64,000 bases of DNA. It comes from an uncultured Holophagales bacterium. Its GTDB lineage: Bacteria; Acidobacteriota; Thermoanaerobaculia; Multivoradales; UBA5704. The translations under genes and the position numbers were made by a program. Below the pieces are notes generated by a model. The model was not told the origin of the DNA and ran no database searches. It saw only the letters and a list, made by a program, of their open reading frames with translations. The DNA is taken from assembly GCA_963842525.1 (NCBI GenBank), contig CAWJGT010000023.1, positions 32,001 through 96,000 of the forward strand, given 5' to 3'. Positions 1-64,000 of the stretch are shown here, in pieces (positions within the stretch are counted from its first letter, which is position 1; each line of letters begins with the position of its first letter).

Positions 1-263
1 TCGTGCGGGGAGCGATCGGCGCACTGCCGCTGGAGCTCAGCGGCCTTGTCCTGTTCGGCCTCCTTGGCATGCTTGGGCTTCGGGGCCGCCCTGCCCTCCT
101 CGTCATTGGTTGGGCCGGACACGCTCTCTGGGATGTGGCGTTCCATACGGGCGGCCGGGGCGCCTATGTGCCCGAGTGGTATGCAATGCTTTGCGTGGGC
201 TTCGACCTCCTCCTGGCCGGCTATATCGTTGGGCGGCCCTGGCGGGCCGCAGATGCTTCGTAG
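1..263 (+). CDS. small integral membrane protein (DUF6010-like), 5'-partial
   Basis: Hydrophobic ORF open at the window edge; GWAGHALWD..H and PEWYAMLCVGFD resemble DUF6010-type membrane proteins. Confidence 0.55.
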   Translation, partial: VRGAIGALPLELSGLVLFGLLGMLGLRGRPALLVIGWAGHALWDVAFHTGGRGAYVPEWYAMLCVGFDLLLAGYIVGRPWRAADAS

Positions 264-297
264 AGACGCCCCCAGTCCTCTGGCACTGCGGCTCCTG

Positions 298-534
298 ATG
301 ATTGCTCTGGCCGCATTGCTCCTCGCACCGGCCGCGGGCTGCGCGGAACCGCAGCGGACGGAGGCTCCTGTGGATGTCCTGACCCTGGTCGAACGCTTGG
401 TGGCGGCGCGTCCGTTCAGCCGCCGGAAGGTGGAAACGCTCACCGGTGTGCCTCTTCGCGAGGACGATCTCCGCTTCGGGCTCGGCCGCTCCTCCGGGCT
501 TCTAGAGGCTGTGATCATCGACGCCGAGCGATAG
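298..534 (+). CDS. short hypothetical exported/lipoprotein-like protein, possibly a truncated remnant
   Basis: ATG at 298; MIALAALLLAPAAGC looks like a signal or lipobox; ends just before the tandem repeat. Confidence 0.3.
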   Translation: MIALAALLLAPAAGCAEPQRTEAPVDVLTLVERLVAARPFSRRKVETLTGVPLREDDLRFGLGRSSGLLEAVIIDAER

Positions 535-582
535 GCCGGCCAAGGGCAGACGGCTGCCAACGAGAGCTTCCGCCAACCCTGG

Positions 583-1057
583 CGTTCCCCGCGGAGACTC
601 GCAGTGGTCCCGCGGGACCAACAGGATTCACCACGGGACCATGGACGTTCCCTGCGGTGGCTCGCAGTGGTCCCGCGGCACCGACAGGAGCCACCACGGG
701 ACCATGGACGTTCCCTGCGGTGGCTCGCTGTGGTCCCGCGGCACCGGCAGGAGCCACCACGGGACCATGGACGCTCACTGCGGTGGCTCGCAGTGGTCCC
801 GCGGCACCGGCAGGAGCCACCACGGGACCATGGACGCTCACTGCGGTGACTCGCAGTGGTCCCGCGGCACCGGTAAGGTTCACCACGGGACCATGGACGC
901 TCCCTGCGGCGACTCGCAGTGGTCCCGCGGCACCGGCAGGAGCCACCACGGGACCATGGACGCTCACTGCGGTGGCTCGCAGTGGTCCCGCGGCACCGGC
1001 AGGAGCCACCACGGGACCATAGACGCTCACTGCGGTGACTCGCAGTGGTCCCGCGGC
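583..1057. repeat. 63-bp tandem repeat array (~7.5 copies) with internal hairpin
   Basis: GC(A/T)GTGGTCCC recurs at 601, 664, 727, 790, 853, 916, 979 and 1042; each unit contains CCACGGGACCA...TGGTCCCGCGG. Confidence 0.95.
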
Positions 1058-1076
1058 GTGCAGCCTCGCTGCCCCC

Positions 1077-1103
1077 AGATCCTTCGCTACGCTCAGGATG
1101 ACA
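1077..1103. repeat. REP-like palindromic element half (AGATCCTTCGCTACGCTCAGGATGACA)
   Basis: Imperfect palindrome ATCCT...AGGAT resembling the widespread TGTCATCCTGAGCGNAGCGAAGGATCT intergenic repeat. Confidence 0.5.
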
Positions 1104-1236
1104 CGACAGGTCTGGTGTCCAGGGACAGACCTTGTCAGCTCGCTAGAAGGCCGCGTTGAAGAGCCGAAATTGAGACATACGCTCCTCGTAAGACAGAGGC
1201 ATGGCGTTCACGATAAGATCTTGCGAAGGTTCATCC

Positions 1237-2028
1237 ATGGCCGAGACCCTGACTTCCGATGCGGCGGCCCCGCGGCGGTTGCGCCTGCTGGCGCTGGTTG
1301 CCGTGACCGCAGTGGCTGCGGCGATCGTGTTTTCCAGGCCTGCGATCCCTCAGGACCCGGCGTACCACCGGTTCGCCGACGGCCGGACGCTGCTGGGGGT
1401 CCCCAACTTCTGGAACGTGGCCTCGAATGCCCCGTTCCTGGTGGTGGGTCTCGTCGGCCTCGTGCGGCTACGCCGGAGGCTTGGCGAGCCGGACGCGCCC
1501 GGCACGAGCGAGAAGGGGGCATGGCTCTCCCTGTTCCTGGGTTTGGCCCTGACCGCCTTCGGCTCTTCCTGGTATCACCTGGCGCCCTCCAATGCCACGC
1601 TGCTCTGGGATCGGCTACCGATGACCCTGGGATTCATGGGGTTCCTGGCCGGCGTGCTCGGCGAACGGATCGGCCGGCGCGCGTACCGGCTGCTGTTCTG
1701 GCCGCTCCTCGGGCTCGGGGTGGCGAGCGTGCTGTACTGGTATGCCAGCGAGATGCAGGGGGCGGGTGATCTCCGCCTCTATGCCCTGGTGCAGTTCTTT
1801 CCCCTCCTCATCATCCCCCTGGTGATGACGCTCTATCAGCCGCGCTACAGCCATGGACGGTGGATCTTCCTGGCCCTCGGCTGCTACGCGGCGTCCAAGG
1901 TGCTGGAGTACTACGACGGACCGATCTACGAAGCCCTGGGCTTCGGCGGCCATGCGCTCAAGCACTTCGCGGCTGCCGCGGGGTGCCTGGCGCTGCTCCA
2001 CATGTTCACTGTCCGGGCGCGGCTCTGA
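1237..2028 (+). CDS. alkaline phytoceramidase/ceramidase-like (CREST) membrane protein
   Basis: YHRFADGR..GVPNFWNVASN, SSWYH, WDRLPM and GHALKH motifs; multiple TM helices. Confidence 0.8.
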   Translation: MAETLTSDAAAPRRLRLLALVAVTAVAAAIVFSRPAIPQDPAYHRFADGRTLLGVPNFWNVASNAPFLVVGLVGLVRLRRRLGEPDAPGTSEKGAWLSLFLGLALTAFGSSWYHLAPSNATLLWDRLPMTLGFMGFLAGVLGERIGRRAYRLLFWPLLGLGVASVLYWYASEMQGAGDLRLYALVQFFPLLIIPLVMTLYQPRYSHGRWIFLALGCYAASKVLEYYDGPIYEALGFGGHALKHFAAAAGCLALLHMFTVRARL

Positions 2029-2094
2029 TACCGAGCGAGACGCGGTATCGGACCTGCCACACGCCATGAAAGGATCATCTATGAAGAAGGGTGA
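2029..2094 (+). pseudogene. 3' remnant of a BrnT-like toxin gene
   Basis: 2041-2094 reads ...GPATRHERIIYEEG*, the typical BrnT C-terminus, overlapping the antitoxin start; an adjacent frame gives TERD; the 5' part is missing. Confidence 0.5.
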
Positions 2095-2347
2095 ACCGGA
2101 CTACGAGGACGATCTTCGCCCCGAATACAAGCGTGAAGAGCTCGGCAAGGGCGTACGGGGGAAGTACTACCAAGCCTATACGAAGGGTAGCAACCTTGTC
2201 CTGCTCAGCCCCGATGTGGCCGCCGCATTCCCCACGGCAGATGCAGTCAATGAGGCCCTACGATCGTTGATCAAGGTCGCTCAGGCGTCAACTCGGCTCA
2301 CTCGAAGCCCCAAAGCCACTCTCAGAAAGGCCGTGGAGCGCCAATAA
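2081..2347 (+). CDS. BrnA-like type II antitoxin (orphan)
   Basis: DDLRPEY..GVRGKY..VLLSPDVAAAFPTADAVNEALRSL is the signature of antitoxins found downstream of BrnT. Confidence 0.75.
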   Translation: MKKGEPDYEDDLRPEYKREELGKGVRGKYYQAYTKGSNLVLLSPDVAAAFPTADAVNEALRSLIKVAQASTRLTRSPKATLRKAVERQ

Positions 2348-2418
2348 CCCCGCCGATGTCGAGCGGTGGACCGGCTGCACTGGCCCGAAAGTTCGGCCAC
2401 GGAGACTGCTTCTCAAGC

Positions 2419-4006
2419 TCACTGTCCAGGCGCGGCTTCAGGCGTCCGCTCGATCAACCAGGCGGCGCTCAGGGAGGCGAGCAGGGCGAGGCCCGCGGCG
2501 GTCAGCATGACGCCGCGGAAGGCTTTCAGGAAGGAATGGTCCACGGCGGAGCGGACTTGCGTCCTCGCCGTCCTCTCCAAGGCTGGCGGGGATGTCCAGG
2601 GCGGCGAGCTTTTCCTTCTGGTCCTTCACCGCCTGGCGCACCGCGGGCGGTAGAGATGTCGCTGCCAACCGGCGGTCCAGGTCGCGGTCGAAGAGGCCCA
2701 GCATGATGACGCCCAGCACGGCGACGGCAAGGAGTCCGGCGCCTCGCGAGACGGCGTTGTTGATCCCCGAGGCGATCCCGGAGTGGCGGTCTTCGACGGA
2801 GCCCATGACCGTCGCGGTGAGCGGCGCCACGCTGAGGGCCATGCCCAGCCCCAGGACCAGGACCGCGGGGAAGAACGTCGTCCAGTAGCTGCCACCCAGG
2901 CCCGGCACGGCGAACAGGGCGAACCCGACGGCGGCGATGGCCGGGCCGACGATCAGGGGGAGCCGGGCACCGTAGCGGTCGATCAGCCCGCCGGACCAGC
3001 GGGACAGCAGGAACAACAGGAGGACGAACGGGAGCAGAGCGGCGCCAGCGGCCAGGGCCGAATAGCCGCGGACCTGGATCAGGAGGAACGGCACGAAGAA
3101 CAGCGAGCCTCCCAGGGCGGCGTAGAGCCACAGGGTCAGGAGGTTCGCGCCGGCGAACGTCCGTGAGCGGAAGAGGGAGAGGGGCATCATGGGAGCCCGC
3201 GATCGGGACTCGACGAACAGGAACGCCGCGAGAGCGAGCGCGCCGAGGATCAGCGCCCCCGGCACCAGCGGGTGACCCCAGCCCAGGCGCGACGATTCGA
3301 TGAGCCCGAAGGTCACTCCTCCGAGCCCGAGGACCACGAGGAAGGCGCCGGCCAGGTCGAGCCCAGGCGGGGCCTGCGGGTCCCGGCTCTCCGGCACGAA
3401 CCGGAGGCCGATGACGAGCACCGCCAGGGCCAGCGGAAGGTTGATGAAGAACACCCACCGCCACGAGGCGTGATCGACGAGCCAGCCTCCCAGCAGAGGA
3501 CCCGCGGCCGTGGTGATGGCGCTGAAGCCGGACCACGTGCCGATGGCCCGCCGCCGCCGCGACTCGTCGAAGGAAGCTGAGAGAAGAGCGAGGCTCCCGG
3601 GCACCAGGAGGGCCGCGGCGATCCCCTGGACCGCCCGCGCGGAAATAAGCTGCTGCGGGCTCGCCGCGAAGCCGCACCACGCCGAGGCGAGGGCGAATCC
3701 GGTAACCCCGAGGAGGAAGACCCGGCGCCGGCCGAAGCGGTCGCCCAGGGACCCTCCCACCAGGAGCAGGGACGCGAGGAGGAGGGCGTACGCCTCCACC
3801 ACCCACTGGACCTCAGTCACGGTGGCGCCGAGGTCCGCCTGCAAGGCCGGCAGCGCCACGTTCACCGCCGTGCCGTCGATAAATGCCATGCTGGAGGCGA
3901 GGATCGTGGCGGCCAGCACCCACGGGCCCGCCGCACGCTCACAGGGAACCCCGTCCTTCCCCGCAAGGACCACTCCCTCGTCGCACGGCGCTTTCAGGGC
4001 TTGCAT
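2419..4006 (-). CDS. MFS drug:H+ antiporter (DHA2, 14-TMS); apparent frameshift near 2570
   Basis: [31 protein letters not shown] motifs; the last TM ([31 protein letters not shown]...*) is in a shifted frame ending at 2419. Confidence 0.9.
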
Positions 4007-4054
4007 TGGGCAATTCTAAGAGGGTGTTTGGAACTCTGCTAGAGGCGTCGCTTT

Positions 4055-4202
4055 GGTCCCTCACCCCCGCCCCCTCTCCCATCCGCCCTCCCTTCCCCCG
4101 GGAGAGGGGAGAAATGCATGATCAGGAAGCTCCTGGGTGGGGGCTCCCCTCTCCCGGGCGGGTGTGAGTGCGGATGGGAGAGGGGTCGGGGGTGAGGGAC
4201 CA
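4055..4202. repeat. inverted pair of REP-like palindromes
   Basis: CCCTCACCCCCGCCCCCTCTCCC...GGGAGAGGGG at ~4058-4110 and its reverse-complement copy at ~4146-4199. Confidence 0.85.
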
Positions 4203-4278
4203 GGGCTCGCGCAGGAATTTCCAGACACCCACTATGCCGCGGACCCTGCTCCGGCGCCGTTCACCTGGGGGGGTGACG

Positions 4279-5970
4279 CTACCGCGGCACCCGCGCGAAC
4301 CGCAGGTCCCGCACCCGGCCGAGGCCAAGGCTGAGCCCGGTCACCTTGCCATCCGGACCGCGCTGGAAGCGCACGATCCAGCCGCTGGCGGCCACGAAGG
4401 CGTCGGGGTAGGACGGCGTGAGCAGGAGCTTCAGGTCCGGCCGGGAGCGGAGCTCGAGCTTCCCCTCCTCCAGCACGACGCGGTAGGCGGCCTCGGCTTC
4501 GTCGCTCTCGTACTCTCCGGCGTACTCGGCAAGCTGGGCCGGGGTGGGCGCAAACTCGTCGACCGGCTCGAAGCGGACGACATCCCCGTTCGGATACTGG
4601 ATCCGCATCACCACCCGTCCGCTGCCGGGGGTGTCGTCGAAGGTGACCTCGACTCCGCTGTCGATGTGGAACTGCGTATCGGAGAGCGGCGTCAGGCCCA
4701 TTCCCCCCCTCGTGCGGAGGCGGCCTTCGGTCACCTGGAGCCGTAACGACTCCCCGGTGCGCTCGTTACGATAGAGCCCGGCCCGGGCCGCGAGCCTCTC
4801 CGGAGCCAGCTCAATCTTTGCGACGGGTGCGACGGGTGCGACGGGCGCAACGGCTGGAGCGGGAGCCGGCTTCGGCTGCCCCGCTAGGAACAGGTCGACG
4901 ACCTTGTACCCGAGCTCGCTCGGATCGGTGTCTCCCGCGTTGCAGAGGACCGCCACCGAAAGCCGCTGCTCGGGATACCTGGCCAGGAAGGACCGGTAGC
5001 CGGCCGTGGCGCCGTCGTGGCTGACCTCCGGGACTCCCTTGTAGGTGCCGATGAACAGGCCGCGGGCATACTCGATCTCCCGCCCGTCGTTCAGCCGGCC
5101 GCGCTTCTGGAGCTCCTGGCCCAGGCCCGGGCCCCCGACCTTGCCGTGCACGAAGCTCTCGTTCCAGAGGAGCAGGTCGCCGACCGTGGTCAGGAGGCCG
5201 CCGTTGCCGAACACCTTCTCGAAGGGCATGTCGCTGTGGAAGCCGTCCTCTTCGCGGTCGTAGGCGATGGCGCGCCCCTTGACCACGCGGGAGAAGTCGT
5301 CGCGCCACTGGGTGTGCGTCATGCCCAACGGCGCAAAGAGGTTCTGCCGGCAGAAGCCCTGGAACGTCTGGCCGCTGACCCGCTCCGCGAGCATGACGAG
5401 GAGGTTGTAGCCGGTGTTGGTATAGGAGTACTCGGCTCCCGGGGCGTGGTTGAGGGCCTTCTGCCGTGCGGCGATCTCCAGCACGTGGGCATGGGTATGG
5501 ATGCGGGTCCCCCGCGGCCAGCCGGCGATGCCGGCCAGCGCGCCCCAGTCGCGCAGGCCGCTGGTGTGATGGAGCAGGTGCTCGACGGTGATCGGGGTCC
5601 CATAGTCTGGCATCTCGGGGAAGTGCTTGCGGATGTCGTCCTGGAGCGCCAGCTTGCCCTGCCGGGCCAGGAGCGTCACCGCCGCGGCGGTGAATTGCTT
5701 GGACACCGACCCGGCCTCGAAGACGCTGTCGGGCGTGAGAGGCACGTCGTGCTCCAGGTCCGCCATGCCGTAGGCGCGTGAGACGACGGTCCGGCCGTCC
5801 TGGCCGACCGCCACGGCGCAGCCGGGCGCCTCCCGCGAGCTGAAGGCGGCAAAGATCTCGTCCACCCGGGCGGCAGGGTCCGCCGCGTTGGGCGCAACCG
5901 CCTGGCTCCAGGCGAGGGCAGGGAGGAGAAGGAGAACGAGGGACGTGGAAAGAGCACGCAGGTTTCTCAT
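4279..5970 (-). CDS. secreted serine hydrolase, beta-lactamase/AmpC (CubicO) family
   Basis: Signal peptide; SVSK (SxxK), LLHHTSGL, YSYTNTGY (YxN) and HDG motifs. Confidence 0.92.
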   Translation of the reverse strand: MRNLRALSTSLVLLLLPALAWSQAVAPNAADPAARVDEIFAAFSSREAPGCAVAVGQDGRTVVSRAYGMADLEHDVPLTPDSVFEAGSVSKQFTAAAVTLLARQGKLALQDDIRKHFPEMPDYGTPITVEHLLHHTSGLRDWGALAGIAGWPRGTRIHTHAHVLEIAARQKALNHAPGAEYSYTNTGYNLLVMLAERVSGQTFQGFCRQNLFAPLGMTHTQWRDDFSRVVKGRAIAYDREEDGFHSDMPFEKVFGNGGLLTTVGDLLLWNESFVHGKVGGPGLGQELQKRGRLNDGREIEYARGLFIGTYKGVPEVSHDGATAGYRSFLARYPEQRLSVAVLCNAGDTDPSELGYKVVDLFLAGQPKPAPAPAVAPVAPVAPVAKIELAPERLAARAGLYRNERTGESLRLQVTEGRLRTRGGMGLTPLSDTQFHIDSGVEVTFDDTPGSGRVVMRIQYPNGDVVRFEPVDEFAPTPAQLAEYAGEYESDEAEAAYRVVLEEGKLELRSRPDLKLLLTPSYPDAFVAASGWIVRFQRGPDGKVTGLSLGLGRVRDLRFARVPR

Positions 5971-6044
5971 CGGCTGGACCTCGAAAGGCGCCAGTCTACA
6001 TCGGCGCCGACCCGCTAGACTACCGGCGCCTGTCGGTCCGGGGG

Positions 6045-6073
6045 TTGACAGTCCGGCACTAATTTGTTATTCT
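6045..6073 (+). promoter_or_regulatory. sigma70-type promoter upstream of the S8 peptidase
   Basis: TTGACA (6045-6050), 17-bp spacer, extended -10 TG-N-TATTCT (6065-6073). Confidence 0.7.
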
Positions 6074-6308
6074 GTACGTCCCTTTTCTCGAAGCGGGCGA
6101 GCGGGGCACGGTCCGTAAAGTAGGGTGTCCGGGTTTTTTCGTAGGCCTCTTGTCTCATCCATGAAGTCACACACTCCCGTGAGGCCGGGTGGCACCCCTG
6201 TGTCCCGTCTCCCGAGCGCTGTAGCACTTTGGAGCTGCGGTACCTTCGAGAGGTCCGTCAAACTTCTTCCCACATTCGGATCCGGTAGATCCGAAGAGAG
6301 GAGACTCG

Positions 6309-8894
6309 ATGAAACGATTGCTGTCGCAGTGTGCCCTGTTCACCGTGCTCGTCTGTCCCGCGGCGGCGTGGGCCCAGGCCCAGCCCGTGGAGCCTCTTGA
6401 GCCGGCGCCCGCCGCCTCGATGGAACCTGTCGAAGACGGTGTCTCCACCTGGTTCGTGGAGCTGCAGGGAAAGCCAAAGTCCAAGGGCGGATCGGCCGCC
6501 AGCCTGTCGCAGGAGAAGCAGGCCTTCCGGGCCGCCGCCCAGGAGGCGGGGGTAACCTTCCAGGAGCGCTACAGCTACGACGGTCTCTGGAACGGCGTCT
6601 CGGTGCGGGTGAGCGAGGTCGGGCTGGCCAAGCTGTCGCGGCTCCCCGAGGTCAAGAACCTCTACCCGGTCGTGGACATCGCGGTGCCGGAGCCCGAGCC
6701 GGGGGAGGGGGCCGATCTCGTCACGGCGCTCGCCCAGACGCAGGCCAACATTGCCCAGAGCGGCCTGGGCCTGACCGGCCAGGGAGTCATCGTGGCGATC
6801 ATGGACACCGGCGTCGACTACGATCACCCGGACCTGGGAGGCTGCTTCGGTCCCGGTTGCCGGGTCGAGGCGGGCTTTGACCTCGTCGGCGACGCCTACG
6901 ACAGCAGCACGAACCCGGTGCAGGTCCCGGATCCCTTCCCGGATGACTGCAACGGCCACGGTTCGCACGTGGCGGGCATCGTCGGTGCCAACGGCGGCAT
7001 CAAAGGCGTGGCGCCGGGGGTGAAGCTCCACGCTTATCGTGTCTTCGGCTGCGGCGGCACGACCAGCGCCGATGTCATGGTCGCCGCGATGGAAATGGTC
7101 CTCGCGGGCGGAGCCGATGTGCTCAACATGAGCATCGGCGCCGCCTTCCAGTGGCCGCAGTACCCCACCGCCGTGGCCTCGGACAATCTCGTCGACGCGG
7201 GCGTGGTGGTCGTGACCTCGGCCGGCAACAACGGCGCCAACGGCATGTATGCGACCGGTGCCCCCGGCGTCGGCGGCAAGGTGATCGCCACCGCCAACTT
7301 CCAGAACACCCACATCAATTTCCCGGCCTTCACCGTCTCGGCCGACAACTCCGCGGTCGCCTACAACGCCGCAGCAGGCGCTCCTTTGACGCCGGTCTTG
7401 GGCACCTATCCGCTGGCCCGCACGGGCACCACCGCCTCGCTGGACGACGCCTGTAACGCAGTGGCGCCGCCTCTCGGCAGCCTGACCGGCAAGATCGCTC
7501 TCATCCGCCGCTTCGGCTGCCCTTTCAATGAGAAGGTCGCCAACGCCCAGAACGCGGGTGCGATCGGCGTCGTGCTCTACAACAACATTCCGGGTGCTCT
7601 GAATCCGAACGCGGCCGGCGCGGTTCCGGTCACGGTTCCGGTGGTGGGGATCAGCGACACGGACGGCGCCCTGATCAACGGACGCATCGCCGCCGGTGCG
7701 ACCACCCTGACCTGGACCCCCAATTCGGTGAGCATTCCGAACCCGCTCGCCAACCGCATCTCGGCCAGCAGCTCGTGGGGCGTCGCCCCCGACCTCACGC
7801 TGAAGCCGGACATCGGCGCGCCGGGCGGCAATATCCGCTCCACCATCCCGGTCGAGATCGGCAGCTATGGCCTTCTGAGCGGCACCTCGATGGCGTCGCC
7901 CCACGTGGCCGGCGCGGTGGCCCTGCTGCTGGAGGCCCATCCGGGCATGACGCCCGCGGCGGTGCAAGCGCTCCTCCAGAACTATGCCGTGCCGCAGCTC
8001 TGGACCGGCAACCCCGCCCTGGGCTTCCTCGACATGACGCACCGGCAGGGCGGCGGCATGCTGCGGATCGCCGATGCCATCAACGCCACCGTGTCCGTCC
8101 AGCCCGGTGAGCTCGCGCTCGGCGAAAGCCAAGCCGGTCCGGCCACCCGGACGCTGACGGTCCACAACTCCGGCAGCTCGCCGGTCACTCTCGACCTGTC
8201 GCACACGCCGGCGCTGGCGACGAACGGCACCTTCACCATCAGCAGTTTCAACGCCCCCGCGACGGTCACCTGGAGCGCTCCGACGCTCACGGTGCCTGCC
8301 GGCGGCACGGCCAGCGTCAACGCGACGATCACGGTGAACGCGGGCCTGCTCGACAAGAGCCTCTACGGCGGCTACCTGGTCCTGACCCCGCAGGGCGGCG
8401 GCCGCGCGGTGCGCGTGCCCTATGTCGGGTTCAAGGGCGACTATCAGTCGATCCAGGTCCTGGTGCCGACGGTGAACGGCTTCCCCTGGCTGGCCAAGCT
8501 GGACTCCGGCGGCAACCTGGTCAACCAGCCGGCCGGCGCGACCTACACGCTCCAGGGAGACGATGTTCCGTTCTTCGTGGTGCACTTCGACCACCAGGTC
8601 CAGCATCTGGAGATGAAGATCCTCGAGGCGGGCTCGGGCAATCCGGTCCATCCGGTGTTCCACTTCGCCTTGAAGGACGACTACCTGCCGCGCAACAGCG
8701 GCGCCGCCACCTTCTTCGCCTTCACTTGGGATGGCACGCGGCTGCACAGCAACGGCAACAAGAACAAGACCAAGGAGGTCCCCGACGGTCAGTACCTGAT
8801 CGTCCTCCGGGTCCTCAAGGCGCTCGGCGACGCGAACAACCCGGCGCACTGGGAGTCCTGGACCTCGCCGGTCATCACCCTCGACCGCCCGTAG
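6309..8894 (+). CDS. secreted S8 subtilisin-like serine peptidase (Vpr-like; propeptide, PA and Fn3-like domains)
   Basis: RBS GAGAGGAG; signal peptide; catalytic DTG, HGSHVAG and GTSMASPHVAG; PA insert GKIALIRRFGC. Confidence 0.95.
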   Translation: MKRLLSQCALFTVLVCPAAAWAQAQPVEPLEPAPAASMEPVEDGVSTWFVELQGKPKSKGGSAASLSQEKQAFRAAAQEAGVTFQERYSYDGLWNGVSVRVSEVGLAKLSRLPEVKNLYPVVDIAVPEPEPGEGADLVTALAQTQANIAQSGLGLTGQGVIVAIMDTGVDYDHPDLGGCFGPGCRVEAGFDLVGDAYDSSTNPVQVPDPFPDDCNGHGSHVAGIVGANGGIKGVAPGVKLHAYRVFGCGGTTSADVMVAAMEMVLAGGADVLNMSIGAAFQWPQYPTAVASDNLVDAGVVVVTSAGNNGANGMYATGAPGVGGKVIATANFQNTHINFPAFTVSADNSAVAYNAAAGAPLTPVLGTYPLARTGTTASLDDACNAVAPPLGSLTGKIALIRRFGCPFNEKVANAQNAGAIGVVLYNNIPGALNPNAAGAVPVTVPVVGISDTDGALINGRIAAGATTLTWTPNSVSIPNPLANRISASSSWGVAPDLTLKPDIGAPGGNIRSTIPVEIGSYGLLSGTSMASPHVAGAVALLLEAHPGMTPAAVQALLQNYAVPQLWTGNPALGFLDMTHRQGGGMLRIADAINATVSVQPGELALGESQAGPATRTLTVHNSGSSPVTLDLSHTPALATNGTFTISSFNAPATVTWSAPTLTVPAGGTASVNATITVNAGLLDKSLYGGYLVLTPQGGGRAVRVPYVGFKGDYQSIQVLVPTVNGFPWLAKLDSGGNLVNQPAGATYTLQGDDVPFFVVHFDHQVQHLEMKILEAGSGNPVHPVFHFALKDDYLPRNSGAATFFAFTWDGTRLHSNGNKNKTKEVPDGQYLIVLRVLKALGDANNPAHWESWTSPVITLDRP

Positions 8895-9078
8895 CCCCCC
8901 CCTCCCCCTGCCCCCCTCCCCCGCAGAGCGGGAGAGGGGGAGCTGAATCCAAGAAACATCGCGGGCCGGTGGGATCTCCCACCGGTCCCTTTCTTTTTTG
9001 GCAGGGAGGGGGCGCCCCTCTCCCGCTCGGGGCGGGAGGCGGGGAGGCCGCGCGGGGGAGAGGTCGGGGGAGGGGGCC
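8895..9078. repeat. inverted pair of REP-like palindromes flanking a terminator
   Basis: CCCCCTCCCCCTGCCCCCCTCCCC...GGGAGAGGGGG (~8895-8941) and the reverse copy CCCCTCTCCC...GGGGAGGGGG (~9015-9076). Confidence 0.7.
8963..8999 (+). terminator. rho-independent terminator
   Basis: GGGCCGGTGGGA-TC-TCCCACCGGTCCC hairpin followed by TTTCTTTTTT. Confidence 0.8.
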
Positions 9079-9079
9079 C

Positions 9080-9523
9080 CTACGACAGCGGCGCGGACGG
9101 TGCCGTGCCGCGGTCGACCTCGGGGGGAAGGACGACATCGCCCTGGGCGGCGTTGGCCTCCTGGCGGAGCGCTTCCAGCTCGCGCAGGTGCTCCTTCTGC
9201 GCGCCCACCACCTTGAGGAAGACGTCGGCCACGTGCTCGTCCACGTCGCGGATCATCCGCGGGTAGAGGGCGTCGATCTCGTACCGCTCCTCGGCGATGG
9301 CGTCGCCCAGGTTGGCATCCAGGGAACGGACCTGCTCGGCGGCTTCGAGGAGCTCGATGGCGAGCCTGTCCTTGGCGGCGGCCAGGCGCAGCCAGCGCCG
9401 GGCGAGGTTCGGCCGGCCCTCGCGATCGGCATGTTCGGCATAGGCACGGAAGCGGGCGGCGCTGGCGGCCTCCGCGGTGAAGGCCGTCTTCAGGTGCTCC
9501 TGATAACGCGGGATCCTCGACAC
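9080..9523 (-). CDS. rubrerythrin family (ferritin-like) protein
   Basis: HLKTAFTAEA..RF.AYAEHADREG, NL.DAIAEERYE...LYP, KEH; GTG start after GAAGGAG. Confidence 0.85.
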   Translation of the reverse strand: MSRIPRYQEHLKTAFTAEAASAARFRAYAEHADREGRPNLARRWLRLAAAKDRLAIELLEAAEQVRSLDANLGDAIAEERYEIDALYPRMIRDVDEHVADVFLKVVGAQKEHLRELEALRQEANAAQGDVVLPPEVDRGTAPSAPLS

Positions 9524-9633
9524 GGTGTCTTCTCCTTCTCGTTCGCGCTAAGATGGCCGGGCGCCCCCGGGCGTGGCAATTCTATGCGAGGGCGGAGAAA
9601 CTTTGCGCCTCCCCCCACGTAACCCCCTTGGCC

Positions 9634-11589
9634 GTGAACGAACGATCTCGCCGCAGGCTCATCGCCCTCACGCTGGTCGCCGCGGTTGCCCTCGCGATCG
9701 CCCTCCTGGGCATTCCCTACCTCAGCGCCTTCTTCAAGATCACCCTGGCCGGCGGGGCCGTCCTCCTGTTCCTCCGGCTGTCGTGGAAGGCGTTCAAGAC
9801 CTTCCTCTACAAGGTCGGGCGGCGTCTCGCCTTCTCGTACTTCCTCCTCGGCGTGCTGCCGATCCCCATGGTCCTCCTGCTCCTGGGGTTCATTGCCTAC
9901 GTGCTCGCCGGGTTCTTCCTCGGGCACCTCTACCGGGATACGGTCGCGGAGCTCCAGGCCGAGCTCGACGCGGCGGCGCGGAGCCACGTCCAGACGCTGG
10001 TCCGCACCGGCAAACCGCCCACCGTGCGGGAGCCTGGCATCGCATTCGGCTATTACCACAGCGGGCGGCGGATCGCCGGCGACCCGCGGACTCCCGCGGC
10101 CTGGCCGAGCTGGGCGGGCCAGGGCAAACCACCCGAGCGCCGCCTCGACCGGGAGGAGGCCGCGCGCTTCTTTGCGCAGTCCAATGGCTCGCCGTCCCTG
10201 GGCACGGCCGCCATCGAGGCGGGGCACGGCGTCCTGGCCCTCACCACAACCCACCTCGACCGGGAGATCAGCCGGCGGGCCGACCTGTGGGTGGAGACGG
10301 ACCGTCCGGACGATCCGGACCTGATCGGGTTCGCAGGGCGTACCATCACTCTGCGCCAGTTCCGCCGCGAGCACCAGGTTGGCGAAGCCGAGCAGTACTT
10401 CAAGAGGATCTCGGGTGGCGAGCGGATCTGGGACGACCCGGTGCTCTGGTGGGCGGAGCTCACCGGCCCCCTGCTCGAACCGGCGACCGGAAGCCGCCTC
10501 TCAGACCAGTTGACCATCACGCTCAACAGCACGCCGCGCACCGTCCTGCGCCACCTCTTCTCCACCTCCGGCGAGACCGACTCGAAGGTATGGGCCGCCC
10601 TCGTGCTGGTCGCGGTGCTGCTCCTCGACATCTACGTGATCGCGGCGCTGATGGCCGTCTTCATGATCGTTGGGCTCTCTCTCGCGGTGAACCGCCTCAG
10701 CCGGGCCACCGCCGCGGTACGGGAGGGGGACTTTTCGGTGCGCATCCCGGTGCGGCGGCGCGACCAGCTCGGCGACCTCCAGCGCTCGTTCAACGAGATG
10801 TCGGCCAACCTGGAGACCCTGGTCGCCACCGCGGCACAAAAGGAGGTCCTGGAGAAGGAGCTGGCGATCGCCCGCGACCTCCAGAAGAGCCTGATCCCGA
10901 CCGACCTGCCGGCCGGCCAGGAGATCGAGCTGGCCACGCTGTTCGAGCCCAGCGCCGCGATCGGCGGCGACTATTTCGACGTGCTGCGCCTGTCCGAAAC
11001 CCAGCTCGCGGTGATCATCGCGGATGTCTCGGGCCACGGCCTGCCGACCGGGCTGCGCATGGCGATGCTCAAGGCCGCCCTGCTCATCCTGGTCGAGGAG
11101 ACCCGCGAGCCGGAGGAGATCCTGCGCCGGCTGGACGGGGTGGTACGAAACCAGAAGAGCCGGGTGTTCGTCACCGCCACCCTGGGGATGCTCGACCTGC
11201 GGACGGGCGACCTGCGCCTGACCAACGCCGGCCATCCGCCCACCTATCTGCTGCGCGGCGGCGCGGTCGAGGAGATCGTCCTCCCCGGCTCTCCCCTCGG
11301 CGGCCTGGGCCACACCTACGGGCGGGCCACGGTGACGCTCAAGCCGGGCGACGTGGTCGTCTGGCTCTCGGACGGGCTGATCGAGGCCACCGACGTCCAC
11401 GGGGAGCCGTTCGGCTATGAACGGGTCGTGCAGACGTTTGCGGCGTTCAACGGCACCCGGCCGCGGGCGGCCCAGGTCCGCGACAGCCTGCTCGCGGCCG
11501 TGGAGCGCTACGCCGGCGGCCAGCCGCCGAACGACGACCGGACGCTGGTGGTGATGCGGTATATGGGGCCGCGGGAAGTCGCCCCCTGA
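9634..11589 (+). CDS. membrane HAMP-PP2C/SpoIIE family protein phosphatase
   Basis: N-terminal TMs, HAMP (RRDQLGDLQRSFNEM), GGDYFD, ADVSGHG, NAGHP, SDGLIE, NDDRT. Confidence 0.92.
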   Translation: MNERSRRRLIALTLVAAVALAIALLGIPYLSAFFKITLAGGAVLLFLRLSWKAFKTFLYKVGRRLAFSYFLLGVLPIPMVLLLLGFIAYVLAGFFLGHLYRDTVAELQAELDAAARSHVQTLVRTGKPPTVREPGIAFGYYHSGRRIAGDPRTPAAWPSWAGQGKPPERRLDREEAARFFAQSNGSPSLGTAAIEAGHGVLALTTTHLDREISRRADLWVETDRPDDPDLIGFAGRTITLRQFRREHQVGEAEQYFKRISGGERIWDDPVLWWAELTGPLLEPATGSRLSDQLTITLNSTPRTVLRHLFSTSGETDSKVWAALVLVAVLLLDIYVIAALMAVFMIVGLSLAVNRLSRATAAVREGDFSVRIPVRRRDQLGDLQRSFNEMSANLETLVATAAQKEVLEKELAIARDLQKSLIPTDLPAGQEIELATLFEPSAAIGGDYFDVLRLSETQLAVIIADVSGHGLPTGLRMAMLKAALLILVEETREPEEILRRLDGVVRNQKSRVFVTATLGMLDLRTGDLRLTNAGHPPTYLLRGGAVEEIVLPGSPLGGLGHTYGRATVTLKPGDVVVWLSDGLIEATDVHGEPFGYERVVQTFAAFNGTRPRAAQVRDSLLAAVERYAGGQPPNDDRTLVVMRYMGPREVAP

Positions 11590-11629
11590 CCATTCTGCGG
11601 CACCCAAACGGCAGGACGAAAAACTGCTC

Positions 11630-12540
11630 CCCACCTCGACCTCGGCCGCCTGCCCATCCCCGGCCCCACCTTCGTCGGCCGCGACGCGGAAGCTCGCCCG
11701 TTTGGACGAGGCCTGGGAGGACCCGGCCACCCACGTCCTAACCCTGGTGGCCTTCGGAGGCGTGGGCAAATCGGCGCTGGTCGCCCGCTGGATGGACCGC
11801 ATGGCGGCCGACGGCTGGCGCGGCGCCGCGCGGGTGCTCGACTGGTCGTTCTACAGCCAGGGGAGCAAAGACCAAAACACCTCCGCCGAGCCGTTCATCG
11901 ATTACGCTCTCCGCTTCTTCGGCGATCCCGACCCCAAAGCCGGCTCCCTGCACGACCGCGGCACCCGCCTCGCCTCTCTAATCAGGATGGAGCGCACCCT
12001 TCTCGTCCTCGACGGCATCGAGCCCCTGCAATACCCGCCGGGCCGCCCGGAGATCGAGGGCCGTCTCAAGGACCACGGCCTCTCCGCTCTCCTCAAAGGC
12101 CTGGCCGCCGGCAACCCGGGCCTCTGCGTGGTCACCACTCGGGAGCAGATCGCCGACCTCGCCGGCTCCCCAAACACAGCGCCGCAGATCCCCCTGGAGG
12201 TATTAGAGCTGGGTGCGTCTGTGTCCTTGCTCCGCCAGCTCGGCGTGGCCGGCAGGGAGGTCGAGCTGCGCACCGCGGCCGAGGAGTTCCAACGGCACGC
12301 CCTTACCCTGACCCTCCTCGGCAACTTCCTGCGCCGGGCCCACGGCGGCGACGTCCGCAAGCGGCGCGAGATCGACCTCCATCAAGCCGACAAGAAACAG
12401 GGTGGCCACGCCTTCCGAGTAATCGCGGCCTATGCCCGCTGGCTGGGAGAGGGACCGGAGCTGGAGATCCTGCGCCTCCTCGGCCTCTTCGACCGGCCTG
12501 CGGAAGCCAGCGCCCTGAAGGCCCTGCGCGCCGCGTTTGC
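11630..12540 (+). pseudogene. truncated STAND/NB-ARC-like P-loop NTPase fragment
   Basis: LPIPGPTFVGRDAE (frameshift ~11690) LARLDEAW..., Walker A GGVGKS, Walker B LLVLDG; no start or N-terminal effector domain; runs into the antisense of the next gene with no TPRs. Confidence 0.7.
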
Positions 12541-12606
12541 GCCCGGTCGTTTGGTGGTGACGGACTGGGGCGTCTCTACCTGCGTTCCAGACGGGAGAGG
12601 GGACCC

Positions 12607-13328
12607 CTACATCTCAGCCAGCGTCAATCCCAGATTCGAGAAGATCCGCCGCACGTAGTTGCGGGTCTCGCGATAGGGGGGGATGCCCTGGTAGCGGAGG
12701 ACGGCGTTCTCGCCTGCGTTGTAGGCGGCGAGGACCTTGGCGAGGTCGTTGGGGAATTGGTCGACCAGCCAGCTCAGGTAGCGGACCCCGGCCTCGACGT
12801 TCTCCGCGGGGTCGAAGAGCTTCTCCTTGCGCACCCCGAAGCGGATCGCCGTCGCGGGCATGAGCTGCATGAGGCCGCGCGCACCCTTGTGCGAGACCGC
12901 CCGCTTATTGCCGGCCGACTCCTGGCGGATCAGCGCCGCGACCACCGTCGGGTTGACCTTGTGCTTGCGCGCCGCCTCGTAGATGAGCTGGCCGTAGGGG
13001 CCTTCGGGAACCGGCTGGTCCTCGGCGAAGCGGAGCGGGATGGGGGGCTCGGGAACGGGTGGCACCTCCGCGGCAGCGGCCACGGCGGCCGGCTCGGGCT
13101 CGGGCCACTCGACCTCGTCATCCAGGACCCGCTCGACGCGCTCGATGGGAAGCGTCATGGCCCCGCCGAAGCCGAGCGTCAGCCGCGCCTGGTCCTCCCC
13201 CGCCTCATAGGCCTTGACCTTGAAAACGCTGCCGTCGGTGAGGACCACGAGCCCGCCCGCACGGGCACGGCGAAGCCGAGGAAGGCGATGGGGACGAGGA
13301 GGACGGGATTACAAGGTCTGCGCGTCAT
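12607..13328 (-). CDS. lytic transglycosylase (SLT domain); apparent frameshift near 13252 separates the signal peptide
   Basis: IRQESAG, SHKGARGLMQLMPATA, AAYNAG, PPYRETRNYV; signal peptide MTRRPCNPVLLVPIAFLGFAVPVRA starts at ATG 13328 in a shifted frame. Confidence 0.9.
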
Positions 13329-13508
13329 TGCTGCCGGCTCTCCGGGTCAAGGCGTCGCTGATTGTACGGACAGACGGGCCAAAACGCCTAGTCCCGCCCA
13401 GAAAAACTACGAGCTTTGCTCAAGAGGGAGAACCAGGAGCGGGACGGCAGGTATTCCGGAAGCGAGAGAGGGGGCCGCCCCCAGCAGGAGCGGCCCTGGT
13501 GACGCGCT

Positions 13509-13901
13509 TCAGTTGAGCAGATAGCAGTCGCGCTCCGCGATGGTGTCGCACTCGGTGTAGAAGATGGCGTTGCTGTAGACGTACGCCTTCTTGCACTGCG
13601 GCCCGCCCGGATTGATGGTGAACTCCCAGACCGAATAGCCGGAGGACGGATTGTCCGACTTCCAGGCGAAGGTGACCTTACGGTTGTCGATGAACGTCAT
13701 GCCGGGGTCCTTGAAGCGTTCGATCCCGCGCTGCAGGGTAAAGCTCCCGGCGACGTTGATCTCGGAGGACCCGGTGCCGATGAAGTACCCGTTCTGGAAG
13801 TGGTAGCAGAAGTAGCTCCCGGAACGCGGCAGGACGACCGCATGGGCAGAGGCGGCGGCGACGGTGGCGAGCAGCAACGCGAACAGAACGACCTTTTTCA
13901 T
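13509..13901 (-). CDS. small secreted Cys/aromatic-rich hypothetical protein
   Basis: RBS AAGGAG; signal peptide MKKVVLFALLLATVAAASAHA; 4 Cys in the mature part. Confidence 0.8.
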   Translation of the reverse strand: MKKVVLFALLLATVAAASAHAVVLPRSGSYFCYHFQNGYFIGTGSSEINVAGSFTLQRGIERFKDPGMTFIDNRKVTFAWKSDNPSSGYSVWEFTINPGGPQCKKAYVYSNAIFYTECDTIAERDCYLLN

Positions 13902-13965
13902 GACTCACTTCTCCTTGCCAGAGTGGCGGAGCGGGGTTGATTCCCCGTGTTCGCGCTCTTCTCAA

Positions 13966-13982
13966 GGCAAGGCGGAGGCCAG
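13966..13982 (-). promoter_or_regulatory. sigma54 -24/-12 promoter
   Basis: Minus strand CTGGC-CTCCGCC-TTGC matches TGGC-N7-TTGC; lies directly downstream of a bEBP gene and upstream of the secreted protein. Confidence 0.75.
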
Positions 13983-14023
13983 ACGCCAAGCTATTGAGAG
14001 ATAGAGACTTGTAAGATCTGCCC

Positions 14024-14080
14024 GTCCCGTCTTCGGGATGGGAGGCCAGTAGGGAAGGAGATCTGTCCCGAATCCGGGAC
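14024..14080. promoter_or_regulatory. two palindromic upstream activator sites for the bEBP
   Basis: GTCCCG-N4-CGGGAT (14024-14039) and GTCCCG-N4-CGGGAC (14065-14080), 41 bp apart, upstream of the sigma54 site. Confidence 0.65.
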
Positions 14081-14084
14081 CGGC

Positions 14085-15848
14085 TCAGGCGGGGGCTTCG
14101 CCGAGCCCCAGCTCCTTGAGCTTGCGGTAGTACGTGGTGCGGGAGACTCCGAGCAGCTCCATGGCCCGGGATGCATCGCCTTCGGCGGCGGCGAGGGCCA
14201 CGGCGAATGCTTCGCGCTCGGCGCGCAGGACCGTCTCTTCGAGGGTGAGGCAGCGGGCACCCTGGTCAGGAACCTGGCGGACCCGCTCCGCGAGGTGCTC
14301 GAGGTCGAGGGGCTCCCCCGGCTCCAGCAGCAGGGCGGCCTTGGCGATCTCGTTCTGGAGCTCGCGGACGTTGCCGGGCCAGGGATGGCGGACCAGGGCG
14401 CCCAGGGCGGCGCGGGTGATGCCGGGGCTCGTGAGCCCGTTCTTCTCCAGCTCGCGGTGGAAGAAGCGGGCGGCGAGCGACGGGATCTCCTCTTTCCGCT
14501 CCCGCAGCGGCGGGAGCTTCACCTGGAAGGCGGCCAGGCGGTGGAAGAGGTCGCGGCGGAAAACCCCCTCCTCCACCAGCGCGTCCAGCTCCCGGTTGGT
14601 CGCCGAAATCAGGCGAACATCGACCTGGACGGGGTTGCGCCCGCCGACCCGGTAGAAGCTCGTGCTTTCGAGCACCCGCAGCACCTTGGCCTGGGTCTCC
14701 GGGGCCATGTCGCCGACCTCGTCCAGGAAGACCGTGCCGCCGCTGGCGCGCTCGAGGAGCCCGGGCCGGGCCTCGACGCCGGTGGCGACCCCGCGCTCGA
14801 TACCAAACAGCTCGGCCTCCAGCAGCTCCTTGGGCAGGGCCGCGCAGTTGACGGCCAGGAAGGGGCCTTCGGCGCGCCGCGACCGGGCATGGATCCAGCG
14901 CGCCAGCACCTCCTTGCCGGCGCCAGACTCGCCGAGGACCAGCACCGGCACGTTGCCGCGCGCCACCTTGCCGGCGCTGCGGTAGATCCGCGACGTTTCC
15001 CTGCCCAGGCCCGGCGGCGGGATCAGCTCTCCCGAGCCGCGCGAGGGCCGGGATGAGCCTTCGCTCTCGCCCCAGCGGCGCCTGCGGCCCGGGCCGGCGT
15101 CGAGCAAGGCGAGCGCCAGCCGGAGCAGGGACGTGAGAGCTACGAGGCGCACTGGCTCGGGCGCGCGCAGCCGGACCTTCCAGCCGCCGGGTCCTTCGAC
15201 CTCCAAACTCTCCACGGCCCCGGGGGCCTGCTGCAGGGTCGAAGCCGCGGCGACGAGCGCGTCTCCCCGCGTGGCCGGGCGCAGGAATTCGACCCGGCTG
15301 ACAGGGAGCACCTCGATCCAACGCTGCGCCAGGGCGGCGGCGGTCTCTTCGGGGCCGGCGGAGGTCTCGAGCAGCGGGACAAGGACTTCCTGGAGGCTTT
15401 CGGCCAGGCGCTCGACGGGGTGGAGCCCCACGGTGGTGAGCCCCTCCTGCGGCGGCGTCTGAGCCTGGGCTATGCCTGCACCCTCGTCCCGTGGGGGAGA
15501 GAGCAGCACCTGCATCCGCGCCGGATCCTCGGTCTGGAGCAGCGTCTGGACCGCGCCGAAGGCGATCGCCGCAGAGCCGCAGACCCCGCAAACCACCACT
15601 TCCTGGATGCGCCGCCCGGCGAGGAAGGTGCCGTTCTTCGAGCCGAGATCCGTGACCACGGCTCCGCCGTCGGCCAACACCCGGAGGAGGGCGTGCCGCC
15701 GGGAGATCCCCGGCAGGTCGAGCGGGAGGTCCGCGTCAGGGGCAGAGCCCACGACGTGCTCGCCCGGCGCGAGGCGGAAGCGCCGGACGGTCGAGCCGTC
15801 GCCGCTCAGGATCTTGAGGACGTAGAGGAAGTCGGGCTCATCGGCCAC
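14085..15848 (-). CDS. FHA-domain sigma54-dependent transcriptional activator (Fis HTH)
   Basis: FHA (ISRRHA, DLGSKNGT); AAA+ GESGAGKE, ELFG..GVATGV (GAFTGA variant), FLDEV, WPGNVREL; HTH LGVSRTTYYRKL. Confidence 0.95.
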   Translation of the reverse strand: MADEPDFLYVLKILSGDGSTVRRFRLAPGEHVVGSAPDADLPLDLPGISRRHALLRVLADGGAVVTDLGSKNGTFLAGRRIQEVVVCGVCGSAAIAFGAVQTLLQTEDPARMQVLLSPPRDEGAGIAQAQTPPQEGLTTVGLHPVERLAESLQEVLVPLLETSAGPEETAAALAQRWIEVLPVSRVEFLRPATRGDALVAAASTLQQAPGAVESLEVEGPGGWKVRLRAPEPVRLVALTSLLRLALALLDAGPGRRRRWGESEGSSRPSRGSGELIPPPGLGRETSRIYRSAGKVARGNVPVLVLGESGAGKEVLARWIHARSRRAEGPFLAVNCAALPKELLEAELFGIERGVATGVEARPGLLERASGGTVFLDEVGDMAPETQAKVLRVLESTSFYRVGGRNPVQVDVRLISATNRELDALVEEGVFRRDLFHRLAAFQVKLPPLRERKEEIPSLAARFFHRELEKNGLTSPGITRAALGALVRHPWPGNVRELQNEIAKAALLLEPGEPLDLEHLAERVRQVPDQGARCLTLEETVLRAEREAFAVALAAAEGDASRAMELLGVSRTTYYRKLKELGLGEAPA

Positions 15849-15857
15849 GCGAGGAGT

Positions 15858-18656
15858 CTACTCTCGCGGCAGGCTTGCGAGCTGCCTCGCCGGGCGGCCC
15901 GGCGATGCGCCATGCGCGGCGAGCCAGGCTTCATTCTGCTTCCTCTGCGCGACGGCCACGGCGCTGGATCCGTAGCCATCCAGGGCGAGGCGAGCCTGCT
16001 GCAGCGCCCTCTGCCGGTCGCCGCGACCGTCCCAGAGAGAGCGCGCCAGGACGAAGCGGGCCTCGGCGATGAAACCCGGATCGATGGGCCGGCCCTCGCG
16101 CAGGGCCAGGGCGCGTTCGGCGAGCGGCAGGGCCTCCTGGGCACGGTCGAGCTCCAGGAGAGCTTTGGAAACTCCGATCAGGCCGACGGCCAGGTCCGGA
16201 TTGTCGGGACCAAAGCTCTTCTCGAAGATCGCCAGGACTCTGCGGAAGGCGGCCAGCGACTCCTCCTGGCGCCCCTGGAGCGCCAGCGTGTCGCCCAGGC
16301 CGCTCAGCGTCATGCCCACGTAGGGATGCTCGGGCCCGAGGCCCTTCTCGAAGGCCGGGAGCGCCTGCTCGAAACAGCGCAGTGCCTCGCCAAGACGGCC
16401 GCTGTCCTTGTAGGCGAGCCCCATGCTGTAGAACGCGCCGAGGGCCAGGTAGTGATCGGGGCCATAGTGCTGCCGAAGCGTCTTGTAAGCACGCTGGAAG
16501 GCGCTCAGGGCTTCCTCCTCACGCCCCAGGTTCATAAGGATGTTCCCGAGGGCGGTATACGACCTGCCGAAATCGGGGTGCCCCGGCGCCAGAATCTTTT
16601 CGCGGATCGCGAGGCCTCGGCGGAGGTGGCGGAGCGCCTCCTCCTCGTGCCCCATCTGATCCTCGATAGCGCTGAGGTTGGTCAGGAGCGAGGCGACATC
16701 GGGCTGCTCGGGGCCGAGGCTCCGCTCGGCCAGCGCCAGAGCGCGCAGCGAGACATCGCGCGCCTCGGTGAACCGCCGCTCTTCCGCCAGGACCATTCCC
16801 AGATGCCGGAGGACCCCGGACCGTACGTTGTCCCCCATCCGGCCCCCTTCCGCCATCCCCTCGGCGAGACGCGCCCAACGGTACCCCTCCTCGGGCCGGG
16901 AGAGCTTGTGGCCGACGATCGCGGCGAGCTGCGAGGCGGCCTGCGCTGCAAGCTCCTGGTGCCCGGCTACTTCGGCAGCGACGAGTGCTTCGAACAGGGT
17001 CGCCTCGGCACCCTGGAGATCGCCGGTCACGTCTTGGAGGCGGGCCTGTTGGTACAGCGCTTCCGCCTCCAGGGGGCGGTAGCCAAGCCTCCGAGCCAGG
17101 TCGACGGCCACGCCGGCCTTCGGCAACGACTCCTTGTGCTTGCCCGCGATCAGACCGGCCAGCACCTCCGCCACCTTCGCGCGCACGGCCTCCACCCGCG
17201 CCCGCAGCTCCGGGTCGCGCGGCGGCGGGACCTTGGCGGTCAGCGCCTCGCGGTCCGCGCAGGTCTCGATCCGCGGCAGGGCGCTCACGGCATTGAGAGC
17301 CTTCTCCACCACCTGCGCATCGGCCTGCGCGAACAGGCCGACCGTGGCATCGACCTCCTGCATCCTCTGGTCGAGGCAGAACATCCGCCGGTCGAGGAGG
17401 TCCTCCGACTGCTCGCCGCGCAGGCGCGTCGCCTCACAGGACTCGCGATGCATCGTTGCCCAGCGACCGGTGTGCTCGTCGAGCGCGCGTTCCACCAGCG
17501 CCCAGACCTTCCCGGCCTGCGCCAGGCCGGTCGCCGCAAAGGCTGCCCGGACGGCCTCCTTGCGGTCCGCATTCCAGACCCCCGCGACCCGGCTCTCCGC
17601 GCCGCGGCAGAGCTGGTTGCGCGCCGTGCGGTCGCGCTCCCAGGCGACGAGGCCCCCGATGGCCACCAGGACCAAGGCCGCAGCGGCCAGCCAGCGCCAG
17701 CGGACGGCCGTTGGATCGCGGTCCAGGGCGGCGAGGAGGTCGTCCATCGAGGGATGGCGCCGCGCCGGGTCGGCATCGAGGCCGCGGAGCACTACCTGGC
17801 GCAGCCAGGAGGGGACGCGGCGGTCCATGGCCGTCTCGCTGCCCTCCTGGTCCGCGGCCGGCCGCACGCCGAAGAGCGCTTCGTGGAGGGTCACGCAAAA
17901 GGCGTACTGGTCGCTCCGCGCGTCAGTAGACTCGCCGCGGCGCTGCTCCGGCGCCATGTAGGCCGGCGTCCCCACGGCCATCCCCCACGCGGTCAGCGAT
18001 GCGGTCAGGGGGCTCACCTCGATGGCCGTGGGCTCCTCCGGCTTGTCGCCGGGCCGGCCCGCCTGCCGCGCCAGGCCAAAGTCGGCGACCCGCACCCGCC
18101 CGTCCCCTCCCAGCAGGACGTTCTCCGGCTTGAAGTCCCGGTGTACCAGGCCGGCCGCATGGGCCGCCGCAAGACCGCGCCCGGCGGGGAGCAGGACGGC
18201 GAGCACCTCCCGCCAGGAGCGCCGCTCCTCGACGAGCCACTGCCGCAGGTTCCGTCCCTCGACGAGCTCCATGGCCACGAAGACCCGGTCGTCGAAGGTC
18301 CCCGTGTCATAGACAGCCACGACATTGGGATGGGAGAGGCGGGCGATGGCCTGTGCTTCACGCAGCAGGCGGAGGCGGTCCCCCTCTCCGGAGGAGCCGG
18401 TCCGGTCCGGACGGAGGAGCTTGAGAGCGACCTTGCGGTCCAGCTCGGGGTCGTAGCCCGCATAGACCACCCCCATGCCGCCCCGGCCGATCGCGTCAAG
18501 GACCAGGTAGCGGCCGACCGAGGCGCCGCGCGGCAGGGGTGCCGGGTCGGCGGCCTCCCGCGGGACCCACGGGCCGCCCTTCGCGGCGATGTGGACGGTG
18601 TCCGTCGCTTCCGGGGGCCTCTGGGAGGGGGGTAGATCGGGCATGGCAAGCTCCAC
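15858..18656 (-). CDS. membrane Ser/Thr protein kinase with C-terminal TPR array
   Basis: GRGGMG, VALK, HRDFKPEN, DFGLA, GTPAYMAPE; one TM; kinesin-light-chain-type TPRs (LGPEHP..A). Confidence 0.95.
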   Translation of the reverse strand: MELAMPDLPPSQRPPEATDTVHIAAKGGPWVPREAADPAPLPRGASVGRYLVLDAIGRGGMGVVYAGYDPELDRKVALKLLRPDRTGSSGEGDRLRLLREAQAIARLSHPNVVAVYDTGTFDDRVFVAMELVEGRNLRQWLVEERRSWREVLAVLLPAGRGLAAAHAAGLVHRDFKPENVLLGGDGRVRVADFGLARQAGRPGDKPEEPTAIEVSPLTASLTAWGMAVGTPAYMAPEQRRGESTDARSDQYAFCVTLHEALFGVRPAADQEGSETAMDRRVPSWLRQVVLRGLDADPARRHPSMDDLLAALDRDPTAVRWRWLAAAALVLVAIGGLVAWERDRTARNQLCRGAESRVAGVWNADRKEAVRAAFAATGLAQAGKVWALVERALDEHTGRWATMHRESCEATRLRGEQSEDLLDRRMFCLDQRMQEVDATVGLFAQADAQVVEKALNAVSALPRIETCADREALTAKVPPPRDPELRARVEAVRAKVAEVLAGLIAGKHKESLPKAGVAVDLARRLGYRPLEAEALYQQARLQDVTGDLQGAEATLFEALVAAEVAGHQELAAQAASQLAAIVGHKLSRPEEGYRWARLAEGMAEGGRMGDNVRSGVLRHLGMVLAEERRFTEARDVSLRALALAERSLGPEQPDVASLLTNLSAIEDQMGHEEEALRHLRRGLAIREKILAPGHPDFGRSYTALGNILMNLGREEEALSAFQRAYKTLRQHYGPDHYLALGAFYSMGLAYKDSGRLGEALRCFEQALPAFEKGLGPEHPYVGMTLSGLGDTLALQGRQEESLAAFRRVLAIFEKSFGPDNPDLAVGLIGVSKALLELDRAQEALPLAERALALREGRPIDPGFIAEARFVLARSLWDGRGDRQRALQQARLALDGYGSSAVAVAQRKQNEAWLAAHGASPGRPARQLASLPRE

Positions 18657-18722
18657 GGTGCAGGACAGAGTGTGGCTCTTTCATGTCCTGGTGCGCAAAT
18701 GCACCGATCTATTTCGGCGGAC

Positions 18723-19703
18723 CTACGATCGCGGATGGAAACGGTCGTAGAGGGTCTTCAGGCGCTGCTGGTGGATGTGGGTGTAGATCTGGGTCGTCGA
18801 GATGTCGGCATGGCCGAGCATGGTCTGGACGGCCCGCAGGTCGGCCCCGTGCTCCAGCAGGTGGGTCGCGAAGCTGTGGCGCAGGACGTGAGGGGACAGC
18901 GGCGAGCACACGCCCGCCGCGAGGCCGTGTTTCTTGAGGATCTTCCAGAACCCCACGCGGCTCATGGGATTGCCGGCGGCGTTCGCGAAGACGGCCTGGT
19001 GCCGCCCCGGGGCGAGCCGCGGCCGGACCTCCCGCAGGTAGCGCTGGACCCAATGCTCGGCCGCCTCGCCGACCGGCACGATCCGCTCCTTGCTCCCCTT
19101 GCCGAAGGCGACCAGGAAGCCGGCCTCCAGACGGAGCTGCGGGAGCTGGAGCCCTACGAGCTCGCTCACCCGCAGCCCGGTCGCGTAGAGCAGCTCGAGC
19201 ATGGCCCGGTCGCGCAGGCCGAGCGAGGTCGCGACGTCGGGCGCGTGGAGCAGGGCCTCGACCTCCTCCTCCGACAGCACCTTGGGGAGCGGGCGCCCGA
19301 GCCGCGGCGGCAGGAGGTTGACCGCCGGGTTGTCCTTGCGTTCGCCGAGCAGGATGAGGTTTTCGTAGAAGCCGCGGAGGGCCGAGAGTGCCCGACTGAT
19401 CGAGCGCGGGGACAACCCCTGGCGGTTCAAGTCCCGCAAGTGGCCGGCAAGGGCCTGGGCGTCGGCGGTGAGCAGGTCGCTCTTCTTCTTCGCCAGCGCC
19501 TCGCCCAGCCGGGTGAGGTCGTTCCTGTAGCCGTCAACCGTGTTTTTGGAGAGGCCCCGCTCCACCGCGAGGCTCTCCAGATAGCGATCGAGGGCGCGCC
19601 GCCAGGTGGACCCCTCACCCCCGGCCCCTCTCCCATCCGCCCTCCCGGACCCCCGGGAGAGGGGAGTCGAGACGTTTCGGCCCGTATCTCCTTTTCTCTT
19701 CAT
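18723..19703 (-). CDS. xerD: site-specific tyrosine recombinase XerD
   Basis: ERGLSKNT..Y..DL, RDRAMLELLYATGLRVSEL, GKGSKERIVP, SPHVLRHSFATHLL.HGADLRAVQ.MLGHADISTTQIYTH, HPR C-terminus. Confidence 0.93.
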   Translation of the reverse strand: MKRKGDTGRNVSTPLSRGSGRADGRGAGGEGSTWRRALDRYLESLAVERGLSKNTVDGYRNDLTRLGEALAKKKSDLLTADAQALAGHLRDLNRQGLSPRSISRALSALRGFYENLILLGERKDNPAVNLLPPRLGRPLPKVLSEEEVEALLHAPDVATSLGLRDRAMLELLYATGLRVSELVGLQLPQLRLEAGFLVAFGKGSKERIVPVGEAAEHWVQRYLREVRPRLAPGRHQAVFANAAGNPMSRVGFWKILKKHGLAAGVCSPLSPHVLRHSFATHLLEHGADLRAVQTMLGHADISTTQIYTHIHQQRLKTLYDRFHPRS

Positions 19704-19771
19704 GATTCCCCCCTCTCCCGTGCGGTTGGGAGGGCGGATGGGAGAGGGGGGTCGTCAGGGGGGTGAGGGGC
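19611..19771. repeat. inverted pair of REP-like palindromes, one inside the xerD 5' coding region
   Basis: CCCCTCACCCCCGGCCCCTCTCCC...GGGAGAGGGG (19611-19664) and the reverse copy (~19706-19771). Confidence 0.85.
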
Positions 19772-19773
19772 CG

Positions 19774-21045
19774 TCACGGCAACGCCCGCGAACGCCCCTC
19801 TCCTGGGGTCAGCCCACGGGCCTGGCAGATCTCCAGGACCTCCACCTCCTCGAGGACGGCCGGCGCGTTCTTGGCACGCTGGAAGATCTCCTTCACCAGG
19901 TCGGGAGCGGCCTCGATCCCGCGCTCCTGGAGCCAGTAGACGACGTTCGACTCTCCGCTCATCGGCCCGATCTCGATCGTCTGATGGCAGCCGATCAGGC
20001 TCGCCGGCACCGAGGAGTAGACCCGGTCCGCGAGCCAGTCCTCGCCGCGGGCACGCGCCTTGATGATGGCCGCCGCATGGACGCCGGTGCCCGTGCGGAA
20101 GGCGTCCCGGCCTACCACCGGATAGTTGTCCGGCAGCGGCACCCCGGTCTTTTCGGCGACGAACCGGCAGTACTCCCGGAGACGGTGGAGGTCGCGGTCG
20201 ATCCAGCCCAGGAGCTGCATGTTGACCAGCAGCAGGTCGATCGGGCAGTTGCCGACCCGCTCGCCGATGCCGACGGCCGTGCCGTGCAGGCGGTCGGCCC
20301 CGGCCTCCGCCGCGGCGAGCGCATTGATCACCCCGAGGTCGCGGTCCCTGTGGCCGTGCCAGTCGACCTGGACGTCCTCGCCGGTCGCGTCCACCACCTC
20401 GCGGATGAAGCGGATCACGTTGCGCGCCCCGTTGGGCGTCGCATGGCCGACCGTGTCGGACACACAGACCCGCCGCGCCCCGGCCTCGACCGCCTCGGTA
20501 TAGAGGCGCCGCAGGTCCTCCGGCTTGGCCCGGGTCGTGTCCTCGGTGACGTACATCACCGGCAACCCCTCCTTGACGGCGAACTCGACCGACTCGCGCG
20601 TCAGGTGGAGCATGCGGTCGATCGTCCACCCTTCCGCGTACTGGCGGATCGGCGAGGAGCCGAGGAAGCAGGCCACCTCGATGGGGATGCCCACCCGCTG
20701 CGAGATCTCGACGACCGGCCGGATGTCGACGATCACCGTCCGGGCGGCGCAGTTGGGGAAAATCCGGAGCCGGCTCTGGACGATCTCGCGGGCCAGGGCC
20801 TCGACGTCCTTCACCACATGGGGCCCGGCGCCGGGGAGCCCGAGGTCGGCCGACTCGATCCCGAGCTCGGCGATCATGTGGAGGATACGGATCTTGTCCT
20901 CGATCGAGGGCGAGCGGACCGACGGGGATTGGAGACCGTCGCGCAGCGTCTCGTCGTCCAGCTCGACGCGCCCGCGCGCCGGCCGCAGGTCGGGTCCGCC
21001 GGCCCGGTTCCAGTCGTAGATCAGCTCGGATTCCTTCAAGCTCAC
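19774..21045 (-). CDS. LeuA-family DRE-TIM enzyme (2-isopropylmalate/homocitrate synthase-like, no regulatory domain)
   Basis: DETLRDGLQ, DTVG, HGHRD, GIGERVGN, GVHAAA. Confidence 0.88.
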   Translation of the reverse strand: MSLKESELIYDWNRAGGPDLRPARGRVELDDETLRDGLQSPSVRSPSIEDKIRILHMIAELGIESADLGLPGAGPHVVKDVEALAREIVQSRLRIFPNCAARTVIVDIRPVVEISQRVGIPIEVACFLGSSPIRQYAEGWTIDRMLHLTRESVEFAVKEGLPVMYVTEDTTRAKPEDLRRLYTEAVEAGARRVCVSDTVGHATPNGARNVIRFIREVVDATGEDVQVDWHGHRDRDLGVINALAAAEAGADRLHGTAVGIGERVGNCPIDLLLVNMQLLGWIDRDLHRLREYCRFVAEKTGVPLPDNYPVVGRDAFRTGTGVHAAAIIKARARGEDWLADRVYSSVPASLIGCHQTIEIGPMSGESNVVYWLQERGIEAAPDLVKEIFQRAKNAPAVLEEVEVLEICQARGLTPGEGRSRALP

Positions 21046-21125
21046 TCGGGTCTCTCCCTTCGGGACGATTATAGACGGAGGCGAGGAAATCCTTGCCGGC
21101 GAAGACTTTGGGGGAGCGTCCGTGC

Positions 21126-22223
21126 TCAGCGGCGGGTGAGGACCGACTCCGCCACCGTCCGCGCGAGGAGGTCGCCCACCTGCGAGGTGGTCATCGACCC
21201 GCCGAGGTCTGGCGTGGTCTGCCCTTCGCGGACCGAGCGGGCCACCGCCTCCTCGAGCGCCAGGGCGGCCTCGGCGTGGCCGAGGGTGTCCAACATCAGC
21301 GAGGCGGACAGCACGGCGCCGACCGGGTTGGCGCGGCCGGTGCCGGCATACTTGGGGGCCGAGCCATGCACCGGCTCGAACATCGACGTCTGCCCAGGAT
21401 GGAGATTGGCCGAGCCGGCCATCCCCAGGCCGCCCTGGAGAGCCGCGCCGAGGTCCGTAATGATGTCGCCGAACATGTTGTTGGTGACGATCACGTCGAA
21501 GCTCTCGGGCTTGAGCACCATCTGCATGGTCAGGGCGTCGACGAACATGTGGCGCTTCTCGATCTGCGGGTACTCGGCGCCGATCTCGGCAAAGGCGCGC
21601 TGCCAGAGGTCGTGCCCGTAGCGCATCACGTTCGACTTGTCGCTCATCAGAACCTCGCGCCGGTCGTGCCGCACCGCGTACTCGAACGCGGCGCGGAGGA
21701 TGCGCTCGACCCCCTTGCGGGTGTGGATCTCCTCCTGCACGGCGATCTCGTCCGCGGTCCCCTTCTTGAAGTTGCCGCCGACGTTGACGTAGGCCCCCTC
21801 GGTGTTCTCCCGGAAGACCACCATGTCGACGTCCTTCTCGGACTTGCCGGCGAGCGGGCAGAGACGGCGGTCGTAGAGCTTGATCGGCCGGAGATTGATA
21901 TAGAGGTCCAGACCGAAGCGGATCCCCAGGAGGATGTCGGCCGCGTGCTTCATGTCGGGCACCCGGGGGTCGCCGTAGGCGCCGATGAAAATGGCCGCGT
22001 AGTTCCGCCGGAAGTCGTCGAGAGCGCCGGGCGGGAGCGTCTCGCCCGTGGTGAGATAGCGGTCCGCGTCCCAGTCGAACCGGACCAGCTCCAGGGGCAA
22101 GTCCCAGGCTTCTGCCGCGGCCTCCAGGACCTTGACCGCCTCGGCGGTCACGTCCTTGCCGATGCCGTCGCCGGGCAGCACGGCGATGCGTTGTTTCGCG
22201 GCGGGGGTGTGACTTGCGGTCAT
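21126..22223 (-). CDS. isocitrate/3-isopropylmalate dehydrogenase family protein (LeuB-like)
   Basis: IAVLPGDGIG, RENTEG.Y, DKSNV, NMFGDIITD, MFEPVHGSAP; ATGA overlap with the upstream gene. Confidence 0.9.
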   Translation of the reverse strand: MTASHTPAAKQRIAVLPGDGIGKDVTAEAVKVLEAAAEAWDLPLELVRFDWDADRYLTTGETLPPGALDDFRRNYAAIFIGAYGDPRVPDMKHAADILLGIRFGLDLYINLRPIKLYDRRLCPLAGKSEKDVDMVVFRENTEGAYVNVGGNFKKGTADEIAVQEEIHTRKGVERILRAAFEYAVRHDRREVLMSDKSNVMRYGHDLWQRAFAEIGAEYPQIEKRHMFVDALTMQMVLKPESFDVIVTNNMFGDIITDLGAALQGGLGMAGSANLHPGQTSMFEPVHGSAPKYAGTGRANPVGAVLSASLMLDTLGHAEAALALEEAVARSVREGQTTPDLGGSMTTSQVGDLLARTVAESVLTRR

Positions 22224-23086
22224 GCAGCGGATGCTAGCACGACGCCTGCCGCTGCTCCGGAGCCCTCGCGGCGCTCCGGACAGCCCGGAATATCTCCGGC
22301 ACGCAGCAGCACGGGGCTCGCCACCCGCCCCGCCGCGGGATGGGGGACGGATGGCGGCATGGCGACCTTGGGAACGAGCCCGAGCTCGAAGACGAAGGGG
22401 ATCTCCGGGCAGAGGAACGCCGAATGCAGCGGGGGCCAGTCCCCAATCCCATCGGCGGGCGCCAGGAGTCGCCGGAGGAAGAGGTCTGCGCCGCGCACCT
22501 CGGCGTGGAGCGGCCAGCTCGCGGCCGGAGGGTGGCGCGCCTCCAGCTTGTGGAGGACGCCCGAGTCCTCGGCATAGCCGCGCGGCCGCTCGTGGAAATA
22601 GCGGACCGTCTGCTCCCAGGAGCCGAGTCGGGGGCCCTCCCCCACCTGCGGGCTGTCCTGCCAGGCCCGGGCCTCGAAAGGTGCTCCGCCGCGCCGCGCC
22701 TGCCAGAGCCACGGACCCTGACCCGGATCGCGCGACGGCCGCGGGAAATGGAGCCAGGCGCGGCAGGCGGGCTGGTGGGTGAGCAGCCGGACGCCCGGGG
22801 CCACCCAGGAGGGCATCAGCATCCGGCGGAAGAGGGCCGCGGGGGCCCCCTCGCCGTCCAGCACGTAGAGCCGCAGGTTCATCTGCGGAAAGCCAAAGCG
22901 CAGGAGCGGCACGCCCGGGAAATGGACGGCGTCCTGGTGGAAGAGCACCGCGGAGGCGAAGACATAGTCCCGCCCCTGCCAGGAGTGGAGCTGGTACCGC
23001 AGCGGCGGCGGGGGCTCCGGGAGCCTTTCGGCCGGCAGGGCCCAGTTGAGGTAAAGGCAGTCGCGAACCATCATCTGCAGCTTCAT
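22220..23086 (-). CDS. DUF2071/YqjF-like protein
   Basis: DCLYLNWALP...LP, FPQMNLRLYV and H..WPL resemble DUF2071. Confidence 0.65.
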   Translation of the reverse strand: MKLQMMVRDCLYLNWALPAERLPEPPPPLRYQLHSWQGRDYVFASAVLFHQDAVHFPGVPLLRFGFPQMNLRLYVLDGEGAPAALFRRMLMPSWVAPGVRLLTHQPACRAWLHFPRPSRDPGQGPWLWQARRGGAPFEARAWQDSPQVGEGPRLGSWEQTVRYFHERPRGYAEDSGVLHKLEARHPPAASWPLHAEVRGADLFLRRLLAPADGIGDWPPLHSAFLCPEIPFVFELGLVPKVAMPPSVPHPAAGRVASPVLLRAGDIPGCPERREGSGAAAGVVLASAA

Positions 23087-23187
23087 CGATCGCTGGTCCC
23101 CCCGCTGGTCCCCAGACATCCGCCCGGCCGACCACGGGCCCTCCTGGGAACATTAGCGTGCGGCGGTCCGGGCCGCAAGGCGGGGGA

Positions 23188-25143
23188 TCAACCGGCCTCC
23201 ACCTCCTCGACACAGCGGAATCCGAGGTCGTTGGAGTAGAAGCTGGGCAAGGCGAGGCGCTGCAGGACCGGCAGGCCGTAGATCTGGCAGGTCATGGCCC
23301 ACGAACCGCCGAGGATGGCCTTCTTGCCATCTCCCGCGGAGGTCACGGTCCACTCCTCGACATTGCCCACCATGTCCAGACACCCGCAGGAACTGGCCCC
23401 GCCCGGGAACCTGTCCACCGGCGTCGTCTTGCCTCGACGGCTCTCGGCCGAATTGCAGCGATCGCTCTCGAAGACATCTCCCCAGGGGTAGATCCTGCCG
23501 TCGTCGCCCCGGTAAGCCTTCTTCCACTGGTCGGCCGTCGGCAGGCGCTTGCCGGCCCAACGGCAGTAGGCCTCGGCGTCGTTGTAGCTGACATAGACAA
23601 CCGGATGGTCGGGCAGCTCGTGGAGGCGCCAGTTGCGCGGATCGCCGGCCCTCTCCGCGTCGGTCCGGTAGTGGGTCGCATCCACGAACTGCCGGAACTG
23701 CGCATGGGTCACCGGCGTCTTGTCGATCCGGAACAACGGCAGCTCGACGGTCGTTGGCGCCTCCCTGCCGAGAGCCTTGCGGGCGGCGGTGAGGTCGATC
23801 GTCAGGTCCGCCTTCTCGAGCTGGTCGAGCAGGGCTTCGATCTGCTGCGGCGTCAGGCCCTTCCGGAAGGGGCCGGCGGGCACGACGACCATCTCGCCGG
23901 GGTCGGGCGGGGCGGCGGCCGGAGGAGGCAGGACGAGCGGCTCGCGCTCCTCCTGAGGGGCGGGCGCCTCCTCTCCGCCGTCCGGCTCCTGCCTCGGGCC
24001 GAGATGGATCACGTCCTGGATCCGCCCCGCGACGGCCCGCGCCAGGACCACCAAGCCTCCCGGCGTGCTGGAACGGGACTTCACCGACCGGACCACCTCT
24101 TCGACAGGGCGGCCCTCGCCGAGGACCCACTCGTAGAAATCCGACGCCAGCATCTCGGCGTCCTTGGTCTCGACCGGCCGCTGGTAGGCGATGACCGTCG
24201 GGATGTCCTTCAGCATGGCCAGGGAGGTCGCCAGGCCGGCCAGAGGGGAGCCGAACGGCTCGTTGCCGGTCCAGCAGGCGTTCAGGATGACCCAGCGGAT
24301 CGCAGGCGCTTCGCTCAGCACATTGCGCAGGTCGCGCGCATAGATCCGGCGCTGCCTTCCCTGCTCGTCCTCACCGGCAAAGAATCCTCCCCTTTCGTCC
24401 ACCCCTCCGTGCCCCATGAGGTGGAGGCCGATCACCGGCGAGGTGGCCCGCAACTGGTGGACGAGCTGGACGAGCCGGCCCAGGGTCGGCCGCTCCTCGA
24501 TGACGTGGTAAGCGACCCGGCCGGCGAGGCGGTCGAGCGCGTTGCGCAAGTTCTTGACTTCCCTGGCGAGCGATTCGGTCACCGCCGATTGCGAGAATTC
24601 CTCCGGGTCCGCCTTGACGATGAGGACGCTCGGCTTCTGCAGCGGGTCCGGGGCCGGCGAGCCCGGCGCGTTGCCGAGATAGCGGAGGATCGAAAAGTTG
24701 GCCCGGTTGATCTGGGCGGCCCATTTTTCGTCCAGGGGACACTCGAGCAGCTCCCACGGGAGGTTGGCAAGGTCGCGATGGAGCTCGAGTTTGAGGCGGA
24801 GGGAGTCTCCCGGCCCGAGGAGCTCGCAACTGCGGCCGAGCAGGTCCAGATTGTCCGAATGGGGCGGAAAAAGGAGCCGGAACAGGGCGGCTCCGATCTC
24901 CTCCGGCGACAGCCGCCTCTCTCCATCGGCCTCCTGGACCATCAGGAACCCCACATCTCGCTGGAAGGATAGGGAGATGCCGTCGGCCAGCCACCGCTTC
25001 CGCTCCGCCTTCTTGAACGTGAGCTCCCCGAACGATTCTCCGAAACGCAGTGCCGGGCATTCCGCCACGGCAGTGACGAAACGGTCGCCGCCCTTGCCGG
25101 CGACCTTGTTGACCATGAGGTGGAAGTCAAGGAACCTGGGCAT
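23188..25143 (-). CDS. CHAT (caspase-like) protease fused to an FGE/sulfatase-modifying-factor domain
   Basis: RBS GGGAGG; LPWELL, HLMGHG and ILNACWTG (CHAT His/Cys dyad); C-terminal TPVT..QF, HPVVYVSY.DA..YC.W.GKRLPT, DM.GNVEEW, GFRC. Confidence 0.88.
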   Translation of the reverse strand: MPRFLDFHLMVNKVAGKGGDRFVTAVAECPALRFGESFGELTFKKAERKRWLADGISLSFQRDVGFLMVQEADGERRLSPEEIGAALFRLLFPPHSDNLDLLGRSCELLGPGDSLRLKLELHRDLANLPWELLECPLDEKWAAQINRANFSILRYLGNAPGSPAPDPLQKPSVLIVKADPEEFSQSAVTESLAREVKNLRNALDRLAGRVAYHVIEERPTLGRLVQLVHQLRATSPVIGLHLMGHGGVDERGGFFAGEDEQGRQRRIYARDLRNVLSEAPAIRWVILNACWTGNEPFGSPLAGLATSLAMLKDIPTVIAYQRPVETKDAEMLASDFYEWVLGEGRPVEEVVRSVKSRSSTPGGLVVLARAVAGRIQDVIHLGPRQEPDGGEEAPAPQEEREPLVLPPPAAAPPDPGEMVVVPAGPFRKGLTPQQIEALLDQLEKADLTIDLTAARKALGREAPTTVELPLFRIDKTPVTHAQFRQFVDATHYRTDAERAGDPRNWRLHELPDHPVVYVSYNDAEAYCRWAGKRLPTADQWKKAYRGDDGRIYPWGDVFESDRCNSAESRRGKTTPVDRFPGGASSCGCLDMVGNVEEWTVTSAGDGKKAILGGSWAMTCQIYGLPVLQRLALPSFYSNDLGFRCVEEVEAG

Positions 25144-25173
25144 CGCGCGCCTCCCTGAAGATGGGCCCCCCTG

Positions 25174-25250
25174 TTGACCCCGGGGCTCCACGAAATGTTC
25201 AGGCGGCAAGCTCCTGTCCGGCTCTGAACAAAATCCTGAAGCGCGTGTCT
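25174..25250. promoter_or_regulatory. back-to-back ECF-type promoter-like elements in the divergent intergenic region
   Basis: Plus strand GAACAA-N16-TCTCT (from 25226); minus strand GAACAT-N16-GTCAA (from 25200); the two -35 boxes form the inverted repeat TGTTCAG...CTGAACA. Confidence 0.5.
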
Positions 25251-25311
25251 CTAGGGGTCCACAGCGCCTGCTCCGGACAGCCCGGCAGGCCGGCCGACTC
25301 CCGAAAGGCGG

Positions 25312-26805
25312 ATGCTCATGCCCGGTGAGAGCCTCGCATATGTCTGGGACGTCTGGGATCTCCTGTTTCCCAAGGATTCTCCCGCCGCCCTCGCGATCAA
25401 CCGCCTGATCGTGGCGTTCTTCCTGGTCGGAGTCCTGGACGCCCTGGCGGCGATCGGGCTCCTCTTCCGGGAGCGGCGCCGGATCCGCCAAGCCGCGAGC
25501 ACCCTGGAGGCCGCAGGGAGCCGCCGCCCGGCCTTGTCCGTCGAAGCGATCATCAAATTCCTCGGCGTCCCCTCCAACAGCACGGTGGCGCAACGCGCCG
25601 CGCGGGCCTTGCAGCTCCGGACGGCCCGGATGGGGGGCCTCCAGCAGACGACCAGCAGCCATCTCGACCGCTATGGGCTGCTGGCCCGTTATGTCGCCGG
25701 CATCCTGACCCTGATCGGCCTGCTGGGGACCGTCCTCGGCCTGAGCTTCGCGCTGTTCAAGATCCAGGGCGCGCTGATGGGCATCGACGAGGTCGAAAAG
25801 CTCCAGGACCTCACGGAAGCCCTCGGCAGCACGCTGAGCGGGATGAAGACGGCCTTCGCCTGCACCCTGGCCGGCCTCGGCACCTCTCTCCTGCTGTCGC
25901 TGGTCAATCACGCCGTCCGCCGCTTCCAGATCTCGCTGGCGGAGCAGCTCGACGATTTCACCTTCCGCGGCCTGCTCCCCTTTTTCGAAAAGCTGGACCC
26001 GGGAGCCGACCAGGCGACGAAAGCTTTCGTCCAGAAGCTCCAGGATTCGGCCGAGGCACTGGACAAGGTCCGCGAGGCCGTCACCTCCGCTGCCGGGCAG
26101 TATGTGGCAGCAAGCACAGGCTTCGCCGGAGCGGTCGGCAAGCTGGAAGGAATCGTCTCTTCCTTCGAAAAAAGCGTCTCCAGGCTGGCCGACAATCAAC
26201 AAGGCTTCACGCAGACGATGGCCGAAACGCGGGATGCGGTCCGCAATCTGAGCTCGGGGATCGAGACGCACAGCGCACGGCTCACGGGCCTCGCCAACGA
26301 GCACAGCACCGCCCTGCGCGCCTCCTCCGATGTCCTGGTCGACCTGGGGCTCAATCTGGGAGCCCTGTTGGAGAAACAGGCCGTGGCCGACAGCGCCGAG
26401 AGCCATCGCCAGCTCCTCGCAACCCTCCAGGGGTTCCCCGATCATTTCAAGCCCATGCTGGCGGAGCACCAGGGCCAGCTCAAAGCCTTCATCGCGAGCG
26501 TCCTCGAGGAGCTGAAGGGCTCCTCGGCGGCGCTGGCCGCCAGGCTCGACCAGGAGCACCGGGAGAAGGCCGGGGAACAGATGAAGAGCCATGGCAAGGC
26601 GTACGAAGAGGCACTCCGGCGGTCGGTCCAGGAGATGGAAAAGCTCATGAAACAGAGCGAGGAGCGTCTGCGCTCCCTGTTCGAATCCCAGGCCACGGCA
26701 CTGCGAGCGGTCTCGGACATGGCCGTGGACCTCCATCACAACGTAAGCCCGCATTTCGAAAGGAATCTCACCGGCAACGGCCGCCCTGCGGCGCCGGGCC
26801 GGTAG
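25312..26805 (+). CDS. ZorA-like MotA/TolQ/ExbB proton-channel protein with a long cytoplasmic helical tail
   Basis: 3 TMs; GILTLIGLLGTVLGL and GMKTAFACTLAGL channel motifs; ~290-aa heptad-rich C-terminal tail. Confidence 0.8.
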   Translation: MLMPGESLAYVWDVWDLLFPKDSPAALAINRLIVAFFLVGVLDALAAIGLLFRERRRIRQAASTLEAAGSRRPALSVEAIIKFLGVPSNSTVAQRAARALQLRTARMGGLQQTTSSHLDRYGLLARYVAGILTLIGLLGTVLGLSFALFKIQGALMGIDEVEKLQDLTEALGSTLSGMKTAFACTLAGLGTSLLLSLVNHAVRRFQISLAEQLDDFTFRGLLPFFEKLDPGADQATKAFVQKLQDSAEALDKVREAVTSAAGQYVAASTGFAGAVGKLEGIVSSFEKSVSRLADNQQGFTQTMAETRDAVRNLSSGIETHSARLTGLANEHSTALRASSDVLVDLGLNLGALLEKQAVADSAESHRQLLATLQGFPDHFKPMLAEHQGQLKAFIASVLEELKGSSAALAARLDQEHREKAGEQMKSHGKAYEEALRRSVQEMEKLMKQSEERLRSLFESQATALRAVSDMAVDLHHNVSPHFERNLTGNGRPAAPGR

Positions 26806-26814
26806 GAGAGCACC

Positions 26815-27420
26815 ATGGAACGAGGCGATTCCGAAGTGCAGGTGTTTCCCGCTTTTACGGACGTGTTGATGATCGTGATGATCATGCTCGTCTTCTACCT
26901 GTTTGCACAGGCGCTGATTGTCGACCGGTGGGGTAAGGATATCGAGAAGTGCCAACGCGAGATCCGCGAATCCGTCGAAAAGAACGTGCCCGCCGTCCTG
27001 CGCGCGAACATGCAGATCAGCGAGGACGGCAGCATGCAACGCTACACCTTCGCCGACCGGATCCTGTTTGACAGCAGCAAAGCGGACCTGAAGCCCTCCG
27101 GCATGGAGGCATTGAGCGCTCTAGGGCGCACCTTCAAGGAACACGAGAAGACGGTGTTGAGGATCCAGATCGAAGGGCACACCGACAAACGCCCCATTCA
27201 GGGGCAGTTTCCTTCGAACTGGGAGCTGTCGAGCGCCCGTGCCACCTCGGTCGTCCGCTTCCTCCACGATCACTCCAAGCTGGACGCGAAGCTCCTTTCG
27301 GCCACGGGGCTCTCGGAGTTCCATCCGGTCGATCCGGGTGACAGCGAAGAGGCCCTGGCGCGCAACCGTCGCATCGAGGTGGTCGTCATCTGTTCTGTCC
27401 ATTCGGGAAAGCCATCATGA
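26815..27420 (+). CDS. ZorB-like MotB/OmpA-family protein
   Basis: N-terminal TM with conserved Asp (FPAFTDVLM); peptidoglycan-binding OmpA_C motifs IEGHTD, NWELSSARA, NRRIE. Confidence 0.88.
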   Translation: MERGDSEVQVFPAFTDVLMIVMIMLVFYLFAQALIVDRWGKDIEKCQREIRESVEKNVPAVLRANMQISEDGSMQRYTFADRILFDSSKADLKPSGMEALSALGRTFKEHEKTVLRIQIEGHTDKRPIQGQFPSNWELSSARATSVVRFLHDHSKLDAKLLSATGLSEFHPVDPGDSEEALARNRRIEVVVICSVHSGKPS

Positions 27421-29414
27421 CGGAAATCAACGGCTCCCGCCCGCTCTCCGAGATCCTCTCGCCGGAATCGCTCGAAGCTCCGGTCGCAGCCGGCCTGGAA
27501 GCGGCCCTGGGGATGGCGCAGCTCACCCGTTTCCCCGCGGTCCATCCTTCGCACATCGCGCTGGCCCTCCTGAGCGCTGACCAGGGATTCCTCGACACGG
27601 CCCTGCGCAAGCGCTTCGCCGGCCTGCGCGCCGCGACGATCACCGAATCCCTCCTGGAGGTGCTGGAGATCGAGGCCGACCTGACCGGCAGCGCCGCCGG
27701 CAGCCTTCCGGGCGAAGGGCTGCCGGCGCCCGAGCACCTGGCGGCGGAGGCGCAGGCGGTGCTCCGGCGGGCCGGCGAGCTGGCCGCCGGGCGCGGCGCG
27801 GCGCACATCGGTCTCCCCCACCTGATCCGCGCCCTGTTCGAGTCGCCTGAGCGCTTCCTCGCCGAGGCCTTCGGCGATGCCGGAGTGACCCCGGCGGACC
27901 TCCAGGACCTGGCGGAAAAGCTCGACGAAGGCGCGGCGTCGCCAACAAGCGCCTCTCCGCCGGCGGTGTTTGCCGGCGGCCGTCTGGACCTTGCGCTCTT
28001 CGGTCCGCTGGCCAGGGCGGCTCTCCAGGCTCTGGCCCGGGCGGCCGCGGCGCAGCCGGACCCGCCGTTGCGCGACGTCGATCTGTTGATCGGTTTTCTC
28101 GAGCGGGAAGATTCCCGCCTGGTCGCCGCGCTCCACCTGCTGGGCGTCCCGGTGGCCGGCGTCCGCCGCGGCCTCGCCTCCCTTTCGGGCCGTCCCTCCG
28201 CCGCCCGCGGCGCCGCCGAGCTGCCCGAGGAGAGGATCGGCCGGCTGCTGCGCAGGGTGCTCGCCGGCGCGGCGGCCCTGGCCGCAAAGGAAGGGTTTCC
28301 CCTCGTCTCCGAGAGCCATCTCCTGCGTGCGCATCTCGACCGGGTGGCCGAGGGCGGCAACAACCTCTATCAGCGTCTGGGCATCGACACGATCCGCCTG
28401 CGCAGCTACCTCCAGCGCTATCCCGAGGACCGGGCCTCCGAAGAGGCCGGGGAGCGCGCCGAGCCCATCGCGGACATCGAAACCTTTCTCCGCTCGCGCG
28501 TCGTCCATCAGGACCACGCGGTGCGCCGCGTCGTGCCGGCCCTCGCCCGCCTGCGCACCGGCATGGCCGAGGCCGGCCGGCCGATGGGCGTCTTCCTGTT
28601 CCTGGGTCCTTCCGGGGTAGGCAAGACCGAGTTGGCGCGCGCCATCGCCGAGGTGGCCTTCGGCCCCAAGTCCGGCGTCCGCGATCCCTACCTCATCAAG
28701 CTCGACTGCGGCAGCTTCGTCGACAAGCGCGACATCGTCCAGCTCCTCGGCGCCGCCCAGGGGCTGGTCGGCTACAAGGAGGGCCAGCTCACCAACGGGC
28801 TGCGTGAAAAGCCCCGCTCGGTGATCCTGTTCAACGAGGCCGAAAAGGCCGACCCCCACATCTGGCAGAGCCTCCTGCCCCTGTTTGAAGACGGCATCGT
28901 CCGCGAGGCCGACGGCACTGAATATGACGCCACGAGCTGCATCGTGGCGGCGACCTCGAACCTCGGCTACAAGGAGGCCATCCAACAGCTCCGGCTCTGG
29001 GACGTCTCGCCCGAGCAGAGGGTCGAGCTCCAGCCGCAGGTCGAGGACCTCGTCTGGTCGCGGGTCGAGGAGTATTTCTCGCCCGAGTTCCGCAGCCGCT
29101 TCGGACGTCAGAACGTCATCTTCTTTCATCACTTCGATCCCGCGAGCTACGAGCACATGGTCCGCATGCAGGTGGAGAGATTGATCGAAGAGATGGAAGA
29201 GCGCGGCTTCGAGGTCAAGGTTCCGGAGAAGGTCCGGAAATTCCTGGCAAAGCTCGCCTGGGACCTGCGGGAAGAGGGCGCGCGCCCGGTGCGCCGGCTG
29301 ATCACCGAGCATCTCCGCGATCAGATCGTCACGGCCGTCACCGCCGACCCGCGGCGCACCGCCTTCCGTTTCACGGCTCTGGAGGGACGAGGGGAAATCG
29401 TCCTCGAGGGCTGA
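27417..29414 (+). CDS. Clp/Hsp100-like protein: tandem Clp_N-like repeats plus one D2-type AAA+ module
   Basis: HLIRAL and ESHLLRA Clp_N-like repeats; RVVHQDHAV, FLFLGPSGVGKTELA, GLVGYKEGQLT, Walker B variant VILFNEAEKA, FSPEFRSR, GARPVRRLI. Confidence 0.88.
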   Translation: MTEINGSRPLSEILSPESLEAPVAAGLEAALGMAQLTRFPAVHPSHIALALLSADQGFLDTALRKRFAGLRAATITESLLEVLEIEADLTGSAAGSLPGEGLPAPEHLAAEAQAVLRRAGELAAGRGAAHIGLPHLIRALFESPERFLAEAFGDAGVTPADLQDLAEKLDEGAASPTSASPPAVFAGGRLDLALFGPLARAALQALARAAAAQPDPPLRDVDLLIGFLEREDSRLVAALHLLGVPVAGVRRGLASLSGRPSAARGAAELPEERIGRLLRRVLAGAAALAAKEGFPLVSESHLLRAHLDRVAEGGNNLYQRLGIDTIRLRSYLQRYPEDRASEEAGERAEPIADIETFLRSRVVHQDHAVRRVVPALARLRTGMAEAGRPMGVFLFLGPSGVGKTELARAIAEVAFGPKSGVRDPYLIKLDCGSFVDKRDIVQLLGAAQGLVGYKEGQLTNGLREKPRSVILFNEAEKADPHIWQSLLPLFEDGIVREADGTEYDATSCIVAATSNLGYKEAIQQLRLWDVSPEQRVELQPQVEDLVWSRVEEYFSPEFRSRFGRQNVIFFHHFDPASYEHMVRMQVERLIEEMEERGFEVKVPEKVRKFLAKLAWDLREEGARPVRRLITEHLRDQIVTAVTADPRRTAFRFTALEGRGEIVLEG

Positions 29415-29415
29415 G

Positions 29416-30690
29416 ATGGCCGTCTACGAAGACATCCTCGGCTCGCTCGTGGGAGAGCGCTACCGCGTCACCCGGCCGCTGGGGGCGGGCGCCTTCGGCC
29501 AGGTCTTCCTGGCCCAGCACGAGATCTTCGACGTGCCGCTGCGGCCCGTGGCCCTCAAGCTCTTCATCCGGGACTACGTGACGCGCGACAACGCCAGAAA
29601 GGTTTTCAAGGAAGCCCTGCTGCTCGAGTCCCTGGCGGCCGGAGCCCGCAGCCAGGGAGAGGAGACCCACCTGGTGACGGTCTATGAGGCCGGCGTCCTC
29701 AAGGACTACCAGCACATGCCCTACGTCGCCATGGAGTACGTGGACGGCGGCAGCCTCAAGGACCGCTTGGAAAGGGCCCGCCGGTTTCCCTTGCAGACGG
29801 TGATCCGCCACGTCCGCGACATCTGCGCCGGGCTCCGGCTGGCCCACGAGGCGTCGCCGGCGATCATCCACCGGGACCTGAAGCCGGAAAACGTCCTCAT
29901 CACGCACAGCGGCTTCGTCAAGGTCGCCGACTTCGGCGTCGCCATCGACCGCTACGAAGCGTTCCTGGCGGGCGGCACGGCCGGAACGATCACGTATTCG
30001 CCGCCGGAGAGCCGGCAGGACCGGGGAGCCTCACCCGCCTGGGACGTCTATTCGCTCGGCGTCATGATGCTCGAAATGCTCACAGGGGAAAACCCCTTGA
30101 TCCCTGCGCTCCGGAAGGCCAAAGAGGCGGACCGGCCGGTCGAGCGGGAGCTGGATGCGGCCCAGGAGAGGCTCGCCGAGCTCCACGACCCGGCGACCGG
30201 GCGTTCTTTCAACGATCTGATCGAAGAGCTGCGTCTGTGCAAGCCCTGCCAGAAAGTGCTCGCCGGCTGTCTCGCCTGGAGCCCGGCCGCGCGCTATCCG
30301 GACGCCCGAGCCCTGGACGAGGCTCTCCAGGCTTGCGAAACGGGCGGAGTGATCGTCGAGATGATCGAAACGTTCGAGCAGAAGCAGGAGCGGCTGCGTG
30401 GGCTCGCCGGCCAGGCGCGCCGGTTTGGCGACCTCGAACAGGCCCGGCTCCGGCTCGAGGAGGCCCGGTGCGAAAAGCCAAACGATCCGGGCCTCCTGTT
30501 CGAGCTGTCGGAGGTCTACGCCGCCCTGGAGCGCTGGGACGAGGCCATCCGTCTGCAGGAGGAGGGTCTGAAGAGCCGGCGCACCGGGGCAGGCATGCTG
30601 CGCCTGGCCGACCTCTACGACCGGGTGGGCAAACAAGGCCAGGCCAGGACCCTGCGCGGCCTGGCGAAATCCATCGGAAGCAAGGGCTGA
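29416..30690 (+). CDS. cytoplasmic Ser/Thr protein kinase with C-terminal TPRs
   Basis: GAGAFG, VALK, HRDLKPEN, DFG, GTITYSPPE, DVYSLG; TPR-like tail. Confidence 0.93.
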   Translation: MAVYEDILGSLVGERYRVTRPLGAGAFGQVFLAQHEIFDVPLRPVALKLFIRDYVTRDNARKVFKEALLLESLAAGARSQGEETHLVTVYEAGVLKDYQHMPYVAMEYVDGGSLKDRLERARRFPLQTVIRHVRDICAGLRLAHEASPAIIHRDLKPENVLITHSGFVKVADFGVAIDRYEAFLAGGTAGTITYSPPESRQDRGASPAWDVYSLGVMMLEMLTGENPLIPALRKAKEADRPVERELDAAQERLAELHDPATGRSFNDLIEELRLCKPCQKVLAGCLAWSPAARYPDARALDEALQACETGGVIVEMIETFEQKQERLRGLAGQARRFGDLEQARLRLEEARCEKPNDPGLLFELSEVYAALERWDEAIRLQEEGLKSRRTGAGMLRLADLYDRVGKQGQARTLRGLAKSIGSKG

Positions 30691-30704
30691 TCCGGGAGCG
30701 GGAC

Positions 30705-33700
30705 ATGCTCGACCTGAAACCCATCGATCCCTCCGTCTCGCGCTCCCTTCTTGCGCGGTTCAACCCTTTTCAGCCCGGGCTGCACCTGCGCGACAGCATG
30801 CCGGAGGAGATCCTGCAAAAGCCCCTCGATCACCAGGATCTCCTCCGCCAGCACGGCTGGCGCCGGGTGCTTCCCTTCTATGAAGAGGAGCTCTTCCCCG
30901 CCCTGAAGCGCCTGCCTGCGAGCCGCGAGGCCTGGCGGGTCCGCTACGAGATCGGCTGCCGGGCCGTGGCCCTGCGCGCCGCCAACGAGCCTGATGCTCG
31001 CATGACCCGGCTCGCCACGGAGCTGGCCGGCGACCTGGTGTTGGCCCGTTTCGAAGAGAACCCCGCCGGCGACGCGGCGGTGCGCCGCCAGGTGAGGGAT
31101 TTCCTCGCGACGCAGCTCGCCGAAGCGGTCGGCCGGCTGCGCCGCGAAAGAAGAATCGTGGAAGCCTGCCAGGTCTACGAAGCGCTCGAACGGCTGGGAG
31201 GGCTGAGCCCAACTCACCGCACGGAGTACGCCCGGCTGCTCTGGCAGGACCAGGACCGGGGAGGCGCCGCGGCCCTGCCGGTCTACCTGCGCCACCTGAG
31301 CGACCACGGCTGGAACGGCGGACCGGTCACCGGCGAGATGAAGGCTTTCGTCCTGAGCCAGATCGCCATTGACGACCGGACGCCGCAGCACGAGATCCCC
31401 CGGCGCCTGCTGCTCAACCAGTCGGCCCTGTGCTCCCCCAAGGCGCCGGTGGAAGCCGCCCGGCATGCGGGCCTGGCCTACCTCCGCCTGGATCAACCCG
31501 AACGGGCCGTCCCTTACCTGGAGCGGGCCCGATCCGGCAATGGCCACGATCAGGGCGTCGCCGCCTTCCATCTCGGCCAGGCCCTGTTCCGCACCGAGAA
31601 ATTCGATCCGGCCGCGACGGCCTTCGAGCAGGCAGCGCAACAAGGCTACAGCAGCGCACGGATCGAGGCCTGGAAGGGTCTGGCCTACGCCCGGTCGGCC
31701 CGCTGGGAAGAGGCTCTCGCGGCGTTCCGCCAGGCCCAGGCGGACCTCGGCGACATCCAGGAAGGGGACTTCTTCGTCAACTGGGGGCGCGCCGCCTTCC
31801 TGATGAAGGACGTCGAAGACGCCGAGCAGCGTTTCTGCCGCGCGCTCGCCGTGGAGCCGGGCAACGCCCGTGCGGCCCAAGGCCTCGCGATCTGCCTGGA
31901 GCAGCAGGGCCGGAGACCGGAAGCGCACGGCCTGTTGCAGCCCCTCGCGTCCGCCGAGCCGGTCTTCGCTCCGGCCGTCCATCTCCTCGGGCGCCTGCTG
32001 GAGGCGGACGGCCGGCGCGAGGAGGCCCTGGCCTGCTACCGGCAGGCCCTCGCCGCCAACTTCGGCGATCCGGGGTACGCCCTCTCCCTGGGGCTGGCCC
32101 TGGACGAGATGTCGAGCCCCGCGGCCCTCCCCCACCTGGAAGTCGCAGCACAGGACGGCTTGGGCGGACCCGAGGTCGTGCGAAGGATCGTCCTTCTGCG
32201 CTTCCGCCAGGGCGACCGGGACGGGGCCTGGCGCTGGCTCGAATGGCTCCAGAAAGCCGGAGCCCTGCCGGACTCTCTGGCGCGGCTGCGCGCCCGCGAG
32301 CTCGCCACCGAGGCCACCGAAGCCTTCAACGCCGGCCGCTATCCCGACGCCGCCAGGCTCTGGGACGAGGTGAGGACCGCCTGGCCGGACAATCCCCGGG
32401 TCGCCGAAAACCTTTCCAAATCTCTGCTCTGCGACGCTGCCGTCCGCCTCAAGCAAGGCGAGCTGGACGGCCTGTGGGACCAGATCGACCGTGCACACCA
32501 GCTTGCCGAAAGCTTCGAGTCCCGCCTCCTCCTGGCGATCTCGCTCCTCGTGCGGGGCGACCTGTCCGCAGCCCGGGAGCGGCTGGAGACGCTCGCCGCG
32601 GAGCACCCGGAGCACCCGGCCGTTGCGGTCTTCTGCGCCCTCGCCGCCTGTTTCAGCGCCGCAGGGTCCGCCGAAGAGGAGTTGCAGAGCCTCTCCTCCC
32701 TGGCCGGCGAGCTCGTCCCGGCTCCCCTGCTCGCCTTCCTGAAGATCCAGCTCGCGGCCCGCCGCGGCGACTTCGAGGCCGCCGCGCAAGCCGTGGACGT
32801 CTGGGTCGAGGACCCGGAGCCCGTACGCGCCTTGGGCCTTCCACGTTCTCAGGTGAACCTGCTGGTCGCCCACTGCAAGCTCCGCGGCACACGCAGCAGG
32901 AGGCAGCGGGTCGTGCGGTCCCTGGAGGAGCTGACCGCCCGGTACGGCGGGGGCTACTGGGATCTGGGACTGGCCCTGGCCCAGCATCACCTCGCCACCG
33001 CCGCCGGCCTCGCCCGCGCCGGAGAGGCAGATCCAGCCGCGCTGGCGGCCTGTGACGCGGCCTACCGGGCATTTTTGAAAACTGCGTCTGCCGACGAGCG
33101 CGGGCCGGCCCAAAGGAGCCATGCGGAGCTGCTCCAGTTCCTCGCCTGCCATCACCTGCAGCGCGGCGATCTCGGCGCCGCCCTGGAGGCCCTGGAGCGC
33201 CTGAAAGAGCTCGGCGCCGACGCACCCCGTGCGACCGAAAAGCTGCGCAAGGCTCTGACGGCGCGGATGAAGCGTCCCTCCCATGCCAAGGCCTTCTCCC
33301 TTCTCGCGCGAGATCCGGACGGCGCCCGCACCACCTGGAAATCCCTGCTGAAGGAGAACCCGAACGATCTCATCGCGCTCCATCATCTCGCCTGCCTGGC
33401 CTGGTCGCACGCCTGGGACGAGGTGGTCGAAGAGCATTACGAGGCCTCTCTCCCCTACTGGCGCGAAGGGCTGGAGCACTACCGGCAGCTCTACTCCCGC
33501 GACGACTTCTGGGACGGCCTCCGGCAGAAAGGCCAAGCCCTCGGCCAGATGGCAGCCCATCCGTTCCACGAAAAAACCTTCGACGAATGGCGCGCCGCGG
33601 CCCTCTACGAGCTCGCGCACACCCTGATCGACCTGATCTTCCACGTCCTGACCGGCTTCGACTTCGGCAAGCGGCAGACGGCCGTCGATCCGCGCATCCT

Positions 33701-34313
33701 AATGGCCCGTTCGCTCATGGAGGTCCTCCTCGACTCCAAGCTCGACGCCGCGCTCAAGGACCGGCTCTCCGAAAGCCTGGCCGACCACTACCTCGATCCG
33801 GACCCCACCCGCCTGTCCAACTTCGACGCCTCCACCCACCGCGCCGAGGTCGTGATCGATATCGACCCGGCGAGCCTCAAGGCGCGATCGTTCCTCCTCC
33901 GCGCCACTGTCCACCAGATCGACACGCAGCGCAAAGAGGGTGTCCGCAACTTCTCGCGCATGGCCAAACAGCTCGACGCCCTCAAGCTGCACGCCGAGTG
34001 GCTGGCGCAGCGGTTGAAAGAGCTGCCGGAAGACCGCGGGCGGCGCATCCGCATGGATCTCACCGGTTATTACGAACAGCTTGGTTGGGTCAAGCATGAC
34101 GAGGGCGACGAGGAAATCCGAAAGCTCAAGAGCCTGGCTGCGGGGCAGCCCCAGCAGGCCAGGGCCGCGCTGCGGCGGCTTCGCGAATGTTTCCAGGAAT
34201 CGGATGCCGCCCTACGGAAGTCCCTTTCCTTCGATGCGCTCAATCCCCACGCGCAGGAGGCCCTGGAGTACCACCGCGGCTGGTACGAGCAGATCGACCA
34301 AGTCCTGACCTGA
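30705..34313 (+). CDS. large (~1200 aa) tetratricopeptide-repeat protein
   Basis: ATG 30705 after GGGAG; many TPR motifs (AFHLGQAL, ALAVEPGNARA, LGRLL...EEALACYRQAL); no enzymatic domain recognised. Confidence 0.85.
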   Translation: MLDLKPIDPSVSRSLLARFNPFQPGLHLRDSMPEEILQKPLDHQDLLRQHGWRRVLPFYEEELFPALKRLPASREAWRVRYEIGCRAVALRAANEPDARMTRLATELAGDLVLARFEENPAGDAAVRRQVRDFLATQLAEAVGRLRRERRIVEACQVYEALERLGGLSPTHRTEYARLLWQDQDRGGAAALPVYLRHLSDHGWNGGPVTGEMKAFVLSQIAIDDRTPQHEIPRRLLLNQSALCSPKAPVEAARHAGLAYLRLDQPERAVPYLERARSGNGHDQGVAAFHLGQALFRTEKFDPAATAFEQAAQQGYSSARIEAWKGLAYARSARWEEALAAFRQAQADLGDIQEGDFFVNWGRAAFLMKDVEDAEQRFCRALAVEPGNARAAQGLAICLEQQGRRPEAHGLLQPLASAEPVFAPAVHLLGRLLEADGRREEALACYRQALAANFGDPGYALSLGLALDEMSSPAALPHLEVAAQDGLGGPEVVRRIVLLRFRQGDRDGAWRWLEWLQKAGALPDSLARLRARELATEATEAFNAGRYPDAARLWDEVRTAWPDNPRVAENLSKSLLCDAAVRLKQGELDGLWDQIDRAHQLAESFESRLLLAISLLVRGDLSAARERLETLAAEHPEHPAVAVFCALAACFSAAGSAEEELQSLSSLAGELVPAPLLAFLKIQLAARRGDFEAAAQAVDVWVEDPEPVRALGLPRSQVNLLVAHCKLRGTRSRRQRVVRSLEELTARYGGGYWDLGLALAQHHLATAAGLARAGEADPAALAACDAAYRAFLKTASADERGPAQRSHAELLQFLACHHLQRGDLGAALEALERLKELGADAPRATEKLRKALTARMKRPSHAKAFSLLARDPDGARTTWKSLLKENPNDLIALHHLACLAWSHAWDEVVEEHYEASLPYWREGLEHYRQLYSRDDFWDGLRQKGQALGQMAAHPFHEKTFDEWRAAALYELAHTLIDLIFHVLTGFDFGKRQTAVDPRILMARSLMEVLLDSKLDAALKDRLSESLADHYLDPDPTRLSNFDASTHRAEVVIDIDPASLKARSFLLRATVHQIDTQRKEGVRNFSRMAKQLDALKLHAEWLAQRLKELPEDRGRRIRMDLTGYYEQLGWVKHDEGDEEIRKLKSLAAGQPQQARAALRRLRECFQESDAALRKSLSFDALNPHAQEALEYHRGWYEQIDQVLT

Positions 34314-34326
34314 CGGGAGACAAACC

Positions 34327-34818
34327 ATGGGACGGATCGACCCGAACAGGAATCCTTGCCGGCACAACATCTTCGATGCCTATGCGATCGACAAATCGGA
34401 GATCGACATCAAGGTCATCCGCGGGGCCTCTCTGAAAGCGAGGGACCAGCTCAAGTTCGGGAAGATCGTAGCGCGGGACGGCGCCGAGCTGCAGTTGACC
34501 GAAGCCGAACTCAACGAGATGGACAAGGTTCTCTTTGATCCCGTGGCGCGGCTCAAGTCTGAGCAATTCGTCCATCAGGCGCATTCCTTCTCTCAGGACG
34601 AAGAGCTAACGGTCTTGGTGCGCCAACTGGAGGAGGCGCGCGATCCCTTACCGGACCTCCTCGCCAAGATCCAGGCGAGGACACTCGCCACCCTCGTGCG
34701 GCAGGTGCTGCCGCAACCCGTACCGCAGCCGCTCGCGGACGACCTGACGCCGGTTGAGCTTGAGCCGCTTGATCTGCAGCTCGAATCGTTGCGGGATGCC
34801 ATTCTGCGGGACCGTTAG
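34327..34818 (+). CDS. putative degenerate J-domain-like protein (no HPD motif)
   Basis: RBS GGGAG; NIFDAYAIDK..IKVIRGA and ELNEMDKVLFDPVAR align by eye with J-domain YEILGV..EIKKAY and EINEAYEVLSDPEKR. Confidence 0.5.
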   Translation: MGRIDPNRNPCRHNIFDAYAIDKSEIDIKVIRGASLKARDQLKFGKIVARDGAELQLTEAELNEMDKVLFDPVARLKSEQFVHQAHSFSQDEELTVLVRQLEEARDPLPDLLAKIQARTLATLVRQVLPQPVPQPLADDLTPVELEPLDLQLESLRDAILRDR

Positions 34819-34840
34819 TTAGTGCTTCGGCGAACCAGGA

Positions 34841-36505
34841 GTGCAGACCGTGGCGAACTATACTACTGATCTCAAGTATCTTCTGGAGGAGTGTACATAC
34901 ACATCTGGCGTCCAGCAGCACGAGGCCAGTGTGTATTACCAGGAATCTCTTAGAGAGGATTCCCTACCGTTCCTAGCAATCGGCCACATGGACAGCAGGA
35001 ATCTGCGCGAAATTCTCCGGCATCTCACAGGATGGCTCCGGTTCAGAATCGTTCTCCAAGCGCTCAGCAATGTCTGTGAAACTCTCGAATATGCACACCG
35101 CAACGGCATTGCCCACGGCGCGATCGCCCTAGAAAAGATCACCTTCTCTCAACGAACCCGGCGATTCAGACTCGCCTTCGCGTCTCCTTCTCCGCTTCTG
35201 TCTGATGACAATATAGGAATCACTGCCGCAGAGCACATGGGAAGAGCAGTTCAGAAGGACCTCTCGGACTTGGAGGCCATCTTCGCGAACCTTCTTTCCG
35301 GAGTACGGGTGCCTTGGCTTGAGAAGATCCTGCTCAACTGCCGAAATCGACGCTTCACGAATGCCACCGGACTCTTCCGGGCGATTGTTCATCGGGAGCC
35401 CGAAAGAGCTCTTCTCATCGTTTTGTCGGCTCACTATAACGCCGACGCTCAGATTATCCACTACGACCTCGACATCGGAGGCTCAAGATCCCCCGAGATA
35501 CTCGACTTGGGAGTCAACCACAAAACGATCAGCGATCTCTGTGCACGCTGGGACCATATCGGCGAGCTCGCGCTACAACGTGCAAATAGAAAACGCGATT
35601 GCGCTCTAGTAGTCAACGGCAACCAAGGGATTCAAGAGTTAGTTAAGGAGGTTTCCGAGGACGCCACGCATTTCGTTCTTGGTGCCAAGGTGCAGAGAGG
35701 GCTCGAGAGGTATCCGCAAGCAGCCCTGTGGATCATGTATGATCCGCGCCTTTCTGCGATCCCTTGGGAGCTGCTGGAAATCAGCGGCGCTCGTTTCTGC
35801 CAGCAATTCCATGTGGCACGCTCGCCGCGGGTGGCCGCCCGCGTGCTCCATCCCGGGCTGCAGGCGGAAAACAAAATTCGCCTGCTGTTCATCGAAGACC
35901 CAGATGGCAATCTTGAAGGCGCACGAAAGGAGTGCCAACGCCTAAGAGCGGGGCTCGAATCCTCTCCCTTTGCCGACCGTATAGATATTTGGACCGTTAA
36001 TCGACGCGATGACTCACTTGCAATTCGTGGCCGAATGTTGCGCAGCGACATCATCCACTTCGCCGGACATGGCCTCTTCCATAAAAAATACACAGAAGAC
36101 AGCGGCCTGAGCCTCGGCGGCGGCGATATTTTTCCCGCGAGCCAGCTCAAGGATTTTTGGAGGTACGGAGCCCCATCTTTGGTTTTCGCGAATGCTTGTG
36201 GTTCAGGGCGGACCAACAAACAGATATCCCGGCATCGGGTCTACAGCGATGCCGCGACCGGTCTGGGTCAAGCGTTCCTCGCTGCCGGCGTCGCCAACTA
36301 TGTGGGAACCCTTTGGAATGCTCCGGACGGCGACGCCACGATTGACTTTGCGGTCGAGTTCTACCTCTGGTTCCTCTCTGGATGCACGGTGAGTCTGGCT
36401 ATTCACGAGGCGCGGAACCACTGCATCAAAAAATACGGCGAAGACGACCTCACCTGGGCTCGCTACGTCCTCTTTGGGCACCCCCTGAGTCGCATTGAGA
36501 TTTGA
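34841..36505 (+). CDS. pseudokinase-CHAT protease fusion
   Basis: Degenerate kinase subdomains (LEYAHRNGIAHGAIALEK for HRDLKPEN); CHAT IPWELL, HFAGHG, FANACGSG, YVGTLW, WARYVLFG; visibly more AT-rich than its neighbours. Confidence 0.85.
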   Translation: MQTVANYTTDLKYLLEECTYTSGVQQHEASVYYQESLREDSLPFLAIGHMDSRNLREILRHLTGWLRFRIVLQALSNVCETLEYAHRNGIAHGAIALEKITFSQRTRRFRLAFASPSPLLSDDNIGITAAEHMGRAVQKDLSDLEAIFANLLSGVRVPWLEKILLNCRNRRFTNATGLFRAIVHREPERALLIVLSAHYNADAQIIHYDLDIGGSRSPEILDLGVNHKTISDLCARWDHIGELALQRANRKRDCALVVNGNQGIQELVKEVSEDATHFVLGAKVQRGLERYPQAALWIMYDPRLSAIPWELLEISGARFCQQFHVARSPRVAARVLHPGLQAENKIRLLFIEDPDGNLEGARKECQRLRAGLESSPFADRIDIWTVNRRDDSLAIRGRMLRSDIIHFAGHGLFHKKYTEDSGLSLGGGDIFPASQLKDFWRYGAPSLVFANACGSGRTNKQISRHRVYSDAATGLGQAFLAAGVANYVGTLWNAPDGDATIDFAVEFYLWFLSGCTVSLAIHEARNHCIKKYGEDDLTWARYVLFGHPLSRIEI

Positions 36506-36514
36506 GGAAAGACC

Positions 36515-37074
36515 ATGAGCACCGAGACGATCCCCATTCCCGGCTTCCTGCCCACCCCCCTGGCCACTACGCCCCGCGAGCTCCAGGGGCTCGCGCTGGA
36601 GCTCTATCGGCACCTGGCGGACAACGCCCGCCGGCTGGAGGAATGCGAGCGGAAAGCGAAGGACGAGCTCGCCTCGCAAGCGCGAGAGCATGACCGGATG
36701 ATCGCGCGCCTGGCCGCGGAACGCTTCGAATTCCAGCGGCTTCTGGATCGCGTGCTGCCCCAGATCGAGCAGGGCGAGCTCCTCCGGACCTGGCCACGGC
36801 GCTGACCCTGCAAGCCCGGAGCTGGGACGCAGAGCTTGCGCGGGCGCGGATCGAGGTGATCGATCTCGCCGGGCAGATCCTTACCGATGCGCTCGCCGAA
36901 AAGGTTGAGGTCGAGAGCGCAATCCCGGATCCGGATGTGAATGAGACAGTAGTGCGAAAAACGCTGACGCCGCTCGTCCTGCACGAGGGCCGGGTGGTAG
37001 GCGTGGCCAAAGTGATCACGTCAGTCCCCTTGCCGCGCAGCAAGGAACAAGAGCTGAAGGAGGGCTCGTTGTGA
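36515..37074 (+). CDS. GrpE-like nucleotide-exchange factor; apparent frameshift near 36782
   Basis: N-terminal coiled coil (36515-36780) joins across a -1 shift to IEVIDLAGQ...ETVVRKTLTPLVLHEGRVVGVAKVITS, resembling the GrpE beta head; directly precedes an Hsp70. Confidence 0.65.
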
Positions 37075-39740
37075 AGATCGTCGGCATCGATCTCGGGACC
37101 ACCAATTCCTGTGTCTATTACCTGGACGATGAGGGCAACCCCGTCCTCGTCACCGACTCTCTCAACCGGAAGATCTTTCCCTCCGTGGTCTGGTCGGCCG
37201 GGCCGGGCAAGGAGGTCATCGTCGGACACAAGGCGAAGAGCCGCCTGGGACAGCAGCCCTCTCCGGTCGCTGCGGTGAAGCGGAAGATGGGGACGACCGA
37301 GGAGGTTCGGCTCGGCGGACAGGGAGTCGCTCCGGTCGAGGTCTCGGCCCACATCCTCTCTTATGCAAAGCGTCTGGTCGAGGAGGCGACCGGAGACCAG
37401 GTGGGCGGCGTGGTAGTCACCATGCCTGCCTACTTTGACGCCGCACCCAAAAATGACACCTATGAGGCCGCAGTGCAAGCCTTCTTCTGTGGCGACGCCG
37501 CGGCGGCTCGAGGCCGGCTCGAGCTGCAGCTCGAGCCGGTGGCGGCGGCCTACGCCTACACCCTGGAAGATCCCGCGGAGCGCCTCCGCATCCTGGTCTA
37601 CGACCTGGGAGGCGGGACGTTCAACGTGACCCTGCTCGACAAGTCCCCCGAAGGCGGCCTCACGGTGCTGAAGTTCGGCGGCGATCCCCATCTCGGCGGC
37701 GACAACGTCGATGACCGCGTCGCGGCCTGGTTTCTCTATCTCCTGCGCGGCGGCAAGCCGGAAGCGCTGGACAGGATCCTCGCTCCGGGCCGCTATCCGG
37801 CGGACAGGCAATACACCCTCCTGCAACAGCTTCTGACCAACGACACGGCAGGACTGCGCGGCGAGCTGCGGCCGGAGGACCAGGACCTCAAGATCGGCGC
37901 GAAACCCCGTTACGCCCTCGATCTCGAAGCGAGCAACCCGCAAGATCTGGAACGTATCCAGACACTCAAGGCCCTGGCCGAGAAGGCCAAGATCGATCTC
38001 TCCGTCTCGACCGAGGCGACAATTTCGAAGCTGGGCGCCTTCACTGACCAGGATGGGGAGATCGTGGACGTCGACCTGACCCTCAACCGGAGCGAATTCA
38101 ACCGGCTCATCGGCGACATGATCGTCCGCACGATCGAGGAGACCGCCCGCGTCGTGGAGGGAAGCGGGCTGACCCTCGATCAGATCGACCGCATCATTCT
38201 CGTCGGAGGCTCGACGCGCATGCCGGTCGTGCGCGACGAGCTCGAGAAGGCGTTTCATCGCCCCATCCAGATGGCGGATCATCCCGACCTGATCGTCGCC
38301 CGGGGCGCCGCCTTGCGGGCCCGCGAGCTCAGCCTCGCGACGCCGGACGACCGCAGCGACGGAAAGATCTCCCTCGAATACCCGCGCCAGACGCCCGAGC
38401 CCCGGATCAACATCAAAGGGCAGGTGAGCCAGCCTCTCACCGGGCATCAGGTCTATCTCTCCCGCGGCGGAGAGGATGTGGCCGCCGTGCCCGTCCACGG
38501 GGACAGGTTCCTCCTCACGGACATACCGCTGGCGCACAATACCGAGAACACCTTCCATCTGGAGGTGGCGGACGCGGAGGACAACCTCTTCGCCGCCACG
38601 GAGGTCACGGTCCGGCACAGCGATCAGGCGATCGCCTCGACCGGCCCTCTATCGATACCGCTCACCAAACCGATCAAATCTCGCGGCGTAGGTGGGTTCA
38701 CGACGATCCTTGAAGAGGGAACGGTGCTCCCGGCAAAAGAACCTGTCACCTGCTACCGAGCGACCCAGGACGATCACATCGTCATCGAGCTCTACGAAGG
38801 CGAGCGCAAGCTCGCGGACTTGCGGATTGAGGGGCTCGACCCAAGTCTGCCTCTGAGATCAGCCATTGACGTCGTCGTCAACCTCGACAAGGACTACACA
38901 TGCCACGCCACGGCCACGATCCGGACGACCGGGCAGAGCGCCGGTGTTGCTTTCAGTATTTCTCGTCTTCAGATCCCGACCGTCGAGACCATGGATCAGG
39001 ATCTGGAGAACGTCCTGGAGGAGATCGAAAACGACATCCTCGGGATACGCGATCCCAATCTACGAGCCGGGTTTTCCCGCAAGGCCCGCCGCCTTGCAGC
39101 CGACTATCGCAAGGCCCGCCGGGAGCTGACCCGTGATCACCACAACCTCTATTCGATCGTCGGAGAGCTGCGCAAGGTCCTGATCGAGATCCGCGGTGCC
39201 CACGACGTCCTGGAGCCGCCCTTCGAGGTGCTCGGGCAGCTCGCCCGCATCAACCGCGGAGCGGCCGATCAGTTGGAGGGCACAAGCGCCATCCCGAAAG
39301 AAGACGCTCTGGAGAAGATCGCTGCTCTGGAGCGGGCGGGCAAAGAGGCCTGGGAAAAGCAGGACGCCCCGACCTGGAAGGCGATCATCGGCGAGCTCGA
39401 GAAAATGAAAGGCGATCTGGAGCATGCAACCAGGCCTGCGGGCCCAGGCCCACGGGATTTCCCGCCCGACTTCCTGCAACGAGAGATCCTGTCCTGGCTC
39501 GGCGAGCTGCGCGGCCGAGCCAAGGAGAACGACCTGGAGCAGCTTTTCAGCGTTGATCTTGAAACGATCGAAAGGGCCGTGCGGCACGTCGATCTCCGCA
39601 ATGCGGACCAGGCGCGGAATGCTCTTATCCAGATCGTCCAGGAGCAGATCAAGCCGCTGGACCACAAGATGGAGCGCATCATCCGCGAATCCGGAGGCAC
39701 CCTTGCGCAGTCCGGCGATCGGGTCTACGTGGAATGGTAA
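37071..39740 (+). CDS. atypical Hsp70 (DnaK-like) protein A
   Basis: GIDLGTTNS, VKRKMG, VTMPAYF, LEPVAAA, YDLGGGTFN, ILVGGSTRMP; extra beta insert, diverged substrate-binding domain, helical tail. Confidence 0.92.
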   Translation: MKIVGIDLGTTNSCVYYLDDEGNPVLVTDSLNRKIFPSVVWSAGPGKEVIVGHKAKSRLGQQPSPVAAVKRKMGTTEEVRLGGQGVAPVEVSAHILSYAKRLVEEATGDQVGGVVVTMPAYFDAAPKNDTYEAAVQAFFCGDAAAARGRLELQLEPVAAAYAYTLEDPAERLRILVYDLGGGTFNVTLLDKSPEGGLTVLKFGGDPHLGGDNVDDRVAAWFLYLLRGGKPEALDRILAPGRYPADRQYTLLQQLLTNDTAGLRGELRPEDQDLKIGAKPRYALDLEASNPQDLERIQTLKALAEKAKIDLSVSTEATISKLGAFTDQDGEIVDVDLTLNRSEFNRLIGDMIVRTIEETARVVEGSGLTLDQIDRIILVGGSTRMPVVRDELEKAFHRPIQMADHPDLIVARGAALRARELSLATPDDRSDGKISLEYPRQTPEPRINIKGQVSQPLTGHQVYLSRGGEDVAAVPVHGDRFLLTDIPLAHNTENTFHLEVADAEDNLFAATEVTVRHSDQAIASTGPLSIPLTKPIKSRGVGGFTTILEEGTVLPAKEPVTCYRATQDDHIVIELYEGERKLADLRIEGLDPSLPLRSAIDVVVNLDKDYTCHATATIRTTGQSAGVAFSISRLQIPTVETMDQDLENVLEEIENDILGIRDPNLRAGFSRKARRLAADYRKARRELTRDHHNLYSIVGELRKVLIEIRGAHDVLEPPFEVLGQLARINRGAADQLEGTSAIPKEDALEKIAALERAGKEAWEKQDAPTWKAIIGELEKMKGDLEHATRPAGPGPRDFPPDFLQREILSWLGELRGRAKENDLEQLFSVDLETIERAVRHVDLRNADQARNALIQIVQEQIKPLDHKMERIIRESGGTLAQSGDRVYVEW

Positions 39741-39766
39741 GACGCGGGCCGAAGGAGACACATACC

Positions 39767-42268
39767 ATGAAAAGCTGCGGCATCGACCTGGGCACGACCA
39801 ACAGTTGCATCTTCGTCGTGGAGGGCGAGGGCAACCGCCTCATCAGCGACGATCAGGGGAATTCGATCTTCCCTTCCGCCGTCTATATCAGCCGCAACGG
39901 CATGCGGAGCGTGGGGGTGACGGCGCGCAACCGCATGGGCGAGCAGCCGCCGCCGGTGGTCGCGGTCAAGCGGAAGATGGGCTCGACCGAGACGGTCACC
40001 CTGGGTGGCAAGGAATGGACTCCGGTCGAGGTTTCGGCGGCGATCCTCTCCTTCCTCAAGGAACTGGCCGAAACGCAGACCGGCGCGGTGATCGACCGGG
40101 CCGTGGTGACGGTGCCGGCCTATTTCAATCACATCCAGCGGCAGCAGACGGACGAGGCCGGCAAGGCGGCGGGGTTCCGCAAATTGGTCACCCTGCTGGA
40201 GCCGGTCGCCGCCGCCCTGGCCTATTCCCTGGCCAGCGAGCGCGACACGCTGCGGGTGTTCGTCTATGACCTGGGCGGCGGGACCTTCGACGCCACGCTG
40301 CTGGAAAAGGACCCGCAAGGCGGCATCAGCGTCCTGGCGTTCGGCGGCGATCCCTTCCTGGGCGGCGAGGACGTGGACGCCCGGCTCGCCCGCGTGCTCC
40401 TCCAGAAGCTGACCGAGCGGGGCTATCGCCTGGAGCTCGACCTCGGGCACCCGGAAGATGCAAGCCGCTTCCAGCGCCTGAAGTTCTACGCCGAGCTGGC
40501 GAAAAAGGAGCTGTCCGAAAAAGAGGAAGCCAGCCTCGTCCGCCAGGGACTGTTCGAGGACCAGAAGGGTGAGACCGTCGATCTGGACCTCACCGTCACC
40601 CGGCACGAGCTCGAAGCCTGCGCCGAAGACCTGATCCAGCGCAGCATCGACGAGTCCCTGGCGACCCTTGAAAAAGGGGGCGTGCCGCTCTCTTCGCTCG
40701 ACGAGGTCATCCTGGTGGGAGGTATGTCCCGCATGCCGCTGGTGCAGCGCAGGGTCGCCGAGGCTTTTCAAAAGCAGCCCCGGCTGGTGGACCCGGACCT
40801 GATCGTCGCCCGCGGCGCCGCTCTCAAGGCGGCGGAGGTGTTCGGCGAGCAGGCCGTCGCAGGCTCCGGGCTGCGCCTGGAGCTGCACTATGACCGCAAC
40901 ACCGAGCAGGACCGCGTGCGGATCGGCGGCCTGCTCGACCGGCCGCTCTCCGGCCACACCATCTTTCTCCTCGGCGGCCCGGACGAGCTCGTTCAGCCGA
41001 TCGAAGGCACGGACCGCTTCAGCTTCGAGAACGTGCTCCTGGCCCCGGACGCGGAAAACGTTTTCACACTCTCGATCGAAGACGCCCGGGAAAACCTTGT
41101 CCTGGAGCACGAGGTCAGGATCGTCCACAGCGCCTCGGCCCGCCGCATCCTGCGCTCGCCGGGCTCGGTGGTGACGAAACCGATCGCAGTCTGGACGGTC
41201 GACGGCCGCCAGGTGCTGCTGTCGGAGAATACGGCGCTCCCCCACAGCGTGTCCCACACGTTCGAGACGGCCGACCAGGGAGGCCGGATCGTCGTGCCCA
41301 TCTGGGAAGGCAACCACGAGGTCACCCGCATGGAGATCGAAGACATCCCCCGCGACCTCAAGGTCGGCACGCACGTCGTGGTGAGCGTTCAGATTCATTC
41401 CGACTACCGGATCGAGGCCGTGGCCACGGTGCCCGAGATCGAACGCTCGGTGCAGATCGACTTCCGCATCGAGCCGGTGGACACCGCGAAGATCACACCG
41501 GACTTCGTGCGCCGCGAGCTCGCCGCCCTCGAAGAGCAGGCGCGCGCTGCTGAAGCGGAATGCCCCGGCGAAAGAGCGCGCGACATGTTCCGGGTGCAAC
41601 TCACCTCGCTCAAAGACCAGATCGACAAGGAGCTCGAGGAGCCCGAGCCCCAACGGAGCCGGCTCCACGAGAAGCTGAGCGAGATGCGTGCGCTGATCGC
41701 ATCCCTGCCGAAGAAGGACGCGGGCGCTCCGCTCGATCCCGCCTTTGAGGAATTCAGCAGCCGGTTGGCGGACGTTCTGAGCACAGCCATCGAAAATGAG
41801 CATCCCAATCTGCCGCAGGTCCGGCCGCAGATCGAGGCGCTGCGGGAGCGGGCAAAAGAGGTCTGGAAGAGCCGGGATGCCATTGCCTGGCGCCGCGTCC
41901 AGGAGCAGCTCGGGGCCATCGCCAGGAAACTCATGCCGGAGATGAGCCCGGAAGAGAGGGCCCTCCACATGGCGGCATGGTTGATCGTCGACCAGCTCCC
42001 GAGCCTCGAAGCGGCCTCCGGAGGGGCTCTGGCGTCACAGGTCCAGGCGATCCGGAGCGAGATCGAAGAGGTCTTCCTCTCGCTCCAGCTCCTGGGAATG
42101 GACCCGCAGGAGGCGATCCAGAAGCTCCTGACTCTCTATCGGGAAAGCATCCAGCCCCTGCGGCGGAAGCTGGGCCTGGACGCGACCGCCGAGGTCGGAA
42201 TGGCCGATCCCTCGGCTTTGAAAGGTTTTGTACGCGGACGCAAGCCGGCCCTGGAGGGAAGGGCGTGA
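39767..42268 (+). CDS. atypical Hsp70 (DnaK-like) protein B
   Basis: RBS GAAGGAG; GIDLGTTNS, VTVPAYF, LEPVAAA, YDLGGGTFD, ILVGGMSRMP; same architecture as Hsp70 A. Confidence 0.92.
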   Translation: MKSCGIDLGTTNSCIFVVEGEGNRLISDDQGNSIFPSAVYISRNGMRSVGVTARNRMGEQPPPVVAVKRKMGSTETVTLGGKEWTPVEVSAAILSFLKELAETQTGAVIDRAVVTVPAYFNHIQRQQTDEAGKAAGFRKLVTLLEPVAAALAYSLASERDTLRVFVYDLGGGTFDATLLEKDPQGGISVLAFGGDPFLGGEDVDARLARVLLQKLTERGYRLELDLGHPEDASRFQRLKFYAELAKKELSEKEEASLVRQGLFEDQKGETVDLDLTVTRHELEACAEDLIQRSIDESLATLEKGGVPLSSLDEVILVGGMSRMPLVQRRVAEAFQKQPRLVDPDLIVARGAALKAAEVFGEQAVAGSGLRLELHYDRNTEQDRVRIGGLLDRPLSGHTIFLLGGPDELVQPIEGTDRFSFENVLLAPDAENVFTLSIEDARENLVLEHEVRIVHSASARRILRSPGSVVTKPIAVWTVDGRQVLLSENTALPHSVSHTFETADQGGRIVVPIWEGNHEVTRMEIEDIPRDLKVGTHVVVSVQIHSDYRIEAVATVPEIERSVQIDFRIEPVDTAKITPDFVRRELAALEEQARAAEAECPGERARDMFRVQLTSLKDQIDKELEEPEPQRSRLHEKLSEMRALIASLPKKDAGAPLDPAFEEFSSRLADVLSTAIENEHPNLPQVRPQIEALRERAKEVWKSRDAIAWRRVQEQLGAIARKLMPEMSPEERALHMAAWLIVDQLPSLEAASGGALASQVQAIRSEIEEVFLSLQLLGMDPQEAIQKLLTLYRESIQPLRRKLGLDATAEVGMADPSALKGFVRGRKPALEGRA

Positions 42269-42291
42269 CGTTCCGCAAGGAGGGTTGAGCG

Positions 42292-42651
42292 ATGCCTGCA
42301 TGCCCCTACGGTCCACACCGGCTCGTCCTCGACGAGCGCCTGTGCTGCCGCCATTGCGGCGAGGATCTCCGGCTCTACGCCGCTCTGCGCGATCTGCCGG
42401 TGAGCCTCTACAACGAGGCCCGCCGCCTGTGGGAGGAGGCCGCGCTCGTGGAGGCTGCGGCATGGCTCCACGCCGCCCTGGAGCTGCGGGAAGACTTTCC
42501 GGAGGCGCACTGGCTCCTCGCCGCGGTCGAGGCCCGGCAGGGCCGGCCGGAGAGCGCCAGGAGCCGGCTGGTCCGCGCGCGCGCGCTCGGAGCCGAAATC
42601 GATCCGGACTGGATCCCGCTCCCTCTACCCGAGGAGGTCGAGACCTCATGA
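42292..42651 (+). CDS. small zinc-ribbon-like plus TPR protein
   Basis: RBS AGGAGG; CPYGPH...CCRHCG followed by TPR helices (LYNEARRL, ALELREDFPEAHWLLA). Confidence 0.65.
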   Translation: MPACPYGPHRLVLDERLCCRHCGEDLRLYAALRDLPVSLYNEARRLWEEAALVEAAAWLHAALELREDFPEAHWLLAAVEARQGRPESARSRLVRARALGAEIDPDWIPLPLPEEVETS

Positions 42652-44373
42652 GCGTTCTCCTGGAGCCGAAAGCAGCACTGCGCGAATTGATCGTCGGAGC
42701 GGTCGACCGTCTCGACCCGTCCGGCATGGGGAACACCGCGCCAGGAGAAATCCGGCTCCTTCCAGAGCCTGCGGCCAGCACGCTCTCGATCGTGGACAGC
42801 GGCGCCGGCCTGTCCCTGGCGGAGGTGGAGGACCTGCTCGGCAATGCAGGCTCGGATACGGAAGGCTTCTGGGCCGGCCTGCTCGCCTGCCGGCGGCTCT
42901 GCTCCCGCCTGGAGGTCCTGACGCGGGCTTGCGACAGCGGAACCCGCATTCTCTTGACGGAGGACGGCGAGATCCGGATCGGCGCCGCCGAGATCGAGAG
43001 CCCGGGGACCGCAGTGCACCTCCAGCTCTGCCGGGAGCATTCCAGCCTCCTGACCGACGATCTGCTGACGCGACTGATCAAGAAATCCTGCGATTTCGTC
43101 CGCGTCCCCATCTATCTCGGCCGGGGCTGGGATCCGGTCAACCTCATGGACGCGCCCTGGTACCGTGAGATCCCGGACCTTCAGCTCAAGGGAGAGTTGG
43201 ATAGAACCCTTCAGATCCGCACGCTTGCCGCCTTCCCCTTCCAGATCTCCGACAATGCCGGCCCGCGCCTCCGCGGCACCCTCTACATCCGCTCCTGGCG
43301 GCATTCGGCCACTCTGCGCCTCTACTGCCGTCGCGTCTTCGTGGCTGCGGCCGAGGCCGACCTTCTGGGACCGGGGCTTCGTGAGCTGGTATCCGGCGTG
43401 ATCGACGCGGATGCCCCGTCGCGGGCCGAGAGCCGGCAGCTCCTGGAGCCGCGCTCCTCCCAGGGTGCATGGCTTCAATCGGTCCTGCTGCGGATCGTTG
43501 CGCAAGGATTTCTCGGGTTGGCCCGGCAGCGGAGAAAGCAGCTCCAGCAGCTCATGGACGATCACGGTCCGTCCATCAAGGCGGCCTGCCTGGCCTTCCC
43601 TGAAGAGCTGGGTGAGCTGCGCAACCACCTGCCCTACCGCACATCTCTGCGGGACGCCGCCACCCTCCCCGAAATCCTGGAGGGGCGGCCGGAGCGGACG
43701 GTCATCTACGCCGACGACTTCGACATCGCGGCCCCTCTGGTCCCGCTCTACCGCCGGACCAACACCGAGGTCGTTTACATGACGGCGCCGGCCGACGAAA
43801 GGCTCCGGGCGCAGTGGTCGATCGAAAGAGACGGGATCATGTTCCGGCGGGCCGATCTGGAGCCGCCGCTCCCTCCCGCGACCGGTGAGGAAGGTGCGCT
43901 CGCGGGGCGTCTCGAGCACCTGTTCCAAACCTCGATCGATCCCGGGCTCGCCGTCGAGCTCCGCGCACTCAGCCCTGACGCACCGCCCGCGATCCTCTCG
44001 ATATCCGACGAGGGCCGCCGGAAGCTGGAGATGCTCGCGGCGATCCGTTCCCGCCAGCAGCAGGGCCGCACCAACGAGCTGCCGCCGGAGACTCCGGCAT
44101 CTCGCCGAATCGGGAGCACTGGATACGACAACCATCCCCCAGAGGCTCATCCTCAACAGCTCCCATGGGATTGTGGCGCAATGCATCGCTGCCCTCGACG
44201 GGGCCGAGCTTCCTGACGACGGTCCCACGCTCCTTTTCGCCCGCTTCCTGCATGCGCAGGCCCTGCTCTCCGCCGGCTTACACCTCCCCCGCTCGCGAAT
44301 TGCGGAGCTGTCCCGCGCCATGACTGAATTGACGACCAACCTGCTGCCTCAGACCGAAAGGAGTGGAGCATGA
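42648..44373 (+). CDS. degenerate Hsp90/HtpG-like protein; apparent frameshift near 44091
   Basis: ATGA overlap; LRELIVGAVD (N-box Asn missing), DSGAGLS, PGTAVHL, VN...APW, LYCRRVFV; C-terminal LILNSSHGIV is in the shifted frame ending at 44373. Confidence 0.8.
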
Positions 44374-47072
44374 CGCTCAATACAGCGCAGATGGAATCCA
44401 GGTCGATCAACATCAACCTCAAGACGATTCTCCCGTCGCTGGCCAAGAACCTCTACGGCGACGACTGGCGGATCACCATCCGGGAGCTTTTGCAGAACTG
44501 TCACGATGCCATTGCGGAGCGTGCCTTTTGCAATCCCGGCGAGACCGAGGCGGCAAGAATCGACATCTTCCCCGATCCCACGCCCGGCATCTATACCCTG
44601 ACATTCAGGGACAATGGCATCGGCATGACCCTGCAGGAGGTGGAGGACAATCTGGCCACCGTGGGCGGTGATCACAAGAGCACAAAGATCGAGAAGCTTG
44701 CCCAGGCTGGTACGGCAGACCGCTCCGTGCTCGCGCAGCTCATCGGCCAGTACGGGATCGGCTTTCTCTCCTGCTTCATCATTGCGGATTCTGTCGAGGT
44801 GGTGACCCGGAGCCAGGCCGAAACATCGACCGGTGTGCGGGCCGTGTTCACCGGAGAAACCCGTTGGTTTTACAGTGACGAACCCAACGCAGCTCCCGGC
44901 ACCCAGATCACCTTACACCTGAAACGGAACGAAGCGATCCGCGATCCGGCGACGGGCAGGGAGATCCCTTTGCAGGAGCTTCTCAACTTCGAGCGGCTGA
45001 AGCAGGAGGTGCGGCGTTTCGGCGATCTCCTGCCCTATCCGGTCTACGTCCACCGCAGCCCGATGGACATCGCCGGTGATCTCTGCAACACCATGAAGGC
45101 GCCGTGGGAAAACCAGGCACAAGCGAGGGACGAGCTCCTGCGGTTCCTCCGGGACCGCCATCCCGGCGAGAACGAGCCCATATCGCCGATCGCCTTCAAC
45201 CTCGACCGCAACAAGGACAAAGTCAGTGCACAGGGTGTTTTCTATTTTCCCCGTACAGGGCAGGAAGCGAGCCGCTCGTCCGAATCCGTCGCCCAGGTCG
45301 AGCTTTTCTGCCGGCGGATGTTCATCACCCAGGACATCCCGGCCCTCCTGCCAACGTGGGCCAGCTTCGTCTGCGTCGTGGTCGAGTGCCCAGACATCGT
45401 TCCGACATTGAACCGCAACGACGTGATCCGCCACGGCAACGCCTTTGTAGAGCTCAAACATGCCCTGGGCCGCCACATCATCGAAAGCCTGCAGGTCCTG
45501 GCACAGCGCTACCCGAAAGACTTCGCTGATATCCAAGTGGAGCACCGCGAGCGCCTCTACCGCGGCTTCCTCTCCGACTTCAAGAGCACGCCCTCGAGGG
45601 AGGAGCATTTCTTCCGGACGCTCATCGACTACATACCCTTCACGGTTATCGACCGCACGAAGCCGGCTGGCGAGTCCATGACCCTGCGCAGATACCGCGA
45701 CGAATCAAGGAAGCGTAACACCCTGGCGAAGCCAAACGAGCCCACTCGGGATCAGATTTATTATCTGGATGCCTCCGAGGCAACGGGGCAATACAAGGCG
45801 ATGATCATGCAGCGCGACATCCCGGTGATCCTGGCGAATCATCCGGCGGAGCCCAGCCTCCTGCACGCCTACGGTTCTGCCTTCGGAAGCGAGGTCGAGG
45901 TGGAAGATGCGCGGGCGATCCTCAACCTGTACGTGGAGCCGGTCGAGCAGGCGCCTTACGAGGCCATGAAGCAGTTCCTCGCCAGCCTGGATGGCGGCGG
46001 GCCGGACGAGGTGAGCGCATCTCGTTTCGAGCCGAGCTACGTGCCGGCCATCCTGATCGTCAGCTCGGCGAGCTCCCCGGAGAGGGCCGAGGCGCTCGAA
46101 AGGCTTCTGCGGGAAGGAGCCCCCGTCCTCACGGGCAAGGTCCGCAGGATGATGGAAGACGAGATCATGGGCTCACGGACCGGCCGCGCCACGGTCAGCG
46201 CGGTGCTGAACGACAACAATCCGGTTGTGAAAAAAATACGGGACTATTGTGCGGAAGGAAAGCCCCTGACCGGGATCGTCGCCGATGTTCTCCACGAGAT
46301 CTATCATCTCGCCAGGGCATACAGCGACCGGGCCGCGGCGGAAAGCCCACATTTCTACGAGCACAGAAACATCCTTCTGGCCAGACTGCTGGAGACCGAG
46401 CAACAACTTGTCACGGTGCAGAGCGAGCGGGACCTGCTCGTGCTTGAGAAGCGCAAGTCTTTGGAGCCCCCCACTCGTATGGAGGCCCGAACCTGCGCGA
46501 TGCTCCTCACCGACCTGCGCGGTTCCTCCCGGATGGTGGGTTTCCTCGACAGCCTCCAGAGCGCGGAGATCCTGCAACAGTACGCCGGCGATGTCCAGGC
46601 GATCGTGGAAAAGCTCGGTGGAAAGATCGAGAAGTTCACCGGCGACGGCGTCTTCGCCCATTTCGCGCTGGATGGAGCAACCACTAAGGAGGTCATCGAA
46701 AAAGTGTCGGACTGCGCTCTCGAGATTCAGATGTTCACTAAGAAGTTCTTCTCCCGCGGCGAGGTCGCCGAGACGCTTCTCCATGCGGGCGGGATCCTGG
46801 TGGAAGGCTCCCGGACCCTTCTGCACGTGGCGCGGGTCATGTACGGCACGGTTGCCGGAGCTCCCGCCCTGGTGGGCAAGCAGGTCGTCGCCCTCTTCCG
46901 CGCCTGCGATCAGGACGAGCTCTTCGAGCAGTCCCCCATCGTGCTCTCGGAGCCCTTCCTCTTCAGTCTCAACCCCCTGCCCCAGCCGAAGCCGATCGCC
47001 ATGGACATGAAGCTCGACGCGAGCCTGCCGGGCATGAGCTTCTATCCGCACCCCAACTTCGTCCGGCCGTAG
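44370..47072 (+). CDS. Hsp90/HtpG-like GHKL ATPase fused to a class III adenylate/guanylate cyclase domain
   Basis: IRELLQNCHDA, DNGIGMT, IGQYGIGFLS, PGTQITL, LFCRRMFI, LNDNNPVV; coiled coil; then MLLTDLRGSS and IEKFTGDGVFA cyclase motifs. Confidence 0.88.
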   Translation: MTLNTAQMESRSININLKTILPSLAKNLYGDDWRITIRELLQNCHDAIAERAFCNPGETEAARIDIFPDPTPGIYTLTFRDNGIGMTLQEVEDNLATVGGDHKSTKIEKLAQAGTADRSVLAQLIGQYGIGFLSCFIIADSVEVVTRSQAETSTGVRAVFTGETRWFYSDEPNAAPGTQITLHLKRNEAIRDPATGREIPLQELLNFERLKQEVRRFGDLLPYPVYVHRSPMDIAGDLCNTMKAPWENQAQARDELLRFLRDRHPGENEPISPIAFNLDRNKDKVSAQGVFYFPRTGQEASRSSESVAQVELFCRRMFITQDIPALLPTWASFVCVVVECPDIVPTLNRNDVIRHGNAFVELKHALGRHIIESLQVLAQRYPKDFADIQVEHRERLYRGFLSDFKSTPSREEHFFRTLIDYIPFTVIDRTKPAGESMTLRRYRDESRKRNTLAKPNEPTRDQIYYLDASEATGQYKAMIMQRDIPVILANHPAEPSLLHAYGSAFGSEVEVEDARAILNLYVEPVEQAPYEAMKQFLASLDGGGPDEVSASRFEPSYVPAILIVSSASSPERAEALERLLREGAPVLTGKVRRMMEDEIMGSRTGRATVSAVLNDNNPVVKKIRDYCAEGKPLTGIVADVLHEIYHLARAYSDRAAAESPHFYEHRNILLARLLETEQQLVTVQSERDLLVLEKRKSLEPPTRMEARTCAMLLTDLRGSSRMVGFLDSLQSAEILQQYAGDVQAIVEKLGGKIEKFTGDGVFAHFALDGATTKEVIEKVSDCALEIQMFTKKFFSRGEVAETLLHAGGILVEGSRTLLHVARVMYGTVAGAPALVGKQVVALFRACDQDELFEQSPIVLSEPFLFSLNPLPQPKPIAMDMKLDASLPGMSFYPHPNFVRP

Positions 47073-47074
47073 AG

Positions 47075-47135
47075 CCCTCACCCCCTGTCCCCCTCTCCCA
47101 TCTCCCACCCGCCCTATCCCCGGGAGAGGGGGGAC
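47075..47135. repeat. REP-like palindrome
   Basis: CCCTCACCCCCTGTCCCCCTCTCCC...CCCGGGAGAGGGGG immediately after the operon's last stop codon. Confidence 0.8.
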
Positions 47136-47242
47136 GTTGCTCAAGCCACAGCGGCGAGCCCGCGCGAAAGGGACCATCTTGGAAGGCATGCCGGCATGGC
47201 TCTGTTAGAGTCTCCGGACTGAACGACCATGGAGAGCCACGC

Positions 47243-48928
47243 ATGACCCATCCGTTCTTCACCACCCCGCCCGCAGCCGGGCTCACTCTGCTCCTCGCCC
47301 TGGCCCTTCCCGCCGCCCTCGCGGCGCAGGCCCCGACCAGTGCGGCGGACCGCGCCGCCGCACAGATCGACCGGAGCAGCCTCGAAGGTCCGATCCGCTT
47401 CCTGGCGGACAACCTCCTCGAAGGCAGGGGACCGGCCAGCCGGGGCGACCTGCTGGCGCAGCTCTATCTCGCCACGACGCTCCAGTCCCTGGGCCTCGAG
47501 CCTGGCCTCGAGAACGGCTACGTGCAGCCGTTCGACATGGTGAGCGTCAACGCCGAGGTGCCCAAGGCCTGGGCCTTCCGCAAGGGCGGCCAGGATCTGA
47601 CTCTCAAGTACTGGGACCAGTACATCGCCGCCAGCGGCATCCAGGAGGACAGGTCCGCGATTGACGGCGCCGAAGTGGTCTTCGTAGGCTACGGCATCCA
47701 GGCGCCCGAGTACCAGTGGGACGACTACAAGGGGATGGACCTCAAGGGGAAGGTTCTGCTGATGCTGAACAACGACCCCGAGTCGGACCCCAAGCTCTTC
47801 GAGGGGAACCGCCGGCTGTACTACGGCCGCTGGGTCTACAAGTACGAGAGCGCGGCGCGGCAGGGGGCGGCCGGGGCGATCATCATCCACACCCAGCCGT
47901 CGGCCGGCTACGGCTGGCAGGTGGTGCAGAGCTCGTGGACCGGCCCGCAGTTCGAGCTGCCCGCCGAGGGCGAGCCGCGGACGCAGATCAGCGCCTGGGT
48001 CACCGAGGACGCCGCGCGGCAGCTCGCGAAGCTGGCCGGCAAGGACCTCGACGCGCTGGTGAAGCAGGCCCAGAGCCGGGACTTCCGTCCCGTGCCGCTG
48101 GGCGTGACCACTTCGCTCGCCGTCGCCAACAAGATCGAAAAGGTGCAGACCGCGAACGTGGCCGGTCTCCTGCGCGGCTCCGACCCGAAGCTCAAGGACG
48201 AGGTGGTGATCTACACAGCGCACCACGACCACCTGGGCATCGGCGAGCCGGACAAGGCAGGGGACAAGATCTACAACGGCGCCCTGGACAACGCGGCGGG
48301 CGTGGCGCAGGTACTGGCGATCGCCAAGGCCTTCACAGCCCTGCCGCAGAAGCCGCGGCGGTCGGTCCTCTTCCTGTTCGTGGCGGCCGAGGAGCAGGGC
48401 CTGCTGGGCTCGGAGTACTACGCCCGGCATCCGACCTTCCCGCCGGGCAGGATCGCCGCCAACGTCAACTTCGACGGCGGCGCCATCTGGGGGAGGGCGA
48501 CGGACCTGACCTACATCGGCTTCGGCAAATCCTCGCTGGACCAGGTGGTGAAATCCGCCGCCGCGAAGCAGGGCCGGACGGTCGTCGGCGATCAGTTCCC
48601 CGACAAAGGCTCCTTCTACCGCTCCGACCAGTTCAACTTCGCGAAGATCGGCGTCCCGGCGATCTACCTCGACGCCGGTACCCACCTCCAGGGCCGCTCA
48701 GAGGATTGGGGCCGGCAGCAGATGCAGGCCTGGGAGGACGCCCACTACCACCAGCCGAGCGACCAGCTCACGCCCGACTGGAGCTACGACGGCATGATCG
48801 ACGACGCCCGCCTGGGCTTCCAGGCCGGCCTGGAGATCGCCAACGCCGACAAGCTCCCCGCCTGGAACCCGGGCGACGAGTTCGAGGCGACAAGGAAGAA
48901 GGCGCTTGCGGAGGTGGGGGGACGGTAG
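47243..48928 (+). CDS. secreted M28 family metallopeptidase (PA domain)
   Basis: Signal peptide; LEGRG, VFVGYGI, AHHDHLG, NGALDNA, AEEQGLLGS, RSDQF, YHQPSD. Confidence 0.93.
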   Translation: MTHPFFTTPPAAGLTLLLALALPAALAAQAPTSAADRAAAQIDRSSLEGPIRFLADNLLEGRGPASRGDLLAQLYLATTLQSLGLEPGLENGYVQPFDMVSVNAEVPKAWAFRKGGQDLTLKYWDQYIAASGIQEDRSAIDGAEVVFVGYGIQAPEYQWDDYKGMDLKGKVLLMLNNDPESDPKLFEGNRRLYYGRWVYKYESAARQGAAGAIIIHTQPSAGYGWQVVQSSWTGPQFELPAEGEPRTQISAWVTEDAARQLAKLAGKDLDALVKQAQSRDFRPVPLGVTTSLAVANKIEKVQTANVAGLLRGSDPKLKDEVVIYTAHHDHLGIGEPDKAGDKIYNGALDNAAGVAQVLAIAKAFTALPQKPRRSVLFLFVAAEEQGLLGSEYYARHPTFPPGRIAANVNFDGGAIWGRATDLTYIGFGKSSLDQVVKSAAAKQGRTVVGDQFPDKGSFYRSDQFNFAKIGVPAIYLDAGTHLQGRSEDWGRQQMQAWEDAHYHQPSDQLTPDWSYDGMIDDARLGFQAGLEIANADKLPAWNPGDEFEATRKKALAEVGGR

Positions 48929-48970
48929 GAAACAGAGAGAGTCCGCTCCATTGGGCTCGGAGCAGACCGG

Positions 48971-48998
48971 AGGCGGCCGCAGGGCCGCCTTTTTCTTT
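48971..48998 (+). terminator. rho-independent terminator
   Basis: AGGCGGCC-GCAG-GGCCGCCT followed by TTTTCTTT. Confidence 0.75.
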
Positions 48999-49028
48999 GA
49001 ATCTGTTCGAAACGATCCGGCTTCAGGC

Positions 49029-51137
49029 TCACCGGCTGAGCTGTGCCCCCCGCCGTACAGCTCCCCGTGGCTGCGCGAAGGATCGTCCAGTATCCAAAAG
49101 CCGATCGGGGGTCTCCTTCCGGACGACCCGGATCGTCACCTGCCGCACGATCCACTCCTTGTCGGGGAACTCGGAAGGGTAGAGCTTGCGCTTGCGCGGC
49201 GCCTCCCCCGCCATCATCGTGAAGAGCTGGCCGAGCACGCCCTTCGGCACTCCCCGCTTGACCGACAATGGCTGCTCCAGCGCCGGCATCCGCAACCAGT
49301 CGAAGCTCGTCGTGCCCCTGGTGGCGAAGATCTTGAAGATGTCGGTCCCCGCGGTGAAGCCGGGGGGCAGCCAACCGCGGACCGCCAGCGGCAGGGACTC
49401 CTCGGGACCGAGCGTATGGTCCGTCAGGCCGTAGCGCGGCGGCCAGATCGCCTCGATGGACCAGTCGGGCCGCAGGTCGAGCACGGCGATGCTGAGGTCC
49501 CACGGCGAGCCGTTGAAGATCTCGACCCGGACGACTTCGTCGGGAGCAGCTTCGACGACTCCTGGCTCGGGCCGGCCGGGGATCCGTACCTCGAACCGCT
49601 CGAAGAGCGGATGCGGCTGTGGGTTCTCGAGCTCCGCGATCGTCCGGTAGCGGGCGAGGTGGTCCAGGCGCCTCAGCAGCCGTGGCACCGATGCGGCCTG
49701 GGAGATCGGCAGCGGCGGATGCAGCGGGATCGGTGAGCCTCCACGGTCCAGGATCTCGTACTCCCCCTGGTCGGCGACGGCCACCTGGAGATCGGCCTCC
49801 CTGCCGTCCTCCACAAGGCTGATAAAGCCCGGCGCCCTCTCGGCGAGAGACCGGCGAGCCAGGTCGAGGGCACTTTCCTCACCAGGGACCGGCACGCCTT
49901 CCGTGCGCGGCACGACGGCCACCGCACGCTGGAGCGAGAGGGGGCCCGCCGCCGTGAGGACAGCCTGCGCTCCGGGCTCGATCGGGCCCGGCGACAGCTC
50001 GCGGACGACTTCGGCCCAGGACTCCACCGCCCCGGCCTGCCGGACCTCGACGAGCGCCTGCCGGAGGTCGCTCCGGTCAACCTGCGCCCCCGGAGGGAAG
50101 ATGGTGAATTGCTCCCCGACCCGCACGCCCTGCGCCCGGCCGGTGTTGAGCAGGAGCTGCCCCCTCTCGAGGCGGATCACCAGGACAGGCCCGCCGGTCT
50201 CGACGGGGAGATCTCCGGAGGCCCGTACGGCGTCAGTGCGGCTCGTACCGAGGAAGGGCCGGTCGCCATCGCCCAGGAGCACGGGCGTCTGTTGGGGGAG
50301 GAGGCCGTGGATGCGCGCCACGAGGAGGCCGTGAAGCTGGCGGCAGGCGAGGCCCGTGCCCTGGCGGCGGAGGATATCGAGCAGCCAGTAGGTCAAGGCT
50401 CCGTGCTGCTCTCTGTCCGGAAAGGGCATCTCCATGGCGCGCTCGCGCTCCCGGCAGGCGGCGACGAGGACGTAGCCGTCGGCCGGGGGGAGCCAGCCTG
50501 GACCGCCCAACCCTGCCGGGTGGAGCCGGCGCCAGGCCTCCACGAGGTCTTCACGGGTCCCCGCCCCGCTCTCCGCCGGCCGGGCCGTCCGATCGACGCG
50601 CAGTTTTCCGCGCGCCACGGCTCCTGTTCGCCCCCGGGTCGCGCCGCCGCTGTGGCAACTGTCGAGGACGACGGTGACCGAGAGGCCGCGGGCCGTCATC
50701 CGGTGCAGGAGCAGCCCCAGCTCGACGTCGCGAAGATAGCGGGTCTCCGAGAGGCAGATGTCGCATGGCGCCAGGCACTCGTCCCAGCCGCTCTCCCCCT
50801 TGAGCTCAGGGAACAGGGTCGGCGTCCGTGCGCCGTGGCCGGCATAGTGGATGTAGACCTGGTCGCCTGGGAGGGCGGCTTCGGTGACCTGCCGGAAGGC
50901 GGCGACGATGTTCTCGTAGGTGGGCCGCCGCCGTGGATCGCCGGCCGGCATACCGGGGGCCGCCGTCAGCTCGACCATCTGGTTATCGGGCAGCTCAAAG
51001 CGGTCGCGCACGAAGGCTGCCACGGCTTCGACATCCCCGACCGCGCCCGCCAGGTCTGGACAGGAATCCCCGTCCGGGAAGTGGTTTGGCGCATAGTCGC
51101 CAACCCCGATCAGCAAGGCGAACAGGCGGGAGCTCAT
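49029..51137 (-). CDS. caspase family (peptidase C14/metacaspase) protein with C-terminal accessory domains
   Basis: ALLIGV..Y, L.GAVGDV, IHYAGHG (His), VLDSCHSGG (Cys), HGALT; ATGA overlap with the upstream gene. Confidence 0.9.
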   Translation of the reverse strand: MSSRLFALLIGVGDYAPNHFPDGDSCPDLAGAVGDVEAVAAFVRDRFELPDNQMVELTAAPGMPAGDPRRRPTYENIVAAFRQVTEAALPGDQVYIHYAGHGARTPTLFPELKGESGWDECLAPCDICLSETRYLRDVELGLLLHRMTARGLSVTVVLDSCHSGGATRGRTGAVARGKLRVDRTARPAESGAGTREDLVEAWRRLHPAGLGGPGWLPPADGYVLVAACRERERAMEMPFPDREQHGALTYWLLDILRRQGTGLACRQLHGLLVARIHGLLPQQTPVLLGDGDRPFLGTSRTDAVRASGDLPVETGGPVLVIRLERGQLLLNTGRAQGVRVGEQFTIFPPGAQVDRSDLRQALVEVRQAGAVESWAEVVRELSPGPIEPGAQAVLTAAGPLSLQRAVAVVPRTEGVPVPGEESALDLARRSLAERAPGFISLVEDGREADLQVAVADQGEYEILDRGGSPIPLHPPLPISQAASVPRLLRRLDHLARYRTIAELENPQPHPLFERFEVRIPGRPEPGVVEAAPDEVVRVEIFNGSPWDLSIAVLDLRPDWSIEAIWPPRYGLTDHTLGPEESLPLAVRGWLPPGFTAGTDIFKIFATRGTTSFDWLRMPALEQPLSVKRGVPKGVLGQLFTMMAGEAPRKRKLYPSEFPDKEWIVRQVTIRVVRKETPDRLLDTGRSFAQPRGAVRRGAQLSR

Positions 51138-52564
51138 GCCGAAGCCGCGGGTCTGGGCAGCCGCACAGCGGGATCGCCGAGCACGATGTAGTTGCGGGCG
51201 TCGTTGCAGGCGATCCACAAGGTGGCCAGGTACTCCGGATCCTCCGGCCCACGGTTGCGCAGACGCTGCAGCTCCTTGGCCAGCGGGACCGAGAGCCTAG
51301 CGAAGCGTTCGCCGAATACCTCCATGGCCTCTCCCACCGGCCGTCCCTGGAGGATCATGTCCAGTGCGTCCTCGAAGGGTTGGATCTGCTGGCCGGCGCC
51401 GCCCCATTCGATGGAGGACGGCCAAGCCGTCTCGATGTGGCCGATCACGGCGAGAGCCCCGCCCCTCGGATGTGCGAGGAGCCGCTGCGGCAGGCGGGCG
51501 ACGAACGGTTGGGGAGCGACCTCTGCCGCAGCGTCCGACTCGTAGCGGAAGTCGTTCTCCCGCGGGGAACCCGCGCTGTAGCAGGCGAAATGGAAGGAGA
51601 TCATCCCCCGCAGGCGCTCGGTTTCTGGACAGAGGTCGTTGGCGCAGAAGAAAAACTCCCGTGGCGCCGGCCCTTTGAACCGGTTCGGCCCGGGGTGCTC
51701 CCGGCACACAATGGAGCCCTGATACTCCTGCAGGACCGCGCTCTCGCGGCGCAGGACCATGCCGTGGCTGGCGGTGAACAGGAAATCCGGCGTCTCGTCG
51801 CCGCCCAGCAGGCGGCGCAGGCGGACCTTGGTCGCTTCCTGCCGGAACGCCTCGTTCACCTCCCAGCCGGCCTGGTCCCGGGCGCGTTTCGCGAGCGGCT
51901 CCGCCAGGTGGCGGACGCTGAGCTCGGTCGCCGGGTCGCCCTCATGCTCGACAGCAAAAAAGGCGGCCGTGCGGCCCTGCTTCGGCGGCTCCGTCTCCGC
52001 GGCCACGACCTGGCAGGCGTAGCGCTCGTATTCCGCGAGCGTGTCGAAGCAGATCCGTCCAACCGCGTACTCGATGTCAAGCTCGTACTGGAAGTCCCAG
52101 GGGATCTCTTCCGGGCCTCCTACGATCAAGAGGTAGTACGGCATTTTCGCCGGCTCGACCGCGTCCGGACCTACGCCGAACCGGCGCAGGTAAGCGTCCT
52201 TGGTGTCCCCGGCCTTATACCCCTCCTCGGAGACAAGCTCGCGGTAGTAGTGGGGGCGCTTGATGCCGACCTGGCTCTTGCGCAGGTCCAGAAGAGGTCG
52301 GAGAGCCTTCAGGAGGTCGAACGTCCGTTCGTCATTCTGGGCAAAGATAATTCCCCAGCCTGCCTGCGAGAGATCGCCGGCATCGGCTTTCCGGTCACGC
52401 AGCCGCCTCTCCCGGCCCTTGACCCAGAGCTGGAGATCCTCGACATCCTCCCGCTCGGGCTGCCGGCGGACCCATGCCGCGAACTCTTCGACCGTGGCTG
52501 GAGAGTAGGCGTACTCTCCGGTCTCGAACTGGATCCCATTGGGGACGAGCAGTCTCTGCTCCAT
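51134..52564 (-). CDS. clan CD cysteine peptidase (C25/gingipain-like)
   Basis: RBS GAGGAGG; PYYLLIVG...IPWDFQY.L...AVGR, LFTASHG (His), FHFACYSAG (Cys), LAVIGH, YIVLGDPAVRL. Confidence 0.75.
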   Translation of the reverse strand: MEQRLLVPNGIQFETGEYAYSPATVEEFAAWVRRQPEREDVEDLQLWVKGRERRLRDRKADAGDLSQAGWGIIFAQNDERTFDLLKALRPLLDLRKSQVGIKRPHYYRELVSEEGYKAGDTKDAYLRRFGVGPDAVEPAKMPYYLLIVGGPEEIPWDFQYELDIEYAVGRICFDTLAEYERYACQVVAAETEPPKQGRTAAFFAVEHEGDPATELSVRHLAEPLAKRARDQAGWEVNEAFRQEATKVRLRRLLGGDETPDFLFTASHGMVLRRESAVLQEYQGSIVCREHPGPNRFKGPAPREFFFCANDLCPETERLRGMISFHFACYSAGSPRENDFRYESDAAAEVAPQPFVARLPQRLLAHPRGGALAVIGHIETAWPSSIEWGGAGQQIQPFEDALDMILQGRPVGEAMEVFGERFARLSVPLAKELQRLRNRGPEDPEYLATLWIACNDARNYIVLGDPAVRLPRPAASA

Positions 52565-52648
52565 CGCGTCCTCCTCGGTCGTGGCGATGGAGGCGGCGGG
52601 GCTGAGGAACCCGCCGCCTCCCTATCCTTTCGCGGTCCGAGCCCGGGG

Positions 52649-52867
52649 TCAGTAGGTGCTGGGATCGTCGGAGGCCTTGCCGTAGCCCGGCTTGATAGGC
52701 TGGTCCGGGATCGGATCGTCGCCCGGCTCGCCGTAGCCGGGTTTAGGCGGCACGTCCGGGATCGGATCGTCGCCCGGCTCGCCGAATCCGGGCTTGGGCG
52801 GTCGGTCCACAATCACATCGCCCGTCTTCAATGCCTGCGGATCCACCGGCTGCTTCATGTCGCTCAT
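52649..52867 (-). CDS. 72-aa peptide with three PxKPG(F/Y)Gx(P/A)xDDP repeats
   Basis: RBS AAAGGAG before ATG 52867; 51-bp repeats vary at synonymous positions, which supports coding. Confidence 0.75.
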   Translation of the reverse strand: MSDMKQPVDPQALKTGDVIVDRPPKPGFGEPGDDPIPDVPPKPGYGEPGDDPIPDQPIKPGYGKASDDPSTY

Positions 52868-52912
52868 CAGGGTGTCTCCTTTCTGATTAGCTCGGCCGTT
52901 CTCTTTCCCAAT

Positions 52913-52938
52913 AGACACGGGGGGGCATGGTTTTGTTT
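52913..52938 (-). promoter_or_regulatory. putative ECF promoter for the peptide-C25-caspase operon
   Basis: Minus strand AACAAAA-N11-CGTGTCT; the same motif lies upstream of the ZorA-like gene (25227-25250). Confidence 0.5.
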
Positions 52939-52941
52939 GGC

Positions 52942-55900
52942 TCACTTCCAATCACCCTGAAGGACGAAGCCAGCCCAGTAGTAGGGAGCCTCCCAACCCG
53001 GATGGCTCCGCACGGCCATCTGGGCTTTCCGCAAGGCCGCTGCCGGGGAGAGCCCTTCGCGGAGCATGGCGCTGTAAAAGTGCGTCATCAGCTCTGCGGT
53101 GGCTCGATCGCTCACACTCCAGAGGCTGACCACGACCCCCTTGGCGCCAGCATAGAGGAATCCGCGCGTCAGACGAGACACACCCTCGCCCCTGACATCC
53201 TCACCCAAGGCTGTCTCGCAGGCGCTCAAAACGACGAGCTCCACGGGGAGATCCAGACCGTAGATTTCCAGGGCATGGAGAAAGCCTTCCCGCCGGTTAC
53301 CCTGCTCATCGAACTGGGAAAGGACGATGCCCGACAGCTCGGGATGCGGATCGAGCTTGCCGTGGGTAGCGAAGTGGACGATGCGATACTGTCCAAGCAG
53401 CGGGCTCTTCGCGGTCTCGAGATTGGCATCGAAGCCGAGCGCGCGGAAGGACTCCCCGGCGGGGACGAAGGAGAGAATTGCTTCCGCCTCGGCCCTTGAC
53501 CAATACAGGGGCGGCAGATCCTGGAAGTCCTCTTCGATCGCCGCACGGGATGACGTGCCGAGGGCGGCGGCGAGCCGCGAATCCGCGGGGCCGAACACGG
53601 GGTCGGCCAGCACCGCCACAGCGTGAGGCGCCGGCCGGCGCAGGGCCCTGTCCCGGCGAAGAAGGGCCAGAGCGGAGGCGGAAGGGAGATGGACGATCTC
53701 GTGGCCGGCCACCAGGGGGCGCGCCGGCACGCCCGCTTCCCCGCCAAGCTCGGGCAGCGCCGCGAACGGAACCAGGTGGAGCGCTCCGTCCGCGACGATC
53801 AACAGTCGCTTCGCTTCAAGACGACCGGAGACCGGCGCGAGCAGCAGGTCCGAGAGCCTGCGCGCGGCTGCCGCGAACTCTCCCTGGGCAGCACGTCGAC
53901 GGTTCCTGACCAGAAATTGGCCGAGATCGAGGACCGCCGCCTCGATCGTGCGACGTTCCGGGAGATCAAAGACCTCCAGAGAATCGCGGCCGACGAGGAA
54001 CAAAAAGCTCCGTGGCTCCGCCAGCACATAAGAGAGCAGGAGGGAGTCGCCGTCCAGCACCTCGCGCCGGACCTCCTGAAGAGTCAGGGGGCTGGATTGG
54101 ACCAGGGCAGCGTATCTTGGACTGGCGGCGCGGATCTCGGCCTGCAGGTGGTCATGCTGGACCACGAGGTCCGAAAGCTCCCGCTCCAGGGCAGCCAGCC
54201 GCCGCAAAGATTCCTCGTCCTGAGGCCTCGAGGGCCAGATCTGAAGCGCGCGCTCGCGCTTCTTGATCTCCCGCAAGAGGCGTGTCTCGGCCTCGATGAG
54301 ATTGGGATCGACCCCGGTGCGGAGGTCGGCTTGCGATTCGGCCAGCTCGTCGAGCAGCGACCGGGCCCGTGCCCGCTCGCTCACCTCGAATGCCTGGACA
54401 TCCAATCCCTTGCCGGGCTCGCGCCGGTGCGACCGGATGAGCAGGTCGATATAGAAAAGATATCGCTCGCGTACCTGAGCGGCGAACGAGGACCGCAGAT
54501 CCTGGCTGGTCGTACCAGTCCGCAGGGACTCGGTCAAGTCGAGCCCCTCTGAGGCGAGGTTGCGGGCAGTAGGGAGATCGCCGAGGTCACGCCAAGCCCG
54601 CGCAGCACCGTCGAGGATCCGGGCCTCAGAGTCGGCATCGCCCGCCGCCTGTGCCAGCTTCCGGGCCTCGTCGAACAGGCGGACGGCCTCGGTTTCACGA
54701 TTTTCGAGATCGCAGATCCGGGCCAGATTGCCGAGCGCGTAAGCTTTTCCACGGATGTCGTCGATCCGGCGCGCAACCTTGAGTGCCTTCTCCAAATACG
54801 CCTTGGCCTGATCGATCTGCCCGGCTTCGAGAAGGAGATGCCCCATCCAGGAAAGAGTGGACGTCTCGTTCTGGGCCTCACCGAGCCGCTGCGTCAACTC
54901 CAGGGCTCTAGACAGATTGTCGAGGGCCTCGGGGACCTTCCCCAGCTCCAGGTACGCCGCGCCGATGCTGCTCAAGGTGACAGCTTCCCTGGCGAGCTCC
55001 CGCTCCACGCCGTGCTGCAGCAAGAGCGCCTCCTGGAAGGAGCGGAGAGCCTCGGACGGCCTCCCCATGGCCAGGTCCACTTGACCGATGTTGGAAAGGA
55101 TGATGGCCTGGTTCCCGCGCCCTCCGAGCTTCCTCCAGAGGGCGAGCGACCGATGGTAGAAGGCAAGGGCGTCCTGGACTCTCCCTCGCCTCTTGTAGAC
55201 CAGGGCGATGTTGCTCAAGGTGTCGGCCTCACCAGGGCCGTCGCCGAGTTGTTGATAGAGGGAAAGAGACCGGAGATAGGCCCCGAGAGCCTGTTCGAGG
55301 TCACCGAGGTGGTAGCGCGACCGGCCGATGGCGTCAACAAGCAGCGCCTCGCCGGCCCGATCTCCTGCGGCGAGGAACAAAGGCAATGCCTGTTCGAAGA
55401 GGTTGCGCGCTTTCTGATGCTCTCCGAGGTTCTCATAGCTGCTGCCGAGCCAGAGGAGCGTGAGCGCCCGCTCCCGGGGCTCGGTGGCCGCATCCCAGAG
55501 ATCGAAGGCGCGTTCAAGCTCTCTGATCGTATGACGGTGCGCCTTGGCCGAGGGTTCCCGGCGCGAGGCAAGGCCTCGCGAAAGGTGGATTGCCGCGAGA
55601 GCCCGGCGGCGGTCTGTCAATGTGGCGCGACGGGAGGTCTCGAGCGAGAGGGCATAGATGCCTGCCCGGCTCGAGCCGAGCTCCAGCCGGTAGCCTCCGT
55701 TGACCTCAGCAACCGCAAGGAGGGGCTCCGGAGGCAGCAGGCCACTACCAGGCGCTTCCAGATCGAGCAGACACTCTCCCGTGGGACTGAAGAGGGTGAC
55801 CCGGAGATCGATGCCACGGCTGGCAATCTTTCCCCGGAGAGCCTCCCCGGCCTTCAACGGGATCTCATATGCCTGGAGGTCTTGCCCGCCGCGCAGCTTC

Positions 55901-56055
55901 CCCTGGACGGCATCGCCGGGCCAGAGCCGGCGCGCGGGAACCTTCGGCGTTCCCGGGGATGATGAGCGAACTGGAAGGCCGGAGCTGAGGGCAAGAGCCT
56001 CAAGGCCAAGGAGGCTGACGACAACCCAAGCTGTCGATGATGTCCGCGGTCTCAC
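52942..56055 (-). CDS. TPR-CHAT protease with an N-terminal hydrophobic segment and PPC-like domain
   Basis: TPR array; ERARARSL, DGALHLVPFAAL, VHFATHG, VLSACETALG, VVSLWSV, PYYWAGFVLQG. Confidence 0.93.
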   Translation of the reverse strand: MRPRTSSTAWVVVSLLGLEALALSSGLPVRSSSPGTPKVPARRLWPGDAVQGKLRGGQDLQAYEIPLKAGEALRGKIASRGIDLRVTLFSPTGECLLDLEAPGSGLLPPEPLLAVAEVNGGYRLELGSSRAGIYALSLETSRRATLTDRRRALAAIHLSRGLASRREPSAKAHRHTIRELERAFDLWDAATEPRERALTLLWLGSSYENLGEHQKARNLFEQALPLFLAAGDRAGEALLVDAIGRSRYHLGDLEQALGAYLRSLSLYQQLGDGPGEADTLSNIALVYKRRGRVQDALAFYHRSLALWRKLGGRGNQAIILSNIGQVDLAMGRPSEALRSFQEALLLQHGVERELAREAVTLSSIGAAYLELGKVPEALDNLSRALELTQRLGEAQNETSTLSWMGHLLLEAGQIDQAKAYLEKALKVARRIDDIRGKAYALGNLARICDLENRETEAVRLFDEARKLAQAAGDADSEARILDGAARAWRDLGDLPTARNLASEGLDLTESLRTGTTSQDLRSSFAAQVRERYLFYIDLLIRSHRREPGKGLDVQAFEVSERARARSLLDELAESQADLRTGVDPNLIEAETRLLREIKKRERALQIWPSRPQDEESLRRLAALERELSDLVVQHDHLQAEIRAASPRYAALVQSSPLTLQEVRREVLDGDSLLLSYVLAEPRSFLFLVGRDSLEVFDLPERRTIEAAVLDLGQFLVRNRRRAAQGEFAAAARRLSDLLLAPVSGRLEAKRLLIVADGALHLVPFAALPELGGEAGVPARPLVAGHEIVHLPSASALALLRRDRALRRPAPHAVAVLADPVFGPADSRLAAALGTSSRAAIEEDFQDLPPLYWSRAEAEAILSFVPAGESFRALGFDANLETAKSPLLGQYRIVHFATHGKLDPHPELSGIVLSQFDEQGNRREGFLHALEIYGLDLPVELVVLSACETALGEDVRGEGVSRLTRGFLYAGAKGVVVSLWSVSDRATAELMTHFYSAMLREGLSPAAALRKAQMAVRSHPGWEAPYYWAGFVLQGDWK

Positions 56056-56066
56056 ATCGATTCGAT

Positions 56067-56849
56067 TCAGGTGGGAGGGGCGACTTCGAAATCATAGGTG
56101 TCGACAAGCGATCGCTGCGGTCCGCTGCCGCCGTAGAGCTCCAGTTGGTAGCTGCCAGGGGAAAAGTGCTGCCGCGACAGCTCCATGGAAAGAATGCCTT
56201 CCTCATTGCGTGTCAGCCCAGGCTTGACGAGGACTGGCTTGCCGCCATCGCCGGTCCGCCGGAACACCGCCTCGTACTCGGAGAATGCCGGCGCATTCCA
56301 GGCATGGACCATGAGAACGAAGCTCAAGCCGCCGGGCGGCACTACGTTCTCAGCATCTTGCGGACCCGCGCTGCGCCTGACTTCGTCAGGAGCGTACAGG
56401 TCGGCATAGGCGACGTTCACCTGCGGCTGGTTGATCTCCTCGATTGTCCGCCGCAACGCAACCACCCAGACCGACAGCCCCACCGTACAGACGAGCAGCG
56501 CCGCCGCCAGCCCGTAGGCGAATTGCGGCGCGGCGAACCACCGCCGGCTCGTCAAGATCTTCCGCTCCTCCAACCGCGGCCGCAACCGCCGCCAGGCTGC
56601 CTCGACCTGGGCGTCGGACAGGCCGGCCTCCTCCGGCTTGCCGTTCTCGAACTCCTTCAGGTCCAGCAGCAACTGCGAGCAGTCGGGGCAGAGCGCCAGG
56701 TGGTCCTGGATCCGCTCGTCATCCGGCGGGGTCAGCTCGCCGGCGCGATAGGCGACCAGCTCTTCGGGAGTGGGGTGATCGTCCAGGCCGCGCCGGGCCT
56801 TGTCGGCCAGCGCTCGCAGGGTGGGCCCGAGGGGCGGCTTTGCGTCCAC
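56067..56849 (-). CDS. zf-HC2 (ZAS) transmembrane anti-sigma factor
   Basis: HPTPEEL..Y and HLALCPDC zinc motif; one TM; C-terminal beta domain. Confidence 0.85.
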   Translation of the reverse strand: MDAKPPLGPTLRALADKARRGLDDHPTPEELVAYRAGELTPPDDERIQDHLALCPDCSQLLLDLKEFENGKPEEAGLSDAQVEAAWRRLRPRLEERKILTSRRWFAAPQFAYGLAAALLVCTVGLSVWVVALRRTIEEINQPQVNVAYADLYAPDEVRRSAGPQDAENVVPPGGLSFVLMVHAWNAPAFSEYEAVFRRTGDGGKPVLVKPGLTRNEEGILSMELSRQHFSPGSYQLELYGGSGPQRSLVDTYDFEVAPPT

Positions 56850-56862
56850 TCTCTTCTCGCCG

Positions 56863-57525
56863 TCAGAATCCGGGATCGTCGAAATAATCGCCCAGCTTGG
56901 CCTTCAAGGCCTGCCGGGCCTGGAACAGATGCGCCTTCACGGTGTCGATCGAGACCTTCATCAGCTCCGCGATCTCTCGGTATTTGAGGTCCTGGTCCAG
57001 ACGCAGGAGGACGCAGCGGCGCATCTGGGTCGGCAGGTCGTCCAGGGCGCCGTAGAGCAGCCTCGCTCTCTCCTCCGCCAGCACGCCTTCGAGCGGCCCA
57101 CGTCCTCCGGCCTCCAGCAACGTCGTACGGTCCCCTTCCTCCGGTGAGCCTCCCAGGGCCTCGTCCAGCAACACCATCTCGGCATCACGCTTCTGGGTCG
57201 ACTGGCTGCGCAGGGTGTTGCGGTAGACGTTCGCGGCGATCTGCCATAGCCAGGTCTCGAAACGCGCCGCACCCCTGAAATTCGCCAGGCTCCTGTACAC
57301 CCGCAGGAAGGTCTCCTGGACGAGGTCCTGGCACTCCTCGGTCGAGAACCCCCTTTTGGCGAAGAACGAGAAGACCAGGCGCGAGTACCGGCAGAAGATC
57401 AGGTGGAAGCTCTCCTCCATCTCCACGCCCGCCTGCCACCTCTCGATCCATTCGTTGACGGGCCTCCCCCTCTCCGAGCCGGAGGGTGGACGGTCCGAGC
57501 CAAACGAGGTTGGGTGTAAAGCCAT
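56863..57525 (-). CDS. ECF RNA polymerase sigma factor
   Basis: DLVQETFLRVY..FRG.ARFETWL..IA.N (region 2) and LDDLP..R...YREIAELM.VS..TVKAHL.QAR (region 4). Confidence 0.93.
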   Translation of the reverse strand: MALHPTSFGSDRPPSGSERGRPVNEWIERWQAGVEMEESFHLIFCRYSRLVFSFFAKRGFSTEECQDLVQETFLRVYRSLANFRGAARFETWLWQIAANVYRNTLRSQSTQKRDAEMVLLDEALGGSPEEGDRTTLLEAGGRGPLEGVLAEERARLLYGALDDLPTQMRRCVLLRLDQDLKYREIAELMKVSIDTVKAHLFQARQALKAKLGDYFDDPGF

Positions 57526-57601
57526 GCGCCTTCCCCAAGGGTCCCGCGATCACGGAGATCAAGACCTTGTTGAACCCCTATCGTAGCCCACATCAGGGGT
57601 A

Positions 57602-57635
57602 AACAGAAACGGCCGGCGAGGACGCCGGCCGTTTC
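57602..57635 (-). terminator. rho-independent terminator after the YceI gene
   Basis: GAAACGGCCGGCG...CGCCGGCCGTTTC hairpin followed on the minus strand by TGTTT. Confidence 0.65.
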
Positions 57636-57655
57636 CTGGGCGCAGAAAGCGGGCT

Positions 57656-58260
57656 CTACTTGGCGGGAGCCGCGGCTTGGAGGTTCGAACTCGATCGAGA
57701 TGTTGACCTTGACGTCGTCGCCCAGCACGGGACCGGCATCGAGCACGCGGTTCCAGACCACCCCGTAGTCCTTGCGGTTGACCGTAAAGCTCGTCTCGAA
57801 GCCGGCCTTCACGCCGTTCGGGGTCTTGAACGTCCCCAGGACATCCACTGGAATGGTGACCTGCTTGGTCACCCCGTGCATGGTCAGGTCGCCCGTGACG
57901 TCCAGGGTGTCGGCGTCCTTGGCCTTCACCTCGGTGCTGGTGAAGGTGAGGCTCGGGAACTTCTGGACGTCGAAAAAGTCGGCGCCGCGCAGGTGGTTGT
58001 CGCGGTCGGCGTTGCCGGTGTCGATGGACGCCGCGGGGACGGTGAACTCGACGCTGGACGCCGCCGGGTTCTGCTTGTCGTACTTGATCGTCCCGTTCGA
58101 ACTCCTTGAAGCGGCCGGGAACGTTCGAGACGAAGTGCCGGATGCTGAAGCTGACGGCGCTGTGGTCGGGGTCGACCTTGTAGACCACGGCTTCGGCCGA
58201 AGCCAGGGCGGGCGCCAGCAGCGCCAGCGCGAGAGCCAGGGTGAGTGACTTGCGATTCAC
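57656..58260 (-). CDS. YceI family periplasmic protein; two apparent +1 frameshifts (~58098, ~57688)
   Basis: Signal peptide; YKVDPDHSAVSFSIRH..GRF; shifted frame SIDTGNADRDNHLR..DFF, GDLTMHGVTK, NRKDYGV. Confidence 0.88.
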
Positions 58261-58366
58261 GATCTCTGTCCTCCTTCGAGAGGTCTGCAACAGGGCAGCA
58301 GCTCGGGCGCCCTACTCTACACCAACTCGGCGCCCCCGCGCTGTAAGGGATTCGTAAAAGCGAACG

Positions 58367-59380
58367 TCAACCCCACTCGAAGACCACGCCCATGACCTCC
58401 TCGCGCCTTTCGGCGAGGAGGCCATAGGCGTCGGCGGCGCGGTCGTAGGGGAAGCGGTGGCTGACCAGCTCGCGGACGGACAGGTGGCCTGCGGCAATGT
58501 GGGCGAGGAAGAGCTCGCCGTGGCGGCGGCCGGTCCAGGGGGTGTTCGGGGTCTCGACGGGCGGATGAGAAAAGCCGTGCGCTCCGACGATGGTGAGGCT
58601 GCGGCGGTTGCAGAGGTCGTGGAAGTCGAAGAGGGTCGCGTCCCGCGGGCTGCTCAGGAGGAGGAGGCGGCCCTGGTCGCGCAGGAGGACGGGCTCTTGC
58701 GGGATCACCTGGGGATTGCCGGTCAGCTCGACGACGACATCGAGAGCACGCCCGGCGTTGAGGCGGCGGACCGTTGCTTCGAGGTCTCCCTGGCCGTCCA
58801 GGGCGTGGAAGAGCGGCCCTTGCGGCATCAGGCCCCGGCGGAAGTCCGAGGGCTCGATGCCGAAGACGGGGCCGGCGCCGGCCAGGGCGCAGAGCCGGAC
58901 CGCGAGCTGGCCGAGGAGGCCGAGGCCGAAGACGGCGACGCTCTCGCCCCAGGTGAGGCCCACGCGGCGCAGTCCGTTCATCGCCACCTCGGCCAGGCTG
59001 CTGAAGGTGGCCTCTTCGTCGGAGACCTCGCCGGGCACGGCGCGCAGCTTGTCGGCCGGGCAGGTCACCCAGAGGGCATGGCGGGTATGGGTCTCGACCC
59101 GCTTCCCCGCCCAGGTGGGATCGACGCCCTCCCCCGCCTCGACCACATCGCCCACGTTGCTATAGCCAATCTGCTGCGGATAGCGGCTGAGGCCGGCCCA
59201 GACCGAGCTGTCGCGCGCCTGGCCGGAGAGGAGCGTCAGCTCGGTCCCGGTGCTGATGAGTGAGCGGCGGGTGCGGATCAGGACCTCCCCGGCCACCGGC
59301 TGTGGCACGGGCCGGTCCAGGATCTCGACCTGGCCGGGTGCGGTGAAGAAGATGGACGGATTGCTCATGAGATGGCTCAT
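58367..59380 (-). CDS. zinc-binding/MDR family dehydrogenase
   Basis: SLISTGTE, GYSNVG, Rossmann GLGLLG. Confidence 0.85.
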   Translation of the reverse strand: MSHLMSNPSIFFTAPGQVEILDRPVPQPVAGEVLIRTRRSLISTGTELTLLSGQARDSSVWAGLSRYPQQIGYSNVGDVVEAGEGVDPTWAGKRVETHTRHALWVTCPADKLRAVPGEVSDEEATFSSLAEVAMNGLRRVGLTWGESVAVFGLGLLGQLAVRLCALAGAGPVFGIEPSDFRRGLMPQGPLFHALDGQGDLEATVRRLNAGRALDVVVELTGNPQVIPQEPVLLRDQGRLLLLSSPRDATLFDFHDLCNRRSLTIVGAHGFSHPPVETPNTPWTGRRHGELFLAHIAAGHLSVRELVSHRFPYDRAADAYGLLAERREEVMGVVFEWG

Positions 59381-60450
59381 GAGGCTTTCGGCTCGATGAC
59401 CACTTTGATGGCGCCCGAGCTTTGTTTGTCGTCCGCGGCGGCGAACGCTTCGCCGATGCGCTCCAGGGGGAAGCGGTGGGTGACGAGAGGCTCGGCGTCG
59501 ACCCGCCCCGCGGCCATCAGGTCGAGGGCCGTCCGGTATTCGCGCTCGCCGCGCCAGGACGAATAGCCGTTGGACCAGCGGAGGGTGATCTCCTTCTCGT
59601 TGGCCTCGCGATAGCCGAGGGCCACGTCGCCGACGAAGGCGCCGAGGACGACGACGACGCCTCCGCGTCCAGCGGCCTCCGCCGCCTGGCGTACGGTGTC
59701 GCCGCTGCCGCCCACGGTCTCGAAGACCACGTCGGCCCCCTCGCCGCGGGTGAGATCGCGCACGGCCTCGCCGAGGTCTTCGACCCGGCTGAGGTCCAAA
59801 GCGAGATCGGCCGCACCCACCTCCCGCGCCCGCGCCAGCGGCTCCTCCCGGCGGCCTACCAGGATCGTGTTCCGGGCGCCCAGGGCGCGGGCCACCTGCC
59901 CCAGGGCCAGGCCGACGGGGCCGGTGCCGAGGACGACCACGGCGTTGGCGTCCGCCACGGGCGTGCGGTGGACGGCGTGCACGGCACAGGCGTAGACGTC
60001 GATCATCGAGGCAACCCCGAAGGAGAGGATGTCGGGCAGGGGGAAGACGTTGCCGGCCAGGGCGAGATCCAGCTCCGAAAACCCGGCGCTGGTGCGCCGC
60101 CTTCCCTTGTGCAGGGGCTTCCGCGGACAGAGGTGATAGTCCCCGCAGCGGCAGAGACGGCAGGTGCCGCAGCCGGCGAGCTGGGTCGGCTCGATCCCCA
60201 CCCGCTGGCCCACCATAAGGCCTTCGACATCAGGGCCGAGCTCGACGACCCTACCAGCCAGCTCATGGCCCGTGCGGCGCGGGCCGGTACCGATCGAGCC
60301 CCAGGGGTCGTGCCCCCGGTAGCGGTGCAGGTCCGAGCCGCAGATGCCGGCGGCGCCCACTTCGACGAGGACCTGGCCGGGACCCGGCACGGGCACGGCC
60401 ATCTCCTCGATGCGGATGTCGCGCCCGCCGTAGAAGACGGCTGTTTTCAT
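59377..60450 (-). CDS. Zn-dependent alcohol/polyol dehydrogenase (MDR family)
   Basis: GICGSD, GHE, CGTCRLC..C structural Zn site, GTGPVG. Confidence 0.92.
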   Translation of the reverse strand: MKTAVFYGGRDIRIEEMAVPVPGPGQVLVEVGAAGICGSDLHRYRGHDPWGSIGTGPRRTGHELAGRVVELGPDVEGLMVGQRVGIEPTQLAGCGTCRLCRCGDYHLCPRKPLHKGRRRTSAGFSELDLALAGNVFPLPDILSFGVASMIDVYACAVHAVHRTPVADANAVVVLGTGPVGLALGQVARALGARNTILVGRREEPLARAREVGAADLALDLSRVEDLGEAVRDLTRGEGADVVFETVGGSGDTVRQAAEAAGRGGVVVVLGAFVGDVALGYREANEKEITLRWSNGYSSWRGEREYRTALDLMAAGRVDAEPLVTHRFPLERIGEAFAAADDKQSSGAIKVVIEPKAS

Positions 60451-60554
60451 GGTGGATTTCCGCACCGGATCGATCCTCTTCGCGGCTGGCGAGTATAGCG
60501 TGGTGTGCATTCCCGAAAGAGCCCGGAGATGGTAGATTCCACGGGAGGACGACC

Positions 60555-62123
60555 TTGGCAGACCCGCAGCACGACGGACCCGAGCTCTGTACGCGGCGCC
60601 AGCTCCTGAAGGGCGCGGCGGGGCTGGGCGGCGTGCTGCTCCTCTCCGGCCTGCGGGCGCCCGTCTGGGCCGCGGCGGCGACGGCGGAGGCTGCCGCCGG
60701 GCTCGCCGAAGCGGATCTCTTCCAATTCCCGGCGACGGCCTTTGCCGAGCCCCAGGTGCGGCGCTCGGTCGAGGGGCAGCTCAAGACGCAGCTCCGCGTG
60801 GCCTACGCCCAGCACAGGATCGGCAACGATCCGGTCCGCCTGCGCTCCTATGAGGGCGCCCTGACCGGCCCGACGCTCCGCTTTCGGCCCGGGGACGTGG
60901 TGAAGGTCGATCTTCTGAATCAGCTCCCGGCCGAGCCGCCCGTCCACCAGCATCGCAACGGGCCGCACAGCCTGAACACCACGAATCTGCATACCCACGG
61001 TCTGCACGTCTCGCCGGCGGGCAACAGCGACAACGTGCTGATCGAGGTGCCGCCCGGGCGCCGGATGCATTACCGCTTCGCGATCCCCAAGGACCACCCG
61101 CCGGGCGTTTTCTACTACCACGCCCACAAGCACGGCTCGACGGCGGTGCAGCTCGCCAACGGCATGGCCGGCGCGCTGATCGTCGAAGGGGACATCGACC
61201 GGGTGCCGGAGATCCGGGCGGCGCGCGAGCGCCTGCTCGTCCTGCAACAGTTCCCCTACAGCCGGAAGGGGACGGTCGAGTGGAAGGACATCGCCTTCGA
61301 CGACGTGCGCGCCCTGACCACGGTCAACGGCCGGCTGAAGCCGCGCCTCGAGCTGCGGCCGGGCGAGGTGCAGCGCTGGCGCTTCGTCCACGGCGGAGCC
61401 AAGGAGGCGCTGAGCCTCTCCCTGGTGGACGTCCGCAACGCCGCGCAGACCCTTCACCGGATCGCGGTGGACGGCATCACCACCGGCCGGCGCGAGGCCC
61501 TGACCGCGTTCGAGCTGGGGGCCGGCAACCGCACGGACGTCCTGGTCCAGGTCAAGACGCCGGGGACGTACTACCTGGTGAAACGGGAGGTGCGGCCCGC
61601 CGGACCCGGAGCGCGGAGCCGCGTCCAGATCGTGGCCGAGGTCCGGGTCGCCGGCGAGAAGCTCGCCATGGCCCTCCCCTCGGAGGCGTCTCTGAAACCC
61701 CTGGCCCCCTACCCCAGCCTCGCGAGCTTCGCCAAACCAGGGCGCCAGACGGCCGAGCTGTCGATCGACCGCGACAAATACATGGTCAACGGCCGGCCGT
61801 TCGATCCACGCAACGGCCCGCGCCGGCTCAAGCTGGGGGCTGTCGACGAGTGGACCGTCAAGGTGGGCCGGGGGACCAGCTTCCTGCACCCGTTCCACAT
61901 CCACGTCAACCCGTTCCAGGTGATCGCGATCAACGGCAAAAAGCTCGCCCACCCGGTCTGGCAGGACACCATCCTGGTGGGTGGCAAGGACAGCGGATAT
62001 CCCACCCAGGAAGTGGTGTTCCGCACGAAGTACCGCGACTTCCCTGGAAAATTCATGCTCCACTGCCACAACGCCGTCCACGAGGACATGGGCATGATGG
62101 AGCTGGTCGAGATCGTGCCATGA
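60555..62123 (+). CDS. Tat-exported multicopper oxidase
   Basis: TRRQLLKG twin-Arg; HTHG, YHAHKH, HPFHIH and HCHNAVHEDMGM copper motifs. Confidence 0.93.
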   Translation: MADPQHDGPELCTRRQLLKGAAGLGGVLLLSGLRAPVWAAAATAEAAAGLAEADLFQFPATAFAEPQVRRSVEGQLKTQLRVAYAQHRIGNDPVRLRSYEGALTGPTLRFRPGDVVKVDLLNQLPAEPPVHQHRNGPHSLNTTNLHTHGLHVSPAGNSDNVLIEVPPGRRMHYRFAIPKDHPPGVFYYHAHKHGSTAVQLANGMAGALIVEGDIDRVPEIRAARERLLVLQQFPYSRKGTVEWKDIAFDDVRALTTVNGRLKPRLELRPGEVQRWRFVHGGAKEALSLSLVDVRNAAQTLHRIAVDGITTGRREALTAFELGAGNRTDVLVQVKTPGTYYLVKREVRPAGPGARSRVQIVAEVRVAGEKLAMALPSEASLKPLAPYPSLASFAKPGRQTAELSIDRDKYMVNGRPFDPRNGPRRLKLGAVDEWTVKVGRGTSFLHPFHIHVNPFQVIAINGKKLAHPVWQDTILVGGKDSGYPTQEVVFRTKYRDFPGKFMLHCHNAVHEDMGMMELVEIVP

Positions 62124-63334
62124 CCCCTGAAAACGCCCCGGTCTTCGTCCTCTCCTGCGCCCGCACGGGCTCAACGCTGCTGCGGTTGGTGCTCGACACG
62201 CATCCGGACGTCTACGCCCCACCCGAGCTGAACCTCGGCCGCCTGGCGAGCGATCTCTATCTGGCCTGCTCCAGTTTGCAAGGCCGGAAGGTCGCGCTTC
62301 ACGCCGCGCGGCAGGACCCCGAGGTGCTGGCGCACGTGCGCGGCACGATCTCCGGCCTGCTGGACGCGGCCACGGCGCAAAGAGGAAAGAAGATCTGGTG
62401 CGAGAAGTCGCCCGGCAATCTCGAGCATCTCGACCTGGTCGCCGGGCTGTACCCGGAGGCGCGCTTCCTCTGCCTGCATCGCCACTTCGCGGACGTGGCC
62501 CACTCCTGCCTGGAGAACTGCCGCTACGGCTTCATGCCGGTCCTGGTGGACTACGTGCGGCAGAGCCCGCGCGACATCCTGGAGGCGATCGTCCGCTACT
62601 GGGCGGACGGCACCTCGGCGCTTCTCGACTTCGAGCGGCAGCGGCCGGAGCAGTGCTTCCGCATCCGGTACGAGGACCTGGTGGACGCGCCGGAGGCGAC
62701 CTCCGCGGCCCTGTTCTCCTTCCTCGGCCTGCCTTGGGACCCGGCCCTTCTCAGTGCGGTCTTCACCACCCGGCACGACGCCGGGATCGGCGACAGCAAC
62801 GTCCAGTTCGCGGGCCGCATCCGGCAGGACAGCGTGGGGGCAGGCCGCGACATCCCCTTTGCGTTGCGACCGGCTCTCCAGTCCCGGGTCCACGAGCTCC
62901 TGGGCCAGCTCGGTTATGACGCCCTGCCGCCCGCCAGGCCCGCCGCGTCCACACCGGCCGCGCAGGCCGCCGCGCCGCAGACTGCCGCCTCGCCCGACGG
63001 GCCGCGCTGGGTGTTCGAGACCCATCTGCCGGAGCGGCTGCGCAGCCGGCCGGAGAAGCTCTCCGCGATCGGCTCCTCCTACCGTTTCGTGGTGGGAGGA
63101 GACGGCGGCGGCGCCTGGGTGCTGGAGGTGCGCGATGGAGACTTTGTGGTCATTCCCGGCGGCGAGCAGGCCGCGACGACGATCGCGATCGACGCCGCCG
63201 ACCTGCTCGGCATCGTCCACGGCGAGCTCAACTTGCTGAAGGTCCTGCGGGAGGGGAAGATCCGCGCCTCGGGCGAGGTCCCCGGGACCGAGCAGCTCCA
63301 GGAGCTGGTCATGCTCCTGCGGACGGATCTCTAG
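62120..63334 (+). CDS. sulfotransferase with a C-terminal SCP2 lipid-binding domain
   Basis: ARTGSTLL PAPS loop, WCEKSP, IRYEDLV..PE, FLGLPW; SCP2-like YRFVVGG.GGGAW...GKIRASG. Confidence 0.85.
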   Translation: MTPENAPVFVLSCARTGSTLLRLVLDTHPDVYAPPELNLGRLASDLYLACSSLQGRKVALHAARQDPEVLAHVRGTISGLLDAATAQRGKKIWCEKSPGNLEHLDLVAGLYPEARFLCLHRHFADVAHSCLENCRYGFMPVLVDYVRQSPRDILEAIVRYWADGTSALLDFERQRPEQCFRIRYEDLVDAPEATSAALFSFLGLPWDPALLSAVFTTRHDAGIGDSNVQFAGRIRQDSVGAGRDIPFALRPALQSRVHELLGQLGYDALPPARPAASTPAAQAAAPQTAASPDGPRWVFETHLPERLRSRPEKLSAIGSSYRFVVGGDGGGAWVLEVRDGDFVVIPGGEQAATTIAIDAADLLGIVHGELNLLKVLREGKIRASGEVPGTEQLQELVMLLRTDL

Positions 63335-63359
63335 CTAGTTCCAAGACTTACGGTCAGGA

Positions 63360-63633
63360 ATGGCCCTCGAAGCGCAGCGGATGGCCCCTGAGGGCCGGCC
63401 GATGGCCCTCAAGGGCGAGCAGATGGCCCTCAAGGGAGGCCGCGTTGCCCTCAAGGGCCGGCACGCCTCCCTCAGGGGCGAGCACGCTGCCCCTGGGGGC
63501 GAGCATGTTGCCCCTGAGGGCGAGCATGGTGCTCCTGAGGGCGAGCACGCTTCCCTCAAGGGCCAGCAGCGTGACCTCAAGGGCCGGCAGGGTGCCCCCA
63601 GGGGACAATGCGCCTCCCTCAGGGGCAGCTTGG
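63360..63633. repeat. 21-bp tandem repeat array (~13 degenerate copies)
   Basis: Units such as ATGGCCCTCAAGGGCGAGCAG with palindromic core GCCCT-NN-AGGGC. Confidence 0.88.
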
Positions 63634-63783
63634 CGACGGCTGAGGTCCCGAGCATGCCAGTGAGGGGCGGGCGGACGCCGGACAGATGTCTGCAGCCGGT
63701 CCGCCAGCGGTGCGAGCGACCGTGCCAGGGCCGTTTCCACGGAGTCATGGTTCTTTGACACCGCGCCGCTGCTAGCATGAGCC

Positions 63784-64000
63784 ATGTTCGTGCTCACCTA
63801 CCACAACGTCCTCGGCGAAGAGCCGGACGCCCTCGACTGGCCGTCGCTCCGCGTGGCGCAGCACGAGCTCGACCGGCAGATGGAGTTTCTCGCCCGCCAC
63901 TTCCACCCGCTGCCGCTGGCCGGGCTGCTGCGCCAGTTGGACGAAGGCACGCCGGATCCGCTGGGCGTCGCGGTGACGTTCGATGACGGCTTCCACGGCG
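63784..64000 (+). CDS. polysaccharide deacetylase family protein, 3'-partial
   Basis: MFVLTYHNV...QMEFLARHF.PLPL...VAVTFDDGF (NodB motif 1); open at the window end. Confidence 0.85.
   Translation, partial: MFVLTYHNVLGEEPDALDWPSLRVAQHELDRQMEFLARHFHPLPLAGLLRQLDEGTPDPLGVAVTFDDGFHG

What the first reader, a model, noticed from the sequence alone, without database searches (positions are those of the whole stretch)
25312..47072. Candidate new system: Zorya-like ZorAB motor coupled to a chaperone-paralogue network with kinase, CHAT protease and cyclase outputs
Seen: 13 co-oriented genes that overlap or are separated by under ~30 bp. Order: MotA-like with long tail, MotB/OmpA, Clp_N-AAA+, Ser/Thr kinase-TPR, giant TPR, J-like, pseudokinase-CHAT, GrpE-like, Hsp70, Hsp70, Zn-ribbon-TPR, degenerate Hsp90, Hsp90-cyclase. 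Known: in Zorya, ZorAB senses envelope perturbation and recruits soluble effectors (ZorC/D, ZorE or ZorF/G); none of those is encoded here. Inference: the motor instead feeds a dedicated Hsp70/J/GrpE/Hsp90/Hsp100/TPR machine that restrains or assembles a caspase-like protease and a cyclic-nucleotide producer, loosely like HSP90/HSP70 chaperoning of eukaryotic NLRs. I know of no described system with this composition.
Basis: partly seen in the sequence, partly recalled or inferred. Interest (0 to 1): 0.95.

Follow-up and report, generated by a model that had tools for sequence, protein, structure and literature searches.

The report
Stator-linked multi-chaperone conflict island
A 24-kb, 14-gene island joins a Zorya-like membrane motor to private copies of Hsp70, Hsp90 and Hsp100-type chaperones, kinases, caspase-like proteases and a nucleotide cyclase, and looks like an undescribed bacterial immune or alarm system.

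Summary
A 14th, divergent CHAT-FGE-sulfatase gene (23188-25230) belongs to the same block. All 13 genes recur in the same order, at 58-87% identity, in one genome of another genus, between different flanks. A same-genus genome has the two flanks 147 nt apart instead of 24,161 nt, so the block is a discrete accessory island. It is rare: 1 orthologue in 299 other genomes of the order, 0 of 5 in the genus.

Two apparent frameshifts (GrpE-like, degenerate Hsp90) are intact in the orthologue, so they are probably assembly errors. The 'J-like' and 'GrpE-like' labels have only weak support.

Shorter 'core-only' versions (ClpB-like AAA+, Ser/Thr kinase, large helical/TPR protein, long Hsp70, CHAT) exist without ZorAB or Hsp90 in a Streptomyces genome and elsewhere.

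No ZorC-G hit, and none of ten full-text searches found a described system of this composition.

Best reading (about 0.5): an undescribed conflict system with a ZorAB-like envelope sensor, a chaperone thresholding core, and protease and cyclase outputs. The function is untested.

The parts
23188..25230 (-). CHAT + FGE-sulfatase (FGS-type) protein, transcribed divergently from the operon. It is the 14th gene of the block. The start codon is approximate.
   Evidence: Pfam: FGE-sulfatase 4.1e-45, CHAT 6.8e-14. It sits in the same divergent position, at 66% identity, next to the orthologous operon in G934. It lies inside the stretch that G968 lacks.
25312..26805 (+). ZorA-like stator A subunit, 497 aa: three hydrophobic helices and a helical C-terminal tail of about 300 aa with a conserved tip.
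   Evidence: PADLOC ZorA3 6.9e-13, ZorA1 1e-10. NCBIfam ZorA scores 23.8 bits against cut-offs of 190 and 100. Seven clear orthologues at 34-80% identity, with conserved TM2/TM3 and tip. The AF2 model is helical over 162-484 but has mean pLDDT 55. Foldseek ranks ExbB first and ZorA at ranks 16-18.
26815..27420 (+). ZorB/MotB-like B subunit: one N-terminal TM helix carrying the conserved Asp16, plus an OmpA-type peptidoglycan-binding domain.
   Evidence: PADLOC ZorB1 2.2e-19; Pfam OmpA 3.4e-16. P12, A13 and D16 are invariant in 3 of 3 sequences aligned. Best PDB matches by sequence are MotB/PomB peptidoglycan-binding domains.
27417..29414 (+). Clp_N plus a single ClpB-D2-type AAA+ module (Hsp100 paralogue).
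   Evidence: AAA_2 5.7e-32, ClpB_D2-small 9.3e-10, Clp_N 3.6e-8. PADLOC PDC-M37B 1.9e-24, DolB 1.6e-16. Walker A is conserved. Walker B reads N-E here and D-E in G934. The pore loop reads GLVGY here and in G934, where three relatives have G-Y-[LV]-G-Y.
29416..30690 (+). Ser/Thr protein kinase with a C-terminal TPR. The catalytic motifs are intact.
   Evidence: Pkinase 6.3e-37, TPR_19 4.3e-6. VALK, HRDLKPEN and DFG are read directly from the sequence and are conserved in G934. The motif names are recalled.
30705..34313 (+). Giant TPR/helical scaffold protein, 1202 aa.
   Evidence: TPR_16 2.1e-16, TPR_19 4.5e-15 and others between residues 250 and 700. 74% identical over 1-1201 in G934. A large helical or TPR protein sits in the same position after the kinase in L074, L089 and G956.
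34327..34818 (+). 163-aa protein, possibly a degenerate J-domain without the HPD motif.
   Evidence: No Pfam, PADLOC or NCBIfam hit, and the DnaJ profile does not hit it in the genome scan. hhalign against the genome's own J-domains gives probability 25%, E 7.8e-4, over the full J-domain register. ESM Atlas rank 18, score 0.83, is a cluster in which 39% of members carry DnaJ. 69% identical in G934.
34841..36505 (+). Pseudokinase remnant + CHAT protease, 554 aa. It is N-terminally truncated compared with its orthologues.
   Evidence: CHAT 1.1e-24. His410 and Cys453 are invariant in 6 of 6 sequences, and HGAIAxEK stands where HRDLKPEN would be. Four orthologues are 817-864 aa. G934 has one open frame of up to 931 aa whose N-terminus is 47% identical to residues 205-357 of Hsp70-1.
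36515..37074 (+). GrpE-like gene, read in the window as two frames (36515-36805 and 36856-37074).
   Evidence: A 343-nt contig of soil run X1, with no other differences, carries one extra C behind 36780. That variant gives one ORF of 186 aa ending at 37074. G934 has it in one frame at 75% identity. The read-through product aligns to the genome's housekeeping GrpE with z = 5.0, and 0 of 300 shuffles reach that score. Pfam GrpE does not hit it.
37071..39740 (+). Hsp70 paralogue 1, 889 aa: DnaK-type nucleotide-binding domain with an insert, then a non-canonical C-terminal half of about 470 aa.
   Evidence: HSP70 1.7e-64; matches stop near profile position 375 of 599. PDB DnaK matches cover the nucleotide-binding domain only. 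13 homologues of the C-terminal half were found. 81% identical in G934.
39734..42268 (+). Hsp70 paralogue 2, 844 aa, same build. It is the one closer to the single Hsp70 of the core-only variants.
   Evidence: HSP70 3.8e-84. 36% identical to paralogue 1. The Hsp70s of L074 and G956 score higher against it than against paralogue 1.
42292..42651 (+). Small protein of 119 aa: Cys-rich N-terminus (zinc-ribbon-like) plus TPR.
   Evidence: TPR_11 4.3e-5, TPR_19 5.6e-5, both below their cut-offs. The cysteine pattern is read from the sequence. A 145-aa TPR protein follows the Hsp70 in L074.
42648..44373 (+). Degenerate Hsp90 paralogue. In the window it switches frame near 44091.
   Evidence: PF00183 2.6e-4, below cut-off, and no HATPase_c hit. 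24-25% identical to the neighbouring Hsp90. The alignment shows a gap of 23 residues where the GQYGIGF box lies. In G934 the part that is split in the window is continuous in one frame.
44370..47072 (+). Hsp90 (HtpG-like) fused to a class III nucleotide cyclase, 900 aa.
   Evidence: NCBIfam HtpG 3.8e-59 over residues 10-665, at 200.7 bits against a cut-off of 371. HATPase_c_3 1e-7. PADLOC PycC 9.1e-11. PDB CyaC 1wc1 1.1e-5, with both metal-binding Asp (D715, D759) aligned. These are conserved in G934.
23106..23187 (.). Left edge of the island.
   Evidence: Nucleotide similarity to G968 ends at 23105.
47073..47266 (.). Right edge of the island.
   Evidence: Similarity to G968 resumes at 47267, where the two flanks are 147 nt apart. 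No direct or inverted repeat of 9 nt or more links the two edges.

Best explanation
The stretch 23188-47072 is one discrete accessory island. It encodes a large, so far undescribed signalling system, most likely a conflict system (anti-phage or abortive-infection type).

Shown:
- The unit and its edges.
- Its conserved gene order.
- Its patchy distribution.
- The domain content and the intact catalytic motifs.

Inferred, step by step:
(1) A ZorA-like and a ZorB-like subunit form a peptidoglycan-anchored, ion-driven stator. Its helical ZorA-like tail reports envelope perturbation to the cytoplasm, as in Zorya.
(2) The signal reaches an ATP-dependent thresholding core that also exists on its own elsewhere. 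This core is a ClpB-like AAA+ protein without a pore-loop tyrosine, an active Ser/Thr kinase with TPR, a giant TPR scaffold, and long non-canonical Hsp70s with a degenerate J-like and a GrpE-like partner. In this clade one degenerate and one active Hsp90 paralogue are added.
(3) The core keeps the outputs silent until it is triggered. The outputs are two CHAT (caspase-like) proteases and the cyclase fused to Hsp90. One CHAT protease is fused to a pseudokinase and, in the orthologues, to a copy of an Hsp70-1 subdomain. These fusions look like built-in decoys or docking sites for the system's own kinase and co-chaperones. The other CHAT protease is fused to an FGE-sulfatase-type binding domain.
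(4) Proteolysis and a cyclic nucleotide then stop growth or kill the cell. The targets and the nucleotide receptor are unknown and are not encoded in the island.
For: Unit and mobility:
- G934 (another genus of the family) has all 13 operon genes in the same order at 58-87% identity, plus the divergent CHAT-FGE gene at 66%. Its outer flanks differ: pyruvate dehydrogenase E1, YceI and a Cas1/Cas2 ORF on one side, an unknown gene and a caspase on the other.
- G968 (same genus) has the window's flanks 147 nt apart, against 24,161 nt here. None of the operon proteins hits the three same-genus loci examined.

Rarity:
- The Hsp70-1 C-terminal half was found in 3 of 300 genomes of the order including G000 (1 orthologue, 1 distant variant), in 0 of 5 same-genus genomes, and in 0 of 400 other genomes of the class at E <= 1e-10. 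In the phylum sample, 3 of 400 others gave only 19-bit matches.

- ZorA-like, CHAT and Hsp70-1 homologues share the contigs of 958,104 and 244,186 nt.
- CHAT and ZorA-like share one of 19,552 nt.
- Hsp70-1 and CHAT share one of 18,998 nt. The 958,104-nt contig is G934:C17.

Defence-type parts:
- ZorA/ZorB are the only PADLOC families that hit genes 1 and 2. The kinase hits mad6 and PD-T4-6, the AAA+ hits PDC-M37B and DolB, and the cyclase hits PycC.
- A 31-33% relative of this ZorAB pair lies in a row with a TIR protein and a STAND NTPase.

Intact motifs: ZorB Asp16, kinase VALK/HRD/DFG, CHAT His/Cys, cyclase Asp715/Asp759, Hsp90 E-N-D / DNGIGM / GQYGIGF.

Modular core:
- The order AAA+ > kinase > large helical or TPR protein recurs in L074 (Streptomyces), L089 and G956. 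In L074 and G956 it continues with a protein of about 150-160 aa, a long Hsp70, and a convergent CHAT gene.
- L089 has a CHAT-Clp_N fusion and an Hsp70-fragment-kinase-CHAT fusion, and G934's CHAT protein carries an Hsp70-1-like N-terminus. The proteases therefore carry pieces of the system's own chaperones.

Concept precedent (passages read):
- Chaperone-thresholded conflict systems with caspase-like, cNMP-cyclase and inactive-kinase modules (PMC7159879).
- Hsp70-like proteins in CoCoNuT restriction systems (PMC10542128).
- ZorAB as sensor plus tail-dependent effector recruitment (PMC11946911).
Against: - There are no functional data of any kind.
- The window's flanks hold no recognised defence system. 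PADLOC on 7 flank ORFs gave only generic caspase, TPR and subtilase models. The island has no tRNA, no edge repeats and no adjacent integrase.
- Operon GC (65.4%) is not unusual: 12% of the 1863 genome windows of the same length are as low or lower.
- The A subunit fails the curated ZorA cut-offs. Its family profile does not hit solved ZorA by sequence at E <= 1. Its low-confidence model matches ExbB better than ZorA.
- ZorAB is not a constant partner. ZorA-like homologues were found on only 2 of the 6 contigs of 39 kb or more that hold an Hsp70-1 homologue. The core-only genomes searched gave no ZorA-like match.
- No cyclic-nucleotide receptor and no obvious killing effector is encoded.
- Only the first 66 residues of the cyclase domain align to solved cyclases, so its activity is uncertain.
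- The J-like protein lacks HPD, and neither GrpE nor DnaJ is seen by Pfam.
- In Myxococcus, as I recall it (not checked here), Hsp70 paralogues with a GrpE homologue regulate exopolysaccharide and motility. Non-defence roles for such paralogues therefore exist.
Confidence: 0.5

Rival explanations
1. The island is a non-defence signalling or proteostasis module. An envelope-anchored stator and private chaperones would regulate a developmental, exopolysaccharide, motility or envelope-stress response through phosphorylation, limited proteolysis and a cyclic nucleotide. It would be comparable to the Hsp70 paralogue/GrpE-homologue regulators of social bacteria.
For: - The genome is rich in eukaryote-like signalling. 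The operon kinase finds 58 tblastn matches at E <= 1e-6 in it.
- An FHA-sigma54 activator, a SpoIIE phosphatase, an ECF sigma/anti-sigma pair with a TPR-CHAT protein, and caspases lie nearby.
- The genome holds a further non-housekeeping GrpE/Hsp70/DnaJ cluster on C3.
- MotAB/ExbBD-type stators power many non-defence processes (PMC12505986, passages).
- No known defence system flanks the island.
Against: - A regulator of a lineage trait should be present in close relatives. It is missing from 5 of 5 same-genus genomes, with a clean empty site, and is present in 1 of 299 other genomes of the order.
- It sits in a different genomic place in G934.
- The PADLOC matches (ZorA/B, PycC) and the TIR/STAND neighbours of a related ZorAB pair point to conflict systems.
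Confidence: 0.25
2. The island is a composite of two or three independent systems that travel together without working together: a ZorAB-type unit, the AAA+/kinase/TPR/Hsp70/CHAT core, and an Hsp90-cyclase unit.
For: - The core occurs without ZorAB and without Hsp90-cyclase.
- A related ZorAB pair occurs with quite different neighbours.
- ZorA-like homologues were found on only 2 of 6 long contigs that carry an Hsp70-1 homologue.
Against: - The junctions between the supposed units are 4-nt overlaps: ZorB/AAA+ at 27417-27420 and ZnR-TPR/Hsp90 at 42648-42651.
- No convincing internal terminator or promoter was found.
- The same order is kept at 58-87% identity in G934.
- ZorA-like, CHAT and Hsp70-1 still share the 244,186-nt contig where they are only 37%, 41% and 57% identical to the window's proteins.
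- ZorAB alone has no effector.
Confidence: 0.15
3. The island is a decaying relic. The frameshifts in two genes, the truncated CHAT gene and a Walker-B Asp-to-Asn change would mean the operon no longer works in this genome.
For: - Two frame changes in the window.
- The CHAT gene lacks about 320 N-terminal residues that its orthologues have.
- Walker B is N-E here and D-E in G934.
Against: - Both frameshifted genes are in one frame in G934. G934 has five other frame changes at different places, in genes that are intact here. That pattern is what assembly indel errors give, not shared decay.
- An otherwise identical metagenome contig carries the missing C.
- All other catalytic motifs are intact.
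Confidence: 0.05

Closest known systems
Zorya anti-phage systems, types I-III (ZorAB plus ZorC/D, ZorE or ZorF/G)
   Same: A MotA/ExbB-type A subunit with a long helical cytoplasmic tail is followed by a B subunit with the conserved TM Asp and a peptidoglycan-binding domain, at the head of an operon of soluble proteins. In Zorya the tail tip and the ZorB Asp are needed to recruit the effectors (PMC11946911, passages).
   Different: - There are no ZorC, D, E, F or G hits.
- The A subunit is 497 aa with a tail of about 300 aa. It scores far below the curated ZorA cut-offs.
- By fold it cannot be told from ExbB.
- The soluble partners are chaperone paralogues, kinases, proteases and a cyclase, not nucleases.
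- The soluble core also exists without ZorAB.
NTP-dependent, chaperone-thresholded conflict systems of Kaur, Burroughs, Iyer and Aravind (eLife 2020, PMC7159879): MoxR-vWA ternary systems and DO-GTPase/GAP1 systems. A subset of the latter has HSP70, GrpE and DnaJ- or TPR-fused proteins.
   Same: The logic is shared: an NTPase chaperone switch plus caspase-like peptidases, cNMP cyclases, inactive kinase domains, FGS (FGE-sulfatase) binding domains and TPRs (passages). Most components of the island fall into these classes.
   Different: The defining cores are absent. Pfam finds no MoxR, no vWA and no GTPase or GAP1 in the island. That paper's main text contains no 'Hsp90' and no 'MotA'. Its supplements could not be seen.
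Pycsar (PycC cyclase plus a cNMP-activated effector)
   Same: The cyclase domain's best defence-library matches are PycC models at 9.1e-11. Both metal-binding Asp are present.
   Different: The cyclase is fused to a full Hsp90. No cNMP-binding effector is encoded in the island. The substrate is unknown.
CoCoNuT type III McrBC systems with Hsp70-like CnuD (PMC10542128)
   Same: A non-canonical Hsp70-like ATPase with helical repeats is used inside a predicted defence operon (passages).
   Different: No McrB or McrC and no nuclease is present here. There the Hsp70-like domain is thought to bind RNA and its Walker motifs are degenerate. Here the nucleotide-binding-domain motifs look intact.
Canonical DnaK-DnaJ-GrpE, HtpG and ClpB chaperones
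   Same: The island holds homologous ATPase domains: Hsp70 nucleotide-binding domain, Hsp90 GHKL plus middle domain, and the ClpB D2 module.
   Different: - The housekeeping dnaK operon lies elsewhere, on C32.
- The island's Hsp70s have no detectable canonical substrate-binding domain.
- There is no HPD J-domain.
- The AAA+ has one ring module and no pore-loop Tyr.
- All score below the NCBIfam equivalog cut-offs.
Eukaryotic HSP70-HOP(TPR)-HSP90 relay for kinase and NLR clients
   Same: Hsp70, Hsp90, TPR adaptors, a kinase and a pseudokinase are encoded together. This is an analogy only, from recalled textbook knowledge.
   Different: Binding, client relationship and homology of the adaptors are all untested.

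Membership tests
Zorya | ZorA: MotA/ExbB-type channel subunit with a long C-terminal coiled-coil tail | tested here: inconclusive
   16 PADLOC ZorA models hit, the best at 6.9e-13. NCBIfam ZorA_1 and ZorA_2 score 23.8 bits against cut-offs of 190 and 100. Solved ZorA is not hit by the family profile at E <= 1. The AF2 model is helical over 162-484 with mean pLDDT 55. Foldseek gives ExbB 8.4e-4 at rank 1 and ZorA 8qyk/8qyd at ranks 16/18.
Zorya | ZorB: TM helix with the essential Asp, plus a peptidoglycan-binding domain | tested here: met
   ZorB1 2.2e-19; OmpA 3.4e-16. D16 is invariant in 3 of 3 sequences aligned.
Zorya | Type-specific soluble partners (ZorC+ZorD, ZorE, or ZorF+ZorG) | tested here: not met
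   No such PADLOC family among the hits of the 12 operon proteins scanned. The GrpE-like ORFs were not scanned against PADLOC.
Zorya | ZorA5B2 assembly, proton-driven rotation, anti-phage phenotype | not testable with these tools
   This needs cryo-EM and phage assays.
Pycsar | Pyrimidine cyclase PycC | tested here: inconclusive
   PycC models match at 9.1e-11 to 7.8e-3, covering only residues 698-799. Solved adenylate cyclases align over 66 residues, with both metal Asp. Specificity cannot be read from this.
Pycsar | Adjacent effector with a cyclic-nucleotide-binding domain | tested here: not met
   No cNMP-binding family appears in the Pfam results for the 14 genes.
MoxR-vWA ternary and DO-GTPase/GAP1 conflict systems (Kaur et al. 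2020) | Core pair MoxR AAA+ with vWA, or DO-GTPase with GAP1 | tested here: not met
   No vWA, MoxR or GTPase family appears in the Pfam results of the island. GAP1 has no model in the libraries used.
DnaK/DnaJ/GrpE chaperone system | Hsp70 with a canonical substrate-binding domain | tested here: not met
   Pfam HSP70 matches end at profile positions 375-381 of 599. PDB DnaK matches cover residues 2-227 and 292-419 only.
DnaK/DnaJ/GrpE chaperone system | J-domain with the HPD motif | tested here: not met
   The DnaJ profile finds 6 places in the genome, none in the window. The 163-aa protein and 3 positional counterparts show no HPD. hhalign probability is 25%.
DnaK/DnaJ/GrpE chaperone system | GrpE nucleotide-exchange factor | tested here: inconclusive
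   The Pfam GrpE profile does not hit the window. The 186-aa read-through product aligns to the genome's housekeeping GrpE with z = 5.0, and 0 of 300 shuffles reach that score. It does not align to the second GrpE-like ORF on C3.
HtpG/Hsp90 | GHKL ATPase plus Hsp90 middle and C-terminal domains, at equivalog score | tested here: not met
   Gene 13 scores 200.7 bits against a cut-off of 371, so it is a paralogue and not HtpG. Gene 12 has PF00183 at 20.5 bits against 24.4 and no HATPase hit.
Dodola (DolA+DolB) / PDC-M37 | ClpB-like DolB together with DolA, or PDC-M37B together with M37A | tested here: inconclusive
   The AAA+ hits DolB at 1.6e-16 and PDC-M37B at 1.9e-24. No DolA or M37A hit was listed, but the kinase's list was cut at 25 of 35 families.

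The most novel reading that the evidence does not exclude
Bacteria possess a dedicated Hsp70-Hsp90-Hsp100-TPR chaperone relay that works as an immune switch. A proton-driven, cell-wall-anchored rotor mechanically triggers private chaperones. These chaperones hold a kinase, a pseudokinase-caspase-like protease and an Hsp90-fused cyclase in a primed, client-like state. The proteases carry copies of the chaperones' own domains (an Hsp70 lobe, Clp_N) as built-in docking or decoy modules. This would be a prokaryotic counterpart, by analogy or ancestry, of HSP90/HSP70-dependent kinase and NLR activation. It would also define a new family of systems (the AAA+/kinase/TPR/Hsp70/CHAT core) that spans several phyla.
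Probability: 0.2. Interest if true: 0.95.

Novelty: categorically new. Interest (0 to 1): 0.82.

Why it matters
Known Zorya motors hand their signal to nucleases. Here a related stator is wired to paralogues of all three major ATP-dependent chaperone families, plus a kinase, two caspase-like proteases and a cyclase. If it is an immune system, three things follow:
- ZorAB-type sensors would be shown to be swappable front ends.
- Chaperone paralogues would be added as signal-processing parts of bacterial immunity.
- There would be a tractable bacterial model for chaperone-gated activation of kinases and death proteases.

The stand-alone core seen in a Streptomyces genome and in metagenomes suggests a wider, unnamed family. 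Even if the island is not a defence system, a mobile 14-gene operon of private Hsp70, Hsp90 and Hsp100 paralogues is unusual biology.

Tried and rejected
Searches that led nowhere:
- The genome-contig scan with the Hsp70-1 alignment picked universal DnaK motifs and returned housekeeping dnaK loci.
- The metagenome scan with the CHAT alignment gave no full orthologous locus. L088 (42% CHAT) ends without the downstream genes.
- The viral-contig scan with the ZorA-like alignment found no relative.

Structure and binding predictions:
- AF2 on the J-like protein alone gave pLDDT 42, which is unusable.
- Complex prediction (Hsp70-1 residues 1-620, the J-like protein, and ATP) returned 'no answer', score 0.00. 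This counts neither for nor against binding.

Sequencing runs:
- The look-up of sequencing runs listed no RNA holder, so nothing can be said on expression.
- X1 contigs do not cover 43766-44122, so the second frameshift could not be checked in reads.

Sequence features of the island:
- The promoter and terminator scans were uninformative: 1 promoter-like site against 1.1 expected, and 21 weak terminator-like sites against 12.8 ± 3.6 expected, none convincing between genes.
- There is no tRNA in the window.
- The island edges share no repeat of 9 nt or more.
- The GC shift is not significant.

Context scans:
- PADLOC on 7 flank ORFs found no known system.
- The neighbours of the ZorAB-like pair in G022 were uninformative.
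- No ZorA-like or Hsp90-cyclase orthologue was found in the genomes of L074, L010, L045, L052 and L069. The two Hsp90 matches there are 28% identical, on other contigs.

Literature:
- Ten searches found no description of this composition. Their terms were 'Zorya/Hsp70/CHAT/Hsp90'; 'ZorA/Hsp70'; 'conflict systems/Hsp70/CHAT/GrpE'; 'Zorya/ZorAB/chaperone'; 'anti-phage/Hsp70 family/HtpG/defense islands'; 'noncanonical/atypical Hsp70/paralog'; 'PDC-M37'; 'CHAT domain/Hsp70/ClpB/TPR/gene neighborhood'; 'TRADD-N/HSP70/caspase'; and 'ZorB/Hsp70'.
- Several were swamped by unrelated hits (Zoratti, Zorbax, choline acetyltransferase).
- Subscription journals and all supplements were not searchable. The supplementary tables of PMC7159879 and of the PADLOC papers could bear on the novelty claim.

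Considered and rejected:
- A flagellar or gliding stator. No motility genes are near, and the B subunit's best library hits are ZorB models.
- Housekeeping chaperones. The dnaK operon is on C32.

Full report
**1. What is there**

The window is G000:C23:32001-96000, from a 9.95-Mb genome of 34 contigs with 67.8% G+C. Between 25312 and 47072 the + strand holds 13 ORFs. Their junctions are overlaps of 4-7 nt or gaps of 1-23 nt.

Pfam, PADLOC and NCBIfam give, in order:
- a ZorA-like protein: PADLOC ZorA3 6.9e-13; Pfam MotA_ExbB just under its cut-off; NCBIfam ZorA far under its cut-offs;
- a ZorB/OmpA protein: ZorB1 2.2e-19;
- a Clp_N + AAA_2 + ClpB_D2-small protein;
- a Ser/Thr kinase with TPR;
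- a 1202-aa TPR protein;
- a 163-aa protein with no hit;
- a kinase remnant fused to CHAT (1.1e-24);
- a GrpE-like gene;
- two Hsp70 paralogues of 889 and 844 aa, whose Pfam matches stop at the end of the nucleotide-binding domain;
- a 119-aa Cys-rich TPR protein;
- a degenerate Hsp90;
- an HtpG-like protein (3.8e-59, below the equivalog cut-off) fused to a class III cyclase. The cyclase hits PycC at 9.1e-11 and PDB CyaC at 1.1e-5 with both metal-binding Asp aligned.

**2. Corrections to the observation**

(a) Two genes change frame in the window.
- The GrpE-like gene reads as 36515-36805 plus 36856-37074. A 343-nt contig of soil run X1, otherwise identical, has one extra C behind 36780. With it the ORF is 186 aa and ends at 37074.
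- The degenerate Hsp90 switches frame near 44091.
- In the orthologous locus of G934 both genes are continuous. G934 has five other frame changes (in the AAA+, Hsp70-2, ZnR-TPR, degenerate Hsp90 and Hsp90-cyclase genes) at places that are intact here. Non-shared frameshifts in two assemblies point to indel errors and not to decay.

(b) 'J-like' and 'GrpE-like' are weak labels.
- The Pfam DnaJ and GrpE profiles find the housekeeping genes and extra copies elsewhere in the genome, but nothing in the window.
- For the 163-aa protein there are three weak signals. hhalign against the genome's own J-domains gives probability 25% and E 7.8e-4 in full-length register, without HPD. An ESM Atlas lead at rank 18 scores 0.83. 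A pairwise match to its positional counterpart in G956 has E 0.003.
- The read-through GrpE-like product aligns to the housekeeping GrpE with z = 5.0, and 0 of 300 shuffles reach that score.

(c) The CHAT gene is truncated here.
- It is 554 aa, against 817-864 aa in four orthologues and an open frame of up to 931 aa in G934.
- The missing part contains a kinase N-lobe and a segment 47% identical to residues 205-357 of Hsp70-1.
- In all six aligned sequences the kinase catalytic loop reads HGAIAxEK, which marks a pseudokinase. The CHAT His410 and Cys453 are invariant.

**3. The unit and its edges**

A search of 300 genomes of the order with the Hsp70-1 C-terminal half found one orthologue, G934, in another genus of the family. 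It also found one distant variant, G956. Nothing was found in the 5 other genomes of the genus. Samples of 400 other genomes of the class and 400 of the phylum gave no orthologue.

G934:C17 carries all 13 genes in the same order at 58-87% identity. The divergent CHAT-FGE-sulfatase gene lies upstream at 66%. Beyond it the neighbours differ:
- G934 has an unknown gene and a caspase on one side, and pyruvate dehydrogenase E1, YceI and an ORF with Cas1 and Cas2 domains on the other.
- The window has DUF2071 and an isocitrate/isopropylmalate dehydrogenase-family gene on one side, and an M28 peptidase on the other.

In same-genus G968 the window's left flank (to 23105) and right flank (from 47267) are 147 nt apart. 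Here they are 24,161 nt apart. G967 and G964 also lack the island, with gaps of about 1.6 and 4.2 kb, and none of the three loci has any hit to the operon proteins.

The unit is therefore 23188-47072: 14 genes, present or absent as one piece. It has no tRNA, no edge repeats and no integrase of its own. How it moves is unknown.

**4. Wider family**

In the protein database the Hsp70-1 C-terminal half has 13 homologues. The CHAT protein has 5 clear orthologues and the ZorA-like protein has 7.

- all three on the contigs of 958,104 nt (which is G934:C17) and 244,186 nt;
- CHAT with ZorA-like on one of 19,552 nt;
- Hsp70-1 with CHAT on one of 18,998 nt.

Against a fixed partnership, ZorA-like homologues were found on only 2 of the 6 contigs of 39 kb or more that carry an Hsp70-1 homologue.

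Smaller versions exist:
- Streptomyces litchfieldiae (L074) has a two-ring ClpB-like protein, a kinase, a 1021-aa protein, a 149-aa protein, a 245-aa protein, a long Hsp70 and a small TPR protein, with a convergent CHAT gene.
- G956 has a TPR protein, an AAA+, a kinase, a 655-aa protein, a 160-aa protein, a long Hsp70 and a 193-aa protein, with a convergent CHAT gene.
- Metagenome locus L089 has TPR-CHAT, CHAT-Clp_N, Hsp70-fragment-kinase-CHAT, a ClpB-like protein, a kinase and a TPR protein.

None of the five genomes tested, among them that of L074, has a ZorA-like match or an Hsp90-cyclase orthologue. The AAA+/kinase/TPR/Hsp70/CHAT set is thus a stand-alone core, and ZorAB, the second Hsp70 and the Hsp90 pair are additions in this clade.

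A 31-33% relative of the ZorAB pair lies between a TIR protein and a STAND NTPase in L114. Another, in G022, has uninformative neighbours. The ZorA-like family itself is rare: 2 of 401 genomes of the phylum sample, counting G000.

**5. State of the parts**

Motif names below are recalled. The residues are read from the calls.
- ZorB Asp16 is invariant.
- The ZorA-like TM2/TM3 and a C-terminal tip motif are conserved in 8 of 8 sequences.
- The AF2 model, built from 8 sequences, has mean pLDDT 55. It is all-helical, with helices spanning 162-484. Its best Foldseek matches are ExbB, then ZorA and TolQ. It is a 5:2-stator-family A subunit, but not demonstrably ZorA.
- The AAA+ keeps Walker A. Walker B is N-E here and D-E in G934. 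Its pore loop is GLVGY in both, where three relatives have G-Y-[LV]-G-Y. This argues against a threading unfoldase in this clade.
- The kinase motifs, the Hsp90 ATP-binding boxes of gene 13 and the cyclase Asp pair are intact and conserved in G934.
- Gene 12 lacks the box region.
- Only the first 66 residues of the cyclase domain align to solved cyclases.

**6. How it most likely works**

Shown: a mobile, rare, conserved 14-gene unit with these domains.

Inferred by analogy with Zorya (PMC11946911, passages): the stator senses envelope perturbation and signals through its tail.

Inferred from the recurrent core and from the domain copies on the proteases: the chaperone paralogues, scaffolded by TPR proteins and tuned by the kinase, gate the CHAT proteases and the cyclase. 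The Hsp70-like and Clp_N pieces on the proteases, and the pseudokinase, look like docking or decoy modules for the system's own chaperones and kinase. This matches the 'grammar' that Kaur et al. describe for other chaperone-thresholded conflict systems, which also use caspase-like, cyclase, inactive-kinase and FGS modules (PMC7159879, passages).

Unknown: the trigger, the protease substrates, the nucleotide made and its receptor.

I give 0.5 to the conflict-system reading, 0.25 to a non-defence signalling role, 0.15 to a composite of independent systems, and 0.05 to a dead relic.

**7. Comparison and novelty**

The island is not a member of Zorya I-III, because the type-specific partners are absent and the curated ZorA scores are not reached. 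It is not Pycsar, because there is no receptor-effector. It is not one of the MoxR-vWA or DO-GTPase systems, because their cores are absent. It is not a housekeeping chaperone set.

Ten full-text searches and passages read from four papers (PMC7159879, PMC12505986, PMC10542128, PMC11946911) gave no description of this composition or of the core.

I rate it categorically new as a system. The caveat is that its front end is of a known kind and its function is untested.

Noticed in passing
G000:C3:170817-175175 (locus L182): A third Hsp70 set lies outside the housekeeping dnaK operon. It has a GrpE C-terminal-domain hit (6.2e-13), an Hsp70 nucleotide-binding domain (171095-172219) and a short J-domain ORF with HPD replaced by PPE, all within 5 kb.
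   Followed up: partly
window 52942-57549, minus strand: A TPR-CHAT protein (CHAT 1.5e-69) lies directly downstream of an ECF sigma factor and a zf-HC2 anti-sigma gene. L114 has a single protein that fuses zf-HC2, TPR and CHAT.
   Followed up: no
window 49029-51296, minus strand; G934 (L174:16623-17462): A caspase (Peptidase_C14) gene lies within a few kb of the island in both genomes, but on opposite sides. The two are only 30% identical.
   Followed up: partly
L114:11539-19550, minus strand: A metagenome locus carries, in a row, a TIR protein, a ZorA-like protein (408 aa), a ZorB-like protein, two unknown proteins and a STAND NTPase. This may be another ZorAB-type system with new partners.
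   Followed up: partly
L089:5674-11197: CHAT proteases are fused to pieces of chaperones: CHAT-Clp_N (800 aa) and Hsp70-fragment-kinase-CHAT (1061 aa).
   Followed up: partly
G000, 17 places (for example C1:39254-39400, C25:494291-494437): The same 147-nt stretch gives an identical weak GrpE-profile score (10 bits) at 17 places, inside ORFs mostly of 250, 470 or 480 aa. It looks like a multi-copy element such as an insertion sequence.
   Followed up: no
G000:C1:527562-535631: Two full 16S rRNA genes lie 6.5 kb apart on one contig, as tandem rRNA operons. This fits a long-read assembly, as do the single-base frame errors.
   Followed up: no
window 28863-28865 (AAA+ Walker B): The Walker-B Asp is Asn in this genome and Asp in G934 and three relatives. 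This may be a real change or a base error.
   Followed up: partly
window 11555-12658 and 9481-11589: A weak NACHT-like P-loop ORF (E 9.1e-4, below cut-off) follows a HAMP-SpoIIE phosphatase. An FHA-sigma54 activator and a 940-aa kinase-TPR protein lie nearby.
   Followed up: no
G934:C17 (L173:3-875): One ORF carries both Cas1 and Cas2 domains about 6 kb from the orthologous island.
   Followed up: no
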